64,000 bases of DNA from an uncultured Candidatus Peribacteria bacterium (GCA_964553745.1 CAZKLD010000007.1:9463-73462); one strand, 5' to 3'; positions 1 through 64,000 are shown, counted from the first letter of the stretch. Translations and numbers: made by a program. Notes: generated by a model not told the origin, from the letters alone.

Positions 1-2974
1 TGCAAAATTCTGAACAACCCCAGTAATGATCTGATTCGCACAAAATGATAACAATGTTTTCATCCTCGACCAGAATATTACTAAGTGATCCGTATATCTA
101 AAAGCAAACAAATCACTATGAGATTTGCCTGCAGGACTATCTAACGCAATAGTTACAAGAAAATTGGAGCAGAAGATGAGCGATGATTTATTTTCAAAAG
201 CATTGCAGATAGACGCTGCAAATGATATGTTCCAGAATAATTGACTATTTTCTGATTGAATCCTAAAATGAAAATATCTTGATGGCACTCTCTCTGCTTC
301 TGTTATCAATGCAGTCAAGAATAATGTTTTCTCTTCTGAACAGATAGCTGCGATGAAAAATTGAACAATCTCATGACAGCAAGCACAGAATATAGCAATC
401 AATAATGTCCCTGTTCCAGTCAATGCAGATATCTCTGTCAATGAAGACTGATCTTTTGCCTGAAAACTTTCTGCAATCGATTCAGATAAGGACGCACTTA
501 CATATTCCCTTCTTACCGCTCCCCTGCATTGAACAGCCACAATTACACCTGATTGAAATTATACATATACTCCGAATAAGCTGTTTTCCTGAAACGATAC
601 TTTTACATATGCCATCACCGATTGAAAAGCGACAGTCACATCAATAGCAAAAATCACGATCAAACACATAAATCATGTTCCGACCATTTCTGTAGAAATA
701 CAAGATATCTCAACTTGAGGTTGAGTTGCTATGACACCTGTTACTCTTCCAGAAGCAACTGACTTGGATAAAGACAAGGTAACATATACCGCTTTATGAC
801 TTGAAAATACATGATGATTGCTTTTTGATGCGAATACCAGAACAATTTCTTGAACACCGACAAATTTCTGAACTTATGAAATCACATATCAAGCAGCTGA
901 TGGACAATGAGAGCCGGCAATTAAGAAGTTTAAAATAACAGTCTTGGATACAGTTGCTCCAGCAACACCAGCATTCATCTGATTCATAAATAATTCCATA
1001 TATTGAAGCGATGTCATTCCGAATGCTGCTCCAGTCGATTGAGTCACATATTCAGCGACTTTGGATGGATCTCCATATGTGCTATGAACACCGATCACCA
1101 CCGATTGAACTCATACATTATCCATTATCGCTACAAAGACGATTAATGGTAAGACTTCAGTGAACACATGAAATTTCACTATAGATAAATCATCGCCTTC
1201 TGCTCCTTCTCTGACCTGATTCACAAATAATACTACATATTGAGGAGATGTCACTCCTAATGCTACTCCTGTTGCATGAGTGGTTTATTCTGCAACCCTT
1301 GACTGAGCACAATATAATCTTGGCTCACCGGTTACAGCAGACTGACAACATACATTGACCGTAACGGCTACAAAGACTCTGAACTGAAAAACTACAGTCA
1401 GCACTTGAACATTCTCGATCGATAAGGCTTCTCCTTCTGCACCTTCTCTGATATGATTCACAAATAATACTACATATTGAGGAGATGTGACCCCTGATGC
1501 TACTCCTGTTGCATGAGTGGTTTATTCTGCGACTTTGGATTGATCTCCTTATGCCCTATGAACTCCTGTCACCACAGATTGAGCGCATACATTGACAATT
1601 ACCGCAACTAAGACATTGAACTGAAAGACTTCAGTGAGCACTTGAACATTCTCGATCGATAAAGCGGCTCCTAATGCCCCTGCATTATCATGAGCGGTAA
1701 ACAGATGAACTTACGGATGAGACATTGCGATAAGCGCGAATCCTGTTGCATGAGTCGTATTTTCGGCAACCATGGACTGAGCTCCATATGCGCTCTGAAC
1801 TCCGGTCACAACAGACTGAAATCATCAAGCTGTGGTCACTGCCACGAAGACGCTAAATTGAAAGACTTCGGTTACGACCATAGATTTCTCGATCGATAAA
1901 GCTGCGCCCGCATCGCCTTCACTGACCTGATTCACAAACAACACGATATACTGATGAGATGTCACTCCTGATGCTACTTCAGTTGCATGAGTGGTATATT
2001 CCGCAACCCTTGACTGAGCTCCGTTTAACTTAGGATCTCCAGTGACTACGGATTGAGCGCACACATTGACAGTCACTGCGACTAAGACATTGAACTGAAA
2101 GACTTCAGTGAGCACTTGAACATTCTCGATCGATAAGGCTTCTCCTTCTGCACCTTCTCTGATATGATTCACAAATAATACTACATATTGAGGAGATGTG
2201 ACCCCTGATGCTACTCCTGTTGCATGAGTGGTTTATTCTGCGACTTTGGATTGATCTCCTTATGCCCTATGAACTCCTGTCACCACGGATTGAGCTCATA
2301 CTTTGACAGTTACCGCGACCAAGACATTGAACTGAAAGACCTCAGTGAATACCTGAACATTCACTATAGATAAAATCGGCCCTACGATAAACTCATTTGA
2401 CTTGAGTTGAAATCCATGAGCACAATCATGATATACGAATACTCCAGACATAAACGTATCAGTTTCAGGAAGCGATATATCTGGCATCGTTGCATGGCTG
2501 ATAAATGAATCATCTTCTACACCATCTGCAGCATCAGTAAGCAACCCGCAACCTTCAACATTCACCCTTAGCTCATGAGATGGAACAAAGACAGTCTACG
2601 CCTGGGCAAAAGATTCTCATGGGAATGTTTCCTTGGCAAAATCTTCGTCAATTGTACTCGACACTGTCGTTCCTAGTGCCCTAGCATGGAATTGAGCCGC
2701 ACCAAGCACCCAATGAACAACTTACGCCTCATTGGCATTGACACTAAGCAAGAATGTGCAAAGCAGCCTGATATGACAAAGCTGAACCACAAGCAAATGA
2801 TGAAGTTACACAATCACCTGAGTTTCCTGAAATCAGATAACCATGACTTATTCAGCACCAACTTGATTGTCGTGAGTGCCGACACAAAGAAAAGATACCA
2901 TTACGATAAGCAATATAAGGGATTTTGCAGGAAACAGCTCTAACCTGAGTGTAACCACAAATCCGCTAAATTAA
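1..2974 (+). CDS. Large repetitive surface adhesin, 5' partial (tandem-95/cadherin-like module, He_PIG-like Ig module, six 79-aa Ig-like repeats)
   Basis: Frame 2 is open from the window edge to TAA 2972-2974 if TGA=Gly (dozens of in-frame TGA). Translation: VNEDGSFAGKLSAIDSDKDALTYSL..DGNYTYTPN..FTYAITDG; DANTRTISGTPTNFGTYEITYQAADG; then 6x PSLxGFTNNTxYGGDVTP..YSATLDG..TVTATKTLNGKTS; C-terminal ..VYAWAKDSHGNVS.. Confidence 0.85.
956..2377 (+). repeat. Six in-frame tandem copies of a 237-bp (79-aa) unit inside the adhesin gene
   Basis: Unit starts at 956, 1193, 1430, 1667, 1904 and 2141 (period exactly 237). About 175 bp at 1401-1575 is identical by eye to 2112-2286 (offset 711 = 3 units). 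Confidence 0.9.
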
Positions 2975-2997
2975 AATGATAAGGAATTATTTTGAGA

Positions 2998-3029
2998 ATA
3001 GGTAAAATTAATATAAAATAGGTAAAATT
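2998..3029 (+). promoter_or_regulatory. 12-bp direct repeat ataggtaaaatt x2, 20 bp apart, just upstream of the giant gene start
   Basis: Copies at 2998-3009 and 3018-3029. Each contains a TAAAAT -10-like hexamer; ATG at 3045. Confidence 0.35.
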
Positions 3030-3044
3030 TTAAGATAAAAAATA

Positions 3045-6000
3045 ATGAATAACTACAACGCCCAGAAGAAAAAAGCAATAAGTTACCTTCTTTTGGCTGT
3101 ATATAGCATTTACAGTCTTTCCTTGCCAGTCGGTCAGATATATGCCGCTTCATCATTGCAGATGAATAGCATTTCACTGAATGGTGACCAAAGCTGAAAC
3201 GTCTCATTGAATCCGGGAGCGTCTTTCGGCCTATATATGGATTGAAAAAATAATTGATCTGTGTCGCTAACTGACGTTTATGGAATCATAAGCTTTTATG
3301 ATAATTCACAATTCTCATATGATGAAAATTTCAAATGATGAATAAATGCCGAGAATCCGATTCCATTATCGAGCTATAGTAGTGTTTCATGATTAGCCTG
3401 ACTTATAACACAATGATGAGATGGCCCCTTGATGCCATGAGATTGGCCATTTTTGGCGTACTGATCATTTACGGCAGATATCGGATCTAGCAGATATCAG
3501 AACGATATGGACGCATATTTCACTTGAATGGACTGAGCGACAAACGTAATATCCGATAAATTGAAAAGGATAATCTATATCAATGTAAGGCCGCATATAA
3601 TTGATTATTATTTTGAGAATAGCTGAACAAAGACGAATCAGATTCAATGATGAGGTGCCCAGAATATAGATTTTTTCCTTAAGGTAAAAGACTATAACGG
3701 CTGCACAAATATTGACGGATGAGCAGTAAGGGCTGATTTATCGCAAATTTGACTTAGCAACTCTGAAACCCTTACTTACGACAGCTGCGACTCGGACTGA
3801 AAGACGGCTTATTTCAAGAAGTCTTGAATTTCAACTATGGCATCTCTAGCAACCTACAATTTCAATGCTTCGGATTTTTCTGCTACAGACGAGAATTGAA
3901 ATCAGAATACCTTAACTGACCCTAATACGAATTTCAGTTCTGAAGATAAGAAAGCTTGAGATGATCTGCCTTTGACAGTAGTGGCGGCAGATGCGCCCCA
4001 GGTGACTACCACTTCCCTATCTTATAGCACCATATGATGACCATTGCAAGATTCTACGAATTTCAGGTTTTCATGAAATCAAAGTTGAGAAACCAAAGTC
4101 ACCATATGAAGCGACTGAAGCTGTAATGGCGGAACAATAATTCAAGATTGGTCTTGAAGCTGATCTTATGCAGCAGGTTCAACCGCCTCAATCACCATAT
4201 CAGCTTCACAGCTTACATGATCTGACTGATCATATACCGTTTATTGATGCGTGAGGAATACAACACTGACAGTATGATCTACAGCTGTTACCGTCACAAA
4301 AGATACGACACCTCCGAATATTTCTGCCGTATCGGTAGATAATTGATCGGTTGTGACGAATGATCCGATTGCATCTTTCCAATGTAGCGAAAACTGAACT
4401 TATGAGGTAAGCGTTTGAGGATTCTATACATCAAGCTGAACTACATGATGAGCGATGAATAATGTAGCTGTAACTAATTCATTTCTTGTAGAATGAACAA
4501 ATCAGATCAATATCAACTGTAGCGACAATGCTACAAATAAAGGAAGCTCATCGGTAAATATCATAAAATCGACAGCTCCGCCTACGATGAGCTGATCTAT
4601 CGTATGATTTTCTGATAATGATATAGATTTTGATTGACTTGACTGATATGATCTGGACTTCAGATGGCACAACTCGACTTGATCATGATATGCGTATTTT
4701 GAATCATACAGGCTTTATCTTCTGCCTTCAAATGTTGCATTCACTCCAGGAAGCCAGACTTATGTAAAGCTTATTGCGGACAAAACGGCCGGAAGCTGGA
4801 TCTGAGATTCCACTCTGACAAAAGATTCGACGAATACTTCACTTGTAAATTGAGGTTCATATAAAATGTGCATAGCAATTCAATGAACAAACGCTGAATT
4901 ATGAGAAGCCGGATGCAGCAATGGAACACTATTGAAATTCGACACAGTGCAACATGCAGCCATCCTTTCCGCTAGGTTCAGTTCAGGAAATATCTTAGAA
5001 GTCACGACAGATGCAACTTTGGATACGGACTTATCCAGTCATAGCTGAAGCCTTGTTAGCTTCACGGTAGGCTGAACAACATACACCTGATCTAGCATAT
5101 CTTCAATCAATTGAAAAATTATAAATTTCACAATACAGGATCTCAATGATCTTTCAGCAAGCTGATCGAATCTGATAGCAGATACTTGATCTATTCATTC
5201 ATTTTCAGGATGATTCAATAATTATTTCTCTTCTTGAGCGCTCCTTATAACAGATTGACAAAATCCTACTATCACAAATTTTACAAACCAGACAGCATCT
5301 GCATACTCAAATTTCTATACATGATCAATAGCATTGTCATATACGCTATGAGAAAATCTCAAAGCAGCCTGATCAAGCTATATCCGATTCAGCAGGTCGT
5401 GATGAAATCCCGGTTCTGATAAGATATTCAATATCACAGACCCGACAAAATTAACGGCAGGAGCCCATACGATAAGCGTAGATTTAAATGCGCTCGGATT
5501 GAATAGCTGAACATATTACAGCGCTCAATTCATATGATCAGACCTTAGCTCTAACATATGAAATTCGGCCATCATCAGCAATATCAAGTTCGATAATGCA
5601 GGACCTGCTATTATGACTCTAAGTCCAGTTTGAATCATATGAATCACAAATCCTATGCTCAATTGGGCGACTACGACAGATGATCTAGGGAATTGATCTT
5701 GAGTGAAATGATATTATCTAAGGACATACACAGGTACGACTTGCACTTGAAGCTATTCTGTACAAGATATCAGCAATCCATTGACACTGCAATATCAGGC
5801 TCTTTTAGCTGATATGAATAATTACGCTTGGAATATAAGCGCATATGACAATCTGTGAAATCAATCATCTGCTTCAGCCTGTGATTCCTTCACAATAAAT
5901 ACGACTGTTCCGAGCTTCTCTAGCCAATCGGTAAAAGATACAGTGGTAAATTCGACCCAATATGCAAAATGATGAAATAATGTAGAGATTTCAGCGAATA

Positions 6001-9000
6001 TCGCCAACACCGATTCCAGCCACATCTGGATTGATGCATCAAGCCTGAAAGATGGTTCTTATGCGAATATCTCTTGCTCCGCTCCAATATCATGAGTTAC
6101 ATGTACGTACTCTGCAGGAATTGCAAAATTCGTATTCTCGAGCGGTTTCTGAGTATGAATTTGAAGCTGAGTGAAGCAAGTAAGGCTGACAGCTACCAAT
6201 ACAGCATGAATAAACACAGGAAGCGTACTTTCATCAATAACACTCGATAATGCGGCTCCGGCCATCAGCTGATCACCGATTGCTTCTCCTGTTACAGCAT
6301 TCATTTTCTGATGAACGACAAAAAACATCGTATGGACTACATCATCCATTACCGATGACATTTGATTGACACATCTTAGTTTCAGTTACTCGAGCGATTG
6401 AGGATCGACATGGAATCTGATATGAACATGAACAAACTCTTCTCCATATGCATGGAACATGTGAGCCTTGAGCGATTGATCGAATTATAAAGTTAAAATC
6501 ACAGCCTATGATAATGTCTGAAATTCTAATTCCACTACCTCTCAGACATTCATAATCGATAAGACAACTCCTACAATCTGAAGTATAAATCTTGTCTTGG
6601 ATAAAGATATATATGCCTGACTGCAGTCTGCGGCAATAAGCTGGAATAGTGCGAATATCTCAGATACCAATCTATGAAGCTTACCTATAAGCCTTGAATA
6701 TTCAACCGATAGCTGAAGCAACTGGTCAAGCATCTCGACAGGCAATTCGAATAGCTGAAGCGCGAACTGGACTATCCCTTGAGCCATAAATTCCGAATCG
6801 GTGAAAATCAAGCTAAGCGCAACTGATCTTGCTGGAAATACATGAAGCGTCATATGATCATGAACATATTTCATAGATAATACTTTGCCAGCTATAAGTG
6901 TGACTTTTGCATGAAATTGATGAACGACTCCTCAAAACGGGAAATACATAAATGATTCATGAATTGATATTTCAGCTGAATCGTCTGATGCACATATGGA
7001 TAAGGCTTATTATTCGCTCCAGAATCTTTCTGACACAACTTATTGGAATCAATCAGGAAACGGATGGATCTGAACTCCTAGCTGGAATCTGATCTGCACC
7101 GATTGAAATATATTATGAACAGATAATTCATGCGATCAGATAAATCAATCAGTGCTTCCTGCATGAATAATCGATCAGGCCTGATACAGGCTTATAGTAA
7201 AATCGACTGATGAAGCATGAAACGAGAAATCATATAATCCGGTTGATTATATCTGAGATACTACACCTCCAGACATAAGCATAGCAACTGCGAGCGGAAC
7301 ATATTTCAGCTGAAGCATTACTATTTCATGAAGCTCTGCCGATAGCTGAGCATGACTTTCAACAACAGACATTCAGATAAAAAAGGTCTCAACTTGAGAA
7401 TGGTGGAATGGAAATAATTGGATCAATACATGAAGCCTTATGCTTGTAACATCAGGATCCGCTGCCAACTGGAACTACTCATTTGCAGCACCTTTCTGAG
7501 ATGATGATTGAGAGAACTATCTTGTGAACGTCATAAGCCACGATCAGACATTCAAAACAAATAATAGCTCTACAGAAAGCATTACTGTGATATTGGATAA
7601 AGGATGACCTGCAATTTCCGGAACTTGATTCTGGATTCACCCATCAAGCTCAACATGAGAAATAGTCTCAGGATGATCAAGCTATACTATAGCTTGGGAT
7701 AGCACTAAGATTACCGATAATCTCAGCTGAATCTCATATATCTGATTGGAATATTGGGATTGAAGCCAATATCAGAGAATCGCTTGAAATTTTACAAACG
7801 ATTGAAGCCATTCGTTTACATTGCCGCTACTGGATGTTGATTCTTCAATCAGATTAACCGCTTACGATAATATATGAAACTCTAACTGAATAGTCTCACC
7901 GACTTTCACTATCGATTCCATTCCTCCTAGCATAATCTGAATCGATACAGTCTGAGATACGGCATGACAGATTAATTGATTGATTGTCAGATTCTCAGAA
8001 TTGACGACAATGCCGACAGATGCTTACAATAACTTCACAAGCTCCCTATGAACGATTTCGAGCATGGATTTGCCGGTCAATACTTCAACTTGAACTTCAG
8101 TTAAGCTCAATTTTGCATTTTCCGTCTGAGATACATCATCTGTGCCGACTATAGATTATACATCCGGAAACAGAGATATCAAAGACCGCGCGGATAATCT
8201 GCTTGCAACATCAAACAGCATCCAATCCGCAGACAAAGCTTCTCCTATAATAAAGAAAATCGAAGCGATGGACAATGATGAGAATTGAAAAATTGACGCA
8301 CTAAAGGTGGCATTCAGCGAGAATATCCTTTCCACAAGTGACATATTAAGCTACCAGATAAACAATGCTCTCCCTTGACTTTCAATTTCTTCGGCAACAA
8401 CTTCTTGAAGCTTATGAAATCTTAATCTGAATGAATCATCTTCTTTTGATACATCAACATGAGGAATGACCGTGGGATTCAATAATGATTGAAGCTGGAA
8501 AGACTCTGACTGAAACCTCGCATCATCTCCAACTATGACTTTGACAGATGCTGCGTCGCCTGTGATAATTTCGAGCATGACTGTTGATGCGAACTCCAAT
8601 CATAAAATCGATGCATTCAAATTGCAATTCTCAGAGAGCCTCACTTGAGCAAGCCTAGCAACATTCGGCATTGATAATCTGGCAGTATGAAGCAATGCGG
8701 CACAATTGACTGCATCTTGAAATGAACTTGACTTCACAATTAGTGAAACAAGCGCAGACAATGACACCTGAATAAAGCCAAGGTTGAATTATTCCTGATC
8801 GAGCCTGAAAGATGAAACATGAAATACTGTTTCTGCCATAACGGATTATTATGTTGCCGACAAGCTGGCACCGAAGATTCTGAGCAGGGAGACAGCAGAT
8901 AATGATTGAGACGGTAAGATAGATGCGATCGGATTTGTTTTCAGTGAAGATCTTGCATGAAACATATCATCATTCATATGAAGCGCTTCTGGATATAATA

Positions 9001-10655
9001 TAAATTCATACTCATTCAGCGGGAATATCGCATATATGAATCTAGACGAGAGAAGCTCCGTCGATTCTGGCGCCACACCGTATGTTAGAATAATGTCGAA
9101 TTCATCTTTGACCGATCAGGCTTGAAATTTCATAGCAACGGAAAACTCATACGCGAACGCAATAGATAAAGTATGACCTGTGATAGTATGAGCAAGATTC
9201 AATCCGACTTGAAATAAGATATATCTGACATTCTCTGAAAATATTTCAACTGCAATGACGCCTGCATCATTCATCCTGTCTTGAGCCACTTCAAGCATCA
9301 CAAGCGTGAATTTTACTCCAGGACAAAAAACTTGAGATGTGACGCTGGATTGAGACGGAATAAATTTCTGAACAAGCGAGATGAGTCTTGCTCCAGATTC
9401 TGCAGCGGATTCAATATGAAATAAAGATCCCCTGACTTCGTTTTTCAAGGTCGTCGGGTCTGTGGTAATAAATGAAGTGATGTTTTCGGCAACAAGAGCA
9501 AACCAGTATGTAGAGCTCAGGAATCTTACATCATCAAGCATAGACATATCAGGATGGAAAATCTGAAATTGAGGATGAAACTGAACAGATATCACGATTC
9601 CGGCTTCTTCGACATTAGATGCAGATTGACTATATTTAATCGCATATGGAGATTCATCATTCTCTTGAGTCACAGCAAATCACCAGAGCACAGAGATACA
9701 GATGGATCCTGTATCGCAGAATGATATCACCCTCAGCAATGGATCGGCAGTTATAGATATAGTGAAATCATCCCCTTGGCCAAAATGAAACTGAAGCGGG
9801 AATATTTCGATGGAAAGGAAGGATAGTTGCGATGATTGACTGGATGCAAACTGCTTCTATGATTGACAGGATAATAGTAACTTTGCTGATGCCGCTTTTC
9901 GCTGAACTCCATGAAAAGCGAATCTGATTGATGTTGCAATCCCTACGATAAGCTCATTCACACCGATCAATGATACGATAAAACCAACAGGAAATGTGGC
10001 GCTTGATTTCAATTATGAAGATGATGCATGATGAACATGAATAGATCCGAACACTGCAGAATTGTCATTATACAAATGGAATTGAACAAGCTACATTGCA
10101 AATACAAACTTCAGCTCTTGAGAAATAAACGGTTCTCATGCAAGCTATACGACTGATAATCTTGCATACTGAAAATATAAGGCTGCTTTCTCAATTTCCG
10201 ATGTAGGATGAAACAAAAAAAATCAAGATGTAATATTCTATGTTGACCAGATGACAATGAGCATTTCCAGGAATTCAGCTAGCATACAAAATGTGAAATC
10301 GGATTCTACGGCATATTTCTGAGAGGATATGGTAATAACATTGCAAACAGTCTGAGCAGGATTTGACCTGAAATCATGAGGAGATAATGTTATGACATGA
10401 CCAGGATGATGAATGTGAAGCTTTGATTGAAATTATTGATTCTGATATGATTATGACTCTATACAGAGAGTATTCGACTGAGGATTGATTGCAAATGATT
10501 GAGCATCTGTATGAAGCCAATCAATATCGCCAGATACTGACTGAAACCTGAAAACCTACACATATACGATAAGATACTGAACAAAGATAAATAATGTTCA
10601 AGCAGCATGAACGTATCATGCAACCCCAAAAATCGTCATTAATTTTTTATATTAA
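3045..10655 (+). CDS. Giant secreted surface protein (2536 aa) with Asp-box-like motifs, DxDxDG calcium-loop-like modules and a lamin-tail-like (LTD) segment
   Basis: ATG 3045 to TAA 10653-10655, 2537 codons with no TAA/TAG; stop TAA 3036-3038 lies upstream in frame. Signal peptide MNNYNAQKKKAISYLLLAVYSIYSLSLPVGQIYAA. Motifs YSSDGGSTW, YSTDSGSNW, DNDENGKIDA / DNDGDGKIDA, VVINEVMFSATRANQYVELRNLTSSSIDISGW. Confidence 0.85.
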
Positions 10656-10846
10656 TCATATGAATCTGCTAACACACAGAAAGTATTTTGATGCAGGAGG
10701 GAATCCTGTTGCATTTTAATATATCCTTCAAGTAATATTCTATTTGTCAATAGCATCTATCTTGTCTTCTTTAAGCCAAGTTGAATGAATTTAGAAAATT
10801 AAATTTTACTATTGACTTTTCTCGGAAATGGATATATTTAAAGTAC

Positions 10847-10876
10847 TTGACTGATTAACCGATACCTGTCTAAAAT
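10847..10876 (+). promoter_or_regulatory. Candidate sigma70-like promoter for the 10923 cassette
   Basis: TTGACT (10847-10852) - 18 nt - TAAAAT (10871-10876), about 47 nt upstream of ATG 10923. Confidence 0.35.
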
Positions 10877-10922
10877 AAGATTATCGGAAAAGCCTTTTTT
10901 TATTTATTAATTTTTCAAAAAC

Positions 10923-11513
10923 ATGAAAAATATGAAGAAAATCATCGCATGAACTAGCGCATTCGCCCTACTTGCAATGAGCACTGCATTTGCAGCACAA
11001 ATCGGTACTATCTCTTGAGGAACCGGTACTACTGTACAACCGACTGACACTACGTTTTCAGGATCAACTCAAGTTGATGTGAGCGCAACTGTAGCGCCTA
11101 CTCTTTCTATGGGGCTTGATACTAATGGTATCGCACTAGGAACATTAGCTCCAGGGGTTACCAGCTCAGGATCAGTAGTATTGACTACAGCAACTAATGC
11201 TGAGGGTGGAATCACTGTAGATATGGCAGCTCAAGGTCTTGCTTCTTCTACAAAATCAATCTGAGCTCTAGTTAAGTGAGGAACAGATGCAGCGACTGGA
11301 TCTGGTACTTACCAAGTAGAATCTAGCACAGATGCAAGCGGAACTCCATATGCCCTTGATGATGTTGCAGCCAGCCAAACAGTTCTTACAACTGACAATG
11401 TTGCAAAATCAAATGCAGTAACCACTGTTAAGCTATCAGCTACTGCTGACAACCTAACTGAAGCTGGAAGCTACGGAGATACTCTGACATTCACTGTTAC
11501 AGGTAACTTCTAA
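10923..11513 (+). CDS. Small secreted beta-rich surface protein (possible degenerate WxL-like C-terminus)
   Basis: ATG 10923 (alternative ATG 10932) to TAA 11511-11513, in frame with track ORF 11079. Signal peptide MKNMKKIIAGTSAFALLAMSTAFAA; ends ..EAGSYGDTLTFTVTGNF; hairpin terminator follows. Confidence 0.75.
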
Positions 11514-11534
11514 TTCCTCATAAAATCCGAAAAC

Positions 11535-11570
11535 AAAAAACTCCGAAATTTTTCGGAGTTTTTTGTTTTT
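11535..11570 (+). terminator. Rho-independent terminator
   Basis: aaaaaaCTCCGAaattttTCGGAGttttttg directly after the stop at 11513. Confidence 0.8.
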
Positions 11571-11647
11571 TGTAACGAAGAATTAATTTGTCTTTTTCGA
11601 ATAAATAGTTATATTTGATACGCAAAAAATATATTTAAAAATTTCAT

Positions 11648-12820
11648 ATGAATTTAAGAAAAATCTTGACCTTTCTAGGCCTTTTTTGTATACAAATCTG
11701 ACTGGTGCATGCAAACCTTTCGATCTCACCGCTAAAGTACGAAATCGATGCGAATCCGGGAGATACGAAGCAAGAGGTGATCAAGGTCACAAACGACTCG
11801 GCGAATCCCGTGACACTTTACACTTCTAAAGAGGATTTCATCGCCTGAGATGACTCTGGTACGCCCACATTCGTAAAATCAAAAGATAAGGCTAATGATG
11901 CATTCAGCCTCTCGAATTGGATTCAACTGGAAAATGGCAATATAACTCTTGCGAAAAATGAGACAAGAGAAATAAAAGTCACCATAAACGTTCCGAAAGA
12001 TTGAGAACCTGGATGACATTACTGAGCGATATTCTTCTCGCCTGGAGCCCCTGGATGAGCACAGATTACTGTCGTACAGAGATTATGAGTTCTTCTGCTC
12101 ATAAATGTATCCTGAGATGTCAAAGTCTGAGGTAATCTTTCTGAATTTAAGATCGGAACGCTTGTCGATAAGGCATTTACAGAGAAGAACGACTTTGATA
12201 ACTTCCCTATCGTATTCGATATCAAGTTTCAGAATGTTTGAAATGTACACATCAAACCTGCCTGAAAGATAACAATTACAGATGAGAATTGAGAGCAGCT
12301 TAAAAACATCTGAAAAGAGGCTATAATCAGCCCTAATTGAGCATTTATCTGAGAAAAGCTAGTAAACTACATTCCTGTCAACGACAGCCTATGAAACGTA
12401 CTTCCGCAAAGCTCTAGAAAATTTGAGTCATTGTGGGAAGGATTCTGATATCAGGAACTCCAAGAAAATGGTACGAAACTTGCCAAATTCAAAGATCTCG
12501 ATTCATATTATTCAGACAGCAGAGCATCTAAGCAGACTTATCTGAATTTCTGGGAAACAGTAAAGACGAAGAAAGTGAAGAAGACTTTGACTGCCGCGTT
12601 AGATCTGTCATATGTTTGAACGAATAAAGAGAATAAGGATTTTCATCAGACAAAGAATATCGTAGTTTCCTTCACTGAGCAATACGTCTGAATCAATAAT
12701 TGGATGATACTAGTATGAGTGTTGCTGCTGTCTGCTATCTGATACTATTCCCTTGTTATTGCACCTAAATCAAAAGAAAAACTAAAGGCTCAATTATTGG
12801 AAGAATTGAGAAAAAACTAA
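11648..12820 (+). CDS. Cell-surface protein, DUF916/DUF3324 (CscA)-like, with C-terminal membrane anchor
   Basis: ATG 11648 to TAA 12818-12820, checked codon by codon. Signal peptide MNLRKILTFLGLFCIQIGLVHA; ISPLKYEIDANPGDTKQEVIKVTNDSANPVTLY; GEPGGHYGAIFF; C-terminal helix WMILVGVLLLSAIGYYSLVI then KSKEKLK. Family call is by resemblance only. Confidence 0.7.
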
Positions 12821-12848
12821 AGCTAATACCACTCTAAAGAAAACAATC

Positions 12849-13277
12849 ATGAAGACGTCTAATATAATCATCTCTCTAATATTATCAGTCATCTGAATAT
12901 ATTTTGCTGTGGCTGATTCTCGTGTCGTAGTAACTGCAACAGTCGGAAATGCCAATCACCCTCCTGTGATTCTCAGAATCAATCCGAGCGATGATCCGAG
13001 GCTTCTTAAAACAAACAGAGTTCAGCAATATTCTGCATATTTCAAGGATGATGAGAAAGATGAAATCACATTCACCATAACAAGCCCGGATTGATATGTC
13101 TATCCGACTGATTGAATCGTCTCAACATTCGATTCAGCAAGCGGGGCATACATCAGCTTCACCTATGCAAGCCCATCTTCTGTTCCGGCATGAAATCTTT
13201 CTAGGATTACCCTCACGATAAATGATTGAAGCGGAACGAACGTTATCTCAAAAGATCTGAACAACTATGTCTATTAG
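12849..13277 (+). CDS. Small secreted protein with cadherin/Ig-like segment
   Basis: ATG 12849 to TAG 13275-13277, in frame with track ORF 12909. Signal/anchor MKTSNIIISLILSVIGIYFAVA; VVVTATVGNANHPPVILRINP..DEKDEITFTITSPDG. Confidence 0.7.
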
Positions 13278-14274
13278 GCTTCCAAAAGGCAAATTGAAAT
13301 ATACTGCGATAATCATCATAATGCTGGCTGCTTGAGTCGGGTTTTTTTATGGCAGAAATGATTTATGAAGAATCACTTCTGACACTTATATGAAAAATCT
13401 CTCTTGGGAAACCTGAATGAAGAGAGATGTGCCGTATAAGAAATGAGATGATCTGGAATTCTTGTGAATATATAGGTGATGAGATTTCTTGGCACATATA
13501 GATATTCAAGATATCCTTAAATCCATGGATATATCTTCTATAAGCTGGAACTGAACCCGCATCAGCCAAGGCGACCTATGATCCATAATGATTTCATCAG
13601 ATACTCCCGGCATACTGAAGATTGAAGGGAAAGCAAAAAAATGAAATGATTGATGACGGCTGAAAGCAGATGCGCAAATTATCAGCAAAATCACAAAGCC
13701 TACACAAGAAAAAGAGAAAGACATGGTAAATCCAAAAATCGGAATCGCAAAAAATATAAGCCTGAAAGCTAGCAGCTTCCATTCTAATCTGAATAATCTT
13801 GTTGAAATCAATTGAGAAAACTTAAATTCCATATCTTTCGTCATGATTTGAGAGAAGGCATTCAAACCGATATATGACACTTGAAAGCTTTTTGTGAAAA
13901 TAGACAAGAATACTTTTCAGAATTGAGATTATTTTGTCTTGCTTCAATCTGCTGACTGAAAGATAATAGCAGCAAACTCAAGGATTCATTTTGATTATAG
14001 TTCATGAAAGATGAATATCTGAAATATAACCCCCAATGTTCTCGATAATAATTCTGAAAAATATGTTATAATCCAATGAAATTGATTCAATAAGCTTATC
14101 TCCCTGCAGCTTAGTAACAATATCATCTTGAAAAATACCCAATACCAAGCCATAAACGACAATGTATTAGCCGTTAAGATTCCAAAAGAAATAAATCCAG
14201 GAACATACCATTTCAATCTTATGGATGTAAGCTGAATATATGAAGACTCTACAAAAACATTAACTATCCGATAA
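13267..14274 (+). CDS. Membrane-anchored protein with C-terminal IPT/TIG-like Ig domain
   Basis: ATG 13267 overlaps the previous stop by 11 nt; TAA 14272-14274; frame verified line by line. N-terminal TM KYTAIIIIMLAAGVGFFY. C-terminus ITPNVLDNNSEKYVIIQGNGF..LAVKIPKEINPGTYHFNLMD. Confidence 0.7.
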
Positions 14275-14285
14275 CTTCTTAAAAG

Positions 14286-16511
14286 ATGAACAGGAAGAAA
14301 ATATTATCCATTGCTCTAGCAATAAGCGCAGCATTATATTCTCATGCTAATGCGAATATAGAGAATTTCAATATGAGGGTTTCTGACGGAACCTCATATG
14401 AAACATGAACAAGTTTCACCGATTCGCCACTATCGGTACAAGTCTGAAAACGCCTTGATTTTGAAACGATAATCCAGACCAATTCTTGAAGCTGAGCTTA
14501 TACGTATTCGGCTAATTTCTGAAACTGATTCCTGAAAGCTTGACCCTATTCATATAATATCGCCAGATGAAATGTCGCAACCTGCAGCCCGACATGAATA
14601 CAATCGTTAGATAGCCTTTTCAGCTTTGGAATGCCTGATGCTGATTGCATAATAGAAATCTACACGAAATATAATGCTGCGGCTCTCTGAAATCATAATA
14701 TACAGCTTCTAGCGACTTGACCGGGTACGACAACTCTTTTATCCACCCTATCCGTTAATGCTATCTGAGGTCCTGCGATAGTCAATGCATCGTCACTGAG
14801 CAAATTCAATAATTGAATAATCGACTCTGTTCTTATAACAACATCATCCTCTTCCAGTATCAATAGCTTCTCATGAATTTTAATCGACTGAAATCCGCCC
14901 ACTAGCATCACTGCAGTCTGAACAAGCGGTACAGCATGGGAATTATGATTTCCATGAGTCATATGAACAGATTATGTGCCTTCGCTTTCTTGAAATTTCT
15001 GACAGCAGACAATAGACTGATCTGTTTCTGCACAAGACAAGACTGCACCCTTTCCTTCTTTGTCGAATTCTGGATGAACTTTCACCTGATCACAGACCAT
15101 TTCCATATCCATGGACGAAGCCTGAAACATTTACTATGCATTGACCTGATCGTTTCTTCCGTATTCTTCTCCCTTAACGATAAATTCCAATACAACATTG
15201 AGTGTGAAGACAATCGATAGGCTATTCAATGAAGCGATAAAAAATTATTCATACAATTTTGTCTGTCCGAATCAAGCTCCTTCTAATGCGACTCTTTCGG
15301 CATATCCTGCCTGTGTAACGATATGCAACGTCTGATATCATCTGTCATGAGGTAGCTGTGCGGCTAATGTGGTAGCGCAACCGAGCTCATGAGGGGGTGG
15401 AGGCGGAGGTTGAGGCTGAATGACACTCGACAATTGTCCGCAGTGAGATTTTTCTCCGAATCAGTTCGATGGAATATGCTGAGCATCACCTACATCTTGA
15501 ACATGACAGACAGGTTCTATATGAAGCGGAAACACTGTGATTCCTCCATATGTATGAGAAGATTATTCTATAGCATATCAGGGCCTAAGCCCTATTTCTT
15601 CGATGAGCTGAAGCACTCTAGAAAAGACTTATTTCAGGAACTTAAGCGATGCGACTGCATATCTCAAAGGTAGGCTGAAAGATTCAAAAGTTCTGGCAAG
15701 TGTCGATGCAACTGAAAAAACAATCAGATTCGATTGAATATGATATTATCTGACTTATGATACAGACTTCGCAAGAGCTTACAATAAAATCATAAACCAA
15801 TACGTGCTTTATTTCATTCTAGCGGACGAATTTGCCACTAGCGGGCTTTCTCTCGAGAAAAAATCTGAGTTGCTAGGCTTAATCTGAGAAATGAAAAACT
15901 GAGCAGCGATTGTTGAAGTGGAATCTAAAATCATAAAAGCCTGGTTTACCGACATAGATTCAAGCTTTGCGAAGAATGATGCCATATATCTGGCTTTGAA
16001 GTGAATTGTTAAATGATATTCCGGAAATCTTTTTATGCCGGATAAAAGCATAACTCGTGCAGAGTATCTGTGAATAGTCATGAAATCTTTTTGAATTGCA
16101 GTAACCGACAACCTAACAGACACAAAATTCAGCGATATACCATCTTGATGAGAATGGATGATAAAATACATCGAAAAGGCAAAGGAGTATTGAATAAATT
16201 GACAAGTTATAAATTGAAAACCGGTATTCAGGCCGAATGATCCGATAACAAGAGCGGAAGCTATAGCAATCCTATTCAATATCTCAGGGATATCATCCGG
16301 TAATGCCACCGTCTCAGAATTCGCCGATTTACCGAAAGATTCATCATGGATGATAAAGTATACGGTAAAAGCCAAGGAACTTTGATTTGCAGGATGACAG
16401 GTAATCTCATGAGAACTGAGATTCAGACCGAATGATCCCATAACAAGAGCGGAGTCCTCAAGAATCCTGACAAAAGCGCTTACATACAAAAAATATTGAA
16501 TCCAGGAATAA
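14286..16511 (+). CDS. SLH-domain cell-surface (S-layer-associated) protein
   Basis: ATG 14286 to TAA 16509-16511 (741 aa). Signal peptide MNRKKILSIALAISAALYSHANA; Cys motif LDNCPQGDFSPNQFDGICG; 10-codon poly-Gly; C-terminal SLH repeats e.g. FSDIPSGGEWMIKYIEKAKEYGINGQVINGKPVFRPNDPITRAEAIAILF. Confidence 0.85.
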
Positions 16512-16535
16512 TCCTTAATACATATTCATTATCAA

Positions 16536-16572
16536 CAAAAAAGGAATCCCGCAAAGCGGGATTCCTTTTTTT
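16536..16572. terminator. Bidirectional terminator between the convergent SLH genes
   Basis: aaaaaaGGAATCCCGCaaaGCGGGATTCCttttttt; 10-bp stem with an A-run and a T-run. Confidence 0.85.
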
Positions 16573-16600
16573 CAATTCTTTCGTTAGTCAAAATTAAAGG

Positions 16601-19168
16601 TTAAAGTCAGCTTTCTGCAAGAGCATTCTTGATTATCCTTACAGCTTCGGCTCTTGTGATGGCGTCATTCGGTCTGAATATCGGATCTCAAGAAACTGAT
16701 ATCTGTCAGCTGATAATTCAAAGCTCTTGTGCTTTTGAAATATATTTTATTGCCCAGCTAGTTTCTGTCGGGATGTCTACAAAGTTTGTCGAAACACCTT
16801 CTGAAACAGATATTTTTGCTGCATTAAGCAGCATTGTTAGGGCTTCAGCCCTTGTGACAGGGTCGTTTGGCCTGAATTTCCTCTGTCAATCTATGATCTG
16901 CCCATATGCTATTCCGAGTTCTCATGCTTTTGCAATGTACGGAATCATCCAGGATCACTCTGAAGGGATGTCAACAAAGCTGACAGTTGCGTTAACATCT
17001 GTACTGATTCAAAGGGTTTTCATTGAAACTCATAAGAATTCTGCTCTAGTGATAGGATTATTAGGTCTGAATGTTCAATCAGGATATCATCTCAAAATTC
17101 ATCTTCTTGCGAAATCGAGTATGTCTTCGCGTGCAAATGAACTAGCTATATCACTGAAAGTAATCACTCAAGTTCAGGTTGTTCAGGTTCAGGTTGTTCA
17201 GGTTCAGGTTGGAATTGTTCCTGGTCCAGGAGTTGCAGGAACTCATGGCGCACATAATTTGTCGTAATAGCTAGAAGATGTATCTCAGCCTGGACAATAG
17301 TCTGGAAATAGCAAGCTACCTCATCATCAGCCTCAACCACCGCCTCAGCCGCCTCATGAAGGAGGTGCTTTTGTGGTTACGCTAAAAGTCGTACTAGCTC
17401 ATCATATCGTCAAAGTTGTGGAAGCGGTAGTTGAAAATGCATTCGGAGAAGTCAGTCTCACAGTTACAACATCTCAATTTGAAACTGTTCAGGTAGCAGA
17501 TGTGAAAGCTCAAGTTCAAATCTGATATTGTCATCATCATCAAGATATGCTTATTACTGATCAGGAGCTGACTCAGGAAACAGTAACCGATGCAGTGTAT
17601 ACTGTGTTTAATTCAGCATTCGTAACGTTTGTGAAACTGAAAGGAAGGGCCACAGTTGCGACTGCAAAAAGTGAAAGATGATCGGTCCTGAAAGAGCAAA
17701 TCAGATTAGAATTCAGAGTACAGCTTCCGTCGGGAGTTACTCTAGTCCAAATTACTCAGTCTGTAGATCTGTACAAGGCGACTGATGTTCAAGACGAAGA
17801 ACCTGGGACGGCGAATGAAACATTGAAGAATCATCAGGACGACACGAGTGAAGCTCATTCAGCTCAGGCCCTTACGGTCTGTAAGACACTGATTCAGGTT
17901 CAGATCGCACTTCAGATAGCTGCAAGATTAGCTCAGCTTTCAACAAGAGTAGGAGGAATCAATACTCAATTCCAAGCGGTAGATCAGCTCACTACAATAT
18001 TTACTCAGGAAATAGAGAGAGTACCGCTTATGAAACCGGAATCATTAGGATCCGATAGGATATTCAAACTCACTCCGCTAAGATTAAGAGCCGATCATAC
18101 TGGCACAGTATTTCATGTCAGAACTATTGCTCATGTGTTTGTTATAGCTCATGAGAGAGTTACAGGAGCTCATAGAGTCGTAAAAGATCATGTGCTTTCT
18201 GCGGGATTTCAGAAATTATCAGTCAGGTGAATCAGATAATTGTAATTAGTAGATCAAGTTAGAGCGCTGAATATTGAGGTTCAGCTTCATGAAGATCCGG
18301 AAGAAGAAAGCGTAGTATTTCATGTTCAGGCAAAATTTGCTATGTTTCAGCCTGTATATGCTATCACATATCAGCTTCAATTAGAGAAATTAGGTTCTGT
18401 AAAATTAAATCTTATTACAGCTCAAGATTGGGTTATGCTAGTGACAGATTTTCAGAATATTACTGGGGGAACGCTTTCGGGTCAGAATGACAGCAAATTT
18501 GATGCGATATTCTGGTTTCATGCAACATCAGTGAATGCTCATGATCAAACCGATACCGAGAATCAAGAGCTGGAAGAAGGAGTCACATCAAAAGAATATA
18601 GGCTTCAGGTTCAAGAGAAATTACTCACAGTTCATCCGCTCACAGTAAGGGAACCTGAATTGAAAGATGTACTAGGCTCGCTAAGAGTTCATGTTACTGA
18701 AATTACTGTGCCCGTGGAAACCAGGCTTCAAGTTGATGATGCCGATGAAAGCGTAATAGTCGGTGCAATAGTATCTTTCACCGCAACTGCAGCGATTCAT
18801 GATGCCACAACTGCTTGTCAGGAATTAACTACCGATCAGCTGAAATTGATGTTTCATTCCAAGAATGAAGAAAGATTCACTCAACTGAATGAAATTCAAG
18901 AGCCTCATGCATTTGATCAGCTTAAGGCAATTGCTGATCCTGATGAATCAAGAATATCGACATTGACCGAATCTCATGCATCTAGAGTTCAGCTGAATAT
19001 AAGATTGAATCCATAACTTCAAGAATTTGTACTGTTTACAAAACCTGCGTTTATGGAATTTCATGCGCTATCAACCACAGCAAATACTTGCCATGGACTG
19101 AAATTAAATGCAAGGAGCGTCAGAATGCCTAGGACGCTAGTTGCCTTTTTTAGAAATATGCTCTCCAT
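16601..19168 (-). CDS. SLH-domain cell-surface (S-layer-like) protein with Ig-like domains
   Basis: ATG (cat 19166-19168) to TAA (tta 16601-16603), 855 aa. Signal peptide MESIFLKKATSVLGILTLLAFNFSPWQVFA; DTIAPTITLSS Ig-like modules; PDYCPGGDTSSSYYDKLC; 13-codon poly-Gly; TG-repeat linker; three SLH copies e.g. FSDIASSFAREDILDFARRGILRGYPDGTFRPNNPITRAEF. Confidence 0.85.
17172..17210 (-). repeat. 15-bp microsatellite-like repeat encoding a (TG/TTG)n linker
   Basis: Plus strand gttcaggttgttcaggttcaggttgttcaggttcaggtt. On the coding strand this reads ACC TGA ACC TGA ACA .. = TGTGTTGTGTTGTG, with every Gly encoded by TGA. Confidence 0.8.
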
Positions 19169-19504
19169 AATTTTTATATTATTAGAAATTAAAAATTGAC
19201 TATATTATAGCTAAAATACCAAGCTTTGCAATTATACAGAGCCATTTCTGCAGTGATATTTCTATGGTTTTTAAGTGTGTTTTCGATGAAGAAATCAATC
19301 TCAAAAATAACCGCTATTTTTGAAGTCGGAAGAAGTTGATTAATAGGTACGAGATCGATTAATTCATAATCGCATCTTGCATTTGACCTTGAAAATGATG
19401 ATTCTTGCTTCAGCAAAACTTTTTTTGAAAATAAATTTGATTTATAATATTTTTTGCATATATTTTCTCCACTTAAAACCAAAAGTTATTATTAATCAAG
19501 AAAT

Positions 19505-19855
19505 ATGAATACTGAATTGATAAATGAAATTCAAAAGGAATTTTTGAAAGCTGATGCTCCTGTAATTAGGACAGGTATGGAAGTTGAAGTCGAGACAATC
19601 ATCAAAGAATGATCAAAAGAGAGAACTCAGAAATTCAAGGGTCTTGTAATAAAGACTGCAGGTAAGACTCCTTTGGAAAAATGTATCACAGTTAGAAAGA
19701 CGACTGATGGTTTTGCAATCGAAAAAATCTTCCCTATCCACTCACCTGGTGTCGGTAAGATAACTATCCTAAGACAATTCAAGGTAAGAAGATCAAATAT
19801 TGCATTCATCAAGAAATTAAGCGGAAAGGCTGCAAGGCTTAAAGAGGTAAAATAA
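19505..19855 (+). CDS. rplS: 50S ribosomal protein L19
   Basis: MNTELINEIQKEFLKADAPVIRTGMEVEVETIIKEGSKERTQKFKGLVI..HSPGVGKITILRQFKVRRSNIAF..GKAARLKEVK. In-frame TGA 19610-19612 falls on the conserved Gly of the L19 EG-S-K-(K/E)-R motif. TAA 19853-19855. Confidence 0.95.
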
Positions 19856-19874
19856 TTAGCATATTTTAAGAATC

Positions 19875-19908
19875 ATCTCCCCAAAGAAATTTGAGGAGAT
19901 TTTTTTTT
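19875..19908 (+). terminator. Rho-independent terminator after rplS
   Basis: ATCTCCccaaagaaatttgaGGAGATttttttttt. Confidence 0.7.
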
Positions 19909-19967
19909 GACAATAAAATATGATATGTTAATCTTTTCGCATATTTTAAAATTAACACCAAATAAGC

Positions 19968-20489
19968 ATGTTGACACCAAAAAACAAAAAAGCATTTACG
20001 CTTGTTGAACTAATAGTGGTTATAGTGATACTATCAATTTTAGCAACAATTTGATTTCTATCATTCTCTTCTCAATCTTCCACCGCAAGAGATTCAACAA
20101 GAATGGCAGATATGAGCAATATAATCAAATGACTGTGAGTATTCTCTACGATATGATGAACTTATCCTATGCCAGAAAAATCAGTCAATATAATGTCTTG
20201 AGCGATACAGATATGATATCAATGAGAAGTCTGAGCAAAAACTCTCAGCATCATAAAATTTTCAGCTAATGCATGAAAAGATCCTCAAAACTGAACTTAC
20301 TACACTTACAATACAAATAATTCCAGGTCAAAAATGCAGATTTTATGATTTCTGGAGAATCAACCTTCATTATCGTACAATCCAATGGGAACTTTGAGCC
20401 AATCTTTTGCAACAGATTATACGGCAAGATTTCCTTATGAAAAATGAGATAGTCTATGAGTCATTGATTCAGACGTGAGCTGCATCTAG
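19968..20489 (+). CDS. Type IV pilin-like protein (prepilin-type N-terminal domain)
   Basis: MLTPKNKKAFTLVELIVVIVILSILATIGFLSFSS..ARDSTRMADM: class III signal with Glu at +5 and a hydrophobic helix. TAG 20487-20489 verified against track ORF 20469 (-). Confidence 0.85.
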
Positions 20490-21342
20490 CCCCACATTCA
20501 CTCCTTTGCAAGATACTATTCCTGCCTGATCGGGTTTTGATATCACTACTGTTGCACAGACAGCCTGAAAAGTAGCAGTAATCGATAATTCATATACATC
20601 ACTGCCAGGAGCAGGCAGCATAATATTCAATTGATACACCTGAACAGGCAATACAATAATCGGTTGAGGAAATGTTTCAATAATCGATTCGTACACAAAG
20701 CTGCTTATGCATTGAGATAATCTGGCAAATCCATGAACCTTCATTGATTCTGCTGGCAAGACAATAATCAAAAGCTGAAATGCAACTCAGACTTGAGCAC
20801 AATCCAGATTCTGAAGCAGTTCTATATATTTAGATTGAACATCCAGCACAATGTTGAGTTTGGCAGATAATGATGATTGGGATTTCTGAACTTGAGATTT
20901 TACTATTGATTTTTGGGTAAAAACTACGCAGGCATGACAAGCTGTTTTGATATACCAATGAGATAAAGATTGAATAAGCACTACAGTATCAAATATCTTA
21001 ATGATAAACACAACTTGAAAAATAACTTATTCTCCCAATTATACGCAATATCCAAGTCACAACAACATAATCTCCACTCAGTCGATAAATGATGGTTTCT
21101 GGCATCATATAGCAATCGTGAGGAATGGAAATTATTTCAGGATGTATATTGATTGAACGGAAACCTGAACTGCATTGAATATGTCGTGGACGATTCCAAA
21201 CAAAACAGATCAGTTAAGCATAGGCTCAATGCCTTGAAATAATTACTATAATAGATTAACAGGTTATCTGGACGAAATACGTATTTCAAAATGAATCGCC
21301 AGATGGTCATGAAACTTTGCAGTTCCTTCATCACCTTATTAG
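20437..21342 (+). CDS. LamG/concanavalin-A-like lectin domain protein (start uncertain; overlaps the pilin gene in the +1 frame)
   Basis: Frame verified line by line to TAG 21340-21342. ..FGSSSIYLDGTSSTMLSLADNDDWDFGTGDFTIDFWVKTTQAGQAVLIYQ..DGFWHHIAIVRNGNYFRMYIDG. First ATG 20437 overlaps the pilin by 53 nt; TTG 20506 is an alternative. No signal peptide. Confidence 0.7.
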
Positions 21343-21352
21343 AAAACTTCAT

Positions 21353-21386
21353 AAAAATCCCCTCAAAGTATTTGAGGGGATTTTTA
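21353..21386 (+). terminator. Rho-independent terminator after the LamG ORF
   Basis: aaAATCCCCTCAAAgtaTTTGAGGGGATTttt. Confidence 0.85.
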
Positions 21387-21467
21387 CTAGTGCATTTATG
21401 AAAAATCACTATTGCAAATGCCTTAAATTAGATATAATAGTGGCATTTAAAAATTAATTCTATCTTC

Positions 21468-24400
21468 ATGCAAAATCTCAAACAAATTTTAAGCGATATT
21501 AAATCCATAGCCCTTGGTGCCGCTCCAGTCATAAAAGAAAGACTGAAGGACAAAAGGGTTTTTTTGCCCCTTATCTTAATCATTATCGCTATTGTCTACT
21601 TCTGATGAAGGGGCACTTATCAGTTTGTAGCAAAAAGACTCGCGCGTCCGACCGTAAGCTGAGCTAATTTTTCTCTTGAATACAGAAAAGTGCCCTTTGA
21701 CACTAAGAGCCTGGACATAAGTTTCTCTACTGATCTCAAAAAAGAATCCATATCTCCGAAAAGCATCACCCTCAGTCCATTTGTCGAGTGAAAGGCTATT
21801 CTCAAATCAAAAAATTCGATATCATATGAACTCAGCAAAAATCTGGAAATAGGACAAGAGTACGCGCTTACAGTGAGCAAAGATATCGAGTCATCATATT
21901 GAAGGAAGTTTTGAGAGGATTATACGATTATCTTTGAAGCCATTTCTTGAGCGAAAGTGACAAAAATCCTTCCTGAAAATTCCTTAAACGACATCTCAAA
22001 AAATGCAGTCATATTCTTCAATATACCGATGATTCCGCTAACAAGCCTTGATAATAAAGAAAAACTGCCTTGTCCTGTGGATATCTCTCCGAAAATAGAC
22101 TGAAAATGCAAATGGACATGATGAAATATAATAGAATTTGTCCCGAAAGATGCATGGCAATGAGCAACGCAGTATAAGCTCACTGTAAATGCGACAGATT
22201 GACTCCTTTACCCTCTGAAAGAGAAAAAAGAGATAACATTCAAAACTCCAGATCTGACTATGTCGACAGATAATATGTTCTCTCCGAAAAATTGAATATC
22301 ATTCCGATCAAACTTCCCTATCGACTCCTCATCCGTAGAAAAAAATATTGACCTGAGAGATGGAAATACGAAGATTCCAGTAAAGCTTATAGCAGAAGAA
22401 TCAAGTGAAACCAGATACAAGCTACAGCCTGTGAGCTGAAATTTCTTATACTGAAAGAATTACACTCTCTCTGTCCCAGCATGAATTTCTCCGAAATATT
22501 GAAATCTGCCGACAAAGTCTCCTGTCTTAAGTTCGATTCAGAGCTCGGCTTTTCTGAAAAATATCGATATATACATGAATGAGCTATCAGATACTTGAGT
22601 TATAATCGATACGCCTAAATTCTATGACAAAAACAAGGTCGCAAATAAGAATCTGTTTTTCATGCTCGAATTCGATGATGAAGTGACGCTTGATAAAAGC
22701 CAATTCAATATAACGAATTCAAAATGAAACACTTTTGCGTTCGACATCAAGTATGGATCCGAGACTGATTGGTCAACATGAACAGAAGTCAAGAAAGAGA
22801 GCAAGAAACTGCTTGTCCTAACACTTAAGGATACGCTTCTGCACAACACGAAATATTCTCTCACCATCCTTAAAAAAGCAAATCCGAATCTTCCGAAAGA
22901 TGAAGTTACCGATTTCAGCACAGTTCCAGAATTCAAACTCACTTCTTTCGAATATCAGAACAATACTCTCGCTTGCGTGTATTTTACCAATGATCTCTTA
23001 TGACAATCCGAAAGCCAGGATAGCTCTTATTATGATTACCTGAGCTGACTGAAGAAGGATATCAACCTTACAGCAGTAACAACTTCTCCTGCATCCATAA
23101 TCAGAGGATTCTCGAGGGATAGAGCAGACCCGACAACAAACAAATTCACTTGTCCGGTTAAAGAATGACAAAGGGCATACTGGCTTAATATAAGGCTAGA
23201 TCCGAATAAAGACTATGAAGTCAAGATCCCTAAGGCAGTCAGAGATGCATATTGAGATAATCTGGACAAGGATTATTCGTTTAAGGTTAAATCATGAAAC
23301 CTTAAAGAAGAGGATAAGTATCTTTATTCATCATTCATCAAGCCATATAATACTTTCCCGAAAGATGCTCCGAATGTAATAAATATACAGAGCATCAATA
23401 TGGATAAGGCAGATGTGGAGATATGCGAGATGAACGATTCATGATATGCAGATTATACGAATAGGAGGTATGAACAGAACTTCACACCTATCTGTACGAA
23501 GAAAACAGTTAAAACCGTGAACCTGATGAATAAGAATTGGTATCTGTCCAACAATAAATTCGATATCGAGAAAAATATATTCTGAGGTCCGATAGCTTCT
23601 CCGATCTATCTTATAAGCTCAAAGGTTCCCACTTACTCAGAAACTACAGAATCGAGATGATTTGAGCATCTTATAATGAGGACGAATCTTTCTATAGTGT
23701 ATGAAGATGCGGCGAACAAACAGTTGCTATTCGTATCGACTCTTGACTGAAAAGAAATCCCCAGCAATCTCAATGTTGCAGCATACAAGTATGACAATGC
23801 CACTAAAAAGGTCACCGAAGATAAATGAATCAAGATAAAATGGAATAATGCCAAGAAAGCATTTGAGATCAATTGATGAAAATATACCGTCATCACTCTC
23901 AAGAACGACAAGTACTATGGTTCTGTGAACACATCCATAGATCAGACATCGAACTATGATTTCAAATACATCTCAGGTCAAGATTCCAGCTTAAAGGATC
24001 TCTTGTATGTCTATACCGAGAGGCCTCTCTATAAGCCTGGAGATACAGTATTCTACAAGTGAATCCTGAGGTCATTCAACTTTGAATGATATAAGAGATC
24101 TGACATCAGGAAATGAAAGATGAAGATTGTGGACGAAAACTATGTCTTCTTCAAGGATTTCGATATCACTATAGATAAGAATTCGAATTTTTCTTGAAAA
24201 TTCGAGCTTCCCAAAGATATGAAACTCTGAAAATACATGATATCATTCTTGCCCGAGTGAAGGCAGGACGAGATAACCGCCGGAGAATGAATATTCTATG
24301 TGGAAGAATACAAGAAGCCAGTTTTCAAGGTGAATATCAATTGAGACAAGAAGGATGTGGTGCTTTGAGATTCCTTGAATCTCAAATTCAATTGAGAGTA

Positions 24401-27400
24401 TTATTTCTGATGAAAGCTCACTAGCTGACACTACTACAAATGAATACTTACGCAGAATTATTTCTTTGATGCCAAGGATTATTCAGATTATCAATTCTGA
24501 ACAAGCTATGAATGATTCGATTGCTTGTATTGGGGGTATTGCAACTACAATGATAATATGACAAACGAATGAGAATGAGATATCAAGCCAGGAGCAGATG
24601 AAACTTGGAATTATAAATTCCCGGCCGAAGTGCAAGACGCAAACAAGAATCCGAACTGAGAAAAGATCTATAGCTTCAATGTAACTATAGAAGATCCTGA
24701 CACAAAAAAACAGATTACAAATAGCTACGAGACAATTCTCCATAACACTGATGCATATGTCTGAGTTAGAGTGCCGTATTATTCCAAGCAACAAGACTGA
24801 ATCAAATTCTCATGAATAGTGTTGAATCATTCCGCACAGGCTCTAGGCTCTAAAAAAGTTACAGTAGAGCTCATAAAGAGAGAATGGAAACAGGTCAAGA
24901 AACAATGAGTCGACTGAGTTTTCTACAACGATTATTCGATAGAAGAGACTAAAGAATGAACTGTAAGCTTGACTTCTGGCAGCAATTGAGAAATAAGCGA
25001 AACATTGAAGCCGAAATCAAATTGAGAATATGAAGTCAGGGCAACATATACATGAAGCAACTGAAAACCATTTGTAAGCTCAAGTTATGCCTATGTCGCA
25101 GGAAATGAAGTGACTTATTGGAATGAATGAAACAATACGACAACCGATCTGACTGCAGACAAATCAATCTTGAAAATATGAGATACGGCAAATTTTACTC
25201 TGAAATCTCCTATCTCAAGCGGAAAAGTATTTGTAACAGTCGAAAAAGACGATTGAATTCTTGATTACTTTGTTCAGGACATCACATCCAGCGCACCTAG
25301 GATCAGTGTTCCTGTTAAGGATTCATATTATCCGAATTTCTATGTGAAAGCATTCCTGATATGAAAAAACTGAGCCGATCCATTGCCGGTATACAAAAGA
25401 GCTCTAAGCGTAATAAAGATCGTCACAGACTACAAGAATATCAAAGTCAAGATAACTCCTGAAAAGAATCATTATCTACCATGAGATAAGGTGAAGCTGA
25501 ATATCAAGACTCAAGATGAGGCCGGGAATATCGTGCCGAATGCGAATTGAAGCATCAGCCTAGTAGACGAAAGCCTGCTAGCGCTAAAATGAAATCCGAA
25601 AAAAAATCCATTTGCATTTTTCTATGACATGAAGAGGTATCTCTGAATAGAAACTTACGTATCGCTTTTCAATCTGGTTGAGAAATTGGATGTGAAAGAT
25701 ATAAAGGACTGAGAGAAATGATGAGCATGAGAATGACAGAAATGATGAAATGCGAAAAAGAAAAGATGAGTCTTTAAGGATACCGCTTTCTGGCAAGCCG
25801 ATTTCACCACAGACAAGAATTGAATAGCGAATCTGACGACAGATGCTTTGCCGGACAATCTTACGACTTGGGTCATAGAAAGTGTTGCCTCGACTTCTGA
25901 CGATTCGAAAATTTGAATCTGAGAAGCCACAATCGTTACATCTAAGAAAGTGATGATAAATGAGAATACACCAAGATTCCTATGATCGAATGATACTATA
26001 ACATTCTCCCCTGTTGTATTCAATAAAACTTGAAAGAACTCTACCTTTAAGATTTCAGTTACTGCAGAGAATCTCAAAATATCTAATCCTAATCAGGAAA
26101 TCAAGATTAACAATTGAGAAGAGAAGACTGTTGAGTTGACCGCAAAAGTAGCAGATCTCGGGACTGTGTCGGATTCTTCTCTGGCAAGGATAACGATAAA
26201 AGCAGTGTCTGCAGATACTCAAGATGAGGACACGGTAGAACAGTTCCTGCCAATAATCCCGACTTCCGTCCTTGAGACTGTTGCTACTGTTTGAAAGACT
26301 GATGCAGTAAGCTTCCTTGAAAAGATAGATTTGTCCGGTATTGCGCTTTCTTCAGCAAAACTCATTATCAGATATGCTCCTTCCCTATTGTCGAACATAA
26401 CTAGCTGAATGGAATTCTTAAGCCAATTCCCATATTGATGCATAGAGCAGAAGCAATCAGCAATATTGCCGAATGTTTATATGAAGAAGCTTTACTCTAG
26501 CATCTGACTTCCATTCGACTTGACTAAGAAAATGGTCAAGACATTCGTTGATGCTGATACATGAAATAAGGAAGTGAGCGAAGATGAGCTTATAAAGAAT
26601 TACATTGCCGAATCTCCGAATTTCCAAAAGCTTTCTTGAGGATTCTCATACTGGAGCGATGATGCCTTCAGATATCCGGACTTCCACCTTACGAGCACAA
26701 TCCTAAAATGATTCGCAGAAATCAAATCCATCTGATACACCCTTAATGAAAATTCAGTAAAGAATGCTATCGGATACATAAAAACCAGGTTCTATGCGAA
26801 TCAGATAGAATGATGCTTCCCTACTGAACTCAATGATAAATGCAGATATCCAGAAACACAGAGGCTTGAGGCAATCGATTCGATATTGAGCATCGACCCT
26901 AATAATTATGAGGCATATCAGATGTGGAAGCTTCTCGACTTCAAGTCAGAAACCCTGAGCACTCAAATAGAAAAAATTGCCGTTATCTCAAAACTACTCA
27001 AAAACAAGAATATCTGAGATAATGAAAAGAAAGAGCTTGAAAGCATCTGAATCAAGTGATGAAATGCGATTTTAACCGATTATCTGGTATATAATCCGAG
27101 ATGAGCATTCCTATGAAAGGATGAAGAATATTCCAGGATCAAGAACACTTCGGAGTTCATATGAGCAATAAGCGATTTCTGACTTGAGAAATTCAAGGAT
27201 GCAAGTCAGATAACAGACAATATGAACAAGTGGATCATAAGCCAGAAAAAGGAGTGAAAATTCTGATCAACGGATGACACCAATGCTGTAATCAGGAATG
27301 CTGCAAAATACATTGTTGCAGGCAAAGAGCTGAATTGAGTCAATGAGAATATAATGCTTAACTTGAATGGAGAAAAGATAGCCTCAACCCAAATAGACGA

Positions 27401-28067
27401 GAAGAATAAGCTTGAAGTTTTTGAAAAAGTGATTAAATGAGATAAGCTCAAAGAACAGAATAATTTCTCGATAAATAAGACTTGAAATTGAAATGTTTAT
27501 TATGATTTGGCCTTAAGCTACTACCTTCCAAGCGCATCGGTAAAACCGAGAGATGAATGATTCTATCTCGAGCAATCATATTTCGATTATAACTGATATA
27601 GGAAAATCGAAGCATTGAAAAAAGAAGAATATGCAAAATACCTGAGCTGAACAATTGATTACAAGGATCTCAAGTATCCTAAAAATGTAATAGAATATTT
27701 AAGTCCAGTAAGCGACATCAAAGTATGACAATTGCTTATCGCCTACAACAAGATCGCAACTCCGGAAGCACGCGATCAGGTAGCGTTCGAATGATATATC
27801 CCATCAGGCTCAGAACTCATAAACACAAATCTCGATACAGAGAACAAGAGCTTGAAATTCGAAAACTTCTTCACTAGATCAGAATTCAGGGATGATAGAT
27901 TCTTCTGATTCGCAAACAGCATGCAGCCGGGAATTTACGAATTCAATTATATCATAAGGGTCACCCATAAATGAGCTTTCAATCTCCAGCCATCAAAAAT
28001 CAGTGAATTCTATAATACTGAAGTATTCTGAAGGAATTGATGAAGAGTCATAAATGTGAGAAATTAA
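21468..28067 (+). CDS. Alpha-2-macroglobulin family protein (2199 aa) with thioester motif
   Basis: ATG 21468 to TAA 28065-28067, 2200 codons, frame spot-checked at several lines. N-terminal TM VFLPLILIIIAIVYF; MG-domain-like segments (GKFELPKDMKLGKY); thioester FPYGCIEQ with CIEQ at 26439-26450. Confidence 0.85.
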
Positions 28068-28202
28068 TTCTATCCGACAATATCAACAAGATAATGGACG
28101 CCTAGCTGATCAATATCTGAACTTGCTCAGACATTCGACTATTTTCATTTGATTTATTCGCTCATTTCATATAATGAAGTGACTTTAAAACAATAAAAAA
28201 AT

Positions 28203-28553
28203 ATGTCAGATAAAACAGATAAGACTTGATTTATACTAAGGGACACTCTAGCGCCATTCATATTGGAATATGCAAACGAAAAAGCCGATGAATTCTGAAT
28301 TGTCAGCGTTGTAGATGTAAAGGTTTCAAAAGACTATTGATATGCTGATTTCTACGTATCGAGCACAATGAATACGGAGGATCTTCCAAAATATTTAGCA
28401 AAATACGCATGAGAACTTCGCTCTATGATTTGAAGAGAATTGTGAGCGCGCAAATCGCCCACTATCAGATTCAAGGTTGCAAAAAATGTAAATGATACAT
28501 GAGACCTCCTTTCTCTGATAAATGAAATCTCTACGAAATATGGACTTAATTAG
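28203..28553 (+). CDS. rbfA: Ribosome-binding factor A
   Basis: MSDKTDKTGFILRDTLAPFILEYANEK..IVSVVDVKVSKDYGYADFYVS..LRSMIGRELGARKSPTIRFKVAKN..LLSLINEI; TAG 28551-28553. Confidence 0.8.
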
Positions 28554-29547
28554 GAAAATCAGAGTCACGACATACAAGATAAAAAAGTATTTCAAGAACA
28601 AGAAATACAAAAAACAGGTAAAAGCCGAGAAGGCAAAAAAATACCTTTTTAAGACTGCCCCGCAGAAAACAAAGCTTGAGCTATTCGATATCTACAAGAG
28701 CAAGAAAAAATTCTCAAATTACATCACATCAGCCTGACTGAATTTAAACTCTTATAAATATGCTTATTTCTGAGTATGAATTTTTCTCATCTCAATGAGT
28801 CTTTATATAGTCATGATTTCGCCATATTTCAGGATTTCGCCATCTAAACTGATAATAGAAAGATTGGATACGATAACTGACGTAAATATCGCATACAAGG
28901 CAATAGAGAAGATATACTGAGAATCCATATTCCTAATTGACAAGGAAGATATCAGGAATTCACTCATGACATACCAGAAAAATATCAAGAAAGTCAACGT
29001 CACAAGGCTTTATCCGAATTGACTCAAGATAATCATCGAATCATATAAACCACAATTCTTCACTCAGTTTGCATGAATTGATAAAAAATATATAGTGACT
29101 TCAAATTGAGTGCTTATTTATGAGAAAAATGTTGATAAGATGCTCTATAATCTTGAAATAGTGGATATGAATCTTATTGAAGCCTGATTCTTTGATTACA
29201 AGGAGTGAGTAAATGAGAATGCCATGAAAAAAATAATATATGCTCGCGACTTGTTCAAGGATGTCTTCACAAACAAGAATATTGCGAAACTGGTCTATTT
29301 CAAACTAGAGAATGAGATTCACATCTTCCTGGAGTCCGGGACCAAAATCATAATAGAACTTTGAAATAACATAGATAAGCAAGTTGCGATGCTTAAATAT
29401 TACAACGACAATAATAAGGATGTCATATGAAGCGGAGACGTAACATATATAGATGTGAGAATCCTCTGAAAGATTTATGTATGCAAAGAGAGGGTGCCAT
29501 GCTTTGTAAACCTATGAAAAATTTATCCTAGTTTCTATAAAAAATAA
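28522..29547 (+). CDS. ftsQ: Cell division protein FtsQ/DivIB-like (TM + POTRA)
   Basis: ATG 28522 (alternative ATG 28540) overlapping the rbfA end; TAA 29545-29547. TM FGVGIFLISMSLYIVMI, then POTRA-like ISPSKLIIERLDTITDVNIAYKAIEKIYGESIFLIDKEDIRNSL..VNVTRLYPNGLKIIIESYKP. Confidence 0.65.
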
Positions 29548-29990
29548 TGTATTTCTATCTGACAGCAATATTCTCGATTCTAACGGATACCATTTCAAAA
29601 TATTCCGCGAATCATTATCTAGTCAGGGAAATATCAATAATCTGAGATAATCTCACACTTAAGCTCGCCCATAACAGCTGAATAGCATTCTCGATTCCTG
29701 TATATGGAATAGTCCTCAAATCTATTACCATATTGCTGATTACGGGTATTTTTGCATATTACATCAGAAATGAACAGCCGAAAAAATCAAGATATCTTGA
29801 CTCTGCTTTCTGATTTATCATCTGAGGCGCCATAGGTAACGCAATAGAGCGGATCTTATATTCAGAAGTCACTGATTTCATTAAAATAAAATATTTTGCA
29901 ATTTTCAATTTTGGTGATATATTTATAAACGTATGAGTAATCATACTTTTAACCCTATATATAAACAAAACATGGACGACCAAAAAGTAA
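29547..29990 (+). CDS. lspA: Lipoprotein signal peptidase (signal peptidase II)
   Basis: TAATG overlap with ftsQ-like. Motifs LAHNSGIAFS, IIGGAIGNAIERI, VTDFI, FAIFNFGDIF; four TM segments; TAA 29988-29990. Confidence 0.8.
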
Positions 29991-30721
29991 CGGCAAGCGA
30001 AGAATTGCTAGGTCCGCCGAAAATCGATTTTGTGCAAGTTTGACTTATCTCAGTCTGAAGCATTATCTCCTGATTCGTCGGTTCGATAGTTGTCGTGGTT
30101 TCCATATATTTTTTCCTGCAGAATGCAAAGAACTTCCTATGAGTTTATCCTTATATCTATGCGATAACTGCTTTTTTTGCAACACTTTTCACTTCTGGGC
30201 TCAATATCTTCATGAATAAAACCATAAGTCCTGAGAAATATAAAAGATGATCCATCACTTTCGTCCAAGTCTTCCTGTTCTCGATATTCCTGTTCATATT
30301 CTTCCTTCCGACTTACATTTTCGCCACAAGCATGAAGCAAGAAGCTCTTGTGTATATATTCAGCCTTCATGTCATAATGAGCATCTTGTCGACTTCCATA
30401 TTCTCAGAAATTCTCTCAAGCTACAGGTATGTGCTATTATGAATCTACTGAAGCTTCATCTGATGACTGATATCAATCCTGCTCTCAACTGTAGTTTTTC
30501 TGACATTCCAAGAATCGAGCAAGAATCTCTACATTCTGATCGGGCTTCTGATACTCATAAATCTGGCCACTAATTCAGTCAGGGCATTATTTGAATTCGT
30601 CTATTACTTGTACTATTCAAAAACTTGAATGGATCAACTGTGAGATATCTATTATCAGATCGAGCAAGAAGAGAGAGAATTGGTTGAGAAAGCCAAAAAG
30701 AAACTTGAAAAATTCGATTAA
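29972..30721 (+). CDS. Integral membrane protein, unknown function
   Basis: ATG 29972 (19-nt overlap with lspA) to TAA 30719-30721. About six hydrophobic helices (SIVVVVSIYFFL, ITFVQVFLFSIFLFIFFLPTYIF, LYILIGLLILINLA); charged C-terminal tail EQEERELVEKAKKKLEKFD. Confidence 0.7.
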
Positions 30722-30731
30722 CAATAAAGTC

Positions 30732-30965
30732 ATGGATGCGGAAATAAAAATCTGAGCTTACAGGCACTTCAAATGAAAAGAATATGAAGTCATCTGAATC
30801 TCTAGGCACTCGGAAACATTAGAGGAATTCGTTGTATACAGGCATTCTTTCTGAGATAATTCTCTTTGGATAAGGCCGCTTACAATGTTTACGGAGACTG
30901 TTGAAAAAGATGGGAAGATAATTCCAAGATTTAAATATATTTGAGAAACAGACAATAAATCATAA
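30732..30965 (+). CDS. DUF1653 domain protein
   Basis: MDAEIKIGAYRHFKGKEYEVIGISRHSETLEEFVVYRHSFGDNSLWIRPLTMFTETV matches the DUF1653 signature (YRHYKG..Y.V...HSET.E..VVY...WVRP..MF); TAA 30963-30965. Confidence 0.75.
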
Positions 30966-30975
30966 CAAACTATTT

Positions 30976-31518
30976 ATGCACGCAATAGCAAGAAAAGTCA
31001 TAGAAATGTACCTGAATGAACAAAAGATTCCTACAATGGAGGAATTATGAGTTTCATCTCATCCTGAAGCGCAGACAAAGAAATTATCCTTCGTTACCCT
31101 ATATAAAGATGGTAAGATAATAGCATCGAGCTGAAGGATCAATGCAAAAAAATGAAACACAATAGCAGAGCTAATTGAGAATGCACTTTTCTGCCTGAAA
31201 GATCCCAGATTTGTGGAAGCTGTCAAAAATCCTCTGGAAATCAGGAATGTTAAATTCAGGGTTGATATAATTTCCGATTCGCAAAGGAAAATCTTAAATT
31301 CGATAGACGAATTCGACATAACAAAAAACTGAGCGATAATCCTGAGCCAAACTCTCTGAAAGGCATGAGTCATATTGCCGAATATAGCAAATCTCGTATC
31401 GACTCCAAGAGACTTATTTGAGCTTGTTTGCAGAAAAGCTGATATCGATCCGGCGACCGTAAAAGAAGAAGATTATTATCTTTATTCAATAGAGTCTGAT
31501 CAGTATAGTGATTTTTAG
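30976..31518 (+). CDS. AMMECR1 domain protein
   Basis: MHAIARKVIEMYLNEQKIPT..LSFVTLYKDGKIIASSGRI..AELIENALFCLKDPRFVEAV..VKFRVDIISD; TAG 31516-31518. Confidence 0.6.
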
Positions 31519-31559
31519 ATAAACCTACCAAAAAAGCTTATTCTTAAAATTCTGACATT

Positions 31560-32453
31560 ATGACAATATTAAACTTCAGATCGCTTTATGAAAAAATCTT
31601 CAGCTCATTCGATGTGGCTGCAGATACAAAGCTTGTTGAAGGATTTGAAAAAGAATGAGTTGAAAAGCTCATAATAATCAAGCGCTCATGGGTTTTTGCA
31701 ATATTCAATTCATGGATATTCCTGCTCGTAATGATAATAATGGTATCAAACAGCATACTCATCAGCTATAATTTTGAAAATAAGGTAACAGCCACAATAC
31801 TTATCTGACTGCTTGTTTTCAATATTCTTTTTTGGATAATTTCAGTAATCATCTACTTTAGGAAATTCAAAAATATTTATTGAGATAGACCTAGAATCAC
31901 TGATACCAAGAGTCTTAAAGAAGAATTGATAAACTGAGACATCGTGTTTACAAAATTTTTCAACCGCACAATTTTCAATTATTTCATTCTGATATGAATC
32001 ACGGTATTCATTGTGTATGATCTGATATTTTGAAATCAAGGATTTGAGAATGTATGAATGTACTGATTGATAAATATCGCCCTTCTCTTCTTGCAGGTAT
32101 TCTTATCTGCGGTATTCAAGAATAGGATGGTGAACCTAGAAATGGATTTCAGCCTAGTTATGCCGTGAAAGATAATATTCTATAATCAGAGCTGACTGCT
32201 CAGAAATGTCCAGACAATCAATTCAGAGAAAATCAAGACAATAACGAGCAGCTTTGGAAACTTCATAGGTTCGATATTCAACTTTTGAGAGATTGTGGTC
32301 ATGACAGAATGAGATGAAGCAAATATGTGAGAAATGCATCTGTACTACATTTCTCACCCGACAGAAACTGTACATGAGATAAATACCATACTTTGAGCTC
32401 CGGAAAAAGAACCTATAGCTGCTGTCGGAGTTTTTAAGCCAGGAAATCAGTAA
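31560..32453 (+). CDS. Membrane protein, possible bacterial PH (YdbT/bPH_2-like) domain
   Basis: ATG 31560 to TAA 32451-32453. TM helices WVFAIFNSWIFLLVMIIMV, ATILIGLLVFNILFWIISVIIYF. C-terminal ..KIIFYNQSGLLRNVQTINSEKIKTITSSFGNFIGSIFNFGEIVVMTEG. Domain call is weak. Confidence 0.6.
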
Positions 32454-32477
32454 TATTACCTGATAACCAAACAAACT

Positions 32478-33617
32478 ATGATAGGCTACCAAATTTGACT
32501 GATATTCAGATGAATATCGATTTACAGATGGAACAACTTTCCCAGAATCGAAAATATCTCCACAAATGATAATCTGGCTTTCGTACTTCACACGATAATC
32601 CTTTTGAGTTCTATACTTGAAGAGAAAGAATGAAAAAAAGTCGATTTATGATATATATTCAAAAAAATACTTTTCGAGTCTTTTGACACTTATATCCTCT
32701 CTGATATAAATTCCGATGTCCAATACCGCGTTAAAGAAAAGAATTCCGCTATTTTCAAGCTTTTGCAAGAAAAAGTCTACGGCTTCATATATAATCTCAA
32801 TCTGCCGGATAGCATTCTCGAGGATATCAAATTCATACATGACAACAAGAATAACCCGAAATTCGAGCTAGAAGACAGGCTGTATCATTTCTCTAAGCTT
32901 TGGGTTGCATATTACGAAGCGCATTTCAACGGTAAAATCTACGATGAGATCTATGAACCTATAATGAACAACATTTCCACGAGGATCAAATCAAAGGAAT
33001 ACGCCATTTTCTTGAAATATATTGATATTGACAAGAAAGATTCTGAACTGGAGAAATACCTTCTGAACGTAAGAAGGCTGCAATTCAACTACAGGTGGAA
33101 TAGAATGAAGAGAATGTATCCCATATCTGTAATGTCGCACCTGTACGTGTCATTTTTCTTGGCATACCTCATCTGAAAACTCGAATGAAAGACTGAGAAG
33201 GAAACAATCGTCCTCATGAAGAAGGCCTTATTCCATGACATTCCAGAAGCCATAACAGGCGACATAGTATCCCCTACCAAAAAAGCCGTTAAATGATTCG
33301 AGCAGCTTCTTGCAGATGTCGAAAAAGACATGCTAGAGGAATACTTGCTTGTATATATAAATAAATACAAATTCTACAACGAATTCAAAGACTATATGCT
33401 AGACCCTTTTGCCTGAGATGAAGGAAAACTCGTGAAACTGGCTGACATCTTCTCTGCGCTATTTGAAGCTAGAATGGAGAAAAGCGACGAATATATCAAG
33501 ACCTTCAACAACATAAAAAGATATCTTCATACACTTCCCTTCCCTTCGATAAATTATCTTTTGAAATTCTGAGTAGATTATTTCGACGACAACATAGAAG
33601 ATATGATTCACTTATAG
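32478..33617 (+). CDS. HD-domain phosphohydrolase, YfbR/5'-deoxynucleotidase-like (duplicated module)
   Basis: In frame with track ORF 32763. Two RWN motifs (IYRWNNFPRIENIS.. and NYRWNRMKRMYPISVMSHLYVSFFLAYLI); ALFHDIPEAITGDIVSPTKK; TAG 33615-33617. Confidence 0.7.
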
Positions 33618-33650
33618 CAAAAACCCTCCAGAAAATCTGGAGGGTTTTTC
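33618..33650. terminator. Bidirectional terminator
   Basis: aaaaCCCTCCAGAaaaTCTGGAGGGttttt between convergent genes ending at 33617 (+) and 33662 (-). Confidence 0.85.
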
Positions 33651-33661
33651 GAGTGTCTTTG

Positions 33662-34456
33662 CTAAACTCTGATTTCGATATCGGACTTGAGCTCAGACAA
33701 ATTTGCCTGCGTCATTCTCCATATCTCAAGTTTCGACAACTGAAGCTTTTTTTGAGTCTCATAAACATGATTCAAGAAAGGGATGATAGAATTGAGCTCA
33801 TGTATCCTGATTATCGGATCAGCTATTTTGAAGTCAGAGTAATCTAAAAGATTGAAATTATAACTCGTATTTCACCCTCAATCGAAAAAGTTGTTCTTTC
33901 ATGAAAGCAGAGTATGTTTTCCGAACATGTCCTTTGAATAATATTTAACACCTTTATGGCCAGGTCCGTCTTCCTCTTCAAAAAATGGCCCTACATTCAT
34001 TCAATTTATTTGTCTTGTCTGCAATCTTTCTTTATTCTCTAAAATGAATTTTTTAGTGAAATTGATGAAATTGGCTAATACTATAATATCTTTTTCACCG
34101 TGCGCCAAAAGTGGTTTTTTGGTAATTCACTCTGGAGAAACCAACTGAAAGCTGAAGGTGTTCGTAAGCGGGTTAGTCTTATCGTTTGTTATGGCATGCG
34201 CATTATCAGTTTTTCACTTTGGCAGATATAAGAATTCAGTCTTGAATCAATGGCTTTCAAATGAGAATAGTCAATCCTTGATATGCTCGACGACCATCGG
34301 CCCTCTGCTCAATTTCTGCTTTCATTTGTTTTTCTCAACTTCGCTCTGTACAGACTTGGTAGCATCCTTCAGAAAAATTAACGTATTTCAGATTTCAGAA
34401 TCCTTTATCTTATCACGACTTTCTCATGATGGGTTTTCTTGTTTTTTAACTGTCAT
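33662..34456 (-). CDS. Hypothetical protein (264 aa), no recognisable family
   Basis: ATG (cat 34454-34456) to TAG (cta 33662-33664). I scanned every minus-frame triplet and found no tta/cta. MTVKKQENPSGESRDKIKDSE..GPFFEEEDGPGHKGVKYYSKDMFGKH..; flanked by terminators on both sides. Confidence 0.6.
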
Positions 34457-34542
34457 ATTATGTTATTAATATAGTTAATTACATTAAATCATATAAATGA
34501 TAAATATGCAAAAAAACCACAAAATATAAAACTGAATCTCAG

Positions 34543-34576
34543 AAAAAACTCCTCCCGGTTCCGGGAGGAGTTTTTT
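34543..34576. terminator. Terminator downstream of pheT (bidirectional shape)
   Basis: aaaaaaCTCCTCCCGGttCCGGGAGGAGtttttt. Confidence 0.85.
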
Positions 34577-34587
34577 CTGGATACCAG

Positions 34588-37029
34588 TTATTTCCTTAAT
34601 TCGATTCAGATTTTTGAGAGTTCGTTTATTATCGAATTCTGCGCATTCATAGAATCCTCATCGGTGATTGTTTTTTCATAATCCTGGAGATATGCAGCAA
34701 ATGTTACAGATTTCATATCATGTCACAACTTCTCTTCGTTTCTGTAGATATCAGCGATCTTAACGCTTCTTACTAGCGGATTGACTCTCTTTATCAGCGA
34801 CACGATATCGCCTACTGGAGTTTTTTCTCTCATTACAAAATTGAATTCTCTAGTCGTTCAAGGATATTTTGAAATTTCTCTGAACCTGAAATCAGATTTC
34901 TCTGAAAGATTAAGCAATGTAGCGAAATCAAGTTCAAAATAGCACAGCTTAGAATCATCCAGATCAAAGTTTGTTGCAACTTGGGGATTTACGAATCAGA
35001 AATGTCAGATTACTTTTCAGTCAGCTGTGACGAATTCTCAAGATTTATTAGGGTGCAGATAGGGGTAATCTTCCAACTTAACACCTTGCCGGATGGAAAA
35101 ATCTAGACCAGACATAACCGAATCGATGAGTCAGATCACATCAGATTTAAAAGATTCAAAAGAAACAGAATATGAGATTCATGCTATTTTTGATTCTTCT
35201 TTGAATTCTCAATCTTGTTTGCATTCGACTTTGGATATCTCAAAGAAAGAAAAGCTGTCTTCTATTTTTTTATTATCAGTAACATTGCTGAGCAGATTAC
35301 CGATCATTTTTCTTCTCATCAGTGTGAATTCATTGCTGTAGGCATTTACTACCTTTATCGCATTTTCAATTGATATCAAGCCGATTTTTGAGTCTGATGA
35401 TTCATTGGAGAATGAATAATTATATGCTTCGAACCATCATTTTCCTGCAAAATAGTTTTGGATTCCCTGACGAAATGCAACAGAGCGATTTTCGCTATAA
35501 ACTACCTGCTCTCCGACTAACGGTATTTCCGGGACTCTTTCATATCAATAAATCCTTCAAATCTCTTCCGCTAAATCCTCTTTGATGGAAATATCCTTTG
35601 TTACTCTCCAACTAGGAACCCTTACAGAATAGTCAGAATTTTGTTTTGAAAAATCAAATCAGAGCGCAACAAGGATTCTTTCTATATCTGCTTCAGGAAT
35701 AACAATCCCTATTTTTTTTGCAATGAATTTCGGGTCGAGAATAAGATTAGCGTCTTTTAAGGAATCTTTGTTCAAGTATTCGAAGTCACTGATCAGCTCT
35801 CAGGATTTTCATAAGAATCTTAAGAATTCCAAGGCTCGTTCAAGAGCTCTATAAGTCAAGAGCGGATCAAGCGATTTCTCGTATCTTGCAGAAGAATCAG
35901 TCCTGACTCATAATCTCTGTGAACTCAAACGTATGGATGATGCATCAAAACATGCAGATTCAATCAGGACGTTCTTTGTTGTCTCTGAAATAGCAGAATC
36001 CTGCCCTCACATTATTCATCAGATTGCAAGTATCTTCACATCATCAGCGATAACAGTATCTCTTTCGTCCAATTCATAAGTTTCTCAATTCAGTGCCAGA
36101 ACTCGCTCTCATTTCTTGGCGGCCCTTACTGTTACATCGCCAACTATCTTGTCAGCATCGAATGCGTGCATCGGCTGGCCGAGTTCAGTCATGACATAAT
36201 TGGTCATATCGACTAAGTCGAATTTCGGATTTATTCAAGATTTATACAATGCATACTTTATCGGAAAGGGAGATTCTGCAGCATGCACATCATTCATCTT
36301 GATCAGATGATAAGAAAGAACCTTTTCTGTAAGAATATTCACATTGAGCGTACGGTTCTTGAAAGTGTAAGAATTTTTGTATGGTGTGAATGGCAAATCG
36401 AAAATAGCAGAGAATTCCCTAGCATTTCATTCGACACTGAATAGATCTGGCCTATTTGTTATGAATTTATTATCGATTTCAAAAACGACATCCCTTAATG
36501 CAGACTCGTAAGGCTGAGAATCGAATCCTAGGATTTGGATCTTGATATCAAAGAATGGTTTTCAGATATTGGCCTCGAGCAGTTCAACATCAAAATATTC
36601 TTCCAATCGCATGATTCAAGGTGCCCTTGCTTCTTGGAAATCTAGCTCATCTTCGCTGCAAATCATTCAATTGCTCTCTTGTCATCTCAGTCTAGCAGCC
36701 TTTATTTCAAAATCTCATTTAAGCACAGCGCCTACTGTTGCCACAGGAACATATTTAGCTCATACGACGTTGTTGGCTCAGCAAACAATCTGAACGTCTC
36801 AAATAGTTCAGAGACTGACTTGAACGACATTCAAATGATCGGAGTCAGGGTGCGGCTTTGCATCGATAACTTTTCATACGATGACCTTATTCTCTTGTCA
36901 ATATTTCTCGATTGCATCGATTTCAGCAGTATGTATGGAGTATAGATGAGCGAGCTTGGATGTTCATTCGGATTTCAGAAGGCCATTTATATCAGTAAAA
37001 AGTGAAATCCAATTTAGAGGTGTTTTCAT
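34588..37029 (-). CDS. pheT: Phenylalanine--tRNA ligase beta subunit
   Basis: [107 protein letters not shown]..; 813 aa; TAA = tta 34588-34590. Confidence 0.9.
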
Positions 37030-37137
37030 AATTATTCGGTAAATTATCAGTTATAGGTCAGAGAGTGGCACACAAAGAGCCAAAACGTGGTTTATTATAT
37101 GAAAAAAACAAGAAAAACAAAAAAAAGAAGAAATATT

Positions 37138-37165
37138 TTGAAACTTAGGACTTATGTATTATAAT
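37138..37165 (+). promoter_or_regulatory. Candidate sigma70-like promoter for the VirB2-like operon
   Basis: TTGAAA (37138-37143) - 16 nt - TATAAT (37160-37165), 28 nt upstream of ATG 37193. Confidence 0.4.
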
Positions 37166-37192
37166 GCAAACATAGAATCTAATAATCATTAA

Positions 37193-37546
37193 ATGAAGAA
37201 ACTGTTTTATGCCGCAATTCCGCTTCTGACATCCCTTGCCACAACCGCATTCGCCGCAGGAGAGAACATTACAGGATTATCTGAAGAAAAACTCAGGAAT
37301 TGAGATATCTCTTTTTCAGATATTCCCAAAGCAATAAAATATGCAACGGAATTCATCTTATGATTCGCAGCGACAATTGCAATGATAATGATAATAGTTT
37401 GAGCGCTCAAGTATTCTCTTGGCTCAGTCGAATGAAATTCGCCTAATAAGCAAAAGGCGACAGATACGATAAAATACTGAATAATGTGATTTATCGTTTC
37501 GGTTTGATCATGGTACATAGTTAATTTAATAGTAGCAAATCTTTAA
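37193..37546 (+). CDS. Small secreted two-helix protein, TrbC/VirB2-type (T4SS pilin-like) topology
   Basis: MKKLFYAAIPLLTSLATTAFAA signal, then two hydrophobic helices FILGFAATIAMIMIIVGAL and GIMGFIVSVGSWYIVNLIV separated by KYSLGSVEGNSPNKQKATDTIKY; TAA 37544-37546. Confidence 0.65.
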
Positions 37547-37547
37547 A

Positions 37548-38000
37548 ATGTTCAGTTGGCAGATAACCACAAAAAAAGAAAAATGAGCTTCATGGTACAT
37601 GATAGCTCTTGTTGTGTCAGTAGCACTGATAATCTGGTGATATGTAACAGGCTTATACGCAATGAGCATAGTAATACTTCTTGTCATCTGAGTCTACATA
37701 CTTGTCGAGAATAATTCCCCCGATATACTAATGGTGGAGATAAGTGAGAATGGCATTATGATCTGAGATGAATTCTATGATTATCCGAAAATCGATGCAT
37801 TTTCAATCATGTATTCCAAGAACAAGGCAGTAAGCATAAGATTGAGGCTTAGGGCAAAATGATTCAAAAGCATGGATATTCCGCTGGAAAATGCACCAAA
37901 TTCAGCAGACGTAAGGGCTTATCTGATGAATTTTATCAATGAAGACGCAAAATGAGAAATCTCATGATTGGAAAGTTTAACAAATTATCTGAAACTATAA
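37548..38000 (+). CDS. Small membrane protein, unknown function
   Basis: ATG 37548, 1 nt after the previous stop; TAA 37998-38000. TM hairpin WYMIALVVSVALIIWGYVTGLYAMSIVILLVIGVYILV. Confidence 0.6.
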
Positions 38001-38398
38001 TGGAACAAGAGACAGAAATCGTAAAAAGAAAGGCTCTGGCTATCTACCAGATACTCCTAGGATTCATTATTGTGGATTGAAATTTGAATCCTGATGAAGA
38101 AGAGAAAATCATTGAATATATAATGGGAAATTTTTCAATTCTAGACAAAGATACGATATCCCTAGAGGATCAGATAAAGCATCTCGCAGCTGATGAAGAG
38201 AATTTCATGAATAATGCTGTTGCACTAAAGATGACCTCCGAAAAAGAAGAGCTCTTATCCATACTTTTATATGTATCTGAAATAATGTTCGCAGATAAAG
38301 TTTTTTCTGATCAGGAATTTTCACTCTACACAAAGCTAATGAATGTCTGGTGAGTGAGGGCGGATGACTTGAAACATGAAAACATTATCAGCAATTAA
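38000..38398 (+). CDS. TerB-like (tellurite-resistance TerB/DjlA N-domain-like) protein
   Basis: TAATG overlap with the previous gene; in frame with track ORF 38084. KALAIYQILLGFIIVDGNLNPDEEEKIIEYI.. second half ..LLYVSEIMFADKVFSDQEFSLY; TAA 38396-38398. Confidence 0.55.
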
Positions 38399-38430
38399 AA
38401 AAATCCCGAGAATTATCTCGGGATTTTTTA
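38396..38430. terminator. Bidirectional terminator
   Basis: aaaaaaATCCCGAGaattatCTCGGGATttttt between the TerB-like gene (+) and the RHH gene (-). Confidence 0.85.
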
Positions 38431-38438
38431 AAGTCTGA

Positions 38439-38633
38439 CTATGAAATATATGTCTGGTATATATTTATCGCACCGTTCTTGTCTTCGTATTTTTCAATTG
38501 TCGTCTGGATATGGTTCCTAAGGAAATCTGTCAAATTTTGTCATTTTAGCTCTAATATGTATTCCATCTTCTTCTTTTGGCTTTCAGTTACATAAAAGTT
38601 GATTGCATTTGCATATTTTTTCCTTTGTACCAT
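38439..38633 (-). CDS. Ribbon-helix-helix (CopG/Arc/MetJ-like) DNA-binding protein, 64 aa
   Basis: MVQRKKYANAINFYVTESQKKKMEYILELKGQNLTDFLRNHIQTTIEKYEDKNGAINIYQTYIS; beta-strand then two helices, typical RHH; cat 38631-38633, cta 38439-38441. Confidence 0.55.
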
Positions 38634-39181
38634 AGATGAATTTTTCAAAAAATTATAAAAAGCGTTTTTTTTAACAGAAAGAATATATTAAAAAAGTAAA
38701 TAAATGCAAGAGAATATTGCCTAAAAAACTTATGCTGGATGAATATTGTATGTTCACTGTAATTTCAAATGAGGATTTTTCCAAAATTAATCTAGTTTCT
38801 TTAAGTTGTAGATGATAAATATTAATGATGATATTTTCCCATCATCACGAGGAACGATAGCGAGGTGGCGATCCAGAGTTTTATCATTATCGTGGAATGA
38901 TTTTCATTATCGTCATCTGAGGTATCATGTTCCATACACTATTTGTCATTTCGAGCGCATGAGAGAAATCTTTAATGATAAATCATGAATCCCCCCTCAC
39001 TTCCCCATTATTGAAAGGGGGTTGAGCAAGATTGAACATTAATCTGAAATTAACCCTCTTTTTGCAAAGAGAGTGGCACGCATTGACGGGTGATTCTTCA
39101 TTAACCATTATTCATTTTTCATTGACCGTAATTGTAGAATCATTTAGATATAATCAATATGTTCATAAAATAACGACAAAT

Positions 39182-39211
39182 AAAAAAACCCAGAATTTCT
39201 TCTGGGTTTTT
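39182..39211. terminator. Terminator downstream of the 39213-40058 (-) gene
   Basis: aaaaaaaCCCAGAAtttcTTCTGGGttttt. Confidence 0.8.
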
Positions 39212-39212
39212 A

Positions 39213-40058
39213 TTAATTTTTCATTGAGCTTTTGAATTCAGCTTCTGTCTTTATGAGATTGAATCTCTGCATGAGATTTGTTCAGCTATCTGGCACGACT
39301 ACTGTGACATTTTTAATGAGTGCCTCTTTGTTGTTTATCAGAGTATCAAGAAGGACTTTATTATAATCATTCAGAATCGTATATGAATCTATGAATTTTC
39401 ATAGGAAGACAAGATAAGTCTTAGAGTAGGTGTTCTTGTCTTTTTCGCTTAAGTATTCATCGAGGGTGCTTTGAGTCTTATCATAATCCAGAGTCCTATA
39501 GGCATTAGTCAGATCTCATTTGAGCCTTTCGATTTTCTGATCGCTGAGGGTTGCTGTAGACTGAAGCTGACGAGCTTGCTCTTTCAATACCGTCACTTGA
39601 TCGATTGTTCATTTATATCTGCTTCTGAGCTGATCCAGATAGCTTTCTAGCATGGATTCTCTGTCTCTAGACTGATCAAGGAGAGAATTTACATTTGTCT
39701 TAAGTACGTTCAGATATTCATTAAGTCAGACCATGTTCGATGTGATGATCTTATCTCTCGATAAAGTCTTATTGGCAAGTATGAACGAGATGGGCAATAC
39801 ATCTGACGTTAAGGTAACGGGAGTGCCGAGCGCTTCTTTTTGCTTAGTTCAGATATTGAGAGAAACTGCAACTCATGTCGTTCAGAGGAATCATGCATTC
39901 AACTTTTTGAATTTGACATCATTTGTTGCGGCGCTAGCTACATTCGTATCCACAGAAGCAGTTGCCCAGGTCACCAAAAGATTGATAAAAAGAGAAAGGA
40001 GGATTCACAGAAGCATCACTTTTTTTACAAATTCTTTTATTTCGGTTTTCAATACCAT
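39213..40058 (-). CDS. Secreted/anchored coiled-coil protein, unknown function
   Basis: First ATG after in-frame TAA (tta 40095-40097). MVLKTEIKEFVKKVMLLGILLSLFINLLVTWATASV, then heptad-rich ..MLESYLDQLRSRYKGTIDQVTVLKEQARQLQSTATLSDQKIERLKGDL..; stop tta 39213-39215. Confidence 0.65.
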
Positions 40059-40140
40059 AAAAAGAAGAAAGAAATAATAAACATTTGGAATATCTTACAT
40101 TTTTTTTATAATTTTGCAAAATAATAGTATAAATTCAAAT

Positions 40141-42567
40141 ATGAACACACAAAAAAAATTAAACGCCACATTACTTGTCTTCGCGATGATTTTTAACCTA
40201 ATTTCACCGATCGGGAGCCTCCTGAAATGGAAGAAGGTATACGGTTTCGAGCAAGAAATCCAAAATGTGGATTGAAAGATTGAACCCATCTATTCACCAC
40301 AGGCAAGCCTTTATGGTCTTCCGAAAAAAATCATCTGATACAAGAAGGCCTGAACCATCAGATTCTCAAAAGCAAAAGATATGATATTTTTCAAGTTTGG
40401 TAAGCAAGATATATGAGACAGTGATCTGAGTATATTCGTGAACCAAGACTGACTGAAGAAAAAAGTCTCCATCGATGACGATTGAGATGAAAGGATGATT
40501 CTTGAAGACGAAATCTATACATCACCCATCTTTTCCGACAGAGCAATGTCACTTGATTATGAAATACAAGCAGAAACCCAAACTGCCTTGACAGCATCAT
40601 CTTCGGTAATCTGAGTTAATACAAGTGATTTTTCGGAAAAACTGACTTTTTGAATTGAGACTGTTTCTGCATCAGATGATGAGATCATAAGCAGAGCAGA
40701 CTGGTGAGCGGATGAAACCTTAAAATATGAGGATAATCCGGCATGGGTTAAATTCATAAAGCAACAGGAAGCAAGCGCAAATATTCCAAAAGCTGATTGG
40801 CAGAAAGAAATAGACAATAGGTTTGAAAAATTATATAGTAGCATAGATTCATCAGACAAAGGTTCGCCCACAAATATATTTGTAAAAATTAAACAAGAAT
40901 ATAATATTATCAATAAAAAAATTCAAGATAAAAAAGAATTAACGTTTCAGGAAAAATATTTCTATAGTCAATACCCGAATTTAAAAATTAAATTCATCAG
41001 AAAACATCTATCTCTAAATTTCCCATTCGAGGACAATGTGGTGAGTACCATCAGAAGTGAAAATTGACATAAATTAGTTTGGCCTATAGAAAAAACTAAA
41101 AGAGTCGAGAAGATAGTCGTGCATCATACGGCGGAGGCAATAGAATTAAGCCAAAGGGATGATGCTGAAATTATAAGATGAATTTACCGTTATCATTCAA
41201 TTTCAAAGAGATGGTGAGACATCTGATACAATTATATCGTCTGAAGAGACGGGAAGATTTATGAATGAAGAGCCTGATGAGATTATGCAGTTGCAGCCCA
41301 TAATCTATGGAACAACAAAAGCACTGTCGGAATATCAGTCATGTGAAATTTTGAGGATAATAAAATAAGCAATGATCAGAAGAATGGCGCGGATAAAGCC
41401 ATCTGATTATTGTCTAAGAGATTCGGAATAGACCTTAACAATAAATCAGTAGCCCATAAGGAATGTGGAGAATCTGAACCATGCCTTCTCAAAGATTATC
41501 AAACAAACAATCTCGTATGACACAAGGATGCCTGATCAACGAGTTGCCCATGAAAGAATCTTTATGCCCTGCTCGGAGATTATAGGGAATACTGAAAATC
41601 ATATAGCTCTGGACTGACATATATAGATAACACAAAAATCGAATCAGATTGAACGAACCTAAAAAGATGACCCATGATAAAGATAAGATTATCCTACACA
41701 TGATCTACGGTTGATATTAATTCTTATACGCCGGAAAAAGTAAAGATTACGTTATGAAACAGAAGCTGATATGCCAATCTTAAGAATTTCCGTTTTGAAA
41801 AAAGGTGAAATGACCAGCTCGCGCTGGTTGTCTGAAACAAGACCGCTCGAGTCCCCTATCTCACACTTTCATCTACTATCCTAGAAGTCAATAGTTGGAA
41901 TAGAAAACCATCTTGGGATAAGACGTGATTAGTCAATGACAATAAATTCAGATGAAGCATCACAATAAGGAATGATAATTGAAATATTGTGCTTATAAAT
42001 GAATTGCCCCTAGAAGATTATCTTAAATGACTTGCCGAGATATCTAATGATGAAAACCCTGAAAAGGCAAAAACCATTCTCGTGGCAGCCAGAAGTTATG
42101 CTCTATGGTATACTGATCCTGCAAATCGTAAATTCCCTTGAAAACCTTATGATTGATCAGACAATCCAGATGAATTCCAGAAATATCTGGGTTACTCTTT
42201 TGAAATGAGAGGCAATAATATCTGACAATACGTAGCTGATACAAATGAAATGGTGATAAAATACTCTTGAAAATTGATAAAACCATGGTATTTCAATCAA
42301 AGCAATGGTAAGACGAAATCTTATTTGGAATATTGTGAAGAAAGGAAAATAAACTGAAGTTATCCGATTTCAATGAAATGTGAAGAAATCCCTTATCTTG
42401 CAGGCGCATATGATCCTGCGTGAATAATCGACTGATGATATAAATGACATTGAGTGTGAATTAGCTGAGCATGAGCAAAATATCTAGCAGAATTCGAGGG
42501 AATGAAGTATGATGACATAATAAAATATTTCTTGAAATGAGTTACAGTCGAAAAGACTGCATACTAA
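40141..42567 (+). CDS. Peptidoglycan hydrolase fusion: N-acetylmuramoyl-L-alanine amidase (Amidase_2/PGRP) + SpoIID/LytB domain
   Basis: Signal/anchor MNTQKKLNATLLVFAMIFNLISPIG. Amidase_2: KIVVHHTAE..IIRGIYRYHSISKRWGDIGYNYIVGRDGKIYEGRAGG..AAHN..GISVMGNF..HKD..CPG. SpoIID: LEDYLKGLAEISNDENPEKAKTILVAARSYALWY..KPWYFNQSNGKTKSY..GHGVGISGAGAKYLAE; TAA 42565-42567. Confidence 0.85.
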
Positions 42568-42620
42568 ATTCAAAACAAACTTAAACTATAATTTGTAACT
42601 TATAACTTAAAATTCATCAA

Positions 42621-43067
42621 ATGCGTTGTCCTAAATGTAAAAATTATGATACCAAAGTAATTGATTCAAGAATCGCTGAAGATTCCACTTCCATAAGAAG
42701 AAGGCGAGAATGTGAAAAATGCAATGCCAGATTCACTACATTCGAGAGAATGGAATTTATTAATTTTTTAGTGACCAAGAAAAACTGAGAAGCCGAAATG
42801 TATGACAGGACAAAACTCCAAAGGAGTATAATGAAAGCCCTTCATAAAAGGAATATCGACTTCGATAAGATCGAGAAGATGCTTAATGAACTGGAAAATG
42901 AATGGGCTTCAAACAAGAAATGAATCACATCCAAAAGAGTCTGAAAAGATGTTCTTAATAAGCTTAAGGATATCGATGATGTCGCTTATATCAGGTTCGC
43001 TTCTATCTATCATAATTTTGAGCACACGACTGATTTCATCAAGTTCATTAAAGAGGAATTTGTGTAG
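42621..43067 (+). CDS. nrdR: Transcriptional repressor NrdR
   Basis: [46 protein letters not shown] (zinc ribbon) + ATP-cone ..[27 protein letters not shown]; TAG 43065-43067, anchored to track ORF 42886. Confidence 0.95.
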
Positions 43068-43100
43068 GTTAGTTGTTAGTTGTTAGTTGTTAGTACTTAG
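43065..43100. repeat. Heptamer tandem repeat (gttagtt)x4 starting at the nrdR stop codon
   Basis: taggttagttgttagttgttagttgttagtacttag; TAG at 43065, 43070, 43077, 43084, 43091 and 43098 covers all three forward frames. Confidence 0.85.
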
Positions 43101-43109
43101 CTCAATATA

Positions 43110-43535
43110 ATGCTAAAGAAATATAAAAAGACATTATTGATAATAGCCTATGTATTCTGATTATTATTAAGTGTTTTTATATTATTTGAAATATATTTTT
43201 TCAATACATTCGAGTTACCCCCCTTGTGTTGAAATATTATTGATAATATAAAATTGAGCCCATCTAAACGATATAAAACTATCACTTATAGACGTGACTG
43301 TTGAGCAACGACTCATATCGAGGATACCACAGTTTCATTGATAGATGCAAATGCAGATGAAAAAAAAGAAGACGTACTGAAAGATTGAATAATTTTTCGA
43401 GTATTCAAAAGAGACGTTCCAGAAGCTGAAGTTATATGGTCAGATGATTCCCATATATTAATCCATTATGATGATTCTGCAGAATTTTGATTTAAGGCAG
43501 TCAAATCTGGTTGAATAGATATATCTTATCACTAG
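43110..43535 (+). CDS. Small membrane-anchored hypothetical protein
   Basis: MLKKYKKTLLIIAYVFGLLLSVFILFEIYFF TM, then ..YRRDCGATTHIEDTTVSLIDANADEKKEDVL..; ATG 43110, TAG 43533-43535. Confidence 0.55.
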
Positions 43536-43594
43536 TATTTGATAAATTTCAAAAGTCCAAGTTCTAAGTTCTAAAAACTAATAACTAATCACTA

Positions 43595-44560
43595 ATGATA
43601 ACAGTAATAGACCTTAATTATTCACAAAACCCCTATCCCCTGCTAAGTCAAGAGCTTCTTGATAACGTAGCAAAGGTATTATCATCTGGCAAAAAAATCC
43701 TTTTCTTCATCAATAGGCGCTGAGAGGCAAACGCACTAATATGCAGAGATTGCTCATTTCAGGCAAAATGCCCTGAGTGTGATATATCGATGAATGTCCA
43801 TAAATTCCCCGCTCCGAAATTAATCTGCCACCACTGCAACAGGCAAGAACCAATCATTGTCAGATGTCCAAAATGCTCCTGAAGCAATCTCGTTTCAGTC
43901 TGAACCTGAACGCAGAGGATGGAAGAGACTCTAAGCATGATCTTCAAATCATCAAAAATAGCGAGGCTTGATTCCGACAAGATAACAAAAGAGTGAATCC
44001 ATCTTGAAGATATTTGAAATGCTGACATCATAATCGCAACAGAATCGATAAATGCCGTAACCATAGACAATCTCTGACTTGTGGTGGTTCCGCTTTTTGA
44101 GCTTGAGATGGTCATTCCTGAATATGATATCGAGGAGAGGATATACATAAATATCTCCTATAATCTAAAAAGGTGAGCAGATGCGATTATCCAGACCTAC
44201 ATCCCAGGACATGAGCTCCTCAAGATAATAACAGAGTGAAATTATAAGGATTTCCTCATGCACACTCTCGAAGAAAGAAAAGCTTTCAAATATCCTCCCT
44301 ACTGAAAATTGGCATATATCTGGATAAAGTCCAAGAATAAGGACAGAGTCACAGATATGGCAGTAAAGCTCGTAAATAAACTGGAAATCTCAAATGAGGA
44401 TAATAAGGTTTTCATAAATTATGACAGCAAATCATTCACAAAAAGAGCATGAGAGTTCAGACAGAAAATTATCCTCAGGTGAGAGAATCTGGAAGAGTTC
44501 CTTCAGATAGCATCTGGTGAGATAATAAGGAACAGAGAAATAGAGCTCGAATGGAAATAA
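43595..44560 (+). CDS. priA: PriA-like protein, C-terminal half only (Cys-rich zinc region + degenerate helicase lobe 2 + C-terminal domain)
   Basis: MITVIDLN..GKKILFFINRRGEANALICRDCSFQAKCPECDISMNVHKFPAPKLICHHCNRQEPIIVRCPKCSGSNLVSVGTGTQRMEE aligns by eye with E. coli PriA from roughly residue 400 on. No Walker A/DEAH lobe; TAA 44558-44560. Confidence 0.7.
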
Positions 44561-44561
44561 T

Positions 44562-44596
44562 GAAAAAATCTTACAGACCCTGTAAGATTTTTTTTC
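44562..44596. terminator. Bidirectional terminator
   Basis: aaaaaAATCTTACAgacccTGTAAGATTttttttt between the priA-like gene (+) and the MFS gene (-). Confidence 0.85.
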
Positions 44597-44624
44597 TAAT
44601 ACAATTTTTAACTTCTCAGCTTTG

Positions 44625-46154
44625 CTACAATTTCCATTCTTTCCTTTTTACCAAGCTCAAAACGAATAAAGTCAGAAGGAAGATTCAGAATACGAAGAAT
44701 GTTCAAGGATATCATACGACAAATACAAGCAATCATCAGATTATCAATCACACTACATTCGCAAGGTTAAGAAGCATCTTAAGCGGAGCGGAAGAAGCAT
44801 TTGAATCAATTTCTGTAAGGTTTTTCTTTTCTGCATAGACACTATTATATTCGTCAGAGAATTCTCATTGGGAAAGCGGCATTGCGGCAGCGTATCAGAA
44901 GCTATTAACAACTCAAAGGACCAGAATCATTCAAAAAGTCGAAAAAGCTCAGAAAAGAAGGATTGATATTCAAGACACTAGAACTCAGGTCATTATGACA
45001 GGAAATACTCAGATTTTCTTTGATAATCATATGAGCGGAATCTGAGCTCAATAAGCTGGAATTGCCAAGACTGCGATAAATGCATAAGCACTCATGATCT
45101 TTGCCAAGAAATTATCTTGATTATTATTTATGACCTCAGTAAGGAAGTCTATAAGGAATGAAGTGACAAAGGTATCCCATAGTCAGAAAAAGGTCAACAC
45201 CGTTCAAACTACCAATAGTCTGTGGCTATAAGGCGGCTGGAATAATATCATCATGAAGGATTTGATATCTATTATGGCAGTGTCGATTATTTCTCACCAA
45301 TTGACAGATTTTTTTATTTCCATCGGTTTTAGAAAAACGAACTTCATATTGCTTGCAACCTGAGCAAAATCGGCTTTCTGAACTTGAGATACAGTATATT
45401 CCTTAACTGACTCAAGGGTTTCTTTTGGAGAAATGAGCTTAAGCTTCTTAATGTCTGCGACATTTACATTGATCTTGAATATCTCTTTCGCATTATCGAA
45501 GTATTTAAGTATGAATAAAATGAAGATAACGACTATTCAGACTAGAATAGAGACTGCAAAGAAAGGATTGAATGCCAGTATGACTCAAGATGCCAACAGT
45601 CAGCACAATGCGCCCAATCAGGAGAAGATGTTATTTTTTGAAAGGAGTTCGGCATATTCGGAAGGGTCGGCATTGTTCATGATGTAGGACAGAGAGGTAA
45701 CATCAGAGAATTCTTTTATGATTCAGTAAAATACAACCGATATTATCAGGAGTAAGACATTTAAAAATGATCAGAAAATCTTTGAATACGCATCGCTTGA
45801 TAGCTTAAAGAGCTCTTCCGGCGCGACTTTGAAATCAATACTTCACGCAGAATAGATGAAATACAGGAAGATAACCGACACCACAAGCATCATGATCGCT
45901 GAAGTCACAAATAGCTTCTTCGCATTGAAATATTTCTGCAGCACTCAGACTGGGCTATCCACCAAGAATGACACAAAATTCGCCAATCCTAAGAATATTC
46001 AGACTAAAAGCGGACTTCATAGCTGCAGCAAAAAGAAGAAAACTAGTGTGAAATGAAAACACATCCATACAAAAGAAGACAAAGCTCAGTACCAAAAAAA
46101 ATTATTTCTTCTAGTCTCATCCAGTCAGCTTTCTACGGAAACAAAATTTGACAT
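44625..46154 (-). CDS. MFS-type transporter-like membrane protein (509 aa)
   Basis: ATG (cat 46152-46154), first after in-frame TAA; stop cta 44625-44627. MSNFVSVES..FFWYGALSSFVWMCFHFTLVFFFLLQLGSPLLVGIFLGLANFVSFLVDSPVGVLQKYF..; about 12 hydrophobic segments. Confidence 0.7.
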
Positions 46155-46240
46155 ACCCCTTTATTTGATTAATATATTTTGATTTATTCGATTGTACCAT
46201 ATAATGGAATTAAATTCAAATTTAGAAGAATAAAAATATC

Positions 46241-48154
46241 ATGCAAAAAACATATTACACTACAAGCGGGCTTTATAAACAAGTGCATATCAATTACTGA
46301 ATAGTTACCGATAGCGAATGAATAGATTACTTCATTTTCAAAAGAGACCGGAATAATGCTTTCTCCTGAGATACCGTAGAGATCAAAATCAAGAAACTAG
46401 AGAATTCATGAAAAAAAGCAGAAGCTGAAATCAGCAAAATCCTGCAAAGATGACAAGAGGAGCTTGTCTGCGTCTTTATGCAGAAAAAATGACAGGATTA
46501 TTGATTTGCCCGCGTATACAACACTTTCTGATGAAAAGATATTTATATCTATTCGGAAGACGTGCAATGAGCGAAAGATGGTGACATAGTGCTTATCAAG
46601 ATAAAAAAATGAATAGATAAGCCTGTTTGAATCGTGACAAGCATCATGGGTAAGCAGACGGACAAGGATATGCAAGAGAAAATCCTTCTCCAGCAATATG
46701 CCATAAGAACAAATTTCAATGAGAAAGTCATACAAGAAGCCAAAAATCTAGTATGAGTGATATGATGAAAATTCAGGGAAGACCTGACGAGAGAGATAAT
46801 AGTGACAATTGATTGAGAAGATGCCAAAGATCTCGATGATGCAATCAGCGTGAAGAGAAATTCCGATTGAAACTATGAGCTTGGGGTGCATATAGCCGAT
46901 GTGGCAGAGTATGTGAAAAATTCGAGCCATCTTGATACTGAAGCCAAAAAAAGATGAACCAGCATCTACTTGCCATGAAGAGTTATTCCTATGTTGCCGA
47001 AAGATATATCAGATGATCTTTGCTCGCTGAACCCGAAGACACCGAAAGCCACCCTCAGCATATTGATGGTAATCGATGCCAGCAATGGAAAAGTATTGTC
47101 CAAGAAAATCAAAGAAACTCTAATCCACTCAAAAGCCAGACTCACGTATAATGAGGTTTGGGAATATCTGAGCACAAAAAATGAGAAAATAATCCCATCC
47201 GCCCATATAAGGCAGATGCTCGAGCATTCCTATGATCTGTTCAAAATCGTGTACTCAAGAAGGAAAAAGGAATGAAAGATAGAATTTGATTTCCCGGAAG
47301 TAAAAGTAGAAGTGGATACTAACGGAAAGCCAATAAGCATAACAAAAAGACAAAGAAACGATGCTCATAGGCTTATCGAGGAATTCATGATTCTGGCAAA
47401 TGAGGAGGTATCAAAATATTTTTCTGAGAAGAAAATCCCATTCCTATACAGAGTCCATGAGAAACCATCAGAAGAATGAGTATTCGCCTTACAGAAGATC
47501 CTTAGCGAATATGGGATACCGATGGATGCAAAGAACCTCACTCCCCTGTCCATAAGCCATATAATCGATGCACTCAAGTGAAGGAAAGAAGAATATGTAT
47601 TATCGAAACAGATATTGACTTCTATGAGCAAGGCAAAATATCTAGATCTGCCGCTCTGACACTTCGGATTGTCTCTGAAATACTACTCCCACTTCACATC
47701 CCCGATCAGAAGATATCCCGATCTCCAGATTCATAGGATAATCAAGGAGTTCATAAAATGAAACATGTCCAAGACTGAGGTTCTCCGATATCAGAAAATG
47801 CTTTGAAAAGTTGCCAATATGTCGTCAACAAACGAGCAAAAGGCTGAAGAAGTGGAAAGGAAAATCACACACCTGAAAACAATTGAATACATGGAAAGTT
47901 ACGTCTGAACTGAATTTGAAGGCAGAGTATCTTGAATTAATGCCAATTGACTCTACATAGAACTTGATAGCTGAGTGGAATGATTTGTTCTAGGCAAGAA
48001 TCTGGATTTGCATTTCGCTTTTGATGAAACTAAAAACGCATTCTTCAATTCAAAGACCAAAAAGGCGCTCTGACTATGAGATTACACAAGAATAAAAGTG
48101 GCAAAGGCTGACAAGAGCATGTGATTCCTGGACTTTGAACTACTATCAAAATAA
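46241..48154 (+). CDS. rnr: Ribonuclease R / RNase II family exoribonuclease (RNB domain)
   Basis: In frame with track ORF 46991. [71 protein letters not shown]-terminal S1-like [20 protein letters not shown]; TAA 48152-48154. Confidence 0.9.
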
Positions 48155-48421
48155 TTCCAGACAATAAAAAAACTAGGGCTTCCTCGGAGAATAATCCGTA
48201 CATGCCCTAGTGAAAACTTATTGTTTTTGTATGTATCTAACTCTCTATAAACATAAATGTTATCCTGGAATTAAGAAATACAATAGTACCACAAGATACG
48301 GGATGTATTAAAGCATAAATTAATATGATTGTCAATTCGAAAAGAATTTAAGCTCAAATAATTGACGGTAAGCCAAATATATGTTACCATGCGTCAGATA
48401 TAAATAATATTTGGCAATAAT

Positions 48422-51400
48422 TTGAACCGAGTTGGAAAAGTCCTTTTGGGCGCTCTTGAAAAAAAAGAGAGAGAGGGACAGATAGGTCATGCAAATACCA
48501 CCAAGTCCATAACGAATGAAACCTCAAAAATTTCTGCTTTATTGCAGACCCATTTTTCATCGAATGATTTAAGTGAAAAAGATATTGATCAATTGTTCGA
48601 ATATGCGATAGCATGAATTTCTGAGAATTGAGAAGACTGTAAATATTGTACAAAGTTGACTATGATCCTGCTTGATTATATCAAAAAGGAATTTTATTAT
48701 AAAAATACAAAGATAAACGCATGACTTCTCAATAAAGTCTTTGAGAACCCAAAATTGAAGCCATTCATTTATGCTTACCAAAAAAAACAGATCAGCAATC
48801 TATACAAGAATAAAGTAGAGCCTTTCTGAGAATTATCATACCTGCTCTGCACGCTATGAATGCCATATGAATACAATATCATCGATGATATGTACACTCA
48901 TGACTTCGAAGGAATCGGCCGATTCCTTGAAAGCAAGATCAAAATATTGGAGAATAACCCTACACAATTCGAAATCGATGAATTCTGTGCAATAATGGAT
49001 ATAGCAAATCAGATAACTAATATCCTAAGCATCAATGCTGAAGACAAAATCAAGTGACTTTGCTTTTTCAACAAAATCCTGCACTGAAAAACAAAAGAAG
49101 CCATAGAGAGATACATAGCATCAAAAGGAGTTGTCCTTAAGACTGGTATACAAATTCAAAGCGGTGTAGATTATGTCAAATGAGTAGGTGATTCTATGAA
49201 ATGAGAAGACTTATCGTGAGTGAAAAAATTACAGAACATTCTCTGAAAATATCTTTGCAATTATGCAGCCACGCTAGAATACATCACAACGGATAATGCC
49301 TCACAGGAAGATATAGACTGAAGGATCTGAAATATCCTTAAGAAAATAATGTACTGATTCTCTATCAGGGAAACTTCAGATTTCTGAGATAAACAATGAG
49401 CTGAACATGAGGAAGCAAGACTATGAGCAGAACTCGTAAGAGATGGTAATGTTGCTTTTTCGAAACTCATCAAAATCAAGAAACTAGAACAGATTTGAGT
49501 CGAGGATAGGCAGAATACAATGTTGAAATTCAACTGCATCGATGATCTCATCGCCATCTATAACTGAATGCAAGGTTTTTCTGGTATGAGATTTCAGAAT
49601 GAAGATGAGGTAATGGAACATTTCATCTGAGAGAACAAGCCCAGCTACAATCAGATTATAATAATCTATAAGCTGATACTATTCTGCAAATTCAAACCAG
49701 AAGTACTTACAAAGCTCATAAAGCACTTGATAAATAATGTTAAATCAAGAAGCACTTTCTTTGAAAAATTCAAGATAAAGACAATCGAACAGATACTCCT
49801 GAATTTCTCACAGGACAATGAGATATACAAGAAAGATGAATGTATGACTACTTTTTGATTGATAGAGGGTTACATAAATCAATCCAATAAGGAGAATCTG
49901 ATTTATAATTATTGAAAGCTATATTTATCCCTGGCATTGAATTATTCACTTGCAAAAAGCGATGAGACTATAGAGAAATCTCAGAAGCTGCTCCATATAT
50001 TCCTGGAGAAATACTGAAATAATCTCCCGATAGAACTGACGAGCCTGATTGAAAGAGTATACTCGAATATTGCGATTTTTGAGACAGAGCACACTGAGCG
50101 CCTTAGTTGAATAACTGAAAAAGCGCATTTTGTAAGCAAGTGAAAAAGGCTTTATGAAAGGCAGAAAAAGAATTTTTTGCTTGAGGAAAGAGAAAATTTG
50201 ATGAAATGAATAATGAAGATTATCGGTAGACTTCAGAAAAATGTCGCGAATATTACAAAATATGAAGACATCGAGCTTATACAGAAAGAAATATGCAAAT
50301 TGATAGAGACATCCGTTTACCATAACTTGTGCAAGATAACAATCGAACCTAAGGGCAAGGTCATAAAACCATGAAAACTCAAGAAGCATGCGATAATTGA
50401 CAGTGATTATTTTGATATAGTGTTTGTCTATGACGAGATATATGATTATACTTTCAATAAGATTTTCGAAAGCGAAAAAGACAACATAAAATGATGAATA
50501 CTCCAGCTTCTGGATCTCTACGAGAGCTTTGCCAACAATTCACAGAATTTAGGGGCGTTGACCCAGCTGGCATGAATGGTATTTGAAAGAAAAGACGAAT
50601 ATACCAAAGGGCACGTTACAAGGGTTGAAAAATTAAGCCTGATAATCTGAGGAACGCTATGATTGAGCCCCGACAGATTGTTGGATCTGAAATTGCAGGC
50701 ATTTTATCATGACTATTGAAAATACCTTGTGCCTGATGAGATTCTGAAAAATCCATGAAAATTATGCCAAGAAGAAATAGTGACAATGGCCAAACACTCA
50801 TGAGACTGAGTAATGCTGTGAATCGGTCTCTGACTCAATATAAAATACCTGGAATGAATGCCACATCATTCAAAGTTCTATTCAAACAATGGAGACCCGA
50901 GCTTAAGGTTTGTACATCTGGTGACCTCTATCAAGAATTGAGAAGAAATCGATGTGCATGATTTCACAAGGCTTCAATGAAGAAATATCCCTTTTGCAGC
51001 GAGGGTCATTATCATCTGAGATATAATAGATGCGATAGCGTCTCGTCGTATTTACGACAAAAGAGCCGGTTGGTCGATAGAGGATATCCTAATGGACATT
51101 GACAAGGAGCTCATAGGATGCGCTTGACTCAAAAGGGTCGGAGATTGATTTGAGATAATTGAAGGAATGTGGAAAAAGTGAAGTGAGAAGGACATGGGCA
51201 ATCCATGTGCAATAAAAATCAATTGAAAGATATATATTCCTGAACCCGATGCAACTATTTATTTCGATCCTGAGATAATCATAAAATTAGTCGGCAATAA
51301 GGAAGAATACGAAAAAATAAGGATTCAGATACAGGAATCAGATAAGAAAGCAATCGTAAGCAAAATTTCCGATTTTGAGACAAGCCTTGAACAATTGAAC

Positions 51401-51571
51401 GAAAAGAAGAGGATTTATGAGAAGCTTATATCATACAAGAGAGATGATGTTCCTGATGAGGTTTTCGATGAATTCAAATTTACCGAGAAAGATAAGGAAG
51501 ACTATGACAGAATCGAGGAAATGTTGGACAAGCAAAGAATCATATATAATACATACAGAAAAAAAGCCTAG
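48422..51571 (+). CDS. Large protein with C-terminal HD-GYP-like domain (about 700-aa N-terminal region of unknown function)
   Basis: Open from 48404. TTG 48422 is the first start-type codon and the first ATG is 48662. In frame with track ORF 48860. GHVTRVEKLSLIIGGTLGL..LQAFYHDYGKYLVPDEILKNPGKLCQEEIVTMAKHSGDGVML..MPHHSKFYSNNGDPS; TAG 51569-51571. Confidence 0.75.
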
Positions 51572-51587
51572 GATTCTAGGCTTTTTA
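51560..51587. terminator. Bidirectional terminator hairpin containing both convergent stop codons
   Basis: aaaaaaGCCTAGgattCTAGGCttttt; TAG of the + gene at 51569-51571 and TAG of the - gene at 51568-51570 lie inside the stem. Confidence 0.75.
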
Positions 51588-52761
51588 TTATGTCGTGATT
51601 CGTGAGTGCGAGATTCTTTAGGTCTTCTCTTAATTTAGACAAGGTCTTCTCTCATATCTTCCCTGCTCATTGGTCTGTCGAAGCTGTTACCAGTCATTTT
51701 GAAATTTGGTACTTGAGAATGCTTTCTTTTGTCTTAAGTCAGTAAATCGCAGTGTCTTTCTCTTTGAAATAACCGAGTACTTTGAGAGTTTTCTGGAGTT
51801 TCCTTACATGGCTTCAAACTTCATTTTCCTTGGGCAATCACATGCTATTTGTGATAGTTGTGACTTTTGATTCTATCATTGCAACTTCTTGAAGTCTGGC
51901 CTTTTCTTTTGCTAGCCTTATCTTCTCTTCATTGAGGAATGACAGATATCTGTCTGATAATGCCTTCTTTGTTGCCGGTCAATAGTTTCAGGCTCATTTT
52001 GATTTAACATCCTTCACTACGTTATTGTCTATCTGGAAGCTGAGAATCGCAACAGTCATATTGGTAGAGAATACTCAGTTTATGTCTCAGGAGAAATATC
52101 ATAATTCCGTCAGGATTTTCTGTGCCTGGATTATGATATCCTTTTGGCTTGTCTTTGTTATGGTTTGAGGGACGATATTTGAAATGCTGACTGTTTTTGG
52201 GGTTGTGACAGAAGAATTCTTTCAGACAAGAGCTGCATTCTTGAGGCTTTCATAATCAATTGCTCAGATCTTGAAATTCTCGATTGCAATCGAAGGCAGG
52301 GATTCTTCTTGGCTTTTTGCTATCACTCTTCCGTAAACAGCCCTTTTTCACCAAGTAAGAGCTCTTTTCAATCACTCATCCCCATACCCCATCCACACAT
52401 CTATCCTATCGGCATCATATCCCCTGCTTCATGATCAGACGATTGCTCATCATCTGTCTTCTACAGTTCAGATTCACACTCACTCAAGAAATATTTTGGT
52501 TCAAAAGGCGTACGACTTAGGTGCGGCTAACATTCATGGATGAACCGCTTTTCAGCTTGCTCAGTTCTTCCCTTCTCAATTAAGCTTTACCTCATCGGCA
52601 AAATTTCATCTAAGGTAGAATTGCTGGTCAGGAAGCGGAGAGTAATATGCAGTTACGTAGAACTTCTTAAGTTCTCAGACATCTTGATTATCTGCGAATA
52701 AATAACTCCAGGAATTGAATATGAACGGTAGCACAGGAAGCATCTTTAAAAATTTTTTCAT
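51568..52761 (-). CDS. 3D-domain (MltA/YuiC-like) protein with two peptidoglycan-binding (PG_binding_1-like) repeats
   Basis: MKKFLKMLPVLPFIFNSWSYLFA signal. YVTAYYSPLPDQ..NGEGKNGASGKAVHPGMLAAPKSYAFGTKIFLEGVGIGTVEDRGGAI..DRIDVWMGYGDEGLKRALTWGKR. IIIQAQKILTELGYFSGDINGVF and VRKLQKTLKVLGYFKEKDTAIYG; stop cta 51568-51570. Confidence 0.8.
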
Positions 52762-53071
52762 AGTAGTCCGATTAAAACAAATAGCTTTTAATGCAAATAT
52801 GCTTTGATTTTACCATATCTGTATTGAAAAAAGCAAAGATAATGATATTGACAATGTTTGTATTTTGTTTTTTATTTTGATAATGCAGCTAAATTATCAG
52901 AAAGAAAGCCAGAATATATAAATAGTGAGGTTGTGGAAATCAAAAATTAAATTTGCATTATGGAAAATATATGTAAAATGGGGGCATAATCCTGAAACGA
53001 AGAATTTGGCCTGGTCAGATTCTTTTTTTATAGGACTAAGGGATAATTTAATCATTTTAATCAAAATAATT

Positions 53072-54133
53072 ATGCTAGATATAAAGAAAATCGAAGCTGC
53101 GATAAATCAGATTTCCGCAGAGAAGAAAATAGACAGACAGAAACTGATTGAAATAATCGAACACGCAATCAAGACGGCATACAAAAAAGACTACTGAAGC
53201 AAGGACACAAATGTGAATGTTGCCATAGATGTAGAAACTTGAACGATAGAGATCGGTGTAGAGAAAGAGATAGTGGAGACTGTAGAGAATCCATATACGC
53301 AGATTGCAAAATCTGATTTGTGAGATGATGCTGATTCGTTTGAATATGGAGATACTGTAGAAATCGATGTATCCGACGAGGTCATGGGGAATGAGGAATG
53401 ATTCGGACGTATAGCTTCTCAAGCTGCAAGACAAGTTATAATACAGAAAATCCAAGAATCAGAAAAAGAGAAGATATACAACCTATTCAAGAATAAAGAA
53501 GGTGAAATCGTAAATCTTAAGATAGAGCTCGTTGAGAAGAATAAAGTCTTGCTTGATTACAACGGAAACTCAATAGTATTGCCGAAATCTGAACAAGTCG
53601 CAAAGGATAAATATGCACCAGGACAGAGAATTTATGTTTATGTATGAAAAGTCGAAGAAGATTCGATAACGGGTCCTAGAGTCACTCTTACGAGAAAAGA
53701 TAAGAATCTCGTTGCAAAATTATTTGAAATGAATGTTCCCGAACTTGAAGACGGAACTGTTGAGATTATCAGAATCGCGCGTAATCCAGGATTCAAGACA
53801 AAAATCATAGTCGGATCTGAATATGAGGAAGTGGATCCAGCCGGTTCTCTGATCGGACCTAAGGGTATCCGTGTTAAAGCTGTAGTGGATGAGCTTTTCG
53901 GCGAGAAAATCGATATCATCAATTATACCGATGACATGAAAGAGCTTATCAAGAAAGCGCTTAGTCCTGCACAGATAAGCGATGTAAAGATAGACATGGC
54001 AAATCATGAGGCTACTTGCTATGTGCTATGAGAAGAGAAGGTTAAGGCAATCGGTAAGGGAGGAGCGAATATCAACCTTGCTGTTGAGCTTACTGGCTAC
54101 AAGATCAGCCTAGTTTCTAATGATGAAGTTTAA
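53072..54133 (+). CDS. nusA: Transcription termination/antitermination factor NusA
   Basis: MLDIKKIEAAINQISAEKKIDRQKLIEIIEHAIKTAYKK..; S1 GEIVNLKIELVEKNKVLLDY; KH ..TLTRKDKNLVAKLFEMNVPELEDGTVEI..GFKTKIIV..DPAGSLIGPKGIRVKAV..GEKIDII..AIGKGGANINLAVELTGYKI; TAA 54131-54133. Confidence 0.92.
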
Positions 54134-54272
54134 GATAATAGAGAGATAAATTTTAAAAACCAGATTTCTCAGGAAATCTGGTTTTTATTAATTATTTGAA
54201 TTCAATGATTTTTGGAGTACTATAAGTCTGCCTTTGGGCACAAATATTAATATAAAATTAACCGTTAAAAAA

Positions 54273-54743
54273 ATGGCTACAGACAAATTGAAGGTTTTGA
54301 TGCTGCAGAGATTGGCATGAGTAGGAAAACAATGAGAGATAATCGATGTAAGCTATTCACAAGCCAAAAATTATCTTATCCCGAAATGATATGCGAAGCT
54401 GGTCACAGCGCAAGAAGTCGAGAAATTGGAAAATAAAAAGGAAACTCAACTGAAAAATACAAGAGAAAATATATTCAACAGGCATAAGATTGCTGAGGCG
54501 CTTCATGGCAAAGAGGTTGTATTCGAAGCTAAATGAAGCTGAGAGAAGATTTTCTGATGAATCCAAGAACAGGATATCGCTGATAAGCTGAATAAGGAAT
54601 TCGGCTGCAAATTGGAAAAGAAAAATATAATAATGCCGGATAAGCACCACATTAAGAAAGCCTGAAAATATGATATAAAATTGAACCTGTGAAGCGATGT
54701 GTATGCGAAGATAGTCTTGGATTTAAAAATAATGGAAAAATAA
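54273..54743 (+). CDS. rplI: 50S ribosomal protein L9
   Basis: MATDKLKVLMLQRLAGVGKQGEIIDVSYSQAKNYLIPKGYAKLVTAQEVEKLE..; TAA 54741-54743. Confidence 0.85.
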
Positions 54744-54747
54744 ATAA

Positions 54748-55146
54748 ATGAATTGTTTAGGAATAGATTACGGAACGAAAAAATCTTGATTGGCTGTTAA
54801 TTTCTCGGATATTGCGATGCCTCATTCAATAGTATCGACAGATGCCCTCATAAATGAAATCATGAAATTGATTCCAGAAAGAAGTATCGAAACTATCGTG
54901 CTTTGAGTCGCTGACCATCCAGACTGAAGGATATCTGAAATTTCAAAAAAAATACGCGCCTTTTCTACGATTCTCGCGAAGAGATTGCCTGTTGGCGTAA
55001 GCGTAATACTGCATGATGAGAGATTCACCAGTTTTGAAGCTGCAAAAAGCATGGAACTGGCATGAGTGAAGAAATTCGACCCTAATAACCTTGATGATGT
55101 CGCAGCAAGCATAATCCTCCAATCATACCTGGACAGCTTGAATTAA
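54748..55146 (+). CDS. ruvX: Putative pre-16S rRNA nuclease / Holliday junction resolvase-like YqgF
   Basis: MNCLGIDYGTKKSGLAVNFSDIAMPHSIV..IETIVLGVADHPDGRISE..ILHDERFTSFEA..LDDVAASIILQSYLD; TAA 55144-55146. Confidence 0.85.
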
Positions 55147-55196
55147 GCAAAAGAATAGGCAATAGGTAATAATTTATAAAAATTAATTTAAGTAAG

Positions 55197-55901
55197 ATGC
55201 ATATCTGATTTGTTATGGACGGCAATCGCCGTTGGGCAACTTCACATAAGATGATAAAACTTCTCGGGCACTCAAAATGATCTGATAATGTTGAGAATGT
55301 CCTTAAGATGTGCTTGGACGAATGAATAGAATACGTCAGCATGTGGGTGATTGCAAAAAAGAATCTTGAAGAAAGGAGTCAAGAGGAATTGGAGCATCTA
55401 TTCTCGCTAATCAGGAGGAGGATTCCAGAAATGTTGCCGAAATTCCTGAAAAATGGAGTGAGATTTGAGACTATCTGAAATAAGGATCTGCTTCCCGATG
55501 ACATCAATCGAATCCTCGAAGACGCTGAAAAAAAGACAGCCAATGAATCAAAGATAGTATTTATACTTGCTGTATGATACGGATGACAGGATGAGATTGT
55601 AAGGTGAGTTAAAAACTATATAAAGGACAACCTTGAAGCGATCATGAATTGATGATTTGAGGAAATTGTAAATAAGCTTAATGAAAAGAAATTTTGAGAA
55701 TATCTTGATACTTGAAAATATCCGCCGCCGGATCTTATAGTAAGGACATGATGAGATGTCAGGACTAGCTGATATTTCTTATTTCAGTCAGAGTACTCTG
55801 AATATTATTTCACTTCGACTCTGTGGCCGGATTTTGACAAGATCGAATTCCAAAAAGCTCTTCTTAAATACAATAGGTCAAATAGGAATTTCTGAAAATA
55901 A
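55197..55901 (+). CDS. uppS: Undecaprenyl (isoprenyl) diphosphate synthase
   Basis: [102 protein letters not shown]; TAA 55899-55901. Confidence 0.92.
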
Positions 55902-55981
55902 TTAAGGTTAATATTGATTTTGGACGTATTTATGCATTAGGCATGAACGCATATTGATCACATTGATAATAATTATAGATT

Positions 55982-56012
55982 AAAAAAATGCTTCTTAAGA
56001 AGCATTTTTTTT
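55982..56012. terminator. Bidirectional terminator
   Basis: aaaaaaATGCTTCttaaGAAGCATtttttttt between uppS (+) and the receiver gene (-). Confidence 0.85.
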
Positions 56013-56014
56013 AA

Positions 56015-56398
56015 TTATTGTGTCTGAAGTTGTACCTGTTCTTTTACGTAATTAAGCATAGCCATCAGTCATTGAGGTTTTGCGAAAATATGATTCATTC
56101 AACTTCCTTTGCATTCTTCCTCTAGCTTAGGATGAACATTCCCGCTGAATCAGACGATGATACAGTCATTACCCGATTCGCGCAATTCTCTAGTTGCTTT
56201 TATTCAGTCTTTGATGGGCATCTCAATATCCATTATTATAACATTGAATCTATATCTGGTCGCTTTTGTCACGGCCTCTGCACCATTTGACGCTTCGGCT
56301 GATTCAATTCACATTCAAGAGAATAAATTGAGGAGAAGTTCTCTGTTCTGTTTAATATCGTCAACTACCAGAATCCTGTTTCATTTAAATGATTCCAT
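56015..56398 (-). CDS. Stand-alone response regulator receiver domain (CheY-like, 127 aa)
   Basis: MESFKGNRILVVDDIKQNRELLLNLFSGMGIESAEASNGAEAVTKATRYRFNVIIMDIEMPIKDGIKATRELRESGNDCIIVGFSGNV..; acidic pocket DD and phospho-acceptor D in MDIEMP; cat 56396-56398, tta 56015-56017. Confidence 0.85.
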
Positions 56399-56584
56399 TT
56401 CTTTTTTATTTTATTGTTGAAATTAATTGAGAAAATCCATTATTGGGATTTCTGTCATCTGGAATAGTATTAAAGTATTGCGATGTGTCAATAGCAATTA
56501 GCCATGTTTGCAATTGACAATTTTTGCATTTGCATTTAAGTATATTTTTGTTATAAATATGAAAACATTTAACGCACTATAAAT

Positions 56585-57502
56585 ATGAAGCCGATTAAAT
56601 TAGATCAACATATTCATTCGAGTGTTGATTGAGACGATATTATTATTGAAAAGATAAAGGCTCAAAGGCTTGATTTTGCAGTAATCACTGATTTAGACAG
56701 CATAAATGAAGGACTGCAGCAAAAAATACAGCAAAACTGAATATGAGGCTGCTATTGAGTGGAAATGCCCGTTCTCTGACCTGAGGGAAGTGAAATTCAT
56801 TTGCTCCTATATACAAAAAAACGATTCTGAAAATGAATATTAGATATATTGGATGGAAATATCGAATATAGGAAAATGATCCTCAGAAGAAAAATGCAAA
56901 GTCTTAATGAAAGTTTTTTTGAAATAGATGAAGAGTGTTTTTTCAGTTCAGTGAGAGCAAAATCATGAGAAAGCTACAGATTTGGCAGATATGATTTAGC
57001 CAGATATATTTTTTCAATTGCAAAGCACAGGAACAAGGTATTTGAGATATTATGAAGAGAAATAAGCGCAGAGGATTTCTGAGAGCAATTCTTAGAAGAT
57101 TATGATGAAAATCCTGAATGCGATTCTCGCTTCCATTGACAAGAACTTCCTCGACTCCAAGATATCACCAGAAATGTGGACTCAAGGTGTACCGTAATCA
57201 GTCTGGCTCACCCGCATCTGTTATTCAAAAACACTCAAGAATTCAGAAGGAGGATTTGACTTTACTTGGATTTAGGTATAAATGGATTAGAGATAAGCTC
57301 TTGTGCGCATAAGACATGGGAACATGAAATCATAAATGCGAATAAAGCACATTGAGCCATTCTCACTTTCTGAAGCGATTATCACTCAGAAAGCGAATTG
57401 AATGAAGGAAATCATTGAGATATCTGACAATTGAATCCTGAGCTCAATAACAAGATAATATTAGAGAACTATAAAGAATTCATAAGTGTGATTAATTCGT
57501 AA
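56585..57502 (+). CDS. PHP-domain metal-dependent phosphoesterase (TrpH/YciV-like)
   Basis: MKPIKLDQHIHSSVDGDDIIIEKIKAQRLDFAVITDLDSI..EIHLLLY..VISLAHPHLL..GLEISSCAHK..ILTFGSDYHS; TAA 57500-57502. Confidence 0.7.
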
Positions 57503-57512
57503 ATTTGCGTAT

Positions 57513-57977
57513 ATGTTTACATTACCGAACGGAGCACACCTGCATCTTCTGATCAATCACTTCCCAATAATGGGTTTGATATTCTGATTATGACTACTGG
57601 CATTTTGAATATTTGCAAAGAATAAGAGCCTTATAGCTGCCTCATATGTTTTTTTCATACTTTCAGCCCTTTCTGCTATCGTAGCTTTTTTGACTTGAGG
57701 ACTTGCAGCTAATGTGGTTATTGACTTGGAATGAACGAATAGGTCAGCATTAAGGCTTCATTATGAGGCTGCACAACTTGTGACCCCATGAATCATCCTG
57801 CTCTGACTGATATCTGGCGTTTGATTATATCTGAGACTGAGATCGAAAAAGGATTTCATGGTAATATACATCCTTATTTTTTCATTTTTAATGACTATCG
57901 GAGTATCCTATGTATGATATTTGGGATGAGAGATAAGACACCCGGAATTGAAAATCCCGAATAGCAGCGTCAGATAA
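57513..57977 (+). CDS. DUF2231-like membrane protein
   Basis: MFTLPNGAHLHLLINHFPIMGLIFGLGLLAFGIF..; four TM segments; ..YLGGEIRHPEL; TAA 57975-57977. Confidence 0.6.
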
Positions 57978-58146
57978 AATGCTCAAATTAGAATTGACAA
58001 ATGGACAAAGAAGCGTATTTTATGGACGCATCAGATATTTTATTATAGGCATATGCAGAGAAAAGCATTAAAAAATACAACTTCACTACTACTAGTGCTC
58101 CTTGATAACTCAATGAGGATATTTTTGTAATGCATTAAAAGACAAT

Positions 58147-58181
58147 CAAAAATCTCCTCGGCACCCGAGGAGATTTTTTTA
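58147..58181 (+). terminator. Rho-independent terminator
   Basis: aaaaATCTCCTCGGcacCCGAGGAGATttttttt. Confidence 0.85.
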
Positions 58182-58203
58182 TTTATACATTAATCCACTT
58201 ATT

Positions 58204-58359
58204 ATGACAATTCCCAATAAAGACAATAGCGGATGCATAGATCATGAAAAAGGCATCCAGATGATATGCGAACATTGTCCTATTGATTTCAAATGAACGA
58301 AGGAAATCTGCAAAACAATCAAATCCTTAGCTCTGCAAGCGATTCAGAAAGGGAATTAA
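58204..58359 (+). CDS. Small Cys-containing hypothetical protein (51 aa)
   Basis: MTIPNKDNSGCIDHEKGIQMICEHCPIDFKGTKEICKTIKSLALQAIQKGN; starts 23 nt after a strong terminator; short, so weakly supported. Confidence 0.35.
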
Positions 58360-58417
58360 TTTGATAAAAAAACATATTCCATATAATAGCTCCGTTTAGA
58401 TCAAAAAAAGACTTCCG

Positions 58418-58882
58418 ATGATTCAAGCTAACTTGGTTTTTGTTTTTGATAAGTCATGAGAGAATATACTTCTCTGCATGAAAAAAAGGGGTTTCTGAGT
58501 CTGAAAATGGAATTGACCATGATGAAAAGTTGGTATATGAGAAAGTATGACAGAATGAGCGAGCCGTGAATTATCAGAAGAAACATGAATAGATATTGCT
58601 CCTGAAAAACTAGAATACAGGTGAGTATTGCATTTTTTCCATCATGAAAAACCTGATTGGGATCAGGATGTTAATATTTTCTGCCATCATTGATACGATT
58701 GAGGATTCTGCGAGACTGAAGAAATGCTCCCTAGATGGTATAAGCTAGATGAGATACCCTATGATGAGATGTGGGAAGATGATAGGATATGGCTCCCGGT
58801 GTTAATCTCTGGAGAACAATTCGAATACACATTCAAATTCTGACCCGATTGAAAAATAATGGAATGATTAAGGCATAATTAA
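58418..58882 (+). CDS. NUDIX hydrolase (MutT/MTH1-like)
   Basis: Nudix box GKWNGPGGKVGIGESMTEGASRELSEETGI; several box glycines are TGA codons; TAA 58880-58882. Confidence 0.85.
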
Positions 58883-58898
58883 AATTAACCTATATAAT

Positions 58899-59342
58899 AT
58901 GGAAGAAGTAAAGAAAAAAGTAGGAGCAGGATTCTGAGTCATGCTCTTCAGTGAAGGAAAAATCTTATTGTGAAGACGTCATGTCGATCCTGAGAAAGCA
59001 TCTAGCGAAATGAATTGAGCCTGAACCTGGACTATGCCAGGCGGGAAATTGGAATTCGGAGAAAGCTTTGAGGAGGGGTGAATAAGGGAAGTGAAAGAAG
59101 AAACTTGAATTGACCTTAAGAGCGTCAAAGTGATTTGCGTAAATAATGACAGAATAGAGACAGCTCATTTTGTAACCATATGAATGTTCTCTGATGATTT
59201 CGAATGAGTTCCGAAAGTGATGGAGCCCGATGAGATAACAGAGTGGAAATGGTTCGGCTTGAATGATTTGCCGGAAAATGTATTCCCGCCAAGCGTAAAA
59301 GTCTTGGAGAATTATCGGAAGAATGCATTCTACATATGATAA
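58899..59342 (+). CDS. NUDIX hydrolase
   Basis: Nudix box PGGKLEFGESFEEGGIREVKEETGI; ATG 58899, TAA 59340-59342. Confidence 0.85.
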
Positions 59343-59479
59343 TGCCAATTGATTTCTGTTATATTATGCATTCTGGAAGCAAGGTCAGAATAAGAATGAT
59401 AATCCGGTAAAAAACCTTGATTATATCCAAGTTTTGCATATAGTGAAAAGCACAATATTTATAAAATTTTTCAAGCACA

Positions 59480-60934
59480 ATGACAAGATTAAGAACCAAT
59501 GAAAAACCAAGCAACCTTTCTGGAATGTTTTTGCCTCTTCTTATCGCCCTGATCGTAATAATCCTGATTATCAGAGCTTTTTTTTGAGGATCTGGGACGG
59601 ATGCGAACAAACATATAAATGAATGATTTGTTAATGTAACGCCTAATCAGGAAAAATCAGAGATATTCATCTACATGTCATGAGACTCGAGCAAACAGAT
59701 TGACGGAAGTACAAAAATGTATCCGACCGATTCAAAAATGGAAGTTAAGAGCTGAGAAGCTAAGATTACTCTAGAATGAAGCAATGCAAAGATATATGTC
59801 AATAAGCTCTGAGAGCTGAAGTATGATTGAAAGAACGCAAGTTGAGAGAATTTTACAGTGAACAATTGAGATATTTGGATCGAGACTGACAATGCGCCAT
59901 CTAAATTCATCACTAGAAACTTTTCTGTGACAAGCAATTGAGCCTGAGTATTCTCTTTCAGCCAAAATCTTATGGCATCATCCATTTATGTCTTAAAATG
60001 AGAAGTCAGCATTACACCCATAACAGACAAGACCGACGTTCTTCCATCTAATATCTGAGTATGACAAAAGCTGACAATCCTGAACACAGATCTTAATGCA
60101 GAGAATTTTAAAGTAGATGAAAAAATCGAACCGATTGATGATATATTCAAAGAATCTGATTTCTTCACAAAGCATAATTGAATGAGTTATCTGAACGCAT
60201 GATCTGGTGCAGAAACTTGAACTTGAACAGACGTGAGCTCTTGAAGTGGATGATCTCTAGTGAAGTGAGGTAAGAACATAATTATAACTTACCCTGAAGA
60301 TGAGGCGACTGTGGAGTGAAATACTTTAAATATAGAAGGAAAGATATCTTCGTCAAATGTCGAGAAGATCACCCTTAATGACAAAGAAGCGAGCTTAAAC
60401 AAAGAAGAGAAGACTTTTGTTGCAAAAGATTTCACATTGACAGACACCATAAACAATATCGTATATAAAGCTTATGATAAGGACGGTAACATGATAACAA
60501 AATGAGTCTTAACAGTCTATACTACCTCAAAAGATAAGGCAAAAGCCGACCAAGAAAAACCGACAGTAACTACATATCCTCTGTCAAGCAAGGATTTCAG
60601 GATATTCTTGCCAGCCGAGAACCCATACAAGACAACCGATAATCTGGTGAAAATCGCATGATCTATCAATAAGTGAGCAGTAAAATTCATCACGATAAAT
60701 GATTTCAGATTGACGAAATTCCCTCAATATTCCACTAATTGGTACTACTTCGCAAATAAGGATTATGGAACGATGAATGATTGAATCAATCTATATACGA
60801 TAAAATATTACTGAAAAGAAGATGAGCTCTTATATACAAGCCTATTCACAATAGTCAAAGAGCCATCTTGAAGCGATAGCGATTCTAGCACTAGCTCATG
60901 AAGCTCTTCTTCATGAAGTTCAACTAATGGATAA
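59480..60934 (+). CDS. Membrane-anchored protein with FecR-like and Ig-like segments, Ser/Gly-rich C-terminus
   Basis: MTRLRTNEKPSNLSGMFLPLLIALIVIILIIRAFF TM. SEIFIYMSGDSSKQIDGSTKMYPTDSKMEVKSGEAKITLEGSNAKIYVNKLGELKY. Ends ..EPSGSDSDSSTSSGSSSSGSSTNG; TAA 60932-60934. Confidence 0.65.
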
Positions 60935-60938
60935 ATTT

Positions 60939-61571
60939 ATGGTAAAAAGGAGATGAAATTCGATTGCAGAGGTAATTATAATCATAACTATCCTTACTTT
61001 TTGATTGGTGTGAGCATACAGTGTCCTTAATAGCGGGCAGAAACTCTCTATCTCAACTGAAAACAGGATCAAGTGAACCAATATCGCAAGAGAATGAATC
61101 GAAATAATGCAGAACATAAGAGATTCGAATTGGATTAAATTTTCAAGCGACTATACGCATTGCTGGAATGTGAGAGCGTACAATTCATCATGCATATGAA
61201 CAGATAATACCAATTGAATAGCTGCCCAATCGTACACTTTGAGCTTTACAGGATGATTATGGCACCCAATTCAGTCTACATCATGAGCATTGCCTTTCAA
61301 TACAGCCTATAGAAACGACTTTTATGTCAATATAGATGCGAATTGACTGATCAGTCAGGATTCTATGATTACCACACCCTGCTCAGCATCCTTAAGCAAG
61401 AACTGCAGAACAATCTTTACTAGGCAGATTACAGTAAGTTATCCGGATGGAAGCATATCAACCAAAAGGATGAAAGTCAACAGCATCGTCAAATGGGTTG
61501 ATAATGCTAGTTCTTGAGTGAATGTTATCAATCTTCAGACAATTCTGACTAATTGGAGAGAGGATATTTAA
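60939..61571 (+). CDS. Pilin-like / pseudopilin protein (prepilin-type N-terminus)
   Basis: MVKRRGNSIAEVIIIITILTFGLVGAYSVLNSGQKLSISTENRIKGTNIAREGIEIMQNIRDSNW: Gly then a hydrophobic helix with Glu at +5; TAA 61569-61571; terminator follows. Confidence 0.7.
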
Positions 61572-61584
61572 ATTAAAACAAGAA

Positions 61585-61621
61585 TAAAAAAAACCTCATC
61601 CCACAGGATGAGGTTTTTTTG
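61585..61621. terminator. Bidirectional terminator
   Basis: aaaaaaaAACCTCATCCcacaGGATGAGGTTtttttt. Confidence 0.85.
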
Positions 61622-61626
61622 ATTCT

Positions 61627-62103
61627 TTAATCCAACTTCTTCTGGATTTCTATTTTTTTGATATTATTCCTGTTCACAAGAAGTATTCTGTTGATGTTCG
61701 GCTGAATCAAGGGGATGAAACTCTTATTCTCAAATAGATGCTTGATTTTAATAACGCCTCACATATCGATCTCTCACTGGAACTTTTGTCAATTCACCAG
61801 TTCTATTGTAACGTTTTCATTTTCTGGATTGATGATTTCATCATTCTTGATAAGTCAAAGAGTTACATACTGAATTGAGTTTTTTGCCAATATGCTGTCA
61901 GTTCAGAAAGAATTCGCATACTCCAGAAAAAGATCATTATTATTCATAAGATCAGATACCCTATTAACCAGTCAATGGGAGGGGCTGATAGTTCAATTTT
62001 CATATTTATTGCGGCTCCTTATGAATCACTCTTCATCGATTATATTATCGATATAAGTGATTATGACAGACACTCATGTGTTGCCGATATTGATTTCATC
62101 CAT
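61627..62103 (-). CDS. Hypothetical cytoplasmic protein (158 aa)
   Basis: cat 62101-62103 to tta 61627-61629. MDEINIGNTGVSVIITYIDNIIDEEGFIRS..VTIELVNGQKFQGEIDMGGVIKIKHLFENKSFIPLIQ..; no family recognised. Confidence 0.55.
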
Positions 62104-62181
62104 AATATGAAATTATTGATAAAAGAAATTTATCAGATGTTATCATAAATAATCTAAATTACAAGCAACAAGATTGCAAAT

Positions 62182-62214
62182 AAAAAAATCAGATGCTGGG
62201 GCATCTGATTTTTA
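62182..62214. terminator. Terminator downstream of the rluD-like gene
   Basis: aaaaaaATCAGATGCtgggGCATCTGATtttt. Confidence 0.8.
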
Positions 62215-62217
62215 TAA

Positions 62218-63153
62218 TTATATGAATTTGATCAAAGAATATATTTCTTTCAGATCATCCTTAAGCTCTCAAAGGAAAGAATATTTTACTGATGATAATT
62301 CAAAAGATAGCTTCCAAGCGTGCAAATATTGCCTTCTCAATCAATATATGTCATGGAATTCCTTATTGACAGCATCTCGTCAGTAGGTCTTGTCTCATAC
62401 GAGAGGATGGCCTATCGAAGCAAAATGAACTCTTATCTGATGCGTTCTTCATGTGAGCAGGTCAACTTCTACAAGCGTAAATTTATTCTCAAGATAACCT
62501 AATACTTTAAATTGGGTCTTTGCCAGTTTTGGATTAACAGGATTTGTGACAGTTATTATCTTTCTATCATTCTGATCACGTCAGATATAGGATTCGATGT
62601 ATCATTCCTTTTCTTTGATGACTCATATTACAAGCGCAAGATAGGTCTTTTTTACCTGACGTTTATTCATCCTGATTTGAATTTCATGCATAGCCCTGTC
62701 GCTCTTTGCAATTATGATCAGTCCGGAAGTATCTTTATCAAGTCTGTGGACAATTCATGGTCGTTCTACTCAACCGATGACAGAAAGTCATTTCATATGA
62801 TATAGAAGAGCATTGACGAGCGTTCATGATTTTCATCAAAAGCCTGGGACTTCATGGACATTCAAATAAGGATCTTTGTTGATGATTGCGAACTCATTGT
62901 TCTGGAAAACTATGTCGAGTGGGATATTTTCAGCGATAAGCTCGGATTTTTCAGTCTCAAAAACAATCTCGATCTTATCTTTTGGCTTTACTTTGTCTCA
63001 TTTTGAAGCAAGCTTGTCATTTATCTTTACGCATCATTTTTCGATGAGCTTCTGCATATAGCTGCGAGTCTTGTCCCTGAAAAGAGTCGATATGAACATA
63101 TCGACTCTTCTTTGTTCTTTTGGATGCAGCAGCGCGCAGAAACTAGTATGCAT
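62218..63153 (-). CDS. rluD: RluA-family (RluD-type) 23S rRNA pseudouridine synthase
   Basis: S4-like RRVDMFISTLFRDKTRSYMQKLIEKGCVKINDK. Catalytic GIVHRLDKDTSGLIIIAK; ..[34 protein letters not shown]; cat 63151-63153, tta 62218-62220. Confidence 0.88.
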
Positions 63154-63164
63154 AAATAAAAAAT

Positions 63165-63656
63165 TTAAATTTTCTTCCAGACTCACAGTTCTTCTCATTT
63201 CAGTTTCTTATCAAGCATCTCTATCTCTTCATAGATTCACTCGATAAGCTCATAATTTTTGGATTCTTCAAGAGTTACCCATGCATAGTCCGTCAGAGCA
63301 GGACATAGTGATACTTCTCATCAAGCATAATCGGCGTATAGGCTAATTATGATAGTCGGGATGTTATCAGGACGCATATAAGCAATGCTAGTAACATATC
63401 AGATATTCTTCACTTCAAGCGAAGTCTCTTCCAACACTTCCCTTCTCAGTACATTTTCAAATATGTTATACCAATGATCTCCTGTGTCTTTCGGTCTTGT
63501 TGCATACTCATCCATTTCAAGCTTTCCTCCTGGAACAGTCCAAAGGTTGGGAAAAGCTTTTTCATCAGAAGACCTTTTCGCTATGAGATATTTTCAATCT
63601 TTAACAATGATTCATGTAACTACTAGATAGTGGGCTTTTTGAGGATCGTAACTCAT
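63165..63656 (-). CDS. NUDIX hydrolase
   Basis: MSYDPQKAHYLVVTGIIVKDGKYLIAKRS..LWTVPGGKLEMDE..VLRREVLEETSL; cat 63654-63656, tta 63165-63167. Confidence 0.8.
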
Positions 63657-63680
63657 AGTTTGAAAATTTTAAAGGGATAA

Positions 63681-64000
63681 TTAATTGAAATCAGAAACGA
63701 AAACATTTACGGCAGGTATAGTATTTATATTTTCAGTAACATCAAAAAGACTTTGGCCTTCTGAATTCTTTGGGTTAGTCAGGAAATTCATAATCTTATC
63801 TTCATCAGTCAATCCTGCAGCAAGAATCTTGTTGTAAAGATTGGTCTTTGTAGGAGCGTAAGCAGAAGCAGATACGTTCTTTAAGAAATTGTCGATTTCA
63901 AATCCGGCTTCAAATGCTCCGGCTGACATATGTACGCAGTTGAAAGAGATTGAAACTTCTTTCAGTCCGTATTTTTCCTTATTTGCAAAGAATTCACCCC
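63681..64000 (-). CDS. Hypothetical protein, C-terminal part (gene continues beyond the window edge)
   Basis: Minus frame open from 64000 down to stop tta 63681-63683. ..GEFFANKEKYGLKEVSISFNCVHMSAGAFEAGFEIDNFLKNVSASAYAPTKTNLYNKILAAGLTDEDKI..; family not recognised. Confidence 0.6.
   Translation of the reverse strand, partial: GEFFANKEKYGLKEVSISFNCVHMSAGAFEAGFEIDNFLKNVSASAYAPTKTNLYNKILAAGLTDEDKIMNFLTNPKNSEGQSLFDVTENINTIPAVNVFVSDFN

Follow-up and report, generated by a model that had tools for sequence, protein, structure and literature searches.

In-frame TGA codons are almost certainly read as glycine throughout a 64-kb chromosome segment of a Candidatus Gracilibacteria bacterium

The stretch of DNA analysed here (64,000 nucleotides, hereafter the window) is almost certainly a chromosome segment of a Candidatus Gracilibacteria bacterium (BD1-5, 'Candidatus Altimarinota' at NCBI) that uses genetic code 25, with UGA translated as glycine throughout and termination at UAA and UAG only. 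Every real gene long enough to be informative uses TGA as a sense codon and, as judged from alignments to homologues, this codon occupies glycine positions and not tryptophan positions.

Open reading frames and codon usage

With TGA treated as a stop codon, the longest open frame in the 64-kb window was 256 aa and ORF coverage was 44% (table 11, greedy non-overlapping ORF set), whereas with TAA and TAG as the sole stops 52 ORFs covered 94% of the window. In line with these values, an earlier interpretation made from the sequence alone (the sequence-only reading) had stated that almost no gene survives with TGA as a stop and that ORFs ending only in TAA or TAG tile the window; its 51 ORFs became 52 on recounting, and at least four of the 52, all on the minus strand, are antisense artefacts (Table 1). 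The two long uninterrupted ORFs that it had described, of 7.6 kb (2537 codons) and 6.6 kb (2200 codons), are both present when only TAA and TAG are stops. From the base composition of the window, TAA and TAG together are expected at ~0.053 per codon, and by this arithmetic the probability that a frame of 2537 codons lacks both by chance is near 1e-60. The product of this 7.6-kb ORF is read, from its sequence, as a putative giant surface protein. The stops counted in the called ORF set were 34 TAA and 10 TAG (44 in total) and nothing else.

The called genes contained 1121 in-frame TGA, 434 GGN and 135 TGG codons. TGA was the commonest codon (58 per 1000), about three times the ~18 per 1000 calculated from base composition (window GC content 36.6%). 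When TGA and GGN are both counted as glycine, the glycine content is 8.0% and 72% of the glycine codons are TGA; when TGA is read as tryptophan, the proteome has 6.5% Trp and 2.2% Gly.

Table 1. Features of the window discussed in the text, with coordinates counted from the first nucleotide of the window.
Feature	Coordinates	Strand	Evidence and TGA content
Giant ORF, 7.6 kb, 2537 aa	3045-10655	+	199 in-frame TGA
Poly-Gly linker, SLH-domain protein	15390-15419	+	10 Gly codons, 3 of them TGA
Thr/Gly linker TGTGTTGTGTTGTG (T-G-T-G-T-T-G-T-G-T-T-G-T-G)	17168-17209	-	6/6 Gly codons TGA
Poly-Gly linker, ORF 16601-19168	17318-17356	-	13 Gly codons, 6 of them TGA
Artefact ORFs	19189-19482, 19492-19995, 20058-20288, 30819-31373	-	Hide plus-strand rplS, pilin and AMMECR1
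rplS (ribosomal protein L19)	19505-19855	+	Match to E. coli rplS, E 3e-22; single TGA
Bacterial alpha-2-macroglobulin, 2200 aa	21468-28067	+	Pfam MG2, A2M_BRD, A2M, TED_complement, bMG10; 117 in-frame TGA
lspA (signal peptidase II)	29547-29990	+	D-R motif; Peptidase_A8 called in syntenic relative
pheT (Phe-tRNA ligase beta subunit)	34588-37029	-	813 aa; five Pfam domains; 36 in-frame TGA
nrdR	42621-43067	+	Pfam Zn_ribbon_NrdR and ATP-cone; 42% identity to E. coli nrdR; 3 TGA
rnr (RNase R/II family)	46241-48154	+	Pfam RNB; 33 in-frame TGA
nusA ORF	52925-54133	+	Pfam NusA_N and KH_5; 6 TGA, 21 GGN
rplI (ribosomal protein L9)	54234-54743	+	Pfam Ribosomal_L9_N and Ribosomal_L9_C; 9 TGA
ruvX/yqgF-like nuclease	54748-55146	+	Pfam RuvX, E 5e-27; 4 TGA
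uppS (undecaprenyl-diphosphate synthase)	55197-55901	+	Pfam Prenyltransf; 15 TGA
Nudix hydrolase 1	58418-58882	+	Pfam NUDIX; 15 TGA
Nudix hydrolase 2, paralogue	58899-59342	+	Pfam NUDIX, 71.6 bits (Gly) vs 64.5 (Trp)
rluD-type pseudouridine synthase	62218-63198	-	Pfam PseudoU_synth_2 and S4; 16 TGA
Nudix hydrolase 3	63165-63656	-	Pfam NUDIX; 8 TGA

The amino acid at TGA positions

ORF structure by itself does not distinguish code 25 from code 4, the code of Mycoplasma and some insect endosymbionts, in which TGA is likewise translated, but as tryptophan. The public record also points to code 4: a public protein collection stores the PheT protein of the window with a Trp for each of its 36 TGA codons, and related ACD records bear the title 'uncultured bacterium (gcode 4)'. 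In the comparisons by which the amino acid was examined, TGA was masked as X or counted at the codon level, so that neither reading was presupposed. Across 110 TGA columns in alignments of eight window proteins to their E. coli K-12 orthologues, glycine was found 55 times and tryptophan never (binomial P for glycine about 4e-37 against a glycine background of 6.7%), with glycine at 12/24 TGA columns of rnr, 8/14 of uppS (E. coli ispU) and 7/16 of the rluD-type synthase. About half of the TGA columns thus face a residue other than glycine in these distant homologues, which is the same proportion as for the GGN control columns against the same orthologues (Gly at 34/61).

The main test gene for the identity of TGA was pheT, for which a panel of 79-80 standard-code genomes, mostly Clostridia and Proteobacteria, was obtained from a scan with a Gracilibacteria PheT alignment, this composition probably arising because the tblastn confirmation step disfavours loci interrupted by TGA. 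Glycine was the top residue at 27 of the 36 TGA sites. Of the 12 columns with at least 90% Gly, 8 are TGA in the window, and the sole column with at least 90% Trp is TGG. Tryptophan stood opposite TGA in only 5 of 2804 cells. Pfam scores agreed with this pattern, every TGA-containing domain tested scoring higher with glycine than with tryptophan, including RNB in rnr (374.5 vs 348.8 bits), Prenyltransf in uppS (220.6 vs 181.4 bits) and NUDIX in the first Nudix hydrolase, which scored 58.3 bits with glycine and 19.7 bits, under the gathering cut-off of 21.1, with tryptophan. As code 4 would moreover require the Trp and Gly contents given above, and as none of 252 window TGA codons was paired with TGG in a relative (see below), we consider it highly improbable, and the alignments, the domain scores and the codon pairs all support glycine, as the sequence-only reading had proposed.

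TGA was also found at individual glycines that are invariant or lie in glycine-rich linkers. The single TGA of rplS (19610-19612) encodes the residue of the conserved E-G-S-K motif that faces a glycine in E. coli L19, and in the first Nudix hydrolase the first and last glycines of the Nudix box and both PGG glycines are TGA; in its paralogue the PGG glycines are GGN and the last glycine of the Nudix box is TGA. The rplS position and those of the first Nudix hydrolase had been singled out from the sequence alone, as had the two poly-Gly linkers of mixed GGN and TGA codons, whose coordinates and counts proved exact (Table 1). A Thr/Gly linker had likewise been correctly described as using TGA for every glycine, but the interval given for it (17172-17210) is out of frame and is replaced here by the in-frame one.

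In relatives, TGA and GGN are interchangeable, i.e. synonymous. When the window was compared with a syntenic relative (L094), 252 window TGA codons paired with 212 TGA, 30 GGN and no TGG codons, and window GGN paired with TGA in L094 25 times; window TGG paired with TGG 35 times and with TGA twice. In another relative (L093), 26 of the pheT codons opposite the 36 window TGA codons are GGA, GGG or GGT and none is TGA; only one TGA was found in the aligned comparison of glycine codons. Relatives translated with code 4 showed a like mixture of G and W at window TGA columns and at window GGN columns.

The same comparisons bear on the standard code, under which the TGA codons would be true stops in a pseudogenised or misassembled region, or sites of selenocysteine insertion or programmed readthrough. 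With table 11 the region looks nearly non-coding, but this explanation is a formal possibility only, with a probability close to nil: reading frames are conserved across 1121 in-frame TGA codons, and housekeeping proteins are full length and syntenic (PheT has 813 aa in relatives too, and the alpha-2-macroglobulin has 2200 aa compared with 2202 aa for its syntenic orthologue in L094). In addition, the 212 of 252 TGA codons kept as TGA are shared with a relative despite a PheT identity of only 68% between it and the window (X-masked BLASTP). Cysteine was found opposite TGA in 1 of the 110 E. coli columns, and selenocysteine therefore does not fit.

A further reassignment, of CGA and CGG to tryptophan as in Absconditabacteria, was considered and rejected, as CGA and the one informative CGG site align with arginine and neither shows a sign of tryptophan, the result for CGG being thin. 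Both are rare (CGA 1.0 and CGG 0.3 per 1000 codons). CGA is present at PheT R398, where 76 of 79 standard-code genomes have Arg, and at conserved Arg sites of the rluD-type synthase; against E. coli, it faced Arg in 4/8 columns and Trp in 0/8. The test of CGG, of which real genes contain 6 codons in all, rests on one informative site, the X-masked CGG at 29850-29852 in the D-R motif of lspA, which lies opposite Arg in P. aeruginosa LspA (5dir, 9emz); these PDB sequences were used in place of E. coli LspA, which gave no BLAST match to the LspA of the window.

Lineage and candidate decoding mechanism

Among the best 120 PheT matches, every named one belonged to Ca. Gracilibacteria/Altimarinota or was an 'uncultured bacterium (gcode 4)', and positions 63150-64000 of the window were 100% identical to AMFJ01000115.1, the related AMFJ/ACD records carrying the latter title. 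Shulgina & Eddy 2021 (PMC8629427) list Gracilibacteria under taxid 363464. A look-up of the window's PheT, in its stored Trp form, gave only two Logan contigs of 3.8 kb, from SRR446576 and SRR446577, which do not extend the window. The PheT matches and the identity to AMFJ01000115.1 support the placement in a code-25 clade that had been proposed from the recoding. Code-25 phages and prophages of Gracilibacteria are known (PMC10746230), and the window could in principle derive from such a phage or mobile element with its own alternative code instead of the host chromosome. We regard this as extremely improbable, given that the window holds pheT, nusA, rplS, rplI, uppS, rnr, rluD, nrdR, lspA and rbfA, that among the window proteins scanned with Pfam none showed a phage structural or an integrase domain, and that the gene order is syntenic with chromosomal contigs of relatives.

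In a host chromosome of this lineage, UGA would be decoded by a tRNA-Gly of its own, with the anticodon UCA and glycine identity elements, which in code-25 tRNA-Gly(UCA) would be G1:C72, C2:G71, G3:C70 and U73, and loss of RF2 (prfB) would let UGA be reassigned, with RF1 left to terminate at UAA and UAG. This scheme is taken from the literature on the lineage: in recoded Gracilibacteria tRNA-Gly(UCA) is expected and RF2 is absent (PMC8629427), prfB was found in no available BD1-5 genome (PMC6851277), and proteomics yielded 97 unique peptides for a UGA=Gly database vs 3 for a UGA=Trp database (Hanke 2014, PMC4032931). The 64-kb window contained no tRNA genes (ARAGORN), no Rfam matches and, in all frames, no release-factor GGQ motif; the 2,992 bases past its right end in AMFJ01000115.1 were likewise without a tRNA or a release factor, and ARAGORN detected no anticodon-UCA tRNA in the scanned Patescibacteria-group, Gracilibacteria and AMFJ loci.

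UGA decoding might also be ambiguous or context-dependent, being mainly glycine with a biologically relevant fraction of tryptophan or termination, for instance by a near-cognate UGA/UGG route through U34. Possible UGA/UGG ambiguity through U34 wobble was noted by Shulgina & Eddy (PMC8629427) and rare non-Gly peptides at UGA were reported by Hanke et al. (PMC4032931). Moreover, rplS, nusA and the gene at 10923-11513 are far poorer in TGA than other genes, which could reflect counter-selection of a costlier codon. TGA is, on the other hand, present at invariant PheT glycines and at Nudix-box glycines, which would be intolerant of frequent misreading; avoidance is not general, the genes for L9 and RbfA being TGA-rich; and the gene ends agree with those of relatives and so give no hint that TGA terminates translation. 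A biologically relevant ambiguity is accordingly unlikely, though low-level ambiguous decoding of UGA may occur, as far as can be judged from sequence.

TGA share between genes and relation to known codes

The share of glycine codons that are TGA was about 0.7-0.9 in most genes and 0.12-0.24 in rplS, in nusA, in the gene at 10923-11513, which encodes a secreted protein, and in the gene that is cut off by the right end of the window; for nusA, the share was 0.22 vs a window mean of 0.72 (P = 1e-7). We tentatively consider, as a possibility with less than even chances, that UGA is costlier and counter-selected in some highly expressed genes, or that the share records gene age. In the first version, reading by tRNA-Gly(UCA) would be slower or less accurate; in the second, recent imports from standard-code donors would start with zero TGA. 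If either version holds, TGA share would be a usable marker, in recoded lineages, of how strongly a gene is expressed or how old it is.

The reassignment of UGA to glycine has been known since 2012-2013, and the window is a clean confirmation of it, not a new finding. Code 25 of Gracilibacteria (BD1-5/GN02) and Absconditabacteria (SR1) is credited to Wrighton 2012, Campbell 2013 and Rinke 2013 in later papers (PMC8629427, PMC6851277). The window shares with these systems the pervasive in-frame TGA, the glycine positions, the TAA/TAG-only stops, the low GC content, the heavy use of TGA and the lineage, and it is no different in kind; its 72% TGA share is high, and other Gracilibacteria vary, as the L093 counts above show. 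The code 4 of Mycoplasmatales/Entomoplasmatales and insect endosymbionts is alike in its UGA sense codon, AT-rich genome and presumed enabling loss of RF2, but differs in the amino acid. Absconditabacteria combine UGA = Gly with CGA/CGG = Trp, and some Gracilibacteria have CGG = Trp (Shulgina & Eddy 2021, PMC8629427); CGA and CGG are rare there as in the window, where, in contrast, CGA and the one informative CGG site align with Arg.

All annotation of the window hinges on the translation table, and a wrong table gives wrong proteins. Table 4 is the public translation of the one window protein checked (PheT); applied to the whole window, a code-4 reading would turn about 1,100 glycines into tryptophan, at the cost of a lower score for every tested TGA-containing domain and with one Nudix hydrolase falling below the Pfam threshold.

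TGA as a sense codon across the window

With TAA, TAG and TGA all taken as stops, no open frame in any of the six frames of the window (GC content 36.6%) exceeded 256 aa, and ORFs picked greedily without overlap covered 44% of the sequence, whereas with TAA and TAG as the only stops 52 ORFs covered 94%, including frames of 2537 and 2200 codons. This bears out the sequence-only reading, which had claimed TGA as a sense codon window-wide. Freeing either of the other stops instead of TGA gave no comparable gain (longest frames of 273 and 322 aa). From the base composition of the window, TAA and TAG together are expected at ~0.053 per random codon, and the 2537-codon stop-free frame is therefore not due to chance (~1e-60 by our arithmetic). 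TGA is the commonest single codon of the called genes (58 per 1000; all four GGN codons summed, 22; TGG, 7), and 34 genes end in TAA and 10 in TAG.

The individual sites named in the sequence-only reading were also recovered: the sole TGA of rplS lies at 19610-19612, the two poly-Gly runs (15390-15419 and, on the minus strand, 17318-17356) contained exactly the reported numbers of TGA and GGN codons, and TGA encodes the Nudix-box glycines of 58418-58882. The Thr/Gly linker exists as well, but its placing needed correction, the in-frame position being 17168-17209 (minus strand). The two-stop reading also yields long spurious antisense frames, with open frames of 100 aa or longer summing to twice the window length, and the longest-ORF rule chose four minus-strand artefacts (19189-19482, 19492-19995, 20058-20288 and 30819-31373).

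Features of the window, with TGA counts; P values are against the window share of TGA among Gly codons (0.72)
Feature	Position	Strand	Length	TGA	Remarks
Thr/Ser/Gly-rich ORF	2-2974	+	>991 aa		tandem units
Thr/Ser/Gly-rich ORF	3045-10655	+	2537 codons	199	longest ORF
Secreted signal-peptide protein	10923-11513	+		4/23 Gly codons, P 8e-8	no Pfam match; opens cluster 10923-14274
Protein with WxL-interacting-protein peptidoglycan-binding domain	11648-12820	+			in cluster 10923-14274
Surface protein	14286-16511	+			convergent with next
Surface protein	16601-19168	-			convergent with previous
rplS	19505-19855	+		1/8 Gly codons, P 8e-4	real gene masked by antisense artefact
Type IV pilin-like gene	19968-20489	+			real gene masked by antisense artefact
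Bacterial alpha-2-macroglobulin	21468-28067	+	2200 codons	117	MG2, bait region, A2M, TED, bMG10
DUF1653-like ORF	30684-30965	+			masked by antisense artefact; named only from position and length relative to the related locus L095
AMMECR1	30976-31518	+			real gene masked by antisense artefact
pheT	34588-37029	-	813 aa	36	main test gene
PriA-like ORF	43595-44560	+	321 aa		aligns to ~390-709 of E. coli PriA
nusA	52925-54133			6/27 Gly codons, P 1e-7	
Nudix protein	58418-58882				NUDIX: 58.3 bits with Gly; 19.7 with Trp, under the 21.1 gathering score
Right-end gene	63681-63998			4/17 Gly codons at full length; 0/6 in window part, P 5e-4	3' end in window

TGA is decoded as glycine

Since code 4 (UGA as Trp) and code 25 (UGA as Gly) are inseparable by ORF structure, every TGA was masked as X before alignment, which kept the alignments unbiased, and the opposite residues were tabulated. 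Against E. coli K-12 orthologues (PheT, RNase R, NusA, UppS, RluD, NrdR, PriA and L19), the 110 TGA columns lay opposite 55 Gly, 11 Ala, 7 gaps and no Trp, a Gly enrichment with a binomial P of ~4e-37 given that Gly makes up 6.7% of the background in these alignments; Gly stood opposite 34 of 61 window GGN codons and Trp opposite 4 of 9 TGG codons. For PheT, 80 loci, nearly all from standard-code Clostridia and Proteobacteria, were taken from a genome-collection scan, and one (L012) was left out for in-frame stops in its alignment. Across the 79 genomes kept, Gly outnumbered every other residue at 27 of the 36 TGA sites; the 12 columns with at least 90% Gly carry TGA (8), GGN (3) or GCT (1) in the window, and the sole column with at least 90% Trp carries TGG. 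Trp occupied 5 of 2804 cells opposite PheT TGA and, as noted, none of the E. coli columns, so that code 4 fails its defining test.

All TGA-containing Pfam domains scored higher with TGA as Gly than as Trp, among them Prenyltransf (220.6 versus 181.4 bits), tRNA_synthFbeta (100.7 versus 68.5), tRNA_bind (65.0 versus 36.6) and RNB (374.5 versus 348.8); NusA KH_5, a stretch without visible TGA in the masked sequence, scored 83.1 bits under either reading. TGA and GGN together give a Gly content of 8.0%, and a code-4 reading would give proteins with 6.5% Trp and 2.2% Gly.

In the related locus L094 (GCA_964618565.1), gene order matches that of the window over the stretch between and including the alpha-2-macroglobulin and PriA-like genes. 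Of 252 window TGA codons aligned there, 212 were matched by TGA, 30 by GGN and none by TGG, the last being telling because a single base change turns TGA into either GGA or TGG, and 25 of 85 window GGN codons were matched by TGA. The 39 window TGG codons paired with TGG in 35 cases and with TGA in two, which may be true Trp/Gly replacements or local misalignment. In pheT of the more distant relative L093 (GCA_028689065.1), GGA, GGG or GGT takes the place of the window's TGA at 26 of the 36 sites and no TGA occurs at any of the 36, whereas the closer relatives L094 and L092 retained TGA at most of them; TGA usage varies widely within Gracilibacteria. Relatives translated with code 4 showed the same G/W mixture at window TGA and GGN columns, and 81% W at TGG columns. 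Protein lengths matched those of relatives (813 versus 813, 2200 versus 2202 and 321 versus 321-323 aa). TGA is decoded as Gly and is the majority Gly codon (72% of Gly codons in the window), and termination is by TAA and TAG only.

The TGA share of Gly codons is 0.7-0.9 in most genes and 0.12-0.24 in four exceptions (rplS, nusA, the secreted protein and the right-end gene). The low share follows no simple rule for highly expressed genes, as L9 (9 of 13) and RbfA (7 of 8) are TGA-rich.

Gene content and surface proteins

The window carries the housekeeping genes pheT, rnr, nusA, rplS, rplI, uppS, rluD, nrdR, ruvX, lspA and rbfA, and is chromosomal, not phage. The PriA-like ORF keeps the Cys-rich region and the C-terminal part and lacks the N-terminal DNA-binding part and the first helicase lobe; as the short ORF is also called in L094 and L095, both syntenic with the window, it is conserved and does not reflect a local truncation. 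The alpha-2-macroglobulin translation shows a CIEQ thioester-type motif, and the gene is conserved and syntenic in L094.

At the left end, two adjoining, very large Thr/Ser/Gly-rich ORFs (2-2974 and 3045-10655) are read as encoding putative cell-surface proteins; the first contains near-identical tandem units of ~95 aa with the recurring '...SAPSLxGFTNNTTYGGDVTP...TATKTLNGKTSV...'. In the plus-strand cluster that follows, two proteins besides the signal-peptide protein had no Pfam match. The WxL-interacting-protein peptidoglycan-binding domain found there is known mainly from Firmicutes surface-protein clusters. In both of the large, convergently encoded surface proteins a Cys-containing stretch comes after a poly-Gly linker; the plus-strand product has C-terminal S-layer-homology repeats (Pfam), and similar C-terminal repeats were seen by eye only in its neighbour.

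Lineage, genetic code 25 and public records

Among the best 120 PheT matches, all named proteins were from 'Candidatus Gracilibacteria bacterium', 'Candidatus Altimarinota bacterium' or 'uncultured bacterium (gcode 4)', the top one being ACD_3C00106G0010 (68% identity), which supports the proposed placement in Gracilibacteria (BD1-5). Taxid 363464, the Gracilibacteria entry in the known-codes table of Shulgina & Eddy (PMC8629427), is at present named Candidatus Altimarinota. AMFJ01000115.1 matches positions 63150-64000 with 100% identity, a 'gcode 4' relative is encoded on the related contig AMFJ01000380, and the same PheT gene is present in the Logan assemblies of SRR446576 and SRR446577. According to Sieber et al. 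(PMC6851277), the first BD1-5 samples came from the Rifle aquifer amended with acetate, and Wrighton et al. 2012 predicted UGA to be sense. Most likely the window comes from the data set in which the recoding was first noticed, where we infer the link between the AMFJ series and the Wrighton study.

Recoded Gracilibacteria have tRNA-Gly(UCA) and lack RF2, and in the few 'Gracilibacteria' that retain RF2 this tRNA is missing and UGA serves as a stop codon (PMC8629427); prfB was found in none of the available BD1-5 genomes, in which prfA is present (PMC6851277). In proteomics of a BD1-5 enrichment, 97 peptides were unique to the database with UGA as Gly, whereas the Trp database had 3 and the stop database none (PMC4032931). 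The 64-kb window contained no tRNA gene, Rfam match or release-factor GGQ motif, and the Patescibacteria-group, Gracilibacteria and AMFJ loci scanned contained no anticodon-UCA tRNA. CGA and CGG encode Trp in Absconditabacteria, and CGG does so in some Gracilibacteria (Shulgina & Eddy, PMC8629427). Both are rare in the real genes of the window (20 CGA, 6 CGG). The CGA at PheT R398 falls on Arg in 76 of 79 genomes and eight E. coli columns opposite CGA hold 4 Arg and no Trp, so that CGA is Arg; CGG is probably Arg too, on the thin evidence of the LspA D-R motif, whose CGG, masked as X, lies opposite Arg in P. aeruginosa LspA.

The window agrees with code 25 in its lineage, in reading TGA as sense and as Gly, and in treating it as synonymous with GGN, and differs from code 4 in that TGA is not Trp. 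It is a textbook case of genetic code 25 and nothing new in kind; heavy use of TGA for Gly in code-25 bacteria is already remarked on in a passage of PMC10746230 citing Campbell 2013. Related ACD records bear the title 'uncultured bacterium (gcode 4)', and the public protein collection keeps the PheT of the window (P0001) as a code-4 translation. The practical consequence is real: the public PheT of this contig carries Trp at all 36 TGA sites.
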